Notes: generated by a model from the letters alone, not told the origin. Positions 1 through 64,000 are shown, counted from the first letter of the stretch. The stretch: 64,000 nucleotides of DNA from Amoebophrya sp. A120 (GCA_905178155.1 CAJINV010000003.1:9617979-9681978), one strand, 5' to 3'. Translations and numbers: made by a program.

Positions 1-1984
1 TGGCCGCCATGCCACCACGCCTAGCGCTATGAATACTTACACGGCGGCGCGGCGGCCGAAAAAAATCGCTGCCCAAAGCTGCCCGCCTTTTGGGTTTGTT
101 GAGGCGAAAGGCCTGCGCCGCGTGCGGGCTACCAACCTTGCTGCTTTCAGCGGCGCCGCCATCTTTTTCTTTGCTTTTTCTGTTTAGGCGCCGCCCTCTT
201 TGGGCTGCCCCCTGCGTTAAAAGATCCCGGCTTCGATGGTTGGCAGGCGTTGCGACGTCGAGGGCGTGCAAAAATGGCGCCAATGGCATGCGGATGCGCG
301 GTTTATCTCGTACGGGAGCGCTCCTCAGTACGGGGGCGCTCCTTCTGCCGGCCCCCCTGCGCCGTTTCAGCAGGCGGCAAGCTATAGAATGGCGTCGGGC
401 GTGCTTGCTTGGCGGCAAAGCCCCGGCCGCTTCATAATTGAAAGCCTCCAGCGCCGGCCAAAAAAACACGCCCGGCCGCCTGGGGGCTGCTGGCCGTTTT
501 GCTTATATATGGGGCGGCAAAAAAGGCGCAAGGATGGAACGTCTGCTGCCTCGCTGCATCCTACCAAATAGCTATAGCCGCCGGGGCGGTGGTAGTGAGG
601 TCGCGCCGGGTTTTCTGGCTGGGCGCGTCCGCAGCAAACGCAATTCATAGCCCGCCCCGAGTGCAAAGGCAGGGCCCTACTTTTGTCCCCATCATAGCGC
701 GGCGCATGTCATTAATCAGCATGGCAACACACACCGCAAAAGGCGCGGCGCAAAAATGGCGCCGGGCCGCTGCTGCTTTTAGAGACGGAGCGCCTTCCTG
801 CACGCCATGACCCCGCTAGGGGCTCCACCAGGGCCGGCCCTATGCGCCCCCGAAATCCGGCCCGTAGCATGCGCATTAGCTTCGCTTGCTGCCTGTGGCG
901 GCTTTTGCAGTTTTTCTCTTTTATGTCAACGCCGCGCGTTTTGGCGTGCTCCCCGCAATAGAAATGGCCGCCCTTTGCGGCCGGCTTTGCGACCTCCAAA
1001 AGTGGGCAAAAACGAGGCCAATGCATACCATGGGGCTCGCGGCATGTGGATTCGTAGCATTTTCTTGGCGCACCTTTTTGGGCGCCCCAAATCGGGGGAA
1101 GCAGGTGCGCCGGGCGCCTCAGGGCGGCGCCCTTTTTGCCGGCCCCCTGCGTCGTTTTATCAATCGGCAACCGATAGAATTCGCGCGGGCTTGTTTGGTA
1201 TCAAAGCGAAAGCCCTGACCGATTGGCGGGCGGAAGCTTTTTTTTACATCCAAAAACGCTTCCGGCCGATTGCAAACTTGCTGCCGTTTTGCGCGATGGG
1301 CGGCGAAAAACCCTCCCTGGCTAGAGCCGTTCGGTGGCCTCAATGCATGCAACTCTGCCAGCCAGCCTCCGTCTGAGGGCGGCTGCTTTTCTCGATCCTT
1401 CGCGGGCCCCTTCCCGGCCCGGGATTGGGGGGTAGGGTTCACGACATTGCCGGCGCGCGGGGGGGTCTCTTGGATCTGCTCAATCCAAGCTGTGCCGCAA
1501 CGGCATGGACTTCGGGCGTGCTTTTGCGGCAGGCACCAGGCAGACCTGCAGGCCCGGCGACTACTTCCTCGCGCCGGCCTTCGTGGCAGGCCGCATGGTC
1601 TCGGGCCCGACTCGCCCCCCTACTGGCGGCCTGTTCCCCGCTGCGCCCCTCGGGGGGGGCGCCCTCCTCGTGCGTATGGAATGGCGCAACTCGTGTGGCG
1701 TGCGTGCCCTATGAGTGGGGAGCCACCTCACGGACGTACACGCCGCAGCCGATTAGACTCCGGATATTGCATTTGGTATGGTGGGAGAGGGTTTGTGCCC
1801 ACATCAGAAGCTCCCCAACCTGAAAACGAACTTCTTCCGGAGCTCTCTCTCAATTACAAGCGCAATATATAATGATAAAACTACTCAGAAATAACGCGAG
1901 GCCTATCTGTACCAGACAGAGGAAAAGAAAACCGAAGCGGCAGCAACGCGCCCCTCGTTTGCACTTCCGGAGGTGTTCGATTTG

Positions 1985-4006
1985 TCATGACTGCCATGGC
2001 TTATTTTCCTTCCTGATAATTGCAAGCAGGCGCCGAAGCAGAGGCATTCCATTCTCTGCCAAAATGGCGGTCCGGCAAGCGGGGACTTCTGCCAGTATCG
2101 CTAAGGCGGCACAAGCGTGCAGGGTTACGTCAGAAGGCGCAGGAGGAGTATCAGACCAAGCAGACAGTGCGGTTGGCACTGGCAGCACCCCCGCGCTTTC
2201 GACTGCGGCCGCGGCGCCGTACGCTTTTCGCTCTGCCGTCTCGATTGACACGCGCGGGCACGAAATGAGAGCGCCAGCAGTGGCCGACGTGTGGCGATAC
2301 AGAGCGTTTAAGCATGCGAAAGCGCCACCTCCTTTCAAAATGCCTTCTCTGTTCAACGGATCGGCGGCCAGGCTACCAAGAACGAACGCGCCGTATGATT
2401 GAATCTTCTCGTCCAAGGCGTGCCGTTCCATCGCGTAAATTAGTGCGGAAACTGTTTCCCCAAGATTTGGCCAGAAAGCGCCCTCATCGGTGTACAGTGC
2501 AAGCAAACGAAATACGTCTCGCGTAGCTTCCAGACCGTGGCTCCCACATATTGCAACCCGTAAGACTTGCAACACCCCATTTCGTACCAGCACCGGCCTC
2601 AAGTCCGGCCTTTTGCTTAAGTCGGCCAGAAGTGCAAGCGCGTGGCTGTCGCTTTCCCCCAGCGACGTCTGTAGGCACTCTGCTATGGCGTGCAGGATTG
2701 AAGACAAATCTTCCTTGGCGATATATTTCCCAGCACCTTCAGCGTCGAATTTTACCATGAATCGGAGAAAATGCAGGGCGTACCGGGATACAGAAGCGTC
2801 GTAGCGTGAGAGAGTCACCAGAGCACTCGGCAATAAAGCCCACAAGTCTGCCAGAAGTGCGCTGCTTCCTGCTCCATCCTCTACTATCTTGGAATTGTCT
2901 GCGAGAATTGTAGCTGCCTGCGCGGCTGTTCGCAAACAAGAAGCCGCGACGTGTCGATCATGGCCTCCGAATTCCGTCAGAGCAACACGAATACCTCGTA
3001 TGCCGTTGCTTCCAGCAATCACGCGTGGTCGCTCCAGGCTAATGGACTGCAGCACAGACGCTCCGTAGCGGATTGTGAACAGGTCCGACGGAAATTTTTC
3101 CATCGCAGTCAGAACGGCAAATAGAAAAGAACCACTGCCGTTTAACAACCAAGAGCGCGGCTGTGCATCCTCAGAGAGCAGGCCAAAGAACCACGAGCCA
3201 TGCCGCTGCACCAACAAGCTCCGTGGGAACGTGGCCATGTTCTTTGCGACAAGGTCAGCCGCCCCCATGCCACAGAGTTGCTTTAGTACTCCGAGCTCTG
3301 ACAAACTTGCAAAGCGCGCTAAAACAAGAAGCAACCTTTCGACGACGGCGACCGCACTTCCGGCATCGCTCAAAATGCGCAAAACCGACCTAAGGCCCAG
3401 GGCGGAGTCCCACACTTCCCAAGCATTCCGCTCGGATTGGGCCGTCCACAATGCCAGGACTCGAGCGCCCTGCTGCTGCGCTTTACCATTTCGCGAGTTC
3501 AAACTTGCGACCGCCTCATCCGAGCGTCCTTTGTAAGCATCTACCAGAAATTGGGGGACGTGCTCATCTGCAATGCCCTCTACCGCCCGAACGAATGGAG
3601 ACAGCTCCTCTCGCTCGACATTCATCAGGGAGCGCAAACTCTGTACCTCAGCCTCGCGGGCCGCTAAGCGCTGAAACAGAATGCCCATCATGTCTGCAGT
3701 CTCCACGGGTGAAAGTCGGACTTCGAATGAAGGCATCGCTGGCAAGTGCGTAGGATCCTCCCGAGCGAGGCGGCGCTCGCGTGCAGTGTGATTTTTGAGA
3801 AAAAGCTGCAGGTCACTGTCCGATTCGAGCAGGACCCGCGACTGCCCACTGACGCCTGTGAAAACAAAGCGCTCCACTGGTCGGCCGAGAATGAACTGGA
3901 AACTTTCGCTCATCGTCCTGGTTAAGGACTCCATACTCCTGCAGCCATCCTCCCCTACTTGCGCTTGGTGGTGGCCGACAAGTGACAGCAAGACTCCGCT
4001 CGCCAT
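1985..4006 (-). CDS. Single-exon armadillo (ARM)-repeat protein with a possible N-terminal PB1-like segment (673 aa)
   Basis: Long ATG-initiated ORF of normal composition. It has repeated ARM-like helical motifs (MATFPRSLLVQRHGSWFFGLL, AMEKFPSDLFTIRYGASVL, AMERHALDEKIQSYGAFVLGSLA, HACAALAILA). RVLLESDSDLQLFL resembles a PB1 acidic motif. The 3' end may be frameshifted or extended. Confidence 0.72.
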   Translation of the reverse strand: MASGVLLSLVGHHQAQVGEDGCRSMESLTRTMSESFQFILGRPVERFVFTGVSGQSRVLLESDSDLQLFLKNHTARERRLAREDPTHLPAMPSFEVRLSPVETADMMGILFQRLAAREAEVQSLRSLMNVEREELSPFVRAVEGIADEHVPQFLVDAYKGRSDEAVASLNSRNGKAQQQGARVLALWTAQSERNAWEVWDSALGLRSVLRILSDAGSAVAVVERLLLVLARFASLSELGVLKQLCGMGAADLVAKNMATFPRSLLVQRHGSWFFGLLSEDAQPRSWLLNGSGSFLFAVLTAMEKFPSDLFTIRYGASVLQSISLERPRVIAGSNGIRGIRVALTEFGGHDRHVAASCLRTAAQAATILADNSKIVEDGAGSSALLADLWALLPSALVTLSRYDASVSRYALHFLRFMVKFDAEGAGKYIAKEDLSSILHAIAECLQTSLGESDSHALALLADLSKRPDLRPVLVRNGVLQVLRVAICGSHGLEATRDVFRLLALYTDEGAFWPNLGETVSALIYAMERHALDEKIQSYGAFVLGSLAADPLNREGILKGGGAFACLNALYRHTSATAGALISCPRVSIETAERKAYGAAAAVESAGVLPVPTALSAWSDTPPAPSDVTLHACAALAILAEVPACRTAILAENGMPLLRRLLAIIRKENKPWQS

Positions 4007-6889
4007 GTCGATTTGCTGACCGCTGAAACCCTAAGCCAAATTCTGAGTCCGTTCGAAATAGAAAACAAACTAGCCACCCCATCAGGTTTAGGGGGTGGCC
4101 CCTCATGTCTAGCAGCCAGCGCTACGAGGAATCGGTCGCGTGCTCGCTACAACGCAGCACAGCCAGCTCGTGTTTTTCAAGAGAATCGCTCACGCGGCTG
4201 CTTCGGCAAAAACGGCAAAGAGCGATCTGACACCTTTCTTGCACCTATGCGAGATCTCCGGCGAAGTGCTTTGCGCAGTACCTACTCAAGGAACACCGAA
4301 AGAAGCGCGTGACACCTGCGCCGCAAATCTTCTGCGGGCGACGTCTTAGGGGGGTCGGACATATAGGGCTGGGGCCCCACCAAATCCACAAACCTTGAGC
4401 CGCACGCGCTCCCAGCGCGGCGTGGTCGGTCCGGGGCGTGCCACTCCGCATTGTCACATGGGGCGCCGCCCTACTGCGGTCGGGGATAAAAAAAGCAAGG
4501 GAGGCCCGCGGGCGCAGGGAGTACGAAAGCGGTTAAGTGCGCTCTCGACAAGAACGAGGCGGGAAGTCACGCCACGGCCCCCGGCGGCGCCACTCGTTTT
4601 GCTGTCTCACTGCGAACACAAAGAGAACTGCCCGGGCAGAACTCTTCGGCGACCCCGTTTCATATTCTGCGCGCCCCCGCCAACAACGCGCGAGCCGTCA
4701 TCGCCGCACCAGTAGGCGTGGCGCACCGAGGCGGGCGGGCTGCGCTATACTGCGTAGTCGGTTGGCGCAACTGCTTGCGCAACACGGCTCGGGGGGGCCG
4801 CGTCACATTTTTCGTGCCGGCCTTGCGGAATATCTTTGAAAGCCCGAGAAGGCTGCCGGCACCACGCTGCACAGCTGCGTTGGGAAGTGGCGCCCCTACT
4901 GGCGCGGGCCGCTGCAGCGGGCGGGGCCGTAGGGTCACCGCCGGCGGCTTGCCCCGAGGGCAAGCCGCCGAGTCTCCGCGCCCCGGGGCTGCGCACCACG
5001 CACGCCCCGCGGCGGCAAAAGCGAGGCGCGGGCCACCTCGCCCCCCACCCCGCATAAGGAGGGCCGGGGCGCCAAGGGCGCCAAAGCTGGCGCGCCCGCG
5101 CCCGAGCAGAAGGCCGCAGGAATCCCCCCGGCGCGGGGCCCGCAATCGTCACGGCTGGCCTGCAGCAACCGCCCGGGCCTTTTTTCCCTGCGTAGCTCCC
5201 TCCGGCTTCCGGAGTTGCGCCCCTTTCCGCGACCCCCCGAACGATGCGGGCCGCCGGATGGCCCGTCCGAAAGTGACACCACCATGGCCCCGCGCCGCGC
5301 AATATGTAAGCAGGCACGCGCCTAGGCCCGTCCCCGCGTCCCCGCGCCCCCGAGCCCCGCGGGCCTGCCGCAACGCGATGCATGGGGGCAGGCAGTTCCT
5401 GGCCATACCCGTCAAAGGGCCAACCAGATCGGCCCCTGGAAGGATGGCCCGGACATGAAAAAGCGCGAAGGGGCCCCGCGCGAAATTAATCCGAAGGATA
5501 GCCACTCCCCTCGCGTGGGCTCTTCGGCTGGCGGTGGGAGGGTTGGCCACCTGGGTGGCGCGCGCGAATATGGTCAGCGATTTGCTGCGCATACACATCG
5601 AAAAAGGGCGCGCGCGGAAACACCTGGGCCCCCCGGGGAAACAAAACACGCCAACACAAAATGGCCCCGCAACTGGACAGGAGCAACCCCGGGAATCAGC
5701 GGGGCGAAAAGGGTGCCGCTGGTGTGCCAGCCATGTGCCGGGAGTGCGCCAGACGCGTGCCACGGGCCCGGCTTTTTCCAAATCACCGGAAGACCGGCCA
5801 GAAACCGGCAAGCCCCGCGGGGGGCCTTCGCTTTTCGCTTTTTTCTGCCAGATTTTTCGGCCAAAAAACAAAACGCATTCCCCCCCCCCGCCCAAATTAC
5901 AGAAATAGGCCCGGCAGCCGAACCCGGGCGGCCACCCATGGAGCAGACCAAAGCTGCCGGCCGCTCGTGCGCCGAAGGGCCCCCGCCCACGACCGTGATC
6001 CGAGCACCAAATCCCCAAACCATGCCGGGGCCCCCAGCATTTCACCGGGAAGCGGCGAGGTCGAACGGGTCGCGGGAAATGCAAGCAGAAGCACGCCCAA
6101 AGCGTTTTTTTTTTGCATTTTTTCCGGCATTCGTGATTTATTTTCGTACTTTTTCGGCTACTGGTGGGGGCCGATCTTATTGAGCAAGGCCTCCGGACGA
6201 ACCTGGCCCCGCGCTCGGGCTTGTCTGGCCGCACGCTGTGCGAAAAGCTCACGCGGCGCGTCCGCGAAAGGCAGAAAAGCCGCTGCCCTTGGCCCGGCTA
6301 AGAAAAAGGCCCCTAACCTTTCGCAAGTTTGACGCGGCCATCTGCACCCCCATCACGTAGGAAAGCACGCCTCTTGGCCGCAGCACCATGCATCCGCGCG
6401 AGGCCCGCGCGGCCCCCCTGCTGACAAAAGCCGCGCAGGCACTCGCCACGCCCCCTGCGCAGTCAAAACGCGCGCCGTTGTCGCGCCCACCTTGTCGCGC
6501 ACCGAGAATCCCTCCGGCCGGCCAGCTTCGCCGGAAAGTGGTTTGGTCGCGCGAGTTTTCCACACGAGGAGAGGAAAAGCTTTCCACTAGTGTTCCCCCG
6601 GTCAAGTTTGCGCATTGAGAAGGCAGTGAAAGCGTCGGCCTTGAAACGTGCAGCGCCTTCGTGAGCGTGCAGTCGGCCAGACCTCTTCGTCAGTCTTCCT
6701 GTTCTTTAGCAAGCAGCTGTGCCAAAGCATAGCTAACCAATCTAAAAGTTACTTAAAGTATAATCTGGGTCGTGGGCCGCTCCACGAAAAACCTTGTTGG
6801 GCGGAGCAAAAGCTCCTAACCACTCACGTGCCAACGACAGCACCTCCCGCGACTGAAGTGCCAAGCTCGTACGCGTCGTTCGTCGCGCC

Positions 6890-7520
6890 TTGCAGGAAAC
6901 CCAGCTCCAAGCCCAAATCGCGGCCGCTCCATGGAACGGGAAGCACACATCGACCCCACGCGTGATTAGCGACGCCGTTCAAAAAACAAAGCGCTGGGCT
7001 CTGCATAGTTTGCCAGCAATGCAGTTTTTCGACAAAATTCCCGACAAAGGAGTTCCAATACATCGACGGCGGCCCGAAGCCCGGAGGGCGCTCAGTGTTG
7101 TAACTGACAAAGAGGCAAATGGTCGCGCGTGTGTAGGCCGGATTGGCGCGAGCCCGCTTCAAGGTCCGCTGGTCGTAGACTAGAACGTCTGATGGTCGCA
7201 GGCTTGTTCTCAAAGGACCAGACTTTATGGATGTGCACCACATTCTCGCCTTATTGTGTGAGTGACCCAAAACGTCCAACGCGCCCAAGTTCTCCGGTGT
7301 ATTTGTCAGACGGCTGCACTGTCGAAAATTGTCCGGAAAAGTCAGCAACGCGAGCCGGCAGATGTACCGTCCGGCGGGCCTACACCAAGCTGGCGCAACC
7401 AGTTGCGTTCCTTTGCTATCGCCACTCAGCCCACGCAGGTTGCAAGAGGGTGAAAAAGCTCCCGGGGCTGCCTGCTAGAGTATCTATCGGCACAAGCTCC
7501 ACAGCCCGAAACCAAGAGCG
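6890..7520 (+). pseudogene. Possible degenerate retroelement RT relic (DIRS-like?)
   Basis: Less GC-rich patch with fragmentary motifs (KGVPI, VTDKE..G...GP, VRRAYTKL) loosely like DIRS-type RT. Interrupted by stops and frameshifts. Confidence 0.22.
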
Positions 7521-10208
7521 CCTGGGCCCAGGCGGCATCAACATGCAGGCCCCGCGCCACCGATCGAAAGGCGCCGGGCCCCATCCTGCACTCCCCTCCG
7601 AACACCCTGCGAGGCCCCGGGCGGATGGGCAGCAGGCCCAGCCGCAACGCCAAGCACCTACCTATGAGCGCACACGATGCCAAATTGGCCAAAAGGCTAC
7701 AGGAAAGCGCCTGGCTGCACCAGGCAAGCGGTAACGGTCGTGTGTGCGGGCGACCCACCGACCGAGAAAGCGTTTGCCGGCCTTGAGTTCTACCTGCAAG
7801 AATTCAGCCCCGCGGCATTCGCGCGGAGGGAATTCAGCCAGCCCTTAGCCTGGCGGCGATCACGTGCAGCGCCGAGCCTTGCCGGAGCGGACTTCTCTTG
7901 CGTGCAGGGCAAGCGGCCGGGGCTCGGCAACGAGAAAAGCCTAGCGCTAGCGCGCGACGCCAAATCTATTTCGCACGCGGGAACGTAGCCGGCAGACCCG
8001 CGAAGTTTCCTAAACGGGCCGGGGGGGGCCGCACTCCACCGAACGCGTTTTGGCGAGGGGCCGCACTTCTGCTGTGTCCTTCTCCCGTGCGCGATTGGCA
8101 CAGGCTGCCGGGGCTGCAGGGTGTGGCCTTCCGCTCCGCCGGCCCGCCCCGCGAGAGCGATAGGCACACAATCACGCCGCCCGCTGCAGGGGGGCGCGCC
8201 CGCATTAATATGGCGCCGCGGGGGGCTGCTCCAGCTACCAAAACCGACTGCGCAAGCAGCACTGCGCCCGCCAGTCGCAACGAACGAGGGGCAACAGCGA
8301 AGGGCATACACGAGGACAGCGCTTGCGGGCGCGAGAGGGCCTGTCTCTGAAGAGCCCTCTCGCGCCGGAGGGACTCCACCGCCCTCCTGTGTATTACGAA
8401 GGCGGCCGGGGAGTTGCCATGCACTTGCACTGCCAATTTGACAGGCGCTCCCGAGTGGATACCCCCATCCCTCTGCGTCTCCACAGCTTCCTCCTGTCCC
8501 GGAACGAACCCAAGGAAGGCAGGCAAAGCGAAAGCCCTACCACCGCCCCGCTCCCCGGTCCGAAAAATTTCGCGCGCGGAGCATCTATGCCCAACAAGAG
8601 GTGGCCGCGCAACCTGCTGTTTTTCGCATGTCCCCAAACCCCCGCCCTTTCTTCCATCCGACCGGCTACCCCCGGCGGGCGAACCGCTGCTCCCAAGGTA
8701 TGTGGCCCGCGGACACGTGCTTCGCAGGCCTGGCATATGCGCGGAACTGTGGCAGGCTAGTGCTGCCATCGCGGTTGCGATCGCAAACAAAGAAGCGAAT
8801 GACGGCGCACCGGCGCAAACTTGGCAGGCTGCACAGGATAGCGGGTGGATTCTTTCCCGACGAACGTCCCATGACCGTTGGCAAAAGTCGCGCCAGAACT
8901 GCCAGGCGCCCTGTCCCGAACATTATGAAAGCAGGCCCGCGAAGGCGAAACTCCCTTCGACGCCCGCCTGCGGCGTCCCTTTTTTAACGCGCTCGGCGAA
9001 TGCTGAAACTCCGGACAATTCTTGATGACCATACGGAACGACAAACGTTACGCCGGGCTGAAGTTTGCCATGAGTTTGAATGTAATCGAGCAGCAGCGCT
9101 CGCTTCTTCCAAAATCCGGCCGCACTACCCGCCCCGGAACAGCAACTGTAAACAACTTGGCGCGCGCCGGTGCGTGGCGTTGTATGGTGCCCGCCAGCCC
9201 GTGCGCGGGCGCCAAACTTTTCCAACAACGCCGGGAGTTTAACTTCGCGGAGCCCCTGCGCTGCAATATAATACGGCCATGCCCGGGCGAAAACGCGACG
9301 CCCTGGCGTAAGCATGCGCCAAGCGGAGCCGTCTAGGGGCTATGCGCATTGTTGAAACTCTCTCTTCGCCCAGGGGCGCCCTTGCGGGGCCTTTGCTACA
9401 GGCACGCTTTAAAATTTCCAACCAAAGAACTAAAGAAAAAGAACCACGGCCGGGCAAGCAAGGGCGGCGCCTGATAGGGCCCCCTAAAAGGCCGGCCGGC
9501 TGGCAATGTCGCCTAGTCGGATAGCACCCGAGGAGGCCACCTCCGCGCCCTGGCGCCGGTCTTTGCCTCCGGCCGGGCCGGCGCGCGGGCCGTCCGAAAC
9601 GGCCAGGCGAGGCCCTGCTGCCGCGCCGGTGATACAGAAAGGGCCCGCCTCACGCGTGCGAAGAGCTGGGCCAGGGAAAGGAAGCGAGAAAGCGGGCGCG
9701 AAAGGCCGCACCGGGAAGCGCCTGCACGCGCTACCCCCTACCTTGCTGGGCGGCCCCAGCGGGCCTACGCGGTCTCGGAAAAACATCCTGCGGACGCAGT
9801 GCCCAAACTTGCGAGAAGGGGCCGACGCCCTTCGGGTCGGTGGCGCAGCCCCCGGTCGGCCAGAAAAAAAAACTCGCCCGCTTCGGCCCCAAGAATAAAG
9901 GCTCTGGCTTTTCGGGGTTAGAGACTTCCCGTGGGCCCAGTAGCTTTCGCAAAGTAAAATCTCGGCGGCCCACGACGAGAAAAAAATGAAAAAGAACGAA
10001 AGGCAGAAAAAGGCGGCGCCAGGCCGTAGCCCGGCGCAAAGCTGCAAGGAAAAGGAAAGCGGGGAAAAGTGCCAGCCGGCTGGGGCAGGGCGAAAAAGCG
10101 AGACCTGCGCGCGGGTGGGCTACAAAAGCACAGCCCACAAATCAGGAAAAAGCGGAAACACAGCGGGGCAAGATCAGAAAATCGGAAGTGTACAGCTGTG
10201 AGCGGAGC

Positions 10209-10295
<87 letters not shown>

Positions 10296-10296
10296 T
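10209..10296. repeat. (GCGT)22 microsatellite
   Basis: Perfect tetranucleotide run read directly from the sequence. Confidence 0.97.
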
Positions 10297-11089
10297 GTGC
10301 GTGGTGTTTTGTGTGTTTTGCGCGCGCGCATGTGTGCGCGGAGCAGCGTTTTTGCGCGCACGCACACACACCTGATGTTCTGCACGGCGGCACGGCGGCC
10401 GATAAAAGTCGCGGCCCGAAGTTAGTTGCAAGCCGTTTGTGGCCGTCGAGAGAGACAACGCGCGCCGCCCCATGCTGTGGCCCCGCCCTGGCCCCCACAA
10501 GGGCCGGCCCTTGGGCGCCCGGGGAAGGCGGAGAAACCTCGCACCAGAGAAAATGCACCAGCCGCCGCGGACCGAATTTTTCTTAGCGGCTTCGCAAGCG
10601 CGCCAGCGCAATGGGCGCGCGGCCCTGGAAGAAGGCCGGCGCGCTCCGAAGGGCGTCCCGGAAGAGCGGCCCTGCCCGTACCGAGGCGACTTCGCACGGC
10701 TTAGAGTACGAAGCGCCCCAAGTCGGCCCGGTGGATCCGGTAGCGAGCCTCGCTCAGCCGGAGAAACATTCGCCCGGCCCCCAAGCCAAATATCGATAAG
10801 CGGGACCGCACGGCGCGGAAAGTAGGTTCCTACACTGAAAAAGAACCAGGCGAGCCAGTAAACGCTGCAACTTCCCTCCCCATCCATGGCCGCAGAGGTC
10901 CTCTGCGCAATCAAAGCCTTAGGGCGGCGCTGCAAGCGAAGGGCCGCCATCGAGCCAAACCTGAAACAAGGCGCAGGCCAGCAGAAGTCAACAGCGGCCA
11001 AAGAATACCCGCCGCGGCCGGCGGGCGGAGTGAAGTGATATTCGCGGCGGCCCCTTTGTCCTGCTAGCAAATTATACCCAGCGCAGGCG

Positions 11090-11277
11090 CCCGACCGAAA
11101 AAGTCAACATGTGCGCTCGCCTCTAGGTGGGCGAGAAACTGTCTGGGCACTGTCGAGTTTTCTGCGAGTAAATGTCTGTTTCAGAGCGAAACTCTAAAAC
11201 ATCTTGCAAGGCGAGGCACCACCCGACCGAAAAAATCAATTGTGTGCTCGCTTCTTCAGGCGAGCGAGTGACTGTCT
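11090..11277. repeat. Two diverged ~55-bp direct repeats (11090-11144 and 11222-11277), possibly within the 3' LTR/UTR of the old copia
   Basis: CCCGACCGAAAAAGTCAACATGTGCGCTCGC...ACTGTCT versus CCCGACCGAAAAAATCAATTGTGTGCTCGC...ACTGTCT. Confidence 0.6.
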
Positions 11278-11599
11278 ACCATACTATTTATGTTCCTGAT
11301 TGTAAGTAGTTGGTGACCAGTGTCGCAACCGGTCACCACCATGAACTGAAGAAACACTGCCCGTTTTAGCTATGAACCAACAGTCACGGGGAGTTACCAG
11401 GGGGACAGCAAGCCGAGACTCACCATCATCCCTGGTTTCAGAACGTAGCAATACTACCGCCTCCGTACGGCTACTATCAACCTCCACACAGCCACGAGGT
11501 CCAAAACAAGCCGCCTCTGCTTGCCCTTCCTCGCGTCAAACAGATGCCATAAAAACGTCAGGTCCTAAGCAAGACTCCTCTTCTTGCCCTTCCTGCCTA

Positions 11600-14434
11600 C
11601 ACCACCTGAACCGAGGCTCTGGTGGCGGTATAGAAACGCCACCGGGAAGCGCTGGAGAACCGAAGTTATGCCCAGCCGACTGAAAAAATCAAAATGGCCG
11701 CGGGCACTGCCCCAATAATAGTCCCGCGGGTAGTGCGATTGCCCGTCGTGCGGCTGGCACCGAAATCGCGAACCGAGGTCGCAGCCGTTCAGCATGGCAA
11801 ATCAATGGGGAAGCTATTCCGCTCGCCATGGGCGGGCAAACAATCGCACAGACGCCCAAAGCTGGAACTAGTCTACGTAATATATGCGCATGTGGTGGCC
11901 TGGAGGCACACTTTTAATTTTTTGAAAGTGCGCGCTCTTGGAGGTTGGTTTTGGACGCACAAAACCGCTAGGCTTTGTTGCTCTGGGCGCCTCGAAAGAG
12001 CGCGACTTTCGGCTCCCCTGCGTCGTTTTTGCCACCATGCGGATTGAAACGCCAACGCGACGCAGTGCAGCTTTTTCGACGCCAAACCCAAACCGGAAAG
12101 AGGCCTCGGGCTACTTTTTTTGAAAAACACTCTCCGCCGACCGCAGGCCGCCAGTCGTTTTGATCTTGACTAAAAAGAGGCCAGATTAGAACGCTCGCTG
12201 CCTCACCGCTTACCAAAGCGATGAAACCGCCTCTCTGTGTCCCGGAGCGGGCTCCAGTAGTAGTTCTCAAATACTACACGAAGTGGGGTTCCTGAAACAA
12301 GAGAAACTGATACTTTACTTACTGCTTTGCTATCACGGTGCCAGGCTTCATCAAGTATGGACGTGCCAATCGTTAGCAAGCTGCAATCTGGTACGTGGTT
12401 ACTTTACAACTACGGAAGAGTAACGAAGCAAAACCAAAAAATCACTATGGATGGGCGATTTAGTCGGCCAGGGCCGGTACGTTGCCGTTCTTGTTTGCGA
12501 CCCGACACAAGCGCACTGGCTTCCCAAATAAACGATCAGGTTTTATTTCTGTTCCGCGGTAATTTCCCACTAAAACCAGATCACTTTGCAACTTTGGCTG
12601 CGACCATATCGAGACACCGCGAATTAGATACGCCCAAGGTTATCCCAGAAATGTACGGTGTTCGTCCGTCTCCAGTTGTCTCGAAGTACGTGTTCACAAG
12701 GGGCGTTAAGAAAGTAAGCATCGGCTGGACAACTCGCTCGAAGTGAGTATTCTTCATGAAGTAATAGCTTCTCCCGATGCAGGTTCCCGAACTGGGGATT
12801 ACAGGGTTCTCGTCTTTCGGGTCGTAGTCTTCCATCCATAGAGCCGCGATCTCGTCGAACGTTTCCCACCGACGGCCTCGGATGCCGGTATTGCTTTTGC
12901 TCTCGCTTATCCAAAGAAACGAGCGCTACAGTTACGCACTGCGCGGCAAGTCGCCGACTTTCTTCCGCCTCGCAGCAAAGTCACTGCTGAGTGACGCGCA
13001 GCGCCGAGGCTGCGTGCTTCTGTGCTGGTGCTCTAGTGCAAGAAAGCTGCAGCGGATCGAGCAGAATCCCTACTGCTGGCTACGCCGTTCTGTTCCGAAC
13101 GAGCTAGCCGATTTTAGGAGGCAGCTACTTTAGCACGCAGAACCCAGCCGGAGGCGAGGGCCCGCCCGTGGTTTGCATGAAAGGCGGCCCGACGAGAAAA
13201 TCGCCCATCGGATACGAAAGAAGGGCGCCCTGCTAGGCGTAGGCGCGGCATCTTAGCATAAAAAGTGCCCGCGCGCCCTAAAAAAAGAAGGCGCTACTCG
13301 CTTGATATTTAGCGCGCCCGCGCCCCGCCCGGCTTCCGTGAGTGGCAAGCGTGCGCCGCCTCTTTATTTTCTGCGGGGCCCAAAAGAAGTCAGCGCGCCG
13401 GCCTCTCCAGGCCGCCTGCGGGCAGTTGCGGGAAAAACGCGCCGCGCCGCCCCGCGTCGCGGGGGTGCAAAATAAAGCAAAAGCCGGGGGCCACTGCTGC
13501 AAATATGACAGCAAGCATCAGGGCGCTCCTTCCTTCAAGGAAGGAGGCCTGCTATCTATCCGCGCCGCTCCCCCCCGCACACACACACGGCACGCCCTCC
13601 GGCGCAACGTTTCCGGCTGGGGGGCGCGCGGCTGCGCCTTTCGTGGGGCGGCGTACTTCGTTTCTAGCGAGGCGGGCGGGCACCGCGGGCCCCCTGCCCC
13701 CCCCCCCTCCCTTTCCCGACGGCTGACGCCCTAGAAAGGAAGCGGGCCCCGGCGGGGGGCCCGGGCCTCCCTGGGCGGCCCCATGCCCCCGGCCGCGGGC
13801 CCCCCGGGAGCCCGCCCGGGGCCCGCCAAAAAAGGCGGGCGGGCCGCGCAGCTTGAGCCGGGCGGGGTCTACAAAAATCGCGCCCGGGGGCGAGAAAAAG
13901 GGGGCCGCCATTACCGACGCCTCGCTGTCTGACGACGCACGCCGCCCAAAGAGCCCCGGCGCCCCGGGGGAGTCAGCGCCGCGCGACGGACGCCCGTGGC
14001 GCAAGGCGCCTTCCCTATTTCCGACCTTCCTCCAGGCAGAGAGACCCCCCGCCCGCGGCCGTCGACTGCGGGTTGGGAGATGGGCTGAAACCGGGCCCGG
14101 CTTCGAATCCGCCCGGCCCAACCAGCCCCTTCTTTCCCCTATTACCGGGCCGCCTCCCCCTTCTTGCCGTTTTTCCATTTTCCGTGTTCTGTGGCTCGAT
14201 CTAACTGCGCCCCACAGCTGTGCTATTGCTCCCGTACGGAGCGAGCGCGCTACGTCGCCCGCCGCTGGCTCTTAATAGCCTTCGCGTATGTATTAAGTGC
14301 GCAACCGTGGCACTCTTCTCTTTGCGTATGCCTATATAGATGAGACACACTGCCGTGGCGGGCTGCGTCCTTGCAAGTACCTTCAAGCACCGGCGCGCTG
14401 GGTTGCGGAATAATAGGAGCGCAAACCATTTTCA
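11600..14434 (-). mobile_element. Old degenerate Ty1/copia retrotransposon (INT-RT-RNase H relic), interrupted by the young element; boundaries approximate and probably continuing beyond 20995
   Basis: Minus-strand fragments occur in copia order. Integrase HHCC-like SHLYRHTQREECHGCAL at ~14300. RT-like FDEIAALW...CIGRSYYF...MLTFLTPLVNTYFETTG and NSRCLDMVAAKVAK at 12581-12860. RNase H-like GGFIALVSGE...SRSKRLAA...SAES at ~12130-12240. Confidence 0.6.
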
Positions 14435-14439
14435 CTTTC

Positions 14440-14785
14440 TGTTGGATAGATCGGAATATCAAATGACCTAGTGACGATCAGAAACACAGCGCGACGCAAA
14501 TCACGATGTAAATCTGGTCTGATGTCAAATCTCTTGGTCTTGTACAGACCGGCGATCTGAAATCCATGATCCTCCTCCTTAGCCGTAGCCATCCTGTTTG
14601 TCATGCATATTGTCCATCCTCTTGATATCTCATCACACCCCTGCAGGTTGCGACTAGTACCCCTACTAGTACGTCTATCATCAGTAAGCTCAACACCGTG
14701 CTACGTAAGCACTTAGTACTGCTAGCACTTGTTCACGTCGTGTTTACCCGCTTACTGTCTTGATCGTGCGTCTAGGTTTCTAACA
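14440..14785 (+). repeat. 5' LTR (346 bp)
   Basis: TGTTGGA...TCTAACA. Differs from the 3' LTR by 3 substitutions and one 4-bp indel. Confidence 0.97.
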
Positions 14786-14814
14786 ATCTAGTCGCACCTT
14801 TATTCAGCCAAAAT
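14786..14814 (+). promoter_or_regulatory. Putative non-canonical primer-binding site
   Basis: Directly follows the 5' LTR and lacks TGG. Its reverse complement TGGCTGAATAAAGGTGCGACTAGA resembles the D-arm to anticodon of a tRNA-Ser(AGA). Confidence 0.5.
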
Positions 14815-15022
14815 TTATTAGTTTTCTTGTTTAGAAAACTTGCGCCTGCATTACAAATTTTTACTGATTTTCTTGTGTAGAAAATTTGAAAAACAGTCAC
14901 TACATCTTGTAAGATTTACTTGTACAATTTCAGAGCTAGCATTACAAATTTGAACGTATTTGTTGAAAACGCACCCCCACAACTTTAGGAAGTTTATCTG
15001 CAAAATTTAGAAAAGAAATTAA

Positions 15023-16105
15023 ATGCCATGCAGACATTTTGGTGCTAGTTGCGTAGCTAGAGAACTTGGAAAGCATCGAGATTTGTGCATTTTAGGCGCG
15101 AAGTGTTACGGCTCCAAAGGTTGGAACGTTGAAGACCTTAGCGACCCACAATTTGCAAACTATTTCCACAATCTCGATTGGGATACAAATTGGGAATTTG
15201 TATTTAAGCGCGATTATTGTTTTCTTTTGAACACAATGGTCGACACTAACCAGGTGGAAAAGTACTCTATTCCGCCTTACGACGGAAATCCGAAGGGATG
15301 GTCGGACTGGCGGTTTAAGGTGCAAGCCTTGTTGCAGATGTTGGGGATCTTGACACTGATCGACAACTTCTTGAAAACGCCTTCTATTGACGGATGGAAG
15401 GACGACACGAGGGCCATCGGTGCGCAGTTCTTCGCTCGCTTGTGCGTGGCGTTGACTGGGGACGCGCTGGAGGTCGTGAAGAGCAAGACAGTCGCTTGCA
15501 TCAGTACGGCTTGGGGTGCGTTGTTGTTGGAATTCGATAAGCGGACCAAATTCGCTCGAATGCGGTCGCTTAAGGATTTACTAACCACCCGGAAAGACAA
15601 AGACCAAACGGTAAGGGAGTTCGTTCAGCGGAAACAAAACATCTTTCGGGATGAGCTGGGCGGTGAAGTCTTCCGCAGCGAGTTGATGACTTTCGGATGC
15701 TTCTACAACCTCGGGAACGCCTACGATTCATTTATCATGCCGCACGTCATCCAGGACAAGCCGGACAGTGATAATTTGTTGAAGTTGGCGGAGGAGTGCG
15801 AATCCGTCTTGAAAGACGGGGGCACCGAAGAGGACACCGCAAAGCCCGCTTCTCTCAACTTGACGCAGGCCGATCACAAAGCGATCGCTGCTGAAGTTGT
15901 TGCACAGAAGGGGAAGAAGGGTGGCCGCTGGGTCAACAAGAACCAGCACCCGTACAAGAACAACAACCAGAAGAACAACAAGGGCGGCGGAAAAGGAGGC
16001 AAGGGAGACCAGCAGAAGGGAAAAGGCGGCGGCGGAGACAAATCCAAGATCAAATGTCACAAGTGCAAGCAGCTTGGACATGTTCGTAAGGATTGCCCCA
16101 ACTGA
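15023..16105 (+). CDS. gag: Copia Gag (start may instead be the ATG at 15236)
   Basis: IPPYDG...WSDWRFKVQALL capsid-like N-terminus, G/K/N-rich linker and a C-terminal CCHC knuckle (CHKCKQLGHVRKDC). Confidence 0.93.
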   Translation: MPCRHFGASCVARELGKHRDLCILGAKCYGSKGWNVEDLSDPQFANYFHNLDWDTNWEFVFKRDYCFLLNTMVDTNQVEKYSIPPYDGNPKGWSDWRFKVQALLQMLGILTLIDNFLKTPSIDGWKDDTRAIGAQFFARLCVALTGDALEVVKSKTVACISTAWGALLLEFDKRTKFARMRSLKDLLTTRKDKDQTVREFVQRKQNIFRDELGGEVFRSELMTFGCFYNLGNAYDSFIMPHVIQDKPDSDNLLKLAEECESVLKDGGTEEDTAKPASLNLTQADHKAIAAEVVAQKGKKGGRWVNKNQHPYKNNNQKNNKGGGKGGKGDQQKGKGGGGDKSKIKCHKCKQLGHVRKDCPN

Positions 16106-19100
16106 CGAAGCTGGCCGGGTTCCGATGAGAGTTGTCAAATTTCTCATGCTGCTAAACGTCGAAAAACCGATGCTGATGATGTTCATGCTGTTAAAACAGG
16201 CTCTACTTCTGGTCAAAGTAGTGATGTTGCATGCATTCAAAATCTAAAGTCTCCCTCTATTTACAATGCTACAGCACTCGAAACAAAAACTGATGGTCTT
16301 GAAACAGCACCTATATCCAGTCACAGTGTACTTGAAACAGCCTCTATTTCTAACGAGAACGCATCGAAACGCATGATGAAAAACGCATCTATCCGCCCTG
16401 TTTACGAATCAACCGGCACTACTTGTAAGATTTCCAATGTAAAATTTGAAGTTGATTCCGCTCCTGTTAAGAACGTGAAAGTACCTGAAAAGAACGAAAA
16501 TTCATTACAAAAAATGCCTATTCTGCATGGGGCTTCGCGCTTGTATGATCTCAGCAATTTAAAAAGAAAAGCGAACCCGCATGAGATGGCAAAGAACAAA
16601 AATTACGAGGTGGCAGATTCCGCCCGTAAAGCAGAAGGAAACTGCATGGATTGGACTTGTTTTAACTTGTGCAAGTTTGTAGGGGAATCATGCAACGGGG
16701 TGAAAGATCAGCAAATTTTTGATTTTGCCGATACTCCTAAGGGCTTCACTGTCTTGGTGCATGGTCACCACCAGGGCAGGGACAAGAAAAACGAAAACCA
16801 GGAGGCACAAGACTGGTTTGGTGATTGGTCAAAAGAGCGGGAAAAGGGTCAAACAGATCAAAACGGCGAAAAGTCCGCCGGCGCTGTTTCGTCTTTGACA
16901 TTTGCACTTTTGTCGAAGGGAAACGGGAAAAGCGCCCATGGGATTACCATCCGCCCGGATGGTACTCAAACAACGGCAGTTGTTGATAGTGGTGCCTCGC
17001 ACCACATGACAGGGGACTTGAGCTGTTTTCAGATCGTGTTTTGGGATGATCCAGTAACGTTAACGGTTGCCGACCGAACGTTAGACACTCCCGCCTACCG
17101 TGGTTACTTCCACCATAACTCTTTAGGTTTAATGGGTGGACTATACCATCCTGACGAAAAGTTGTTTTTGGTGTCGGTAAGTCTTTTGAACGACGAAAAT
17201 GACTGCCGGGTAGTTTTTGAGGGGAGAGACGCGCTCTACCTCCAAAAGAAGAAAACAGGTTTCAAAATTCCGATGCGCCGGGACACTTTAACAAATTTGC
17301 CGCAAATAGACTTTGCGTCTCACAGCTTGAGCGAGCTGGATACGGCTGGAGATTTACAAAACGGAAAGAGCCGGGCCGCGTGGTCCGAGCCAGCATTTGT
17401 GAATCTGACTCGTGCCGATCGTCTTCGACAACATGAAAGGTTTGGGCACTTTCATATTGACGGTCTTGAATATGGACGCTGTCCGTTGTGTGACTTAGCG
17501 AAGTCGAGGCAAGAAGGGTGTAAGTCAGAACGTCCGGAGCACTGTAAGCCAAAGGCTTGGCTAGATCAAGTGGATTGGGATCATACCTACGGTTATCCTT
17601 TGGGTCTTGATGGGGAGAAATTTCTTTTGTCAGGGGTGGAGACATTCCATGGCTGGGTAGAGAATTATCCTCACCGGGAAAAGGATGAAGCGTGGAAAGG
17701 TCTGCGTGAGTGGTGTTTAGAAGTTGGAAAGCCCAAACGGGTGAGAAGCGATAACGATCCTACTTTTCGAGGCGAGAAAAGTGACTGGAGAAAGTATTGC
17801 TTGAAGCAGAGTCCTCCGATCGAGCCAACTACGTCTGCGCCGTTCACGCCGCAACGTAATGGAGTCGTGGAACGGTGGAACCAAACTTCGAAAAATGCCT
17901 TGCGGGCGAATATGATCGGGGTCGATCCTCGTCTTTGGCCATATTGTTCAAAGTATATAGCCTGGACTTGGAATCGGTTAGCCCGGAAAGAGCAAAGGAG
18001 TCCATTTGGAAAAGTTCACGATCGCGCGCCTTCGCTCAAGTATTTCAAGAAATTCGGAGTCCTTTGCTATGCTCGGAAGCACGTTACGAAATCGACGGAC
18101 TTAGGTGCGCTCGATGTTCGGTACGAACGTGGAGTATTCTTGGGGTATTCGAAGAATTCCCGTTATTTAGTGGGTGTTTGGCGTGACGACAAACGAACGA
18201 AAGTCGGGCTGAAGTTCACTGTGATCGAAAATAGATCCTGCAAGTTTGACGAATCTTGTACGATCGCCGACATTGACGATCTTCGCGAAAAGAACCGTGG
18301 AGCCTTTGCACCCTTTGCCGCACCCGACAAATTGTGTGTGTCGAACATGCCTGATCCGTTGGTGGCTCCCTCGGGAAGTCATGAGCCCGATCAGGATGCT
18401 CCGCGTGACCAGGGTGATTCGGGGCCCAATGGGGCTACTGGAGACCAGCAGGTCGAGGAAGGGGGCAAAGCAGTGGAAGGGGGCAAAGAGGAAAGTGTTG
18501 CGCAAGCAGAGGAAGAGGTAGTTATTCCCGAAGCGGAAGAGCTTGACGAACCTCCCGCCCGCCCAAAGCCCAAGGGCGTCAAGAAGAAAAGAAAGCAAAA
18601 GCCGAAGCCTGCAGTCGTTGTCAACAACAAAAAGGGTCGCCCGAAAGGTTCGAAGAACAAACCGGGAAGCAAAAAGCCAGGCCCTAAGCCAAAAGCAGCA
18701 GAAGCTGGAAACGTATTTCAGTTGCCTGATGATTTTGACTTTGGTCGAGACTTGGACGAGTACCATGCCAAGCGCATTGAGGAAGAAGGTGAAGAAGTTT
18801 TTGCTCATGTGGTGCCACTCACCAGAGCGCAGATTCTTCGAGATCCTGATGCTCCGAAGTACATAGAGGCCGACGATGTTGAACGACTCAGACTTTTAGC
18901 AAAAGAGTGCTGGACAGTAGACGAGAAACCACAAAAAGGCGACGAAGTTGCGCCGTCGTGCGTGATCTACACGAAGAAAAGATGTGGAACATACAAAGCG
19001 CGGCTGGTGGCACTGGGAAACTTACAGTCGAAAGAACTCTGTGGCGAAATTTACAGCCCTACCATTTCGCACGCAGCTAGTAGAGCCCTACTTGTTGACG

Positions 19101-20561
19101 CTGCTGCAAATGGAAAACGGATCAAATTTTTCGACATTTCAAATGCGTTCACTTGTGCGAGTTTAGGTGACGAGCGAGTTTTCGTGCGTCTTCCGAAGCA
19201 CTGGAGCACTGATCCGAGAGGTGACGCCGTGCGCCTACTGAAGTCTCTTTATGGTCTTCGAATTAGCCCGCGTCGCTGGTTCGATACCTACAGGAAGACT
19301 TTGAAGGAACTAGGTTGGAAGATGTGCGAACGGGAGCCGGGGTTGTTCCGTAAAGGCGTTCTTACGTTGAGCGTGTACGTGGATGACTGTGTCATGAGTG
19401 GTGACACGGAAGAAATTCTCGACAAAGAGATGGGGAAAATTTTGGACAAATTTCATGGAAAAGTGATCCCGCCGAAAGCGAAACCAGGTGAAAAGGGTTG
19501 CGAAGTTTACGACCTCCTGGGGGCCACTCTGGAATACAACGCATCGAAAAAGACCATGAGGATCCACATGGCAGAGGCTATTGACAGAGTTTTGAAGAAA
19601 TTCAATATGGTTGATTGTCGGGGAGTTGCTACGCCTGTACTTCCTGGAAGACAATTGCCAGAAATTCAGACTACTGAAGTTGATACTTCTGCACCGGGAA
19701 CGAAATTCCCACTGCGAAGCCTCGTGGGTAGCCTGCAGTATATCGCTTGTATGTGCAGGGTAGACATTGTCTACGCGGTGCAGCGTGTTGCAAGAGAAGT
19801 AGTAAATCCGACACCCCAAGCGGTGAAAGCAGCAAAACGGATTTTGGCCTACTTGAAAGCAACTCGAGAAATCGGCTTAGAATACTCGCCAAAAGCTGAA
19901 GAAGATTTTCGCACGGTTTACACCAAAGTGACGAAGGAGGCTAATCGGGATTGTCCTGATTTGTGTGCTTTCAGCGATAGCGACTTTGCAGGGTGTACAG
20001 TTACACTGAAGTCCACCAGCGGTAGTATCCTGTATTATCGTGGTTGTCCAGTCGCTTGGTCGTCAAAACGACAGACAGTCCGCGCTTCCAGCACGTGTGA
20101 GGCTGAGTATGTTGCGATCCATGACACGATGGATCAAAATGTGCTTAAGTCAAGGCTGGCCAGATTGGTTTATGGAAACTGAAGGGGAAACGCTTCCGCT
20201 CATTTTCACAGACAATCAAAGTGCGCTAAGTCTCAGCAAGAGCAGTACAATCACTAAGCGCTCCAAACATATTGACTTGCGTTATCACATTGTCCGCGAT
20301 CATTGTCAAGATTTGCGCTTTGTGCCGACAAAAGTAAACAAGGCCGACCCCCTGACCAAGGGCCTGCCTGGTGAAAAGTATTTGTCTCTGTTCAAGACGG
20401 ACCCAAAAGCAGAACTTCACACAGTGCGCGCGCTCCATGTGTCGACTGACCTTCGGCCCATTGTACTAGAGCCCGCTACTGTTATGATGTTGGCTGCGAA
20501 GCTAAGTAAAGCATCTGGATTGACCATCCAGATCGAAGGAAAGCCCTACGACTTTGCCTAG
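16106..20561 (+). CDS. pol: Copia Pol (protease-integrase-RT-RNase H), in frame with gag after one TGA; frameshifted in RNase H by a 4-bp insertion at ~20131
   Basis: Protease VVDSGASHHM. Integrase HERFGH..CPLC with D,D,E residues (VDWD, RSDND, GVVER). RT YKARLVALG, DISNAF, LYGLR, YVDD. RNase H SDSDFAG and EAEY, then in the shifted frame TDNQSA, KHIDLRYH, ADPLTK. Confidence 0.95.
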
Positions 20562-20628
20562 TCGTTGTGCCAAAAAGGAAGGAGGAATGAGGTATATGCT
20601 ACAGGTGAACAATGGTTACTATAGCTTC

Positions 20629-20639
20629 GGAAGGGGGAA
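20629..20639 (+). promoter_or_regulatory. Polypurine tract (PPT)
   Basis: GGAAGGGGGAA directly abutting the 3' LTR. Confidence 0.9.
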
Positions 20640-20989
20640 TGTTGGATAGATCGGAATATCAAATGACCTAGTGGCGATCAGAAACACAGCGCGACGCAAA
20701 TCACGATGTAAATCTGGTCTGATGTCAAATCTCTTGGTCTTGTACAGACCGGCGATCTGAAATCCATGATCCTCCTCCTTAGCCGTTCGTAGCCATCCTG
20801 TTTGTCATGCATATTGTCCATCCTCTTGATATCTCATCACACCCCTGCAGGTTGCGACTAGTACCCCTACTAGTACGTCTATCATCAGTAAGCCCAACAC
20901 CGTGCTACGTAAGCACTTAGTACTGCTAGCACTTGTTCACATCGTGTTTACCCGCTTACTGTCTTGATCGTGCGTCTAGGTTTCTAACA
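20640..20989 (+). repeat. 3' LTR (350 bp)
   Basis: Copy of 14440-14785, followed by the CTTTC target-site duplication. Confidence 0.97.
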
Positions 20990-22818
20990 CTTTCACAACC
21001 ATGGAGCTACTCTCCAGAAGGTACAGGCGTCCGCCCCTTCAGAGGCCTTGTCGCAGGCCTGGCTGCGGCTGCCAGTCATTGCACCGGCGACGCGGCCCAC
21101 AGTGGCAACCAAGGGTGTGCCCGAAGGGCTACGCGGTGCCAGGGCCCGGAATCTGGGCGGGCCGTCCGCGCGCGCATGTGGTGCCGGCGCCCGCCCGGCG
21201 AGTCTGCAATTGTCGGCGCGCGCCCGTCTTCCGAGGTCGCAGGAGACCAGGCAGCGCGGGGACGGGGGCGCGCCCTCCCCCCGGCCCCGCGCTGGTGCCG
21301 CCTGCCTGGTCTGGGCTTTGCGGCCCCCCGGGCTGCAACGGCCTGAAAACCCCGGCCTTTTGTTCACCACGGCACACCCGCTCCCCGATTCCTGCTTCGA
21401 CGGCTCCTGCCGCTGCGGCGGAGGGAATATCGAAAACCGAGGAGGCCCCCTGCTGGCCCCGAGGAGAATTCGCACGGGGCCCGCCCGGCGGCTGGCATCT
21501 TTGTTGCCTACGCCCCCCCCCGAGGGCCCCGGCGCCTGCCCGTTCTTTGTCATCGAAAAAAAAAGGGAGGCGCACGGAAATATAAGCGGCTCCCACTAGA
21601 CGCTGCGCGCCTTGCCATATCCCACCTGCGACCAATGCTGCGGAGCCCTTGGGGGCGCTGGCTATTGCCAAGGCGCCGCGCTGTCGCTTCTCACACAAAG
21701 CGGGCACCGCTCTTGCAGGGAAGAGGGCGGAATCGGCAGGCGGGGCCTCCGCGCTGTGGGCAGTGGCAGGCATATGCATCGTTAGGCCCGGCGGCCGCAT
21801 TTCATTCGGTAAGTAGGCCCCGGCGCGGCCTCCCCGTAGGTATCGCGAAAATAACTGCGGCGCGGGGCAACGGGGGGCAGCAAGGAAAAACGCCGCAACT
21901 TCGCGTCGCCACACTCCCGGGCGGCTGCCCGAAGCCTGAAAAGCATCCATTCCTTCGCCCGGCGCTTTGGTGGACTGGGCAGCCGGGCGGAACAAGCGGC
22001 ACCTATTCACGAATGCAGAAAAAGATGGGCGCCCGGCGGCGCCGGGCCCTGCGGGTTGCAGAGCTGCGGGCCCCGGGGGCGGGTTCCCGGCGTTGCAGGC
22101 CGCATGAACGCCGCCGGCCCGCCCGGGATTCAACCAGCTTCGCGCGTCTTGTCTTTTTGTTCTAGTGGCGCAGGGCCTTGAAAGCGCCACCTGGACACGT
22201 CTATCGGTCGGTCGGAGCCCAAAGGCACGGCGCTAGAGCCCCGCGGTCGGCGATTCCTGAAGGTGCGCGCCCGCCCGGGGGGGCCGCGCCCGCCCGCCCC
22301 TGGCCCCCCCCGGCCCCGGGCTTTCGCCTTCCTAGCCAGGGAAACGGCCCCCCAAGCGCGCGCGGGCGGGCGGCATTCGGGCCGGGCGGAAGGAGATAGC
22401 GAGGCGCCGCGCGCGCGACCACGTGGGGCGCGGGGGCGTTCCGCTTGGCCCTTCTTGCATTTCTAAGCCCCCGCGCCACGGGCCCAGTGAAAGGCTTTCA
22501 TGCGGAAAACGCCCGGGCGGTTTGCCTTTCTAAAACTTCTAACTTTTCCGGTTTTGAAAAAAACAGCCCTACCCATTTTCCCCATCCGCAAATCGGGTGG
22601 GAATCAAATCAAAAAAAGGCGCCCACACTACCCAGGAAGAAATAGGAGGAGAGAGAGACGCCGGCCCGGCGACGCAGACAACCCGATGACAGGAGACTTA
22701 CGACGAGGCGACGGGGCGCGACAAGAAATCAAGACAACCACTCCCAAACCAGAAACCCGACATGACGATCGCGACACGCCCTGCCAGCGCGGCGATCGCA
22801 ACAAACTTCGAAAACCCG

Positions 22819-22995
22819 ACTTGTAATTCCCGCCGCTAAAGCCCATCTCTAATTTCCGCCTCTAAAGTCGGCCTCTAAAGTGGGCCTCTAAAGTGGGCCT
22901 CTAAAGTCGGCCGCTAAAGTCGGCCTCTAAAGCCGGCCCCTAAAGCCGGCTTCTAAAACAGCCTCTAAAAAGGCTTCTAAAAAGTCCTCTAATTG
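22819..22995. repeat. Tandem array of ~14 units of 12-13 bp (consensus GCCTCTAAAGTCG)
   Basis: Units read directly from the sequence; they degenerate at both edges. Confidence 0.92.
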
Positions 22996-25194
22996 AAATC
23001 ACACACAAAGTCGCGACTTTGTGACTTTAGAAGACGAAATAGAAGAACTCGGGACGCCAAAACCAGAAGCGGAGCCGGAAGATTCCGGCTCCGCTTCACG
23101 CGAACATCCAGTGCCGGACATCCCGAAGTGTTTGCTTCGGACCTGCAGGAGATGGCGTTCGTGTTCGAAACCACGAACATCATCTCCCGGTCCTCGACAA
23201 ACGATCTGCGTCTTCGAGCCAGCGGCGCATGAGCGGGGATGCGAAGAGGCGCAGACCGCGTCGCGTCTCCAGAGAAGACGGGCAGGGCCCGCGCCTACCA
23301 CCCACATTGTGCGCCACCCTCTACACCCACCCACAACCGCCCTGCTTGTTCAAAATAGCGCGGCACTACTTTACCCAAAAACCAGCCCTGCCGAACCCCA
23401 AGAGACGAAGAAGGGGCGCGCCAGTGCTGTGTTGGGGAAACGACCAAAAACACCGCCCCCCGGGGGACTACGAAGGAAGAGAACCGCCCCGCGCTCACGC
23501 TGGGGGCCCAACACGATTAGAAGAAATGGGCGCCCGGAATTTTTTAAAGGCCGGAAAAATTAGCAGGATTTTAGAACGGAAATCCGCCCGGGGTGTTTCC
23601 GCATGAAGGCTTGGCGCGCGGGCGGCGCGACAAGAAGCGGATCCGGATGCCCGAACGCAATATCCGGCAAGCCCGAGCTGGGTGGCTCGCCGGCGCGGGC
23701 AGGCAGCTGAAAGCGACAGCACGGGGGCGCGGGCGGCCACGCACTGCTTGGTCCGTGTTTGCATTTCGGCGCCCCGGCGTTTCGGAGCAAAAAAAGCCCG
23801 CGCAGCGCGCAGCAGGCCGGGCCGGGTCGCGCGGCAGAAATCCCCGCCCCGCGGCCGTCTGGTGCCGGCCGGAAGCATGGTCTCCTCCGCCCCGAACCGG
23901 CCCTCCCCGTCGCAGTCGGCAATACCCGCCTGCCTGCCCGCGGGAATCGCCCCCCGCCAGGCCCCGGGCCGAAGCCGAGCGCGCCGCCGCAAGTGGCGCG
24001 CCTTCCTTCTTTCATGGCTGCAATGCAAATGGGGCGGCGCGGCCGGACGAGCCACGGGCCGAGGGGAAATGGAGCTGCGCTACAGGAAGCCGCGCGACAG
24101 GAGGCTGCGCGCCCAGTGCCGGAACGGGAAAGCAGCATCAGCACCGGGGCGGGCACATCCAGAAAACTGCGGCATAGCCTGGCACAGTCCCGCAACGCAA
24201 GAAAAAGGGCCAGTGGCGGAGCTGCGCAGCTCGCCGAAAAGCGGTCAGGCGGAAGGGAAGCAAGGCTACTAGGCCCTTTGGGCCACCACAGTGCCTCGCA
24301 CGAGGGGGTATGGCCTCCTGCCGGAAAGCTGATGCTCCCGGAATTCTAGTAGGGCCCCCCGGAAGGCGCTGCGGCCCACGGCCTCCCCTCCGTCCTGGCG
24401 CGCCACAGCGAGCCACCCAGAGTCGAACGGCAGCCGCCAATTTTGCCGCGGTGGGTGGAAGAGGTCAGTCGCCTTTGGTCCCGAAAGGGCGGGCAGCAAC
24501 GAAAAGGGGAGCCGCCCGCTGAGCCGGCGCAGAAAACGAAGGCCCTGCCGGTGCGTCGCCGCGCAGCAAGCACGGACGCCGGCGTGGCGTTCGGGGATCA
24601 CGTGCGGGCACGCGTAGCGGCGGTGCGGCTGAGCACGAAAAGCCCGCCCGGCCCGCCTCGCTCACTCTTTTTCTTGGGGCGCAAGCACCAAGTGGATTTG
24701 GGCAGGTGGCTTGGTGGGCGTTTCAGGCGTTGCCCGGGCGTCTGGGCTACCAGCCCGTGCGCAAAACTCTTTGCGAGTTCCGCAGGGTTCCAGTTTGCGC
24801 CTGCCCGTCTTTCCTTTCTTCTAAATTTTTTCTGCTGCCCCGCGTCAGATTGTGCCCCCCAGTCGCCGGGTCTTGCTCCGCTCTTTGCGCGAGACTCCAG
24901 CATGTCGGAGCGGCATCCGTTAACGCGTAATAATTGGAAACCTATACCGCGCTCGTATGGCAGGCGCGTCGGCTTCGTCGGCTGATATGCGCTTTGCGTT
25001 TGCGCGCCCCCACATGAGCGTTTTTTTACCGTCTTGTCACCCGAAGTACCTATTTAATCTCACAAGCATTGGCGCGTTCTCTGGCTACAACAGAAACGCT
25101 CAGATGCTCTTCTCAAGGTCAAGGCTCCTAATTACACTTAGCTTCAGAAAGATACACAGCAGAGGAAACACACCCAAGCACCCCGTGACCCACC

Positions 25195-26793
25195 TCATAA
25201 GTTTTGCACATAATTTTTCATCCGCTCGCGCTGTTCTGGAGGCAGCTCGCTTTTGTTAGCCTCAATTGAGCTGCCGACACTACCACCAGGGAGCATCATC
25301 TCCTGGGACCCACATTTTTCCGCTACCGCTCTCCGTGGACCTCTTTCCCAAATGCGATCGGTGTCAACGGACGTGTCTATGTAGTCGCAATCTCGGTCAC
25401 GCCGCGTCTGCTTTTCTTGCCAAACTCGTGCGCGCATCTTCTCGTACGAAAATTGCAGGATGTACTGTGGATCAAACCGGCGACAGTCGAATTCTGCAAC
25501 AACATGATAGAGTTGTAACGATTTACCGCCAGGCCCGTCCTTGAGATACGTTTCATCGTCCTCGCCGCGGCTCATTAGCCACGAGCTTGTCCCCTTTTCT
25601 GCCCCCGTCAATCCGTGTGCCTTGACGTCTTCTCGCCAGTCATTCTGTATCTTTTCATAAGGGGAGTGCCGAAGTGGAGCAATGTCCAGCTTTCGGCGAA
25701 TCTCGCGGATGACCTGCAGCGGGATGAGGGCTTCGACCTTCACCACTCCAACGCGTTCAAGCTCATCATGAGTTTGCTTCAAAAAAGAATAGCTGTAATG
25801 CGGGTAGTTCGAATCCACCAAGCATCTACTATCGTTTCCTTCCTGCGACCTGCAACTGCGAGTCCGGTTGTCTATCCCACCCTCAAGAAGACCTTCAAGC
25901 TTTTTGTCTTGTGTCACCATCCGGTTCCAGGTGGCCTCATCCAGAAGCTGTTCTGCAAACCACTCCACCGCTCCTTGCGCTTTTTTGATACTATCAACAG
26001 ACACGCGAGCAAGACTGGGAGAATGCTGGAAGTGCTGCGACAGAAAGCCCCGTGCTACCCAGTGATTCGCGAGGACCGCGGGCACGTTCGCTTCAAGGAG
26101 TTCCTCCTCGTGCGCTCTTCCATCCGCACGGACATAATTGCCGGAGCCTGCAGCTGCGATCGCGCGGTCGTCGAACTGGCTGCTACTATCTCCTTTTTGC
26201 ATTTTGGTCAACATTTTGGCTAGCCTCGCGGCGCTAGTGTTTCCTGTACGTTCGCTCTCCTCTCGTTTCCGCTCGTCTAAATCCTCCGGAAGGCGCACGC
26301 GAGACTTTGGCTGCTGTATTCTGTCAGGGTTTCGACGCGGAGATTCTATCAGCTCACTACGAGACGGAGTCTGTCCATGCGACATCTCGCAGACCGGCAG
26401 AGAAGTCAGACTTAGCCATTTGTGTGCAGCATCCGGGTCCTTTTCAGCTTGCATCCAGCAGTAAACGTGGTGCTGAATCGGGGCAAGCAACGACGCTGCA
26501 CGCTGTAGCTTGTGCGTGAACTCGATTTCGCGATCTGGGCGAAAAGCTGTATCAAACCTGAGACTAGAGCGCTCTACACAGGGGACCTGGTTCGCACAGC
26601 GCGTCCCACGTCTGTTGACCACCAGAAACCCGACCACCGCACCACCAGAAAACAGGAAGATACTCGGAGCACGGCTCCGCCATACTATCCAGCGGCTGCT
26701 GCGCCCGACACGGACGTCGTACGCGAAAGATCGCCACGCGTGAACAGCCACCTTGATATGAGGCGCCACCAGTCCGCCTCTGAGACAAATCAA
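25195..26793 (-). CDS. Hypothetical protein (~530 aa open frame), weak PhyH/2OG-Fe(II) dioxygenase-like segment; true start and splicing uncertain
   Basis: 1.6-kb stop-free frame in normal-composition DNA with protein-like residue usage. ELERVGVVKVEALIPLQVIREIRRKL resembles a PhyH N-terminal motif, but no clear HxD...H triad is visible. Confidence 0.5.
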   Translation of the reverse strand: MICLRGGLVAPHIKVAVHAWRSFAYDVRVGRSSRWIVWRSRAPSIFLFSGGAVVGFLVVNRRGTRCANQVPCVERSSLRFDTAFRPDREIEFTHKLQRAASLLAPIQHHVYCWMQAEKDPDAAHKWLSLTSLPVCEMSHGQTPSRSELIESPRRNPDRIQQPKSRVRLPEDLDERKREESERTGNTSAARLAKMLTKMQKGDSSSQFDDRAIAAAGSGNYVRADGRAHEEELLEANVPAVLANHWVARGFLSQHFQHSPSLARVSVDSIKKAQGAVEWFAEQLLDEATWNRMVTQDKKLEGLLEGGIDNRTRSCRSQEGNDSRCLVDSNYPHYSYSFLKQTHDELERVGVVKVEALIPLQVIREIRRKLDIAPLRHSPYEKIQNDWREDVKAHGLTGAEKGTSSWLMSRGEDDETYLKDGPGGKSLQLYHVVAEFDCRRFDPQYILQFSYEKMRARVWQEKQTRRDRDCDYIDTSVDTDRIWERGPRRAVAEKCGSQEMMLPGGSVGSSIEANKSELPPEQRERMKNYVQNL

Positions 26794-27834
26794 TAATGCT
26801 TTTCCGCCCAGGAGAAAGATGGCGACTCACAATTAATTTACCAGGGCCCATTTGCCATAAAGCAGACATCGACAATGCCTAGCTGTTTCCATATCACACC
26901 CTGGAAGAAAAGCCGATCTGCAAAACCTCCAGCGAAATTCTTATCGAGTATCTAAGCCACTTGACGCATCAACAGTCATTGACAGAGTGATGGATCAGCG
27001 CTATCAATAATAGACATACAAAGTGCCTTCAACTGGCTGGCGAGGTACGGATGAAGCTGGAAAGAAGCAATCACAAAGAAATGCACAGTTCAATCGCTCA
27101 ACAGGGGCGCAGGGAAACGACGCTCCATATCGGCGCACGTGCCCCATTCTTACAAGCGCGCTCGTTGGCGTGCTATGCGTCTGGTTGGGAAATTCGTATT
27201 TCCACGGCCCCCCGGTATTATGGCAACAGTACTAAAAACTCCAACTCCGTGTCAGAAGGAAGCGCGGTGGAAGACGTTCGCTGCAGCTTGTGTTTGGCGT
27301 GCGGATCTACCCTAGGTGGTAATTTGTCGAACTGCACGCGGCAGACCTGGCGACATCGGTTCCAAGCAGCTTGCTGCAACACAAAGATGAACAAGCACAG
27401 TAGAAGCAAGTCACTTCACGCAAAAACGAAGCAAGTCGACCCATCGTCACTTGAGAGTGCACACCTCCCGTGTGGTCGTACAGCTGCGACCGAATGATAT
27501 CGATAAAGATACAGCATTTAGCATGATGCTGTGCGATCCACGCTGTATTTAGATAGGCCACTAAGCGGCATGGTAGTAAGCTCTGTATCAATCAGCGCCC
27601 TCCGGATCAAAAGCTCTCTCAAAACCGAAAAGGCAGCATGAGCATTTTAAAATGGCTTCTCAACCTACATCGGTGGACTTCTTAGAGAACACTCCTGATT
27701 AGTGTGTCGCGGTAAGTTTTCTGGTATTCTGTGTCAGTGCGATTGTGGGAAGACATGCGGAGCGTTACAGCATGGTAGGTTTGCCCGCGGCGGGTGGCGT
27801 AGGAGTTAAGATTCCAGGTCTAGTCACCAAGCTT

Positions 27835-28699
27835 TCAGTGCTTCTTGCGCTGCGCTGCAATTGCCTCGGTCATTTCTTCGCGCTTCTTCTTCCCCCGCTT
27901 GTGCGTACCGAGTCGCTTCTTAGCATACCTGATTCAAATTTTTAGTAAGTAAGGCATATCTACATGAGTCGTACCATTTTGAGACTACGAAACACACCAC
28001 TTCAAACAGCCTCCGCAAAATCAAAACTGCTTCCATTTCCATTCACAATTGCAGTCAGCAGTAGAAAATATAATACTTCAGCGCACGCTTCAGGGAAGAA
28101 GCAGATCCCATTTTGATCAACTCCATAACCCGGCGCTCGTACGGTGCGAATCCTGCTGTTTCTCGCACAACCTCCCTCACCAAAGCAACCCTGTAGTGAT
28201 TTAGCTTGGGTTTTGAAGATGGAATGGTGCCTAATATACAACGTTCCTGATGTTGTAGAAAGCTCGCTTGCAACGCCTTCAAGGCAACGAGCACTACTAG
28301 GCCTCCGAGCTTCTATATGACTTCGATGAAAAGTAGGGCCCAGCGAATATCTAATTCCGAAATCTGCTCAGATCTACAGCCACGACCCAGGTAGAGACTA
28401 TATGTTGCTATCAGATATCGTTTGACGACGGTAGACACCTCCAGTAGGAGTATATTCCAGCACGCCAATACTGAATTGTTTCCGTTCACTAGACAGGAGG
28501 GGGAACATCTCTGGCCGTCGAACTTGAGAGAATAGAGATGTGGCATCATGATCATACGCCATCTGACAAAAGGAAAAAATATGTAACTTGGATACTTCGA
28601 GCTGAGCTTGCCTTTCATGTTGGACGGACGTTGCTTCAACTCCCGAACGGTCGTGATGTGCCCGCGGTCGCGGCCGGCTGCAATCCCGCTTCGCGCCAT
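27835..28699 (-). CDS. RPL36: 60S ribosomal protein eL36; exons 28699-28596, 28190-28077, 27928-27835 (103 aa)
   Basis: Spliced product [14 protein letters not shown]...[33 protein letters not shown]...[24 protein letters not shown]. Both introns are GT-AG and the frame closes exactly. Confidence 0.96.
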
Positions 28700-30036
28700 T
28701 CTGAACTCTGTCTTTCCACAATTCTAGTCCTGACGATAATGTCCCTGAATGAAAAAAAGTGATAAAGGGCTCGAAAATCAAATATGACTTGGCAAACCGA
28801 ACCAAACATGGTAAGTAAAGAAATTAGAGTCTCATTGTCATTCGCGAAGGATTTCGTACGACAATAAAGTCACATTTCGGTAGAGGTCAGGCCCTCCAGT
28901 CAAGATCCAACATTGACGCAATAGCGGCGCACAAACGACCAGCATTCTACGATCATCCGGATCATGGTAGCATCATGGAATTTGATCCTTTGTTCTGAAA
29001 AAAGATCGACATATTGGTAGTCTGCCTCTTGACGCGGGTGTGTTGCATCGCTTCGATTTCTGTGGCCCAGATCCAAATTGATCGCTTTTGAGTTTCCATT
29101 TCCTCATCTCGTCTGGGATCTACTCCTAGCAGCCTCATCTCAACTTTTTTTTTAATAAGAGAAATCACAGATCAAAATCAGCGAGTTAGCACATGGACAA
29201 CTTCAGATCGGAAGTTCTGGAACAAAAAGAAGAGAGCAAGCGTTCTCCTTCAGAATGCATGCTTGAGTTACGCACGCACAGTAGACCCGTGCAAGATTTT
29301 TTTCTCCAAGAGGACCCATCGCAACAGAGTTCCGAGTTGGCGAAACTCCAACAACATCCGAAAGTACAAGTTTAAGTTGTTTGATGGCTACAATGAAATA
29401 AAGAGCTTGCCGCAACTTCAACGCGGCCTCCGGAAATTTCAGACGCTAGAGCGCGCGAAATAGCAGAAGTATGTGCATTTTTCCCGTGATACTTTTTCTC
29501 ATCGCAACGGGGTCTGAAGTGACGCAGACCGCCATCAAAGACGAGAGACATGCAACAAAAACAGATTGATGTGGCATTTAAGTTGGCGGTCACTGCACGC
29601 TGTTAATACTGACGGCAAGATGCATACCTACTACCCACGGAGGAGGAGTTCAACATCTACTTAGTAAAGCAAGAGTCTAGGTCTGTGGGGTGCCATATCT
29701 GCCCGTAGCAGAGACTGACTGCACTCGCGTTCTGTCTGAGATAGAATCTCCTCGCCTTCAGCGGAGGAGGCATAGTGAAAAATACTTGATCTTCATTTTG
29801 ATCATAATTCGTAAAACAAAACAGGTGGTCAATTTCACATTTATTTTTATGTTGGTCTTGATGTTTCGTTACATTGACATTCATTGTGTTTCTATGAAAA
29901 CTATCTCCAGGAAATGAAAAGTAAGATCATATAAACATTGCAGGAAGGCCTGACCGAAGGACCCGAGTACAACCAGTCATGACATTAAGCAACAAGACTA
30001 GAAAATTAGGACCAACAATCGTCGCCTGATGATCCA

Positions 30037-32326
30037 TCACGCATTTAGATAGCTAGTGGGGTCGATCTGCTCGGGGCACTCCGTGATTTGCACCTCGAAG
30101 CGAGCCTGAACGTCCTCCAACACCTTTTTATCCTCATCCGTCGCCGTGAAGGTAATTGCCAGACCTTTGGTCCCGAAACGCCCAGCGCGCCCAACACGAT
30201 GCAGGTACGAATCCGAATCCGCAGGCATGTCGTAATTGATGACGACATTCACCTTTTCAATGTCGATTCCTCGTCCGAATAAATCCGTAGCGACCATGAT
30301 CCGCTTTTGAAATTCCTTAAACGCCTTGTAGCGCTCGATCCGCTCGGTCTGCTTCAAACCCGAGTGAACTGCTACGGACGGAAAGCTGCATTCCTGTAAC
30401 AGCTTATCGAGCGCGATCGCTCGCTGAACCGACTTCACGAAGATGATAACCTGTGTAAAATCAAACGCGATTGTGTTTGGGCGACAATAGTGTTACTGCT
30501 GATAGTTATCATTATCCTTGCGGATTCCGAAAGGAGACCAGGCTGCTCCCAGTAGAGCCTAGGACATAAAAACTGCTACCCAGTCAACATGGTGCGGTTT
30601 TTTCGCATCACATTTTTTCGTCAAACATGAACTCCATGAAGTATCATTTGGTACCTGATTGAATTGAAGGATGTCCAGCAAATCATTCAACTTCCGATTT
30701 TTTTTCGCCTCGTCCAGCTTTACGTAGTATTGGAGAAGCCCATGCAGTGTCAGCTTGCTTTCCTCGTCGACCCGAATTTCATGCGGGTTCTGCATGAACT
30801 TTTTGCAGACATCCCGAATCTCCTTCGTCATGGTAGCGGAAAACATCATAACTGTAGATATTTCATGATTCCATAACGACAGTCACGCATTCCAATTCGA
30901 CTAAAAACCTCCACGTGACACTGGAAAGAAAAAGTACACATGCAGATACAAATATCGGACGTCCGTCGCAGCTGTCGGAAATAGTAGTGGCAACAGCGTA
31001 TAATTTGGAGAGCGACGATAATGGAGCAACTGCCAAAATTTACATGAACGAATCTCGCTGTCTCACCTTGCTTTTTTTTGGGGCATTGGATGAAAATCTT
31101 CTGCACGTCTTGGCGCATATCCGCTTTCTCCAAGCACTTGTCGCATTCGTCTAAAATAAACTGCTTCACGTCACCAAGAGCCAAGGCCTTGTCCTTCAAC
31201 AGCGCAAGTACACGACCTGTGTATGAAATCGATCATATGAAATCACAAAGGGAGAGCGTTCCACAGCCTAATTGCTTCTGCATCAGGCTGCCAGAGACAT
31301 GCTGTACTAACATCATCCAGACACACACAGCAAGCAAGCGTACCCGGAGTTCCAATAACAATGTGCGGCGAGGTTTCCGTCTCCTTAAGCAGTTTCTTGT
31401 CTTCCGCAATGGGCGTGCCACCGTACACAACTGCCACCTTGCACCAGGCGAAGTACTTCGCGAACCTTGTAAAATGTGCCGCTTTTCTCTTTTGCCACTA
31501 AGTCAGGTGCAGCGCAATCATCGAGACCTCTGTTCCAGGGAGGCGGATTTAATCTTAATCACATCACTCAATATCAGATAGTAGTTGTGCCGATTAAAAA
31601 ACAAACAAACCAATGGAATCTTGCTTCGTTTGTACCGGTCATACTCCTTTTTGATCTGGTACGCGAGTTCGCGAGCATGGCACAACACCAAGACTTGCAG
31701 CTTGTTTTTTTTCTCTTCTTTGCCCTCTTCGATCGGAACTTGGCCATCCTCCAATCCCTGCAGTGTGCTTAGCACGAACACGGCTGTCTTTCCCATTCCC
31801 GACTTCGCCTGACACAGGACGTCGGTACCTGTATGTAAAATATTGAGAAAAACTCAAAGCGACGTTTTCAGCCAGTATCATGCTATCGGCGCTCGGTGGT
31901 CGAAAGACTAGACAAACAGACACACAATCTGATACCCAACACGGCCTGGGGAATGCACTCGTGCTGCACCTCGGACGGATGTTCAAAGCCGCAATCAACG
32001 ACAGCTCTCTGCAATTCGGCCTTCAAGAGAAAGTCACGAAACCCGCTGGCGTGGATGCCGATGTAATTACCTGATTGCGAGGTGTAAAGGTAAACTCTGA
32101 CTGTGACATTCGTACGCATAAGAGCCACCGGGGCAACAGGCAGTCCCTGCAAAAAAGCAAAAGTCTTGTATTGCAAAGCTCAGGAACTGGCAAATCGATA
32201 TCAAACATTCCTGATGAAAACACAGAGTTGCTCCGAACCTTTCTTCGCCTCGCCGGTCTGTGCCTGCTGATCGAAGGTTTGGTCTTCCTCGAAGTCGGGA
32301 AGTGCATCCTCATCGTGGCTCGCCAT
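30037..32326 (-). CDS. DDX39B: DECD-box RNA helicase UAP56/Sub2; exons 32326-32239, 32070-31936, 31828-31636, 31465-31344, 31216-31067, 30851-30655, 30450-30037 (432 aa)
   Basis: Motifs [50 protein letters not shown] and [10 protein letters not shown]. Six GT-AG introns give an intact 1299-nt frame. Confidence 0.97.
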
Positions 32327-35300
32327 TTTCTTTGAAAGTGGATATAATGCAGACGGCAGTGCGCAAACGAGAATCACCGTAAAAAAAATCCGCGGTCGCT
32401 CTAACTGTATCAAATAAAATCAAATCGGAAATTCGACGCCAGAAAGTCGAAACCTGCTTCTCAACTGTGTATGCATTTCACAAGAATTTTCATTGGAGAG
32501 AATGGGGAAAGTGCGACGCATAGACGAAGAATCCACACGAAACCGCGCTTCATGTCGATCGCAATGTAGTACTATCGAACCTTGCATTTGAGCTGCAGAT
32601 GTCTGATCTGTCCGCGAGAATTCAAACTTTACGATCCAAAAAAGAGAAATGCTTGCTCCTTGCATTTAAAGAAAAAAAACGTCACATTTAGAGCATCTCA
32701 CTAAAATTGATCTGCGCAACGAGTTGTCTTCGCATTCACGACAATTATAGGAGCCCAAATCCAAATGCCACTAAGTCTACGAGTCCTACAATCGGGCAAT
32801 AGTTCGAACCCACAGAAAGTGGAGAGTACGTCAAAATTCAAGAGTTCGACGTTGGGGGTTCTGAAAGCCGTAGGAGTCGGTCTCTTGATTAGCAAAACGC
32901 TGCGCGCATCGAATTCGTGGTTAAAGCCCACCTCGGATCAAGAAATGCACTGAGCACAGATGATGTTTCGCACGGATCGCAATTAGGGGACGGCAAAGTC
33001 GTAACGACGAGGCGCCTCGAGCCGAAACACTACCGGAAATACTCTTAAATTCAAAAAGTGATTGCTGTTCGTGGACGAACTACAAGCCGAACGCGCAAAC
33101 TCGTTGCACATAAAAGCTGCTACTCAGCAGCCACAGTTTGTTCCTATCCTTGCTTGTTGCGTTTCTCGACTCTTTCCGGCAGCAGAGCTCGGCTATTTAC
33201 ACGAAAGGCAATTCATCAAAGCTGCGCAGGGGCATGGCAGTGTGCAGAGGGTTACTTAAAATGGGGCCTGCTCACGCGTTCAAGTATCGCAGTCCTGAGG
33301 GTTCGTTCTTTTTTCTTGAGCAATACTCGACAATCTACCGGCGTCACGTGCACTTTCATGACGTTTTTTAGCCAGCACTACACGCAAATATAGCGGGGAT
33401 ATGTGTCGCGAAATAATCGGGCTCCAGTCGCTCTTCATATGAGTGGGTATCTTTTCCTGCTTCGTCTGCAAGCAACTGCCAAGGCTTCTGCCAGAAATTC
33501 CGGATCTGCCGTGGCGAGACGCACACTGAATGCGGAGGACTTCCTTGAGATGGGTAGAGCCGAGCACGCAGGATAGAAAAACCGCTTCTGATTCCAGACG
33601 TCTGGCAGCAGCAAAAGTGCGGATATGTGGCGCAAAGTGGGTGCTTGACAAACAGCCAGGCCATTCATCATCATCGTCATTATCTATCCTGCACCGAGGG
33701 GCGCGCGACGTTTCGGTCATTAGACGACAACACAGCAGGGCTTGTTGGCCTCGACCTTAGGATCGCCCGCCTCCCGACGATCTCCAATGCGCCTCTATGA
33801 ATGTGGAAGGCAATGCTTCTTGTTTTCCAGCATCGGCGAGTCTCGAGCGACAGAGTGGCAGCCATGGGCAAGGTGCTGGCAACGGCTAGGCAGCCGCGCC
33901 GTTGAGCCATTGGCGACCGTGACACCCCAAGCCTGCCAGCAGGCAAATGGAAGCGCGACGGCGCCAGCCCCCCACAAGACCATGGGCAAGCGCCTGCAGC
34001 AACCGGCTCCGCCCCATCCCGTCGATTCCGCGCCGCCCCTTGCGCGCACGTACGCGCGAAGAGCGGCTGCTCCTGCTTCTGCTGATTCATTTCCCTGCGG
34101 GGGGGGACAGTCAGCACCGCCCACGGGGCTAACGTGAGGCACGCACTAACTCCATTAAGTGGCGCAAACGAGTACCGCCACACCTGTGCACAGATGATGC
34201 GCATGCGCCGGCAAGTTGCCCAGCGCGATATGTCTGGCGGAGAGGTTTTTCGCACGCACCCCGTCGACAAGAGACTTGGTCGCGCTCATCGATCGTCAGC
34301 GCCACACATTTTCGGCATATCTTCCTTACAATGTCGCGGCTGGGTAAGCTAGCCATCCGCAAAAACTTTCAACCAAAACCGAATGAGTTTTCCCCCCTTT
34401 CAGATAGTTAACATCACGCGCTTTGGCTCAGAGGCGAGCCCTGCGCCGCGCAGTGAGCGAGTGAGAGGCTCCTCACTTGCACAGGTTTGCACTGGCTGGC
34501 AAATTTCATACTCACCCGGGAGAGTATGACAAAATCGCGGCCCCTGGGGGGCGGGGGCAGCGCGCGCCTTTCACGGCTCTGCGCTCCGTTGATCCATGAT
34601 CGGAGAGCAACGCAGTTCCACGCATGCCGGAAGCCGGGTTGCGCCCATGCTTCCTGGCGCTACGCACTCCTTGGCCCGACGGAGTTCACCGACCGCCGAG
34701 GTGAAGAGCTCCGCTCACTTCAGGCTCGGCCGAAGCACGTCTTCTACTGTGGTCGGATCAACTGCAAGAGTTCACCTGCAGCGAAGCGCGACTTCGGCAA
34801 TTATCATGTGAGGACTTCACCTCCAGAGATTTTATCACGCCACTTCTGTCGAAGAGCGCAAAAAGTTCACCAACACCTTTGTAGCGACCTCATCTACGGA
34901 GTGCACCGTAGCCGAGGTTTTGTAGCAACCGCGTGGCGCATGCGCGGCCGCCAATCTGATCTCTTTTGAGCCATTTTACTTTCTGAGCTTTTCTGATTTT
35001 GAGAACGCGATTTTCCGATCTTGGCCTCAAATTTGAGGGCGCGCTTTTCTTTTTCTTTGGTTGTGCACTCTTTCTTGATCTGGCGATTGTCCAATTTTGG
35101 GAATATTTTCGAAGGTCAAATCAATCGCGAGCGCGCAAAGCAGCAGGGCAGCGCGCGAAGCGAAAGCAACTGTGCTATTTATTGCAGCCCTGGAGCTGCA
35201 AACTATTCCTAGACGTGCACGGGCGGGCGTTCCGTCGTGCACATGTTTCAGGCGATCGGCCGAAAACTAAAGGCAAGAACTTAATTTTACAAGCGAAATA

Positions 35301-35965
35301 AACATTGGAATAGAAATTGAAAGTCCAAACCCACGCGAAGCATTAATGCGGCAGGTGCAACGCGCGCCAGAAAGTGTTCGCATACCACCGCTGCCCGCGC
35401 CCTAAATGCAGCGCAGCTGTCCCTTGGCCTTCCATGCAAAAGCGGCCAAAATACAGTGCGGCGCAGCTGCACCTCTGTTTTCCGTGCAAGAGTGAGCCGC
35501 TTTGCCGTCCCATGGGCCCAGGGGGGCGGGGAAGGAAATACCGTCATCGTGTCCTGACGTGCCATTAGGGGGCCCCACCAGCCTTAATCATTTAGGTGGC
35601 GTAGACTCGGCGATCCAAGCCAACCAAGGTTCGCAAAGTACCGTGGCGGATTGGCGCCGCCCTCACTAACGCTCCCGAAGTAGTGGCGCAGAAACTTTTA
35701 ACCACCACGATAGATATTTACGCGCGGACGAATGCGGTCTGGGAGCCACCAGATGCGACGCACCAGCAACTTGGCAGGGCTTTGGAGTTGGACATTGCGA
35801 AGTCAACCAACATATTAGGAGCTGCGAATACGTAGCATTGCGTGTCGTATCACTACTGCCATCTCTTTAGCTTCGCCACTGAAGCAATCCGATTCCGCAG
35901 CTGAGAAGCCGCAGCTTGCTTCGTGTTGCGCTGACCTGAAAACAGTGCACCAAGAAACGTCATTA

Positions 35966-37219
35966 CTAATACATCCCGTTTCTCCTTAAAAAGGCCCCTC
36001 TTTCCATTTGTATGAGTTCGTATTTTTTACTCTTGCAACCGCTAATTCCGCGCTGCGGGAGATGCATGTAGTGTAAACAACAACAAGAACAAAGTGAAAA
36101 AATTGGAATGAAACTATTGACGCGTCGTACATCATCATGAGCGAAATAAACGTACTCATGTCCACGCGTAGCAGCTATTTGTTCACGCCGAAGAATGCGC
36201 TGTAGTTCCTCCGTACTCAATTTGCCAATGTCATGACTTATCATCGCGGAAGAATCGGGCACTTTCCCCGGTGCATGCACTCCGAGCTCTACATCCACGC
36301 GACTGTTGTAGCAATCCGCTGGCTGAAGCGGCTGCTGCTGGTAACGATACGCGTCTATGGGAAATGGCGGGTGTTGATAAGTCACGGCCTGACGATCTTC
36401 CTCGAGATAACCAGCAGCAGCATCGTACTGCGAGTACAACTGCGCCGGTAGTTTCGTACTGCCCCCCGGATAAAATGATAAATCGGCCGAAAGAGGAGTG
36501 CCGGCAGGATGAAGCTGCGTGGCGTAATAATTATACTGGACTCTATCGCGAAAGTGGTCCAATCCAAAACAACCTGAACCTACTTCCTCCGGTGTGTGTT
36601 GGGCCACGTCTAATGCTGGCGCTGCCTCGTAGTACGAGTTTAAGTTGACAAGCGGCGCGTCTAAAAAATTCGGCCCAATTCCGAATTGCATGTAACTATC
36701 ATTCAAGCCGGGATCTCCTCCTCCTCCTGTAGGACTATCGACGGTGTTCATCTCTCTTTCAGCTGCAGCTTGCGAATCCATCAAGAGAGGTGCTGGCGGG
36801 TCACTGCTGCGCTTCCCACCACAACTTGAGTCATGTTCTAGCACTGTCTCCATCAGTGACTTCGACGCAAAATTGGGCTCCCGTGGCGTCAGAGCTTTTT
36901 TGGTGCCACACTCTGGCCCAGCTGTTCCAAATGTGAAAGCCATCTCGGAGTCTTCGCTCTCGGCATCCTCCTCCCCACCATCCGACTTCTTCGAGCTGCG
37001 ACTGCCGATGCCCGTGCCCGAAGCATCGTTCCGAGGAGACTCGTAGTGTGATGGAACAGGGGGCAAGCGAGTACCTTTTCGCTTCCTACTCGGGGTCGAT
37101 GTTTGGCTGCTGCTATTTGCCGGGCCAAATGTAAAAGAATTGGAAGCATCCAGATGCAGCTCCACCCTGCTTGACGAAGATACCATGATCCAAAAGTGCG
37201 AGGATGTTGCACAACTCAC
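35966..37219 (-). CDS. Hypothetical low-complexity (S/G/P/Y/Q-rich) protein; probably one large exon of a spliced gene
   Basis: 417-codon open frame in normal-composition DNA, with probable splice sites near 36150, 36053 and 35936. No recognisable family. Confidence 0.55.
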   Translation of the reverse strand: MSCATSSHFWIMVSSSSRVELHLDASNSFTFGPANSSSQTSTPSRKRKGTRLPPVPSHYESPRNDASGTGIGSRSSKKSDGGEEDAESEDSEMAFTFGTAGPECGTKKALTPREPNFASKSLMETVLEHDSSCGGKRSSDPPAPLLMDSQAAAEREMNTVDSPTGGGGDPGLNDSYMQFGIGPNFLDAPLVNLNSYYEAAPALDVAQHTPEEVGSGCFGLDHFRDRVQYNYYATQLHPAGTPLSADLSFYPGGSTKLPAQLYSQYDAAAGYLEEDRQAVTYQHPPFPIDAYRYQQQPLQPADCYNSRVDVELGVHAPGKVPDSSAMISHDIGKLSTEELQRILRREQIAATRGHEYVYFAHDDVRRVNSFIPIFSLCSCCCLHYMHLPQRGISGCKSKKYELIQMERGAFLRRNGMY

Positions 37220-37989
37220 TCCGATAGGTCCGGGCCGGACGATGAAAACCCTGCTGAGTTATTTTGTGTAACTCGACATCTGCGGGTGCATGTGCGGCGG
37301 CATGTCGTTCTCCCCGTGCACCACACCGAACAGGCTGATGCGAGGACTAGACAAACCACCAGGACCAAGGGGCGCCAATGCGCCCCCACAATCCTCCGAC
37401 TTTGGATATTCAACGCATGGGAAACCGTAATGCAGTCGCACGCCTGCCATGGCAGTTGTCCAGCGCCAGGGCATGTTTCCACCCAGCTGTGCTTTTTATT
37501 AATTCGTCTTTGCTGCAATCAGTCCCGCTCACTAGGGCGGGCGAACCACTCAACCCGTTCCATGCCGAGCCGACCCCGAGTCCGGAAGTCCGCCTCGTCT
37601 TTTCCGACAAGCAAGGTGCGGACGACTCGTGGCGCACCATCGTGCCGCAGCATGTAGCGCCGCCGCTCCGCGGGCAATGGCCCCGGGCTGGCTCCTGAGC
37701 CAGGGAGGTCGGAGGGTAGGAGCAGGGCGGACAGGGAGCAGAAGGAGGTCGGAGGACAGGAAATGGACGGGAGAGAGGTGAAAGAGTTCGGATGATAGGC
37801 AGAGGACGACGAAAGACAGGGGTAGGAGGAGGAGGGGGCAAAAAAAGCACATTGAACGAGATGAAAAAATATGAGAGCGACGGAACGATTGAGTCGTTCC
37901 TTCACTCTCATAAAAAAAAGGCCCTCCGTCGATGAACCAAACGCCAGCCAGCCCTGTCCTCCGACCAGCGGACTTCCTCATCCGCTCCG

Positions 37990-38450
37990 TGGACCTCCTC
38001 CGTCCTCCCCACTTTCTCCTGCGACCAGCGGGCCTCCTCCGGAGTGGCGGACTTTCTCCATTGCTCTAGCCCTCTTCCTCCGGCACGGGAGCCTCGTTAC
38101 CCGGCCTCGGGACTTCTTCCTCCGGCCCGTAGGCCTCCGTCGCCGAAGTCCGGAGTTCCACCTCCTGCGCCCCACCTTCGGCGCGGACCTCTCCTTGCGG
38201 GCCGCACTTCCTTTTCTGCTCCGTACCTCATTTCCTCCGCTGCCCTGGGCCTCCCCCACCGGCTCGAGGGCCTCGTCGCATGGCCTTGGGACTTACTCCT
38301 CCGGCATGCGGGCTTCCCCCGAAGCTCCCCCTCTGTCCGGCCCGCGAACAACTTCCTTCGGAGCCGGGACCTCCTCCTCCTCCGACGCCGGAGGAAAAAT
38401 GCGGTCCGTGGGCCTCGTCATCCGCTACCCGGACTTCCACCTCCGACCCG
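37990..38450 (-). repeat. Degenerate purine-rich ~40-bp repeats (CCGGAGGAAGAAGTCCCGAGGCC-like; PEEEVP peptide relic)
   Basis: Several diverged copies with strong strand asymmetry and broken reading frames. Confidence 0.4.
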
Positions 38451-39172
38451 CGGGCGTCCAAAGCGTTCGCTCACTGCGTACGCACCGTGACGAGTGGTCG
38501 TGTCTGCACCCGCGCGCAACAGACAAAATTGGGTGCGAGGCACACACAATCCAGGCGGCCAAGGCGAAACTAGCTCCTGCTTTTCTATTTTACTATTTTT
38601 TTGTGCGCTCTTGAGGTGGTAGGCTTGGTGATGCAAGTATGTGATCGGTCGTCTGTTGTCTTTGCTAGTACCACACAGCTGCCGGGAGCTTCAAACGCCG
38701 GCAGCTAGCAGCTGAAACACGCCATGACGGCCGCGGCTTGCTTGGAAGATGCCCAGTGCGCATCTGTGCACCAAGCTCAGGGGGCGGCTGCAATTTTTCG
38801 CTTTTTCGGAGGGGGCTTACATTCATCTTCATGGTGGGAAATTATTTGAGTACATGGGTATCTGCCTTGAAAAGGACGCGGCACTGCATCTGCACCAAAT
38901 TTACTTACTCATGTCGCGTAGCATAAGCCTGTGCACGTGTCGGGAGCGTGATTGACATCCATCTGTCTGCTCTGGGTACGTAGGGTGTTAGCTTAGCAGT
39001 ACACGTACTCAAAAATGACAGGCAAAGTCGCACACGCAACGTACAAAACTTGATAGATATCCTGGGATGTTAATTTGAATTTACCGCCATCAAGAGGCCT
39101 GAACGAAGTGAAGTTTGCTTTTACAGGGACAGCGCGTTGAGTAGTAGTAGTACTAGTGTGTGTATGTGTGTG

Positions 39173-42100
39173 TCATTGTATAATCACAAAACTTTTGAAA
39201 GTCAGCGTGTCAGTTTTCTTTATAGTCGAGCTTCCATTTTCCCAGCCTGCCCAAAGCACTCGCCTTGAGCTCGCCAGCAGACACGCTTGTCGCTCCGAGC
39301 GGCTTGGCATGGTCCGACCCTGAGCTGTATCGTGTAGAAAAGATCCCGCTCTCCAAATGAAGCGTCGCGCTTCCCTTACTCTTGGATGCCTGCTCTCATC
39401 GCCTGACGTTTTCTCCACAGCGATCAGATGCATAAGAGACCTTGGCTGATGCATGGTCGCCATTGTCAAAGTTCCTGTGCTCCGAGAGTAGTAAAAATCT
39501 GCACAAAGAGGTTGGCTGTGATCATTCATGCAATACCAGCGCCCATGAAAGCGAAGCCTCACGGTCATCGCCTTCAGGCCGAACGAGTGCTTCAATACAA
39601 TGGGGTCCAACTTGTGCGGGAAATCTTTTCCGTGTTGTACGCCTTTCTGTAAGCCGTGCCCTTTCCCGCCAAGCGCCACGAGACGGTCCATCAGTTGAAA
39701 GTGGTCATTATTTTCTGCATGGGCTACAGCAGTATACCTTTTTCGGGGTTGGAAGGTAGCGATGCCAAAGAGGATCGCGCAGCACTTCATTATTTTGACA
39801 TGAACCACAGACGCTCTCCATCATCATCATCATGATCACCATCGTCCTAACAGAGGAACCGGCAGACACATCCGCACTCCAGCCACAATTTAGATGACGG
39901 CAAGCCAAAAAGAAGTGGCCCGGCCGGTCAGAGCAGCAAGGCCGCCCTGGACAGTGCGCGAGGCAGCCGATGTGTGCGACCACCTAGGGCGAAGGGCTGC
40001 GCCGTTATTCCGGTTCTCCCTTGGTTAGTTTGCTTCTCGATAACAAGTATCGGCGGCGCTAAAAATTAGGCAAAACAATAGCATCAGTGGGCCGTGCGCC
40101 CATTTTGTTACGTGGCTGGCTTCTGCGGCATCTCAGACCAGTATGCGCGTGGGAATCTGGCGGCGCCAGCCGAGAGCCCCCGGCAGGGCGCGCCATGAGC
40201 GGGCAGCTGCCAAAGCAGGGCGCTCCCTTCTTGTCATGTATTTCGTGCAAGCCTTTGCGCGCACGTGTGAGCAAGGTCCTGGAGGTTTTCCCGGAGTGAG
40301 AATTCACTGAGGTTTCAAGGAGCGAAGTTTTCGCACTCCAGGAAAATTCGTGATCCCAAAGTGATACTTTTATCGTTCAAAAAGTGATATACTCACTGAA
40401 TTATCAAGAAATAAAATTTGCTGAATTATCACTCGACTTCTCGTTCGCGAACGAGGCCTCGTTCCGGAACGAGAAACCAGGAATCGAGTGAGAACTTCCT
40501 GAATTCTCACTTTTTGAAAAATCTCACATCCGGAGCGAGATTTTGCCTGGAGTGAGAACTCACTGAATTCTCACTCCAATTCTCGTTCCGGAAGCCGAGT
40601 TCTCACTTTTTGAAAAGTCCGGGAGCGAGAATTCAGTGAATTTTCATTCCATTTCTCGTTAAATCTAAATCCCGGCGGAGCGCAAATTCAGTGAATTCTC
40701 AGTCCATTTCTCGTTCCGGAACGAACGAAAACCCGAGCGAGAATTCGCTGAGTTGTTCACACTTTTTGAAAAGATCCGGGGTCTGCGCGCCTCGTTCCCG
40801 AACGAGGAGCGTTTCCGCTGTCGTTTTCTTGTACAGTCAAGTCATGATGTATGGCTCTTTTCTTCGTGTTTTCGTACTGAAGATGGAAAGAGACCTATCC
40901 TCAGCCATCCAGTGCTGGAAGAATTGAATACGATCGAAAGTTGTAAATCAATTTATTCTTATATACTCCTTCGCATCTCGAGCGTTCAAATCGGCGGCGA
41001 GCTCCAAGAGCAGCATGCAGACCTCGGAATGCCCACCGATAGCGGCAAAGTGCAAGGGTGTTCTTCGCAGTCGATCGAGGAGATTTACATGCTATCACAG
41101 GAGAAACGAAATCTCATCAGTGGCATAGAGATTCGGCTGTGTGTAAGCAACGCAGTCGCTTCTTTGCATGAGAGAAATGAGTAAGCAGCTTTCTATTTCT
41201 TTTGCTTTTGCAGCGGGAGAGGCAGCAAACAGCCTCGAAGCTCTGCCCCATATCATACATTGGCGCGCTGTCTTGGAAGAATCCATCACGCCAAACCACT
41301 GCACAGCAGCAAGCTGCCGCGTTCTTCCCTCCTGCACTGTGCAAACGGGGCACAAGTTTGCTCAACACAAAAGTGGCGACGTCGAGTACTCGTTTCTCGT
41401 TTTATGCGTGTCAAAGTTTGAGTCGAGTCCGTGTGCGTCCGCAAGTGCACTGCACTAAATACAGAAAATGGTGAAAGAACGCAACCGAAAGACGACGCAT
41501 GTCGGACGGAATCGCTCTGGCGAGGGTTAAGCACGCTGATCATGCGCAACGCAGCGGGGCGCGGACCTCAATGCTCAATCTCAAATTCTGCAGCGCATAA
41601 AAACGGATACATCTGCTCCCCATTCCACTAGTCGGCACACAGCATCGACGTCATTGTTTGCAGTGGCGACCTAACAGATTCAGTGTGCCAAGTAACTCAG
41701 CGGCAGCCACGAGCGGTAGAGCCGCCATAGCAGATGGCCAATAGTAGCTGCATAGGGGAGGGGAGTATCTATTAGCTCACGGAGGTTCTTGTCTTGGAAA
41801 GGCCATTCGCAGGCATTCGAGGCAAAAAACAAAAATGGCCGCGATTCTTATACCCAACACGCCCTCGCGCCCCATTTTACTCTCTCACTCACGACGGGGC
41901 GGCGGCCGATGGGGGCCACGCCCAAAAGTTGCGGGCTCGCAGAATAAATGATCCACGGCCACAAACCATAGATCTGCCCGGGGCCCCACCCGAGGCGGGT
42001 CCCGCGCCGGGTCTATGTCGTCCGGATTACATCCCAGGCCTCGGCACGCTTCGCCTTTTTTGTTTCCGAGCTTTTGGGCGCCGCTTTTTCGGCCTCCCTT

Positions 42101-44025
42101 GGAACGTGGCCAAAGACGGCGCGGGCAGACCCCACCGTGCGAACCGCCTGACCTTTCCGTGCTGCCATCCTTTTGGCGCCTCCCCCCTGCGTACGTAGTT
42201 TTTCGCAGTCGGCGAGCCCCGGTTCTAGGTCCGCCAGGGCCAAAACCAAAGCGCACGGCGGGCTTTGGTGTTCAGAAGCCCGCGCAGCGTCAAACCGGCA
42301 GGACAGGCAGTTGAAGTTCGTGGCCTCACTACAAGCGGGGCAGGGCGGTAACGCGAGCGAGCAGGCAAATACAAAAGGAAAAGCCAGCGCGCCAAGTTCC
42401 GCTGCGCACCCGAGCAAACTCGGAAAGCAAAGCCGCTTACCCGAAACGCCGGCCACAAGCCGCGGCGCCTCAGCATCGCGCCTGCTGCTGAAGTGGGTGG
42501 CGGCGACATACACCGCGGTGGCGGGGGGAGTGCCCCACAACAAGACGAAGCCGGGCCACACTGGCCCTGGTGGGCCCGATACAAGGCGGTGGCGCTAGCG
42601 CGTCGCGCGATGACGCTTCGGACGACGCGACGAGGCGCCGCGCTAGGGTCTGAACGCTGCCCCCGTCGAAAACGCGCTGGCAGTGGGCCCATGTATGTAA
42701 TGAGTGCACTTCTCGACGCCCCGATTTATCCGCAATCCCCTTCTCCAGCCACTGGCCCGAGCCGTCCACTGGATTGGAATCCTGTCCGCCACGGGGTTCG
42801 TACCAAAAGGGGGCCCGCTCGCTTACACATAGCAGCCGCGCCAGCGGAAGTAGTGAGGTCGCGGCCGTCCCTCTACCAAAGCGCACGCAGTATCAATCTC
42901 GGCTGCCGGGCCGCAAGGGGGCCCTCCTTGCTGCGCGTCGCGCCCGGACGCCCAATGTTGTGCCGCATGGCCTGGCGCACAACATAGGCAGATCACGGCT
43001 ACAACTTTGCCGCCTCCCAACCTCAAACTCATCCCCCGCCCGTCCACTCAACAGGGCCGGGTCTGTGGGCATCCAAAATCGGCCCCGTAGCCCTCGCGCT
43101 GGCTTCAGTTTCTGGCGGGTGTTGCGCTTTTTGGTCTTTCCAGTCAAAACGCCGCAACCTTTGCGCCGTCCGCCGGCTGGAAAGTTGCCCGCCTGCGCTG
43201 GCGCTTATGCGGCCTTCTAGAGTATGTAGGCAACCAGAAATGGCGGCCGCACCATTAGGGCTCGCGGTTTTTTTTGTTAGCAATTTTTTAGCGCCCCTTT
43301 TTCGGCGCCCAAAACCGGCGGAATACGAGGCGGGGGTTGCCTCGAAAGAGCGCAACTTTTGTTGGCCCCCCTGCGCCGATTTATCTATCAAGCAGCAACC
43401 GACAAAAATTCGCCGGGCCCCCTTGCTATCAAAGCGTCGCCTGTTTGAAAGCAGAAGACTTCGCATGTGCGAAAACACTTCTGCCGCCCGCTTGAAAACT
43501 GCCAGCCGTTTCGCTGTCTAAGTGTCAAAAAGACCACCAGGTTAGAACGCTCGCGACCTTACTACATACGAAAGGACAGCACGTAGGCCAGCAATGTTGC
43601 TGGCAAACCAATCAAGGCAAATGCTCCGAAAAAACGCCGCCGGCGCCGTCTCTTTTCTTGCCCCCGCTACATAAAACGGCGAAGAAAGACGCGAAAGCGA
43701 AGCAGTAAGTACGTGCATTGCCGTGCAGCCGTTGTGGTCCGCAGAGTTCACACTCACGCCGTACAGATGCAGAAACTCCATAATGTCGTACCTTTGAAGT
43801 TTCAAATATAGTAGAGCGCTTGCAAAAAAGCGCACCGTCTCTGCCTTAAGACATGAAGTTCGCGGCAGTATTCATAAATATATGATCAAATTCAAAAACA
43901 AAAACAAGTCTGCAACCCAAAGCAGGCTTTTGGTTCGTCGCCTTACCTTTTGTTTTTCGTTGCAATTGTGAAAGGTATGTCCCCAGAGAGTGACTTTTGG
44001 TTTAGGTTGGCGCCCGTGCTATGCA
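39173..44025 (-). CDS. Ankyrin-repeat protein (5' end unresolved); exons 44025-43947, 43791-43713, 41670-41611, 41091-40967, 39737-39173 (last exon end uncertain)
   Basis: Spliced product HSTGANLNQKSLSGDIPFTIATKNKRYDIMEFLHLYGVSVNSADHNGCTAMHVATANNDVDAVCRLVEWGAD(H)VNLLDRLRRTPLHFAAIGGHSEVCMLLLELAADLNARDAKEYTAVAHAENNDHFQLMDRLVALGG, i.e. four consecutive ankyrin repeats. GT-AG junctions are phase-compatible. Confidence 0.88.
40293..40807. repeat. Intronic palindrome-rich element built from GAGTGAGAATTCACTGAATTCTCACTC and CTCGTTCCGGAACGAG modules
   Basis: Multiple direct and inverted copies of both modules, plus repeated CACTTTTTGAAAA. Confidence 0.85.
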
Positions 44026-45249
44026 CTGTAAAGCGCCATGCCCCCCAAAAATTCTGAACCTTAGGCGAGCGCCGCGGAGAGGCGGAAGCGCGCACTTGCA
44101 TATACTTTGCACATGGTCGCGCGCACTGTTTCGCAAGCTCCGACCGAGGCATGTGAAAAATGTTTTACCTTTGCCTTTCAAAAACTTAAAGGCCGACATG
44201 TTTGCGCTTCCGCTATTGCTGCCTTTGCCTGCAAGCTCTCAACGATCTGAACGCCTCACCAAGTTGGTAGCGAACACATACACAGTGCCGGCGGGCACCG
44301 GGGCCACCCACAAAACCCGCAATCGCCCCGCGTACGTTTGCGGGGCGGTGGCGCCCAGGGTCGGCCTTCGTTCTCCTCGGTCCGCTAGGCGCTAGCGCAA
44401 CACGCTGAATTGGCAGGGCGGGAACGCGAACAAAATGGGGGGGGGGGTTCGCTGCAGACAGGGGCGCCCCGAACCGCGCGGGCAAAAGTAAGAGGGCCGG
44501 GGAGGCGGGGCCTGCCCCGCCCGGGCGACGGAAGGGCGCAGCGGCCCCGCCCCTTGTTTTTTTCCCCGCGAAGCCTCGCGCGGCGGGCGGGCGAGGTCTC
44601 CCCACCCAAGGGGCGGCAGAAGGCTTGCTGCCGGCGCCCCACCCTGCTGCGGCGCAGCTGCTCGCGCAAAGAATGCGAGGCCGGGCCGGCCTTCGCCGGC
44701 AGAATCGGCCTGCCTGTTGCGCGAGGGGCAGCTTGGCGCTCTGCGCGAAGGGCGGAGAGAATACCCAACAGGGCGCGCTCGCTGGCGATCCCGGAGGTCA
44801 GGGGAGGTCGCTCGCCAAATCCCTCCTACATGATGCAGGGGCGCCTCGCGCAGCATCGGGACGCGGGCGGGAGAGGTTGGCAATTTCCCTTTGCGGGTCT
44901 TCGGATTTTTTCGCCCGAGCACGGGGTGGGGGCGGAGAGGCCTCATCGCCGGGAGGGCAGACGGTCGGGTGGCGCAATCGGGGGCGCGCTCTTTTTCTTT
45001 GGCCGCCGCAAAGCCTCGCGCGGAGGGCGGGCGCCGCGGGGGGCGGCCGGCCGAAGGCGGCAGCGGCCCCCAAATAAGCGCAATCGCAGTCGGGGGAGGG
45101 CGCCACCGGGCGGGAGCTTCCACACCCAGCCCGCTCCCACTCTTCCGCTGACATTAGCCGTCGCCGTTTTTTGCGGGGTTTTCGCATTTTTTCGCCGCGC
45201 GACCGGGCCGGCCCGGATCCTCGAACGGTTTGGGGGGCGGAAGCGGGAC

Positions 45250-46060
45250 CCACACGGAGCGTCCTACTCCCGCGGCCGAGCAGATCATGGGCTACCTAGC
45301 AGCAATGCTTTCGATCGACTTCTAACGCGGCCGAGCGCAAATCGTCTCCCCGCGCTGCCTGCAGGCCATTCATCGGTCGTTTTTGCGCAAGTTGCTGCCT
45401 TGCTGACGGGCGACTTCCTCGCCGCTTCCTTGTGCGGCATTTCGGAGATTCCCGTCGCCGCGCGGCTCCTTTAACTGGGACCGGAGGCCGCCACATGCGC
45501 GCTCCGTTTGCAAAACAATATCGCAGAATGCGCACTCCGGTTTCGTGAGCCACTGCGCGCTTGCATTTTGCTGCCAAACTACCGATCTACCCTACACGGA
45601 TGCGCCTCCGCATTCATACCCGGGGGCACGCGCTCGCCGACGCCCTGGCGCCGCTAAGAGTAGTAGAACTTTCCGGAGAGCATGTGGCACCAGACTCGCG
45701 ATGAAATGTTGCCGCGGATATCTTCTGTAGCACAACTTGGCAAGTGCTAGGTTCCCGGTATGGCACGAGTGCTCCAGCAGGGTCCTTTATCATGCGCAAA
45801 AGCTGCGCGCCCAGATGCAGACTGATAGTCACAAAGGCCCGGCCGTAAATGACAGAAGTACGTATCTCGTGTGGCCCTAATTTCGTCGCCCCGCATTTCG
45901 GTGCTTCAGACATTAGCACAACGACGGACACAAACCGCAGGCGGCCCGATTCGATTCGCGAACCCAGACTGCCCCGGCTCGGGGCTCATGATTTTAGGCC
46001 TCATCGGTTGAGGCCCGGTCCGTTTCAAACGATGCATGGCCATTGCCACCAAGTTAAGCT
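45250..46060 (-). pseudogene. Degenerate copia-type reverse transcriptase relic
   Basis: Fragments in the expected order: KISAATF (~DISAAF), QQNASAQWLTK (~KQASRQW), *VAHDLL (~YVDDLL). Confidence 0.38.
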
Positions 46061-48044
46061 CCTGGGCCCGTCCGCCCGGGCAAGCATCACATGGCGAGGA
46101 ATTGCCACGTGCCCACGAGGCGGCTACGCCCTTCAAGCAGAGGCTACGGGGCGCGCAGCCGTTGTTTGCCACTGCTGTGCGCTCGCCTCTTACGCGGCGC
46201 CCTTTACCAATCTCACCACTTCAAGGCAGCCGCCCTTCTCCCACAGCATAGTGGTACAGCGGGGGCCCTGCAATGCCCCAACCTGCGCGCGCGCGCCATC
46301 TAGCGGCGGCCCGGCTTGCTGCCTTTTTGCCGCGGCAAGCGCCGCTCCTCCTGCGGCCCGGCGCGTCGCGCTGGGTGCGCGCCCTTTCTCCAAACCAGAC
46401 ACGACAAGGCAACAAGGGCGGGCCGGCTTTGGTAGTCGGCTAGCCCTGAAGCGCCTGGCTTGGCAGAACTCCGCAGGCCCAAGCAGCTGGCTTGGGCGGC
46501 GAGGGCAGCCAGACAGGCCGTCCTCTGGTAGAGGGGGCCCGATTTTGGGCGCGCGCTTTTCGGGAGATTCGCTTCGGCCGGGGAATACGGTAGCCCCGCC
46601 GAAGCCTCCGGCTCCAAATTGGCCCGCCCTAGCAAATTCTCCAACAACACGAGCCCGCCTCCCGAAGAGGACGCCGCAGGGGTCCTGCGGGGGCGGGCTT
46701 TAAAAAGCAATCGAGGGTCCTCGGCCGTTCGTCCACCCGACCTGCTCTGCTTGCCCCGAACGCACCCCCCCGCCGAGGCGGCCGAGAATCCTCCCCGCCG
46801 GGGTGGTCCCCGGGGAACCGCAGGAAGAACGCCGTGGAACATGGGGGCATTACCCCTCGGGGCCCCGGGACAGGGCACAAAGGGGGCCAACCCGCCGGGA
46901 AACATGGCCCCATGATAGAGGAAACGGGAATCCGCGAAAGGGCGGAGGGCCGCGAGGGCAGGCAGGGTAGTGTCCGTCGGGTGAACGGGCACCCCCCCCC
47001 GGCGGTGGGCCCCGGCAAGGGGGGGCCGAAGCCTGCGCGGGGCGAAGAGGCCCCCGGGAAACGAGCTGGCCCCGAGGACAGGGAGGATTTCTGCTGGGCG
47101 CTGCAGCCTCCGGGGAAAGAAGGCGCCCGCGGGCGCGCGGCGGCCCGCAAAAGGCCCCCGAGACACCGCGACGGCTGCCCCACCATATTTGTCCTCCGCG
47201 GGCGCGCTGCGCGCGTGCTTGCGCCTGCCTTCCCGTGATATGTATAGTCCCCGACCCGCCCGGCGTTCCCGGGCTGGCACAATAGTGCTTGGCGCCTTGG
47301 GCCGCCGGCCGTTCACGCCTCGTTTTTTTTTTGTTGCCCGGCCTGTCGGGCCGGTTGCGCCGCTGCGCGGCCTCGCGTATTCGTGGCAGGGCCCGGGCGC
47401 GCGACCCGCTTCGCTGCTAGAAATCCGGCCCGGGGCAAAGCTCAGACGCGATCGAAACACAGGCGGGGCGGCAGGCGGGCGGCGACGAAGGCAAAGCCCC
47501 CGTGCTCGCGTGCCGTGCCCGGCTGCCCTTCGGCACGATCGGGCGCCCGCCCGTTTAGAATTAGGCGCTTAGGCTTCGGCGCCGCGTTTGCAGCAGCACC
47601 GAGGCTACGGGGCGTGCCGCGTAGCTAGCCCCTTCCGATGCCGCGCGGGCGCGGCGCGCTGACTTCGGGGGCGAGCGCAGCGCGACGCTGCTGGACGGCC
47701 TCCTTGGCTGGCGGCCGGGCGGGGCCCCAAACAAACACTAGGCCTCGGGCACCCCGCGCGCCCAAGCGCTGCTGGCGGGGCAGATTCGCGCAGGTCATGC
47801 CCGCCTCCCCTGTGGCGTGTATCAACAATATCACTGCGGGTGGCCCTTGGCAACTCCCGGGAAACACAAAAAAAGGCCGCATGCCCCATATTTATTGGGG
47901 CCACAGCTTCGGCAGCGCGCGCTGCTTTGGCCGGCCAAAGAAACAGTCGAAAGGCGCGGCCGCCCCCGTCCGGCTCTTCCCAAAACACCAGAAAAGGGCC
48001 GCCCCGGGGAGTTGGGGCCGGCCCCGGGTGCGCGGGCGGGGCGC

Positions 48045-48102
48045 GCTTCCGAAGCTGCGCGCCCGGCTGGTGTGCTTCCGAAGCTGCGCGCCCGGCTGGT
48101 GT
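48045..48102. repeat. Perfect 29-bp tandem duplication GCTTCCGAAGCTGCGCGCCCGGCTGGTGT x2
   Basis: Read directly from the sequence. Confidence 0.93.
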
Positions 48103-51100
48103 GCTGGGTGGCGCCGGTGGCTCCTGGCCAAGGAAGCCGGCCTGGAAGCACTTTCTCCAAGCGGGCGGCCCAACTGTCCAAGCCGCCCGGCAACTGCAAA
48201 CATGCGCTACGGGCGCGAAGAGCACGCAAGCCCTTTGCCTTCGCGAGGGGGGCGGGTGACTTGCTGAACGGCAGGCGTAGTCACATCGCCTTGAAGCCGA
48301 GGGGTGCCGCCGTGGCAGTTATTCCTCGGGGCGCGCTATCGTCCCAGCCGGAACACGCACAAACGCGCTATGCGGAAGATCAGCAGAGCAGCGCCCGGCC
48401 CGGGGCGCGGGCCCGACGAGCCACCACGGGCCAGTGGCTGCCCGTGCTGCGGCCATCATTCATCACTCGCCAAGCGGAGGCTGGCTTCTTAGTGGCACAC
48501 GCGAGACCACTCCACAATTTACCAGGCACGGTCCTTCTCGTTTCTCTGCAGGGTGCGCAGCTTCTGCGGTCCTCACCCTTTCAGTCTCCGAGTATAGAAC
48601 AACAGACCGCAGTGGACCCACTTGCCGCTTGCCGCTGTTTCGCCATGCGCGCGAACGGTTGCGCCGCGGCCCCGGCGTGCACGCGGCCGCGCCTTTGCTA
48701 TTTCGCCGGCCCCCACCTGGGGTTCCAACAATGCTCCACGCGCGAGGCCGCCTACGCGTAGCTGCGCGAGGGCCCCGTGCTGAATATTCGCCTGCGCGAG
48801 CGTGCATATCATGTTTAGGGGGCTGCGATGCTTGCTCGGCTGCCGGGGTGGCGCACGCCGCGAGCTAGCAAGCAAGCGACCAATGGAGGCCGGGCCGTCA
48901 GGGGTCGCGGAAGGCCTTCCGAGGGGGCGGGCGAAGCAGATCAGGGTGGAAGACCCCGCGCACTTAAGACGCGTGGGGCGCATGCGCCGCCGCGCGTTTT
49001 TGGTGCCCCACCAGCCCGGCCCGCTCGGCGCAAATGCGACGACTCCCCGGGGGGCCCGCGAAGACGGCGAGCCAACGCGAGGAGGGGCGCGCCGGTGCCG
49101 GCGCGAAATCGGGTCAACGGGCTGGCTGCGCTATCGGTTGGGCAAACGAAGCCGGCGCGGGTAGTAGCTCTCGGAAGCCTGGAACCCGTTTTCTCGCACC
49201 GCGGAAGAGCCGCGAAAGGCGAGCGCATCGGCCTACGAGGCGGGGCATTGAAAGTTTCCCGCCGGCATTTCCCGACACCAAATTCGCCTCCAACGAATAA
49301 CCTGCCCCCGGCGCAGCCAGACTCCTCGGGATGGCCACCGGCCAGGCCAGTAATAGGCCCGCCCAGGCTACGAACAGCCGCCCCCGGCGGGCTCAAAGCA
49401 GGCGTACCTGGGGCGACTGGGCAACATGGGGGAGCGCGCGCAATTCGGAGAGGCCCGGGCGGCTGCCCGGGCGTGACGAGACAGCCAGGGGCGCCGCCGC
49501 CCGGTGACTTTAGAAGACAAAACCACGAGCGCCACCGTGCGCGCGCTTCGATACCGGATCACGCCCCCTATTACACCCAATCCCAAGCCACGCCGCTTTC
49601 GCAAAAATAGCCCCGCTGGGCTTACAATTTTGGGACCCGGGGCGGCTTTCTTTTTATAATTCCGAGCAAATGCAACACTTCGCACGCCAAGAAGTCCGCG
49701 CGTGACGACCATCCACCAAGCCCCTGCACTGCCAACGCAGCGCTTCCGTGAGAGCCCGGCAAGCGCGGGCGGTCGGCTGCCGAAACTGGCGCCGCCGCCA
49801 AGGATGCGAAAGCATTCCGCCCGCCTTTTTGCGAAGGATGAAAATCTTAGCAACGCCCCGGGGCCCCGGAGTTCTAAAAATCGGCCTGCCGCTTTTGATT
49901 GGGCCTGCCCGGCGCGAGAGGCGCCCTCCCGGTGGGCAACCAATTTCCCAGAGCCGCCAGGCGCTCTCGCCTTCTGCGTTGGCCAGCGTTTTCGCCTTTG
50001 GTTCGTGCGGGGGTGGCGTGCGGGCTGGGGCTGGCAGGTTCCGCGGAGGCCTCTCAAGTGCCTCGCCTTCGGGGCCTTCACAATCTCACTCGAGAGCCCA
50101 AGCCGGCGGGCGTTCACGGAGTGCGCCTCTTCTGCATGCTCTTCTGCGTTGGCATTGTATGGCGCGGCGGGGGATGAAAATGGGGCGGGCACGTTTCGCA
50201 GGCACGCCCCGGAAGCTTGCAGGCGCTTTGGTCTGAAAGCACCTCCGGCTTCGTCGAGACTGCCGGCGGCGCTGCTGCCGGCATCGCCGAAGTCCGCTGC
50301 TGGCACGCTGCGCAACCCTTCGGCGCTAGTGTCGCAATGACAACGGCAAGCGGTTGGATTCGCGGCGGTGTGCTGTGGCATACGATGTCCCGGGCGTCTA
50401 TACTTGTAGAATCCAGCATCCGCTATGCGAAAGGACAACGCTCGCGCGCCATTGTTGAGTATAGAAAGACAAAGATGCAGCGCGGCCTCGCAATATATTT
50501 GTAACGCCAACCAATCGCGCCCGACGGCTGCCACGCAGAGCACTCCCAACCTGCGCGGCGCCGGCCTCTACCTAGCTAGGGCGGACCACATCGGTCGTGC
50601 GGGGGCGGGCTGGGGCTTTTTACTAACTACAGACCACAAACGGCCCCGCCCCGCCCCGCCCCACCGCTTCGCTTATTTGCTTGAGGGGCCCCCGCGAGCC
50701 GCCAGGGCGATTACAACAAACGCACGGGAGCTCCCAAGCCCGCCCCCACATCTAATGCGGGCCCGTCGCCACGCGGGGCACCTGCCCGAATGGCCACGGA
50801 GCCCATTCGCCCCAGGCAAAAAGCCCCCGGAAGCCCCCGGGGCAAGCGCCCGCCCGCCGTACCTTTGCCGCGCCCGCCGGAGCGGCGGCGCAGCGCGGGG
50901 GGCATCCGGGGTCGCGGCGCGGGCAGTCTTTCCTTTGCGAGCGCAGTGCCGAATCTCCGCCCCTTCGAGAAGGCATACGCGACCGGGGCCAAACACGCTG
51001 GGCGCCCGACGGAAGCGTCCGCGCGCCCACCCTGCCGGCAGCCTTGCGCCGTATTTCCCAAGGCCGGCCGACCGCGCACCCCCCCTGGCAGATTCAGGCC

Positions 51101-54100
51101 TGCGGCGTTCTGCGTAGCGGGGGCACCCCAAGCATTCCGCCAGGACTGGGCGCCCCCTCCAGGACAACAAACGACGCATGGGCCCCGGCGATCGGTTGTG
51201 GTGTATGCGCGCGCGCCAGTGGTCCTCGTGCCGAAGCGGCGTCCGCGCCCGGCGTTCTTTAGGTCGAAGGGCCGCAAGTACCGCCCCCCGCCGCGGCAAT
51301 GGGGCTGAAAGCGGTGGCGCCTCCATTGCTGGCCTGGGCTAGCGGGGTCGACGTATCCTCTTCTGCGCCGGCGCAGAGCGCGCCCCGGCCTGTTCGGGGG
51401 CCCTTTTCCAGGCGTGGCCCATGCGGAAACAGGGCAACGCCCCTTGCTCAAGGTATGGGGCCCCCCGCCCCCCCGCGGGGGCGGCCCGGGGTCGGCCGCG
51501 TTGCCTGCATGGGCGGGCGCCGCATCTCGGTGCGCCGGCTGCTTCTTGGCTTTGCCTCTCGGGGCGCGCGAGCTTGTGGCCGTTGCGCCGCGCAGGGCCG
51601 GGCCGCCGGCCGCGAATCAATCGCGGCCGCTTATGCGCCGCTTCCAAGCCTATCCTTCTGGCTGCGTGTTTTGATTGCGCCTGCCCTACCGCCATGGCGG
51701 CCGAAATTGCTCGCAGCAACCGCGGGCCAGCTCACCAACACACTAGGCTCCGCGAGACAAAATCCGCAGAGAGTGCCTCCGGGCGCCCGAATTCCAGAGG
51801 CCGAATCGTCGGGGCTATCGCAAGAAGCCGCCGCCGATGAAACATTCGTGGTCGGCGAGCGACATACCATGAGCGCCAATCAGCAAGACGCGACGCGCCG
51901 ACACGGCCAGCAAACGAAGCTCCCGAGTGTGGTAGCCAAATACAGAGCTCGCGCTTGCTTCTTTTTGTCCTGGCTGTGGTGCGGCGGCGTTTCCTCTGGG
52001 ATACCCGCTCCAGCATATTCATCAGAATGGTGCCTGTAAATATATTTATACTCTATTCGCTACTTCCTGCCGCCGTGGCCGTTTCGCCTTCTCCTTTTTA
52101 TCTTTGCAAACAGGTGCCCGATATACTAAGCACAGGCCGGGTGGGCGATCCCCCGCGCGCGAAACACGTAGAAAGACGGGGGCCGGCCGTGCGGGCCGCG
52201 GGGCGGCCTTTAGCCGCCAAGCAGCTGCCGATCATGCCTGTCTCCAACAAAAGCCACGAAAGGCATGGGGCCAGCCGGTGGCCAGGTTGGCGCCCGCAGG
52301 CGCTATACGGGGAAGGCTGCTTTCTCAGCGCAGGGCGGCATGCATGGGCTTGCTTGGCCGCTAAGCAAGGCAAGGCGGCGCTGCGAGGGGGGCAAAAGGG
52401 GTCGCACGGTGGGGGGAATGGCTCTGAGGTACTTACCGGGGAAACTAACAGGGCAGACTGGCCCGCGGTGTTGGAGGGCGAAAAGCCGGCCGCCGGGAAG
52501 ACGCCAGAATGGCCACCGCTGCCTGCCAGCAGGCCGGGCGGCCCGGGGTGCAAGCAAGCCGGCATACCAGCTAAGCCGCTCGCCCCAGCGGTGGCGCGCG
52601 CGCCTCGCGCTGGCAACAGGGTGCGCCGCGACGACCGCGCACCGGCGCCAACAGGGTGGGAAGGAGAAGCCGGGGCGGCGGGCGTAGCTGAAGCATTACG
52701 CGTCAAGGCCCGGAAGCCCGAAGCCTCGCCCGGGGACCCCGGACCGAGCGAGCACATGAGCCGGGCCCGCCGCACCACAGGGAGGCCTCGCGGCGCGCGC
52801 TGCACCTTGGCGAGGGCAGCGCAACACAGCTCCACCACTTGCGGACCACCGCGCGGGGATCGGCGGTGCCCTTGTAAGGGGTTGTCGATAGCGTGGGCGC
52901 CTTCGCCTGCGCGGCTGTCTTCCTGCGGCCGGCACCGGGCGCGCGGCCTTTCCCTCCGTCGCCTACAAATGCCATACGGGCCCCACGGGCTACAAGGCGG
53001 CCCCGCTGGCCGGGGGCTTCTTTTCGCGGCGGCGCGGCGAGCAGGGAATCTTTGGCGGGGGAAGGCTCGAAAAAGCTCCACCGGGCTGCCGCGCGGCGGC
53101 CGCCGCTTCGCCGGGCCGGGGCGGAATAGCAGGCCACTAAATGAGTGCCCCGAGAAAAGCAGGGCGCGAGCACGAAGGGCGTCGCTGGTGGAGGCATAGC
53201 ACGGGCCGCTTTGGGTTTGGGCCGGGGCCAAGGCAAGCAGGCGCGTTCGTTGGGACCTGCCCCCGAAAGAGCAGGCCCGCGCTTCGATCGGGAAGCAGCC
53301 CGGACTGCGAGTTTACCTGCGTCACCCCCCCCCTCTCGCACCCTCGTCCGATCCATTCTTGATCTTTCAATACCGCGGACCGACGCAATTGCATTCGAGC
53401 AAGATGGATCTCGGGCGCGACGGCTCGCTTCGCCCGCTCCCCGAACAAACCAGGCTGTTGCCGCGGGCGGAAATTTGAACCGGATGAACCGCAGGCCCCG
53501 GACTGCCGAAACGCGGCCCCGGGCTTCACACACCGCTACGACGCCCGCCGGCGCTGGGCGCCGGCTGCTGCGGTTTGGGCCGGGGGGGCAGAGCGGCCGG
53601 CAAGGCCCGCACCGGCCTCCGCTGCCCTGCGGACCCTGCGCAAGTGCAGGGCAGCGCGCCTTTCCACCGGGGGCCACCAAGAGCAGAAGCGCGACCCTTT
53701 TCGCCGGGTCTTCCACGCACCTCCTGCTCGCCCCCCCCGCCCCCGCGCCGCGCGGAGAAAACGCACGCCCGCCCCCGGTCCGCAAAGGCCTTCGTTTTTT
53801 CTGCGCGCGCAATTTGCTGCGAGTTGCGCGCGCAGAAAAGCCAAGGGCGCGAAGTGGCCAAAATCGCCAGGGCCGGAGCCGCATCTACTGCGCCCCACAG
53901 CCGCGGCGCCTTCCTTGAATCTGGCGAAGGAAGACGAAGGAAACCGCGCCGACTTACTTTCGGGGAAGGGCCGGATGGAAAGGTCCGGCGCGGTCCCCGG
54001 CGGCGATCCGCCGCTAGTAGACTACTAGCGGCGGACCGCCGCTGGTAGATTACTGGCGCTGCGATACTGTAGCGCAGCGCCTGTTGTGCGGCCGCGGAGG

Positions 54101-54589
54101 CACGCGACCAGGTCCGGAAGGATCTTGCTGCCCGCCGGCCCCGTCCTACCACAATGGATACTGCTGCCCGAATATATAGGCCACATCTCGGCGGCCCGGA
54201 GCGGGGCCACCAGAAAATAGAAGGCGCGAAGCCCCGGGAGAATGAAATGCCACCAGCGGCGCGAGAGCATTCCTGCCACCTTCCCAATGGCGCGGGGCGG
54301 CGTCGCTAATCCGCGCGCCAGTAAAGGCAGTTGGCGCCCGCGCGTGGCCTTCTGCGCGCGGGCGCGCCAGGCGCGGTTCGTGCGGAAGGCTTGCGCGCCC
54401 GCGCAGACTGGCCGGCTACCGGCGCGGCTGTTCAGTCACTTGCCTGGCCCCAGCCAAGCAAACAACCTCGCGGACAGGCCGAAGCCTGTGCGCCGGATCT
54501 GTTCCGTCCGTGCGGGCTTCCTTGGCCGGCCTGCGCCGCCTGATGTTTTTCTTTGTTCGCCGGATTTTGCCCCTAACGCTTTTGGGCCG

Positions 54590-55460
54590 AAAAGTCCAGT
54601 TTTTTTCTGAAATTTTTTAAAATTCCCGAGAAGGGTAGCGGGGTGGCTCTTGGGGCGGGGCCGAGTTGGGGCCCGTCCTGCTGGCTGCACCAGAAGGGTG
54701 GCGGGATTTGGGTCGCTGCCTTCGGTGCTTCGCAATGGGATGAGCCAAAACACAAAGACGCCACGCCACGCGGGCTCCTTATGCCTCAGGAGCGCTCGGG
54801 AGGCGGCGCGCAGGCATAATGGGTGTGGCTGCTCGACAACGCGGGCACTCGGATGCATTCGAATTGAAGTGAAGAATTTCCTTGGCATGTGGCCAAGAAA
54901 AATTTCAAAAAAATTTCGACTTGCCCAAAAAAAGTTTGAATTTGGCCGGATAAAATTTCAAGAGGTGCGAAAAATGGCCAAAAAAAATTTCGGAAAATCG
55001 GCCACATTAGCAAAATCCCATTGGTTTTTGCAAGTTGGCCACTTTCTAGAATTTTTTTTCAAATTTTTTCTGCGCGCCTCTTGATTTGTCCCGGATTTTT
55101 TTCAAATTTTTTTTGCAATTTTTCCTGGCCAAACCCAAAGAGGAATCCTCTGCGGCGGCAATGCGCCACAAGGACGCCTCTGCTCCCCGACAGAAGAAGG
55201 CGCAACCCCACACGGGTTCGCCCCTCTGGGTTCTCATCACCAGGAGCGGAGGCCAAGAGATACGGACCACCCAAGCGGGCAAGTATACGACACCTACGCC
55301 CGGCCCTCCTCTGCCAAACAGGGGCGAGAACAGACTCGGGAGGGAGCTGCCTCACATAGGCCAGACCGTCGGGGAAGCAAAAAAATCCAAAAAAATTTTT
55401 TTTGCTTTTTTTTTAATTTTATTTTTGCCCTATGTGGATTTTCCGAAATTTTTTGCGTTA
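54590..55460. mobile_element. A/T-run-rich (AAAAATTT-type) relic, probably the subterminal region of a DNA transposon
   Basis: Dense AAAAAATTT and TTTTTTCAAATTTTT motifs in both orientations inside GC-rich relic DNA. No clear TIR or target-site duplication found. Confidence 0.35.
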
Positions 55461-58400
55461 GGGTGGAAATCCTGCGAATCTTTGCCCCTTCCCAAGGGCC
55501 CGGCGTTTGCCCTTCCCTACCCCCCGGGGACGGCAGCCCATCCATGCCGAATGGGGGGGGGCGGCCCCATCTCCCGCCTTGTGCAGGAACCCCAATGCGA
55601 TCGGGGGGCCCGCCCCGGCGGTCTGGCATATCGGCACCGGGAAGGATTCTCCCTCGCGCTTTTGGCAGGCCAGCTTGGTGCCACAGCAAACCAGCGCAAG
55701 CGGCCGCGCGCTTTCCAAAGGCGAGGCGGCAAACGAGTGCGCGCACTGCTGCATGCCGGGCCACACCAGCAGCAAAGCCTTCCACTTGCTACATAGCCGA
55801 CGGACGCGCTTCCATTTGCCGACGAGCTCTCATAGCACCGCTGGCGCGCTTGCTCGTAGCGAAGCGGGGAGGCGCCGGGCCCAACCGGGTGAAAACGCTC
55901 CGCCGCGGTGGCCCTCCGCGAGTTGGGCAACGACAAACGCAGGGGCGTGCTGGCGTGGCATAATGCCCGGGCCGGGGGGGTTAGTAGCCTGGAACAAGGC
56001 CAGCGCATGCGCGTGCGCCCATGCCGCCAAGGCAACGGGGGCGAGGCAAATACTTACCCCACCCCCGCGGGCGGTGCGGAACCCTTACGCCGCCGGCCCC
56101 GGGCGAGCTGCCCGGTTTTGAATTGGCGCAAAAAAACATCAACACTAAAGCAGGAAGGAAGGAGGGCAAGAAAATACGCAAAGCGACGGCGCGAAAGCCC
56201 AGATGGAAGACGCGGCACATGGCCCAAACCGCCAGGGGGCGAGCGCAGGAAGTAGCCGCGGCCGCGCAAGGACAACCGGGACCGGCTGCCCCCGGGCCCA
56301 TCGCGCCCCCGCCTTCTGCGCCAGATCGCGAAGCGGAACCTGGGCCCGAAAGCGGAAGGGCGGGGGGGGACCCAGGGTGGCCAACTGGCCCGGGCAAACA
56401 TAGGCAACCAAGGGGGCGACGCTGGCACAGCGCCGCCCGGGAATCTACGGCAAACGCTGCCAAGGACCAAGACGAGACAACGCAAGGGCCCCGCGGGCTG
56501 CGCCGAAAGAACCTGCAGCGCAAAAACGGCGCCCAAAAACGAAAGCCCCGGGCGCCCCCGGTTGCCGCTTAACCAATCCCCAAAACGGCGCGGCTTTTTC
56601 TGCTTTCTCCTTCTTGGGTTTCCGGTGTGGCTAGTGCTTTATTTGTTCTATACTTGGTGGCTTAGTTTTGCACTGGAATTTGTCCTAAATTAGTACAAAT
56701 TTTGAAAACGCCTCCGAGGCAAATTCGTGCAATTTTAATGCGCAAACTATTGCGCCAATTAATGCGCTCGTAATTACTCCGCGGCCATCCTCTGCGGATG
56801 GTCACGGATTGATCCGGAAACGATGGAGCCCGGGCTGACGACAAAAACTGGAGTCCGGGCGGAAACTCGCGGAACAAAGACTCGGGGCCCTGCACATGGC
56901 CGACCGGCAAAAGAACCCCGAGAAGGCTGCGCGCCCCCACCAAGTCAAAGGGGGAGAACAACCGCCCCAAGCGCCGCCCCACAGAACAACCAGGGGGCAA
57001 GACAACTCGAGAAGGAGCAGGGCGGCCCTTGAGGGGGTTGGGCCACCAATGCTGCGCGCCCTTCTATTGAACAGCACGCGAAGCGGCGCCCATTCTGGGC
57101 AAATAGGGAAACTTCCTTGGAGATAGGGCCCAAAAGGGCCCCGGCCAAAAAGTCCGCGCGCTTTGGCACTGCTGCTTTTTTATGGCGATTTTAATCGCCG
57201 AAATTTGCCCCGCCCTGGCTGCTTGCGCACCAGCTTCGCGCGGCGGCCTTTGCTGGAGTGCCTAAAATCAGCCCCATTCGGCGGGCTGGCGGGGCGCCTC
57301 TCCTCCCTTCCCATGTTCAGCACTGCGGCCCGTGCGGGCCGCTGGCAATCCACAAGAACCCAGGCCAAGAGTAAGCGCTCCGGCAAAGGGGTGCTTCCCC
57401 GGCGGTAGCGGTAGCCCGCCCGAGGCTCTCCTTTCGGGGGAGGCCGACCCGATCAAACCCACCAAGCCCAGGCAGACCGCGCGCTTTCGAAAAAATGCTG
57501 GCGGCCGGGTAGTAAAAAAAGCGCTCGAGAGCGTGCCTATCATCGCAGACGGGGTGAGATAAAACAAGAGGGATCCGATCCCGTCGCCGCGCATAAACAT
57601 AAACAAACCGGCTTTCTTCACGAGGGTGCCGGATCGGCCGACGCCTTTAGTCTTCATTCTTCAAGATGTAGCTACCGCATTAGGCGACGGACTGAATGCG
57701 TGGCGCCTGTCGCTGTCTACTTAACAAGCATTCCAAACGAACGAAGACAACAATCGCAAAAACGAAACCGACAGCACCATTCTTCGTGAGAATCTGCTTC
57801 AGGTTGAAGGTGTGGCATTTCTCCCGTGCTTCCATGAGCGCAGCTTTCTGTGTATCACATGGAAATAAAGCTGTGACGCCTTGTCGGCAACAAGCACAAA
57901 ACTTTTCTGCCCGAAAAATATCCGGGCAGGCGTGCTTCCAAGAAGAAAAATACCAAACAGACTACGGCCCCACACTCCTCTACTAATCGCCTGGGCTGGA
58001 GCAATGCGGCCAGGGCCGGCCGCTTCGCTGGGCAGCGCGCGCCACTTCTCCGAGCCGGCGCGGCCGACGGCTGCGCACCCCAGGGCGTTGCGCGTGCATA
58101 GCTGCTGTGAGTGTGGGTGCGGTCCGGGTCCGCGGGTGAGTAAGCCTGCCCACTGCGGGTAGGCAAAGCGGCCCATGTGGGCAGTACAGAGTGGCAGGAA
58201 AAGCGAGGCCACGCATGTCCGGGGCCCATCTTGTTCCCCGTTGTCCCGTGCCGCACTGCGCTGCCCTTTTTCGCGCTTTGCTCTACCTCCCTGCCGCTTC
58301 ATCAATTCAGCTGAGCAGCCGGGGCGCCCTTGGTATTTCTTAGAGGGGGAACACGTCGCCAGCTGCTCAATAATTATCATTTTCTTTGCGGACCGCCGAC

Positions 58401-59399
58401 GCTGCGGCAGAGAGCCCAAAACCGAAACGCCTGAAGGCCCTAGCGTTGTGAGGAATACGCGCCATTTGGGCTGTTGGGGCGGAGGCATCGCCCGTGCTTA
58501 TCGGCGGCGGCCCTGCTGCTTCCAGGTCCGCACCCCGGAAAAGTTTCCAGGCACGAGGCTACTCTGGGTCCGTGGGCATTCCCGGCCTGCCGGCCGTCAG
58601 GTGCGGCGCGCAGCCAATTTAAATTCATCGGGGCCAAGCCCCCGTCTGGTGTCCCGTCCGGCCCGATGTGTGCCGGGCCCAAACCAAGGCCACCGGTCCG
58701 GTCCCGCCCGGTTTGTAGACGGGCCAGTGCCGACGCAAGCATGGCCAGAGACCGGTCCCGCCCGAGCAAGGCAGGCGAATACACCGCGCACAAAGCCCGA
58801 TCCAAGGCACGCCCGGTCCCATAGAGCCGGCACGGCGCATGGCGCGTCCGGGTTCTTGTGCCCCGTCTTCGCCAGAGGGCTTGCAGGAACGAAGCACGCT
58901 TTGCTGCGGCCAATCTTTGCAAAATTTCTGGCCCTGCCGACATGTCGCTACTCTTCTGAAGCTTTGTCTTGTGCTAGCTTTTAATCGTGCCGATACAGCA
59001 CGCCGAAAATTACAAACAATGACGAGGCAGCTGTTTCCATATAGTACTGCGTCGATGATTTTGCATCGGATTTCGCTGCCGCAAACTCGGGTATACCACT
59101 GACAACATCCCCCTGCAGACCGCAGACGGATTTAATCAACTCTACAAGTATAAGTAAGTATGATTTTGATTGTTCATCTGTACTACGACGAAGCTGATTG
59201 GTCCGCGGAGCCACCCAAACACGCCTACTCATACGCAAAGACAAACGCCCTACACAACGCTAAAGCGATACCCACCAAAACCGTGGGCACTTCCCAGATC
59301 CCTGCACAACAATCTCTTACAGAGCATCGCCACCACAACAATCTCCCACGGGCGCGCACAAGGCGCGGCCGGACAAGTGTTTCAGCGAAGGAAAGTCAC

Positions 59400-60300
59400 C
59401 ACTAAAAAGAGATCGCATCAGCTTGCAACTGAAATTGCCGACCCTTGTATGCGCCGTATCATTTTTCGCCTAACAGAAACCGCTCAAAAAACAGTATCGG
59501 CATTACTCAAGTCTGTGGACTTTTGCGCGACCCTAGTGTGATAGACTAGTAAGTGGAGCTGGAGGTCTGTTGCTCAACAAAATATCGCAGCACATGATCA
59601 TCCCAGTGCGGCAGCGCTCGGAACGTCGACAACAATTCTGAGTCTAGTCCTGCAGTGCCCGGATATCGCTAGGAAAACTGCTGAGTCGAACTCGAGGAAA
59701 TGGCCCTTGCATTACGGTGGCCAAAAATCGATGCACCGCCGTGCATTCCAAAACTACCATCACCATCATGATTTATCCTGAGCTTGTGGTGAGATGCAAA
59801 CTCGGTCAGTAAATTACGATCTAGATGAACTGGCTTTGCCTATGCATTTTGGTGGGTGGATGCGCAGCGACTCAATTTCATATCTCCGACGGTGGGTTTC
59901 GGTGCGGTGCCCGCTATGCTCGCCTGCTTTGTCTCGGAAGTGGCCTCTCATACTAGGAAAGCGGGTCTCTGACCTAGGAAACGACATACGACTACTTCCT
60001 TGAATGCTTCTGCACACAGATTGCAACATCACAACAGTCCACTCCTGGGCGCGCACGCTGAGGCCAGTGCAGCCCTTCGCTGTCGTGCAAGCATTCCAAC
60101 TGGAGCGCCACTCAGAATTGGCGTGAACCTGCGCCCTAGCAGCTCTAGCATAACTCAACATGTGCACGACATCAAAAAGTACTTATGCAAGCCATAAGGT
60201 GCGGAGACGCTATCTCATGCGATGCCTTTGCCTCCTCTTTCTCGTCGGCTTTAGTGGATTTGTCGTCCTTCTCATCTCTCTTCTTCTCCGCCTCCGTGGC
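59400..60300 (-). pseudogene. Degenerate copia RT/RNase H relic
   Basis: KLRINHDGDGSFG...GASIFGHRNARAISSSSTQQ resembles the copia RNase H D-x-D...ISWSSKKQ region. Downstream ILFFERFLLGE...LQAD fits the RNase H tail. Confidence 0.38.
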
Positions 60301-63300
60301 CGTGGGCTCGTCAGACGGTAGGTAGATAGCTTGGTCGGCGGTGAGGGTCGCTGAAGTGGATTTGGATTAGGATTCGGGATGGTTTGTTACGTATACGCTC
60401 AAAACCATCCAGCACCGTTTTGAGCTATAGCGGTCTGTCTACCGGTAGCGCTGCGCCCTCTCAAGCCCGGGCGGTCGCTGTCACGATATGTGTCTGGTGC
60501 ATACGAGGACCTAGCCACGCAAATAACGGTCTGCAAGACCCTGCGAAGCTCGCAGCTTCATCCTATCTAAACACTTCTACACCAACTAGCACAATTCCAA
60601 CACTTACTTTTCGCAATATGACGCATGGCAATATGTAAAAATGACTGCTGTTGCTGGTCTTTACATAAAACGACCGGCGGCCTAATGGACGTCGGGCCCC
60701 GGGCGTGGACCTGGCAGCGACCGTCGGTCGCCCGTGCTGAAAGGCCAACTGTGCTGCCGGTCTACTTGTTGGAAGCCCCTCCTTTCGGCGATTTCACTAC
60801 CCGGAGAGGGCCACCCAGCGATCTCGAGAACTACTGCGGGCGCGGCCTACTGGAACCAACTCCCTGACTGCGCGAAGGGTTCCGCCATGGACGCCCCCTC
60901 GTCGCAGCGTGTCCTTCACGAGGCCAGCAAGTCCGAACTGCTCAAAATTCAGCGTCGTGCGAAAAGGTGCTCTTGTGATTAGGTGCGCCAGCGCTTCGCC
61001 CACGAAGAGAAAGCATTTGGCGCACATTCCCAAACTGCCTGCGCATGTGTGTCATCCTCTGGGGTGGCCGTCTTTGGAGATTTCCCCTCCGGAATACAGG
61101 AGGCACCGGCCCCCGCTAACGCATGGAGAGCCACGTCCCGGAATCAGAAAAAAAGTGCCACGGGGCGGGCGGGTGGGAAAAGCGCGAAACGGCGCCCCCT
61201 GGTGCCGCGACTGCAACAGCCGGCAAGTTGCGGCTCCTGCAACGGGGACGCCAGCCGCAGAAGCAAGGCCTCTTTGCCAAGAATGAATAGCGAACGAGCA
61301 TCGCGCCTGGCGGGGCTGCAGGGCCTCGCCATCATAACCATGAATGGAAAAAGGCACCCAGCAAAGCCCCGCGCGCTCGCACAGGGGCGCGCGCTGGAAT
61401 AATGGCCGCAGAGCCCGCCACCAATTCGGGCGGGGCCGGTTTAATAGATCGGGCCGCCCGGCGCAAACAATGCGGCCCTCCCATTGCTGACAGCGCAGCA
61501 CGGCGATGGTGCTGCCCGTTTCAGGTTTTGGCGCGTTGTCGCTGTCAAGCGCAACACAAGCCACGTACGCCCCGCCTTTAGAGATATGCGCCGCGGCTCA
61601 ATTACTCCGCTACACCGAAAGGCAGAGGGGCAAAATAGCCCAAGAAGCCAGGCCTGACTACCCATGCCGGTTCGGCGCAGGAAGGCCTGCCCGTCGGGGC
61701 CCATCTGCCAGACCTGCCTTCCGGGCTCGGTCGCCCGGACCGTAATCGCCGGCGCGTTCTTGCAATCGATTGAAGCGCAAAACGCCGCGCGAAAGTGCGC
61801 GCGCTTGCAATTGTATCAAATTCATCCACGTAACGATAGGACTGCGCTGCTCGCAAAACTGTGGCTGCCGCAAGGCGTCTGCGCGGCTGTAACGGCTGTG
61901 AGCGGCTTTCGCGGTTACAGCAGTCTCCTGCCACCTGCCGAGCACGCCTTCCTTGGCCAGCTTCCCGCTCCCTGCCTGCTCGGCCCTTCTGCAGGTCGAA
62001 GCCCCATCAAATTCTGCTGCTGGTCTTCACCTTCGGGCTTTGCTTTTCGTTTTTGTTTTCAGGTTTGCTCTTTGCTTTTGCTTTTTCGCTTTTCTTTGCT
62101 TTTTGCCTTTGGTAGCTTTTTGCGCTTTCGCTTTTGGTTCCCCGTTGGCTTTGCTTTCATGTTGCGGAGTATTAGTTTGGCCGTCGCAAGTCTACGCGTA
62201 GCAAGGGCCGCGCGCCATCTTGCTAGGCAGTGCCGCTCGTATCTAAATCTCTCTCTATGTAGCAACGAACAGAGAGAGTGCGCAAAGTAGTGGAGCAATA
62301 AGCGACATACCCGGCTTCTTCTTGTCCGACACATCTACCCAATCCGGAGAAAAAGCATCGCGCTCGCATTAGGTAATCTCATCGCAGCCCAGCACTCGAG
62401 GACGAGAGAAAGCATGCGCGAGGAGGCCCGCAGCCTCCTGGCTACGAAAGTCGCAAGGGCGGCGCTCTTCATCCGGTTGCGGGCGCGGCACGGAATACGC
62501 CAAAGCCCCCCAAGCGCTTGCGCACTTCGCCACTGCAAGCGGCGCTCCCCCTACTAGCATGCAATGACCCCGCAGGCGGCGGACTTCTTGCATCTTGGCG
62601 AAGCCAACCTCGCGCATTCTAGCAAAAGCAGGGCGGGCCCGCCGCGTCACGCCCTGGCGCGCTTTCCCTTTTTTCCAAGCACAGGCGCTGCCGCCTTATT
62701 ACGTCCGGCGCCGCGCAAGCAGTCGGCCCATCGAGGGCGCCGCTTTTTCGTTCGGACAACGCGGGCCACAATGGCGCCTGCGCCACGCGCGCGGGCGACT
62801 TGTCTCCCGGTCCCGCCAAACTGCGCCCGCCTTCGAGGGCCCATAACAAAGAACCCGGCAGGCTGGGCCGAAGGCGGCCTTCGCCCGGGGGGCGCCGCTT
62901 TTGCCGGACCACTTGCTTGAGCTTTCCAAGCGGTACACGGTAGAGCCCCGCGGTAGAAAATGCAACGCCGGCGCGGCCCGAGCCAAGTGGGCGCCGCAGC
63001 ACTTTCAGCCACAAAAACGTTTCCGGGCGTGTCGCTTTCTGGGTGACGAAAAAGCCGCCGGGGCTGAACGTTTGCCAACTCGAAACACACCAGAGGCTCC
63101 CTGCGCTGGCATCTGTGGAACGAAAGCAGCGGCATTACTGTAGGAGAGAAAAGAAAAAGCCGAATCTTCAGAGAGCACGCAAGCAAAAGAGCTGGGCTGC
63201 GAGGGTTCCCACGCACTTAGCTGTGGCGCCGCCAATTGGCCTCGCCGCCCCTTTCGCTTTCCATGAGCCATGCAGCTGGCACATGTCGCAGGAAGAACGC

Positions 63301-64000
63301 GTCGGCTGTTTCTTTGTGTGTTGTGGCCGTCCTGGGAAGGTTGGAGCACAAACGCACGCCCCCGGCCGCCTTCCTGTTCTCGGCCGGCCTCCCGCCGGTC
63401 GAACGTCCCGTGGCCAGCAGGCAGCTGCTTGCCAGTTCAGTCCGTGGTTGGCACATTGGGGATGCGCGCGGGCAACCGGCTCGAACTGGGCCAATGGAGA
63501 ACGCACTGGCCCTCGAGCGTGCCTGCTGTGCTGCCTTCAAAGCACGCGCCGCGAGGGGAGCGCGCCGCTCCCTTCTGACCCCGCGAAATCTGCGACCCCG
63601 TCCGTCACTGGGGGCGCCGCAGCAGGCTGCGCGTGCCGCGGTTCTTCTCGCCACTCCACCAAGCGCTGCAAGCCTGCTGGCACTTTGGCCTCCCGCCCGG
63701 TCATTTTCTTGTCCACTATCACATACCGCCAGCGGAGGCGGGGCAGCGGCCGCTCGCTCTGAATACCACGGCCACAGCGGCCCTATCGCGCTACCTGGAA
63801 AGGCCCTCGCCGATTTTCTTCTTGCGGTGCACAGAGTGTAGCTGCCGCCTTTCGCTTCAGGTAATAAGCCGGATGGTGGTCCAGGTCCCTGCGCGTCGGC
63901 CGTTTTCCTCTATGGAAAACGACACCAACAAGCGCCACCAGTGCCTCTCTCATTGCCGCCCCGCTGCAGAGATGCCAACTACTAGCGCGGCAACCTTCTG

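Follow-up and report, generated by a model that had tools for sequence, protein, structure and literature searches.

The window analyzed here is a 64-kb stretch of the genome (115.5 Mb) of the parasitic dinoflagellate Amoebophrya sp. A120, as assembled from Nanopore and Illumina data. A two-state segmentation assigned 30.8 kb of the window (48%) to GC-rich blocks with mean GC of 0.62-0.71, the remainder having a GC content of about 0.49-0.55. The features of the window are given below, where the GC-rich blocks are those of the segmentation, and the ankyrin-repeat gene was delineated with an RNA contig. R1 and R2 are small repeat families.

1..1750: GC-rich blocks 1-1150 and 1301-1750, with R1 copies inside
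334-502, 797-1313 and 43034-43568: R1 copies, with homology also to locus L005
2003..4006, minus strand: large exon of an armadillo-like host gene, with 99% identity to an annotated protein of Amoebophrya sp. A120
4301..14250: GC-rich blocks 4301-6100, 6201-6550, 7351-11050 and 12951-14250, with moderate-GC stretches between them
11100-11676: multi-copy repeat of about 450 bp and a 126-bp unit, in a moderate-GC part of 4301..14250
14440..20989, plus strand: young Ty1/copia element, GC 0.48, LTRs of 346 and 350 nt (TG..CA), 5-bp target duplication CTTTC
21001..24800: GC-rich blocks 21001-22450 and 23051-24800, flanking a moderate-GC segment
22830-22990: satellite of 12/13-bp units with a TCTAAA core, in that moderate-GC segment; present also in loci L004 and L009
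45722-45788, 43944-44015, 43711-43788, 41608-41668 and 40962-41085, minus strand: expressed ankyrin-repeat gene, with five micro-exons
41669..43710, minus strand: intron of 2042 bp, GT..AG, with GC-rich core 41851-43200
44016..45721, minus strand: intron of 1706 bp, AT..AC ends on the gene strand, with GC-rich core 44251-45650 (0.68)
45951..54550: largest GC-rich stretch, GC 0.68-0.70, single-copy, with moderate-GC islands of 100-150 bp at 50401-50500 and 52001-52150
55151..64000: GC-rich blocks 55151-55350, 55501-56600, 56851-57450, 58001-58900, 60701-62000 and 62401-64000
56081-56644: R2 copy, within 55151..64000

The exon at 2003..4006 corresponds to residues 1-668 of annotated A120 protein P0001 (mapped to 4006-2003), the rest of which lies outside the window; its GC content is 0.56, and 0.565 at four-fold degenerate sites. 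The GC-rich stretch at 1..1750 probably belongs to a long intron of this gene. The micro-exons of the ankyrin-repeat gene are 61-124 nt long with a GC content of 0.44-0.56, and by script translation their frame is open once they are joined. Joints 41668>43711 and 44015>45722 of the RNA contig bypass GC-rich DNA, and at least two GC-rich blocks (41851-43200 and 44251-45650) are the cores of introns that are spliced from this expressed gene. The next exon sequence of the contig matches at about 50387, which makes at least 45789-50386 intronic too. A preliminary description of this DNA had held that genes are spared by the process enriching it in GC; these introns contradict that statement. At four-fold degenerate sites of the host genes GC is 0.52-0.60, compared to 0.65-0.70 in the adjoining intron cores. 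Two short introns have GC contents of 0.40 and 0.51. The switch between GC-rich and moderate-GC DNA occurs within 70-235 bp of exons.

The GC-rich blocks had been taken for transposon relics. In the 115-Mb genome, segments 7401-11000, 46001-48500, 48501-51500 and 51501-54550 matched only themselves, short simple stretches aside, and recognizable small repeat families account for about 1.5-2 kb (about 5%) of the GC-rich DNA. The only recurrent motif in the blocks was a (GCGT)n microsatellite. Neither a period-3 signal of codons nor any protein domain of transposons was present in the blocks, and the 150 longest open frames of the GC-rich DNA (29,355 aa) had no match to a Pfam family. Since the segments searched are single-copy and at least two blocks are intronic, with neither periodicity nor domains, the status of the blocks as transposon relics is unproven; the claim that half of the window consists of GC-rich relics is borne out for the GC content only. 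We find the GC-rich half to be old, unconstrained, mostly single-copy non-coding DNA that makes up long-intron cores in a cluster of minus-strand genes and probably also spacers between genes. The blocks are real and not an artefact of assembly, because a public-run contig, independent of the assembly, matched 40779-46300 (5.5 kb of both GC-rich and moderate-GC DNA) at every base.

In the GC-rich blocks the pooled, strand-symmetric observed/expected ratios were 1.79 for AA/TT, 0.65 for TA, 0.79 for GA/TC and 0.96 for AG/CT. The ratio (GA+TC)/(AG+CT) was 0.81 [0.77-0.86] there, compared to 1.12 in the copia element of the window and 1.03 in moderate-GC DNA outside it. The hand counts on which a TC/GA shortage had been proposed were exact (TC+GA of 14 versus CT+AG of 27 in 1-240; 35 versus 23 in 17821-18060), and the shortage is present, but it is not specific to these dinucleotides: AC/GT is depleted further, at 0.67 compared to 0.85 in moderate-GC DNA. 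More generally, G followed by A or T and A or T followed by C are low in the GC-rich DNA, while C followed by A or T and A or T followed by G are normal; runs of A/T are flanked as C_G in 31% of cases and as G_C in 17%. CpG is not depleted (1.04), and GpC is in excess (1.28).

The young copia element was inserted in a pre-existing GC-rich block, the flanks of which have GC contents of 0.63 and 0.72; because the element lies inside the block with its target-site duplication, the block is the older of the two. Its LTRs (14440-14785 and 20640-20989) differ by three transitions, A/G at 14474, T/C at 14690 and G/A at 14737, and by one 4-bp indel. The differences at 14474 and 14690, which had been cited as fitting a TpC context, are where they were said to be, but the substitutions number three in all and are unpolarised. 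In the satellite array, six of about eight variants in well-registered units do affect the T of TpC, but two-thirds of the T residues in the unit are in TpC anyway, and neighboring units share variants.

Substitutions were read from copies of two copia families, A and B, elsewhere in the genome, in which 349 singleton substitutions were polarised, using the bases as given in the assembly. Dead copies showed 235 AT-to-GC changes at 7376 sites and 86 GC-to-AT changes at 7625 sites (0.0319 and 0.0113 per site), a ratio of 2.8 and an implied equilibrium GC of 0.74; leaving out one copy with ambiguous polarity gave 3.2 and 0.76. The erosion of dead transposon copies from AT to GC is thus real, with a rate per site about three times that of the reverse, and sufficient to reach the approximately 70% GC of the GC-rich blocks. 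Transitions and transversions were equally biased (2.84 for T>C/C>T and 2.76 for T>G/C>A). T>A changes also exceeded C>G changes, 22 to 6, for a per-site ratio of 3.8, although these counts are small. Singletons fell in all substitution classes and affected 2-7% of A/T sites. C>T changes at CpG were not outstanding. The only context effect was that of a 5' G, which raises T>C about 1.8-fold at GpT (OR 1.78, p=2.4e-4). No preference of T>C/G for TpC was seen in the dead copies: 73 of 2356 T residues in TpC were changed (0.0310), as were 162 of the 5020 others (0.0323; OR 0.96, p=0.83).

In the intact copy L019, AT-to-GC and GC-to-AT changes were balanced (17:15), and 25 of 32 changes were at codon position 3. 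Of the 66 changes that the dead copies had at the first two codon positions, 50 were AT-to-GC, and we therefore assign the bias to decay in place. An independent pair, L020 and the dead copy L010, gave 113:63 (p=2e-4). The biased dead copies were L003, L006, L007, L010 and L015; in two others, L004 (57:61) and L009 (16:15), the bias was absent. Gap and same-strand permutation tests for clustering or strand coordination of changes were non-significant in all eight copies, and asymmetry between A>G and T>C was of either sign in individual dead copies. The flanks of biased copies were not GC-rich. Having begun at 0.47-0.55 GC, the dead copias are measurably moving upward.

Within the window, repeat copies in GC-rich context likewise drift to GC (R1 copy 797-1313, 35:18; R2 copy 56081-56644, 19:14), and no such drift is seen in their relatives at moderate-GC loci (L005, 17:26; L004, 7:17 and 11:13). 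The inferred ancestral nodes were themselves GC-rich, at 0.66 for R2 and 0.57 for R1. The R1 copy at 43034-43568 straddles the right edge of the intron core 41851-43200.

The explanation we regard as probable, though by no means firmly so, is that unconstrained DNA is subject to a regime of GC-biased substitution, either gene-conversion-like or mutational, which depends on location. Because the drift is neither TpC-specific nor visibly aimed at repeats, it resembles ordinary GC-biased sequence evolution and not a new defence. In resident DNA, A:T-to-G:C changes would become fixed at about three times the per-site rate of the reverse, transitions and transversions alike, and unconstrained long introns would drift close to the equilibrium composition of this pattern; the regime seen in the dead copias would thus be the one that produced the GC-rich blocks. 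The mechanism is most likely a location-dependent bias of GC-biased repair or of gene-conversion type, in fixation rather than in mutation, possibly aided by the absence of CpG decay as a return path to AT. Constraint or youth keeps other DNA near 50% GC, namely the exons, the short introns and young insertions like the copia (0.48). A neighbor-dependent simulation from the measured rates gave an equilibrium GC of 0.76 +/- 0.02 and AC/GT, GA/TC and TA ratios below 1, and the 5' G effect on T>C fits GT/AC as the deepest depletion and the excess of GpC. The simulation missed the AA/TT excess (1.1 predicted, 1.79 observed) and the GpC excess (1.03 versus 1.28), and its GC is too high in comparison to the 0.67-0.70 of the DNA.

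In known GC-biased gene conversion and isochores (mammals, birds, yeast and many protists) there is likewise an AT-to-GC excess in unconstrained DNA, with transitions as biased as transversions and a strength that depends on location, and old non-coding DNA reaches high GC while young insertions lag. The A120 case differs in that the contrast is on a 100-bp scale and within a single gene, whose micro-exons differ from its intron cores, and in that synonymous sites do not track intron GC. To our knowledge, sex and meiotic recombination are undocumented in Amoebophrya. The low GC of four-fold sites and short introns was counted against a general regime, which would need selection there or would have to act unequally. 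The sharpness of the switch near exons was counted against a regional process. Also on the opposing side are the unbiased copies L004 and L009, the lack of GC-rich flanks around the biased copies and the restriction of the spectrum to two copia families.

The roughly fourfold excess of T>A over C>G is unpredicted by a pure fixation bias and hints at higher mutability of A:T pairs generally. It is possible, though rather unlikely, that A:T pairs have an inherently higher mutability where chromatin is non-exonic or silenced, so that repeats and long introns erode passively, with no dedicated defence; the cause could be deamination of adenine, a modification of thymine (5-hydroxymethyluracil, 5hmU, or a further oxidised form that pairs with G) or the repair of that modification, and the outcome would be mainly A:T>G:C transitions without TpC specificity. 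All three classes of A:T origin do exceed their G:C counterparts (2.8-, 2.8- and 3.8-fold), and gene conversion should leave the last unaffected, but that contrast is one of 22 events against 6. The synonymous GC of exons below that of adjoining intron cores is what would be seen if exonic chromatin were less exposed. In Amphidinium and Breviolum, repeats are enriched in 5hmU (PMC11572971, PMC11071213), but the base-resolution map of Breviolum holds no sequence motif, and Amphidinium genes are more GC-rich than the whole genome, the opposite of what GC erosion of repeats driven by 5hmU would give. In these core dinoflagellates (Amphidinium carterae and Breviolum minutum), of the same broad lineage as Amoebophrya, 5hmU is a transposon-enriched mark made by a TET/JBP-type enzyme, with no mutational consequence reported. 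The A120 genome has two matches to PF12851 (Tet_JBP) in long open frames of 799 and 1438 aa, but at 30.9 and 25.9 bits both are below the Pfam cut-off of 34.9. Distinctly unlikely is an origin of the blocks as inserted elements or filler already 60-70% GC, with composition and dinucleotide pattern inherited. The GC-rich ancestral nodes of R1 and R2 and the sharp intron-internal boundaries, one straddled by an R1 copy, agree with such an origin; however, no relative could be detected genome-wide for more than 90% of the GC-rich DNA, the microsatellite is its one recurrent motif, copies in GC-rich context gain GC over their ancestral nodes, and the dead copias are rising from a moderate start.

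Very unlikely is selection holding long introns GC-rich, through self-pairing or distinctness from micro-exons of about 50% GC, as an aid to exon definition or splice-site juxtaposition in a parasite whose introns are mostly non-canonical and whose U1 components are reduced. The contrast of micro-exons (0.44-0.56) with intron cores (0.65-0.70) is sharp, the intron flanks are of moderate GC, the ankyrin gene itself has non-canonical splice ends, and introners that form hairpins, as well as the absence of a U1 protein, have been described (Farhat et al. 2021); but selection on introns leaves the bias of dead copia copies unexplained, and no conserved motif or structure emerged. The model of the preliminary description, a TpC-specific modification or repair of thymine aimed at silenced repeats, converting T to C/G as a genome defence mirroring fungal RIP, appears highly improbable. 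Its AT-to-GC erosion of dead copies and the low TC/GA of GC-rich DNA are borne out, and older literature, as cited in PMC11572971, gives TA and TC as the preferred dinucleotides of 5hmU. TpC specificity, repeat targeting and the sparing of genes are not: T>C/G is as frequent outside TpC, AC/GT is depleted beyond TC/GA, the compositional signature is strongest in introns that are single-copy and belong to an expressed gene, changes show neither clustering nor strand coordination, some dead copies are unaffected, and the LTR differences of the young copia are unpolarised. Least probable of all is that the T>C/A>G singletons are base-calling or polishing errors, for instance at modified thymines in repeats. 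The copia spectrum does rest on the bases of a partly Nanopore assembly, but the public-run contig agrees with it throughout the 5.5 kb checked, the singletons span all classes with a codon-position pattern that fits real evolution, and their frequency is far beyond the error of a polished assembly.

Fungal RIP, too, degrades transposon copies progressively by a directional transition bias. It is, however, C>T, CpA-specific, triggered by duplication, clustered and strand-coordinated, whereas the A120 changes are A:T>G:C, scattered and free of TpC specificity. A RIP-like process acts on duplicated DNA, sparing unique DNA, and affects all inactive copies; in A120 the signature is strongest in single-copy blocks, and L004 and L009 are unbiased. 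A "reverse RIP" was considered and rejected, the AT-to-GC spectrum being for the most part essentially free of context dependence, an outcome that the preliminary description itself had named as refuting it. Transcription-associated strand asymmetry in mammalian introns, A>G over T>C on the coding strand with an excess of G+T, yields skew without a large net gain of GC, unlike the pattern in A120; the GC-rich intron cores of A120 are like it in that T exceeds A and G exceeds C on the coding strand.

Two-state segmentation by GC content was used to divide the window into GC-rich blocks, which amount to 30.8 kb (GC 0.62-0.71), and 33.2 kb of moderate-GC DNA. Dinucleotide frequencies were calculated as pooled, strand-symmetric observed/expected values, and those of the GC-rich blocks were compared with those of the moderate-GC DNA outside copia sequence.

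Dinucleotide observed/expected values (GC-rich blocks; moderate-GC non-copia DNA)
AA/TT: 1.79; 1.27
TA: 0.65; 0.63
AC/GT: 0.67; 0.85
GA/TC: 0.79; 1.02
AG/CT: 0.96; 1.00
CA/TG: 0.99; 1.08
GC: 1.28; 1.28
CG: 1.04; 1.08

A shortage of TC and GA had been noted in the preliminary description from hand counts of TC+GA versus CT+AG, which proved exact on recount. The ratio (GA+TC)/(AG+CT) is 0.81 in the GC-rich blocks (bootstrap 0.77-0.86) and 1.12 in copia; thus the shortage is real, though modest, but it is not the deepest, as AC/GT is depleted further (0.67 vs 0.79). In general, A or T is scarce following G or preceding C in these blocks, and the flanks of A/T runs are C_G in 31% of cases and G_C in 17%. 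Enrichment of GA/TC in coding sequence may be a partial source of the contrast with genes. Twenty loci around copia relics elsewhere in the genome (161 kb) comprised 9% GC-rich segments, which did not have the dinucleotide pattern of the window's blocks; the pattern is therefore a property of long-intron blocks and not of any GC-rich DNA.

The position of these blocks relative to exons was examined with contigs of a probable RNA run, in which joints were found at 41085>41608, 41668>43711, 43788>43944 and 44015>45722. The five micro-exons of 61-124 nt so defined give, when joined and translated by script, an open ankyrin-repeat frame. The gene and the introns placed by these joints include:

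40962-45788 (-), expressed ankyrin-repeat gene made of micro-exons
41086-41607, intron with non-canonical TA..GA ends on the plus strand
2042-bp intron (-), containing the GC-rich block 41851-43200
44016-45721, 1706-bp intron with AT..AC ends on the gene strand, containing the GC-rich block 44251-45650

Apart from the introns ending in TA..GA and AT..AC, the remaining two introns have GT..AG ends; the two short introns of the gene have a GC of 0.40 and 0.51. Because the joints span GC-rich blocks, these blocks are introns. The following exon of the RNA contig matches at about 50387, a 100-bp low-GC island in the largest block. Intronic status is thus direct for two blocks, extends to part of a third through this 20-nt match, and is extrapolated to the rest. 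Two 2026 raw RNA-seq runs under the same species label had zero reads on the expressed gene region 40301-46300, and may represent another strain, another stage or host-dominated reads. Over 40779-46300, the assembly is matched with zero differences by a contig of another, independent public run, so the GC-rich blocks are not assembly artefacts. According to the searchable text of the A120 genome paper, repeats make up 23.8% of the genome and are mainly unclassified, and non-canonical introns are numerous (Farhat et al. 2021, PMC7789003). In the GC-rich introns, T exceeds A by about 7% and G exceeds C by about 3% on the coding strand. At three of the sampled loci (L006, L015 and L019), A>G and T>C are unevenly represented within single copia copies, in one direction or the other (15:3, 7:17 and 12:3). 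Together, these asymmetries suggest a transcription-associated component.

The blocks had been described as transposon relics, a reading that found no support. Four pieces of GC-rich DNA, 12.2 kb in all, matched only themselves in a DNA search of the 115.5-Mb assembly, and each of the three taken from block 44251-54550 was without another match in the genome; the same search recovered copies of other queries at 71-72% identity. The period-3 signal was absent, the GC-rich blocks behaving like shuffles in a test in which copia was strong. No Pfam family was detected when 18 long ORFs, and then the 150 longest open frames in the GC-rich blocks, were scanned. Over-represented 6- and 8-mers consisted of nothing beyond a (GCGT)n microsatellite, and searches for direct or inverted repeats at the borders of GC-rich cores in two verified introns gave just short matches at chance level. 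The GC-rich blocks are thus not detectably transposon relics. A perfect (GCGT)22 microsatellite lies within a GC-rich block at 10209-10297. The young copia element (14440-20989, plus strand; TG..CA LTRs, 5-bp duplication CTTTC) sits within an older GC-rich block, and ORF 1985-4006 (-) has 99% identity to an annotated Amoebophrya sp. A120 protein.

Bulk GC is the same in degenerate (0.48-0.55) and intact (0.47-0.55) copia copies, and is too coarse for copies of this age, so polarised counts were adopted. Two copia families from the sampled loci were aligned, each represented by four copies with 90-96% identity, and isolated sites at which a single copy departs from a base shared by the other three were scored; this singleton rule polarises terminal-branch changes without a consensus. 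The resulting spectrum comprises 349 substitutions on assembly bases. N runs of 2.2-2.5 kb adjoin the copia relics at loci L006 and L008.

Substitution rates in dead copia copies (per site)
T>C: 0.0275
C>T: 0.0097
T>G: 0.0043
C>A: 0.0016
T>A: 0.0030
C>G: 0.0008

The AT-to-GC erosion of dead copies that had been proposed was borne out: in the six non-intact copies, changes from A or T to G or C (W>S) numbered 235, against 86 in the reverse direction (S>W). The rates imply an equilibrium GC of 0.74; without the copy at L016, on whose branch the root may lie, the ratio is 3.2 and the equilibrium 0.76. In the intact copy at L019 the two directions are balanced (17:15) and third codon positions account for 25 of the 32 changes, and at codon positions 1 and 2 of the dead copies 50 of 66 changes are W>S; the bias therefore arises after insertion. 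In an independent pair, intact L020 and dead L010, the count was 113:63 (p=2e-4), and the pair L018/L004 had no bias (57:61).

The specificity for TpC that had been attached to this erosion did not hold, since T>C/G occurred at 0.0310 per TpC site and 0.0323 per other T (OR 0.96, p=0.83). T>C was more frequent with a 5' G (0.0416 vs 0.0237 otherwise; OR 1.78, p=2.4e-4), in line with the depletion being greatest for GT/AC. TT>CT was faster than TT>TC (0.036 vs 0.020), which can explain CT exceeding TC without TpC loss. The differences between the young LTRs, offered as fitting the TpC context, were correctly located, and the LTRs differ further by one more transition and an indel of 4 bp; the substitutions are, however, only three and not polarisable. 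T before C is affected in 6 of about 8 variants of the 13-bp array, but this context is common to 2/3 of the T's of the unit; variants are also shared by adjoining units. A neighbour-dependent simulation driven by the measured copia rates reached an equilibrium GC of 0.76 +/- 0.02, with AC/GT, GA/TC and TA all below 1; the AA/TT and GpC excesses were not matched.

The GC-rich blocks are read most simply as the product of a GC-biased substitution regime in DNA free of constraint. Under such a regime, whose strength would depend on location, resident old intron and spacer DNA would be close to equilibrium, and exons, short introns and recent insertions would not yet have reached it. A fixation bias of the gene-conversion or repair type is our preferred source, because the bias is alike for transitions (2.84) and transversions (2.76) and varies between loci. 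Both main spectrum features of GC-biased conversion are found here, but synonymous sites, which would be expected to track local GC, do not do so (four-fold GC 0.52-0.60). These low four-fold values, the surplus of T>A relative to C>G (22 vs 6) and the sharp exon-intron GC contrast do not sit easily with fixation bias, so that a mutational component could also be acting in non-exonic chromatin. ADAR-type editing of a retro-element RNA intermediate is excluded, as A>G and T>C are about equal on the element sense strand (96 and 107). The defence system originally proposed is contradicted by the sequence evidence. RIP-like systems depend on duplication, and the GC-rich blocks are single-copy; they act in a dinucleotide context, which TpC does not provide here; their changes are clustered, and neither clustering nor strand coordination was found within copia copies; and they affect all dead copies, which is not the case here.

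Thymine modification is a possible source of the bias, by analogy with other dinoflagellates: 5hmU marks repeats in Amphidinium (PMC11572971) and Breviolum (PMC11071213). However, Breviolum 5hmU showed no motif at base resolution (PMC11071213), the GC-richer fraction in Amphidinium is genes rather than repeats (PMC11572971), and matches to Tet_JBP in A120 are sub-threshold only (30.9 and 25.9 bits; cut-off 34.9). They lie in open frames of 799 aa and 1438 aa and are candidates for dioxygenases of thymine or cytosine in Amoebophrya:

G000:C1:13511038-13511472 (-), sub-threshold Tet_JBP match
G000:C9:385277-385516 (+), sub-threshold Tet_JBP match

We think it improbable that the 3:1 excess of changes at A:T is mutational, with 5hmU-type modification or its repair, denser in non-exonic silenced chromatin, passively eroding transposons and long introns; if so, a "reverse RIP" lacking TpC specificity would have arisen as a by-product, and A120 would be a rare eukaryote with a GC-biased mutation spectrum. 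A mutation bias would provide a link to dinoflagellate base modification, and the favoured fixation bias would be indirect evidence for recombination and sex in Syndiniales. With either source, unconstrained A120 DNA appears to be driven to about 70-75% GC by A:T>G:C-biased substitution, and long introns have GC-rich cores between micro-exons of about 50% GC, the opposite of the usual exon-intron contrast. Neither the regime nor such cores appear in the searchable text of the A120 genome paper, in whose main text, so far as searchable, the term "GC-rich" is absent (PMC7789003). For gene finding in A120, low-GC islands within GC-rich stretches are candidate micro-exons; for transposon dating, composition shifts with age.

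Two small repeat families were compared between contexts:

R1, about 580 bp: window 797-1313, 334-502 and 43034-43568, and L005:6985-7520; copies 65-75% identical
R2: window 56081-56644, and L004:1-263 and 2153-2696

Copies in GC-rich context gained GC (W>S:S>W 35:18 and 19:14), and relatives at moderate-GC loci did not (17:26, 7:17 and 11:13); the inferred ancestral nodes already had a GC of 0.57 and 0.66. R1 is abundant in GGGCCC-type strings and T/A runs. At 11230-11676 lies a repeat of about 450 bp, of which the genome contains at least 45 copies with 72-85% identity; it adjoins a 126-bp unit at 11100-11226, and copies of this unit are 95-98% identical. The repeats of 11100-11676 resemble a family of the MITE or introner type within moderate-GC sequence. 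A satellite of 12/13-bp units, in which a TCTAAA core is combined with a spacer that varies, occurs at 22830-22990 and recurs close to copia relics at L004:5940-6200 and L009:6420-6665. The L009 version is AT-rich, with 24-26-bp units and a GC of 0.31, and the GC-richest array is that of the window.
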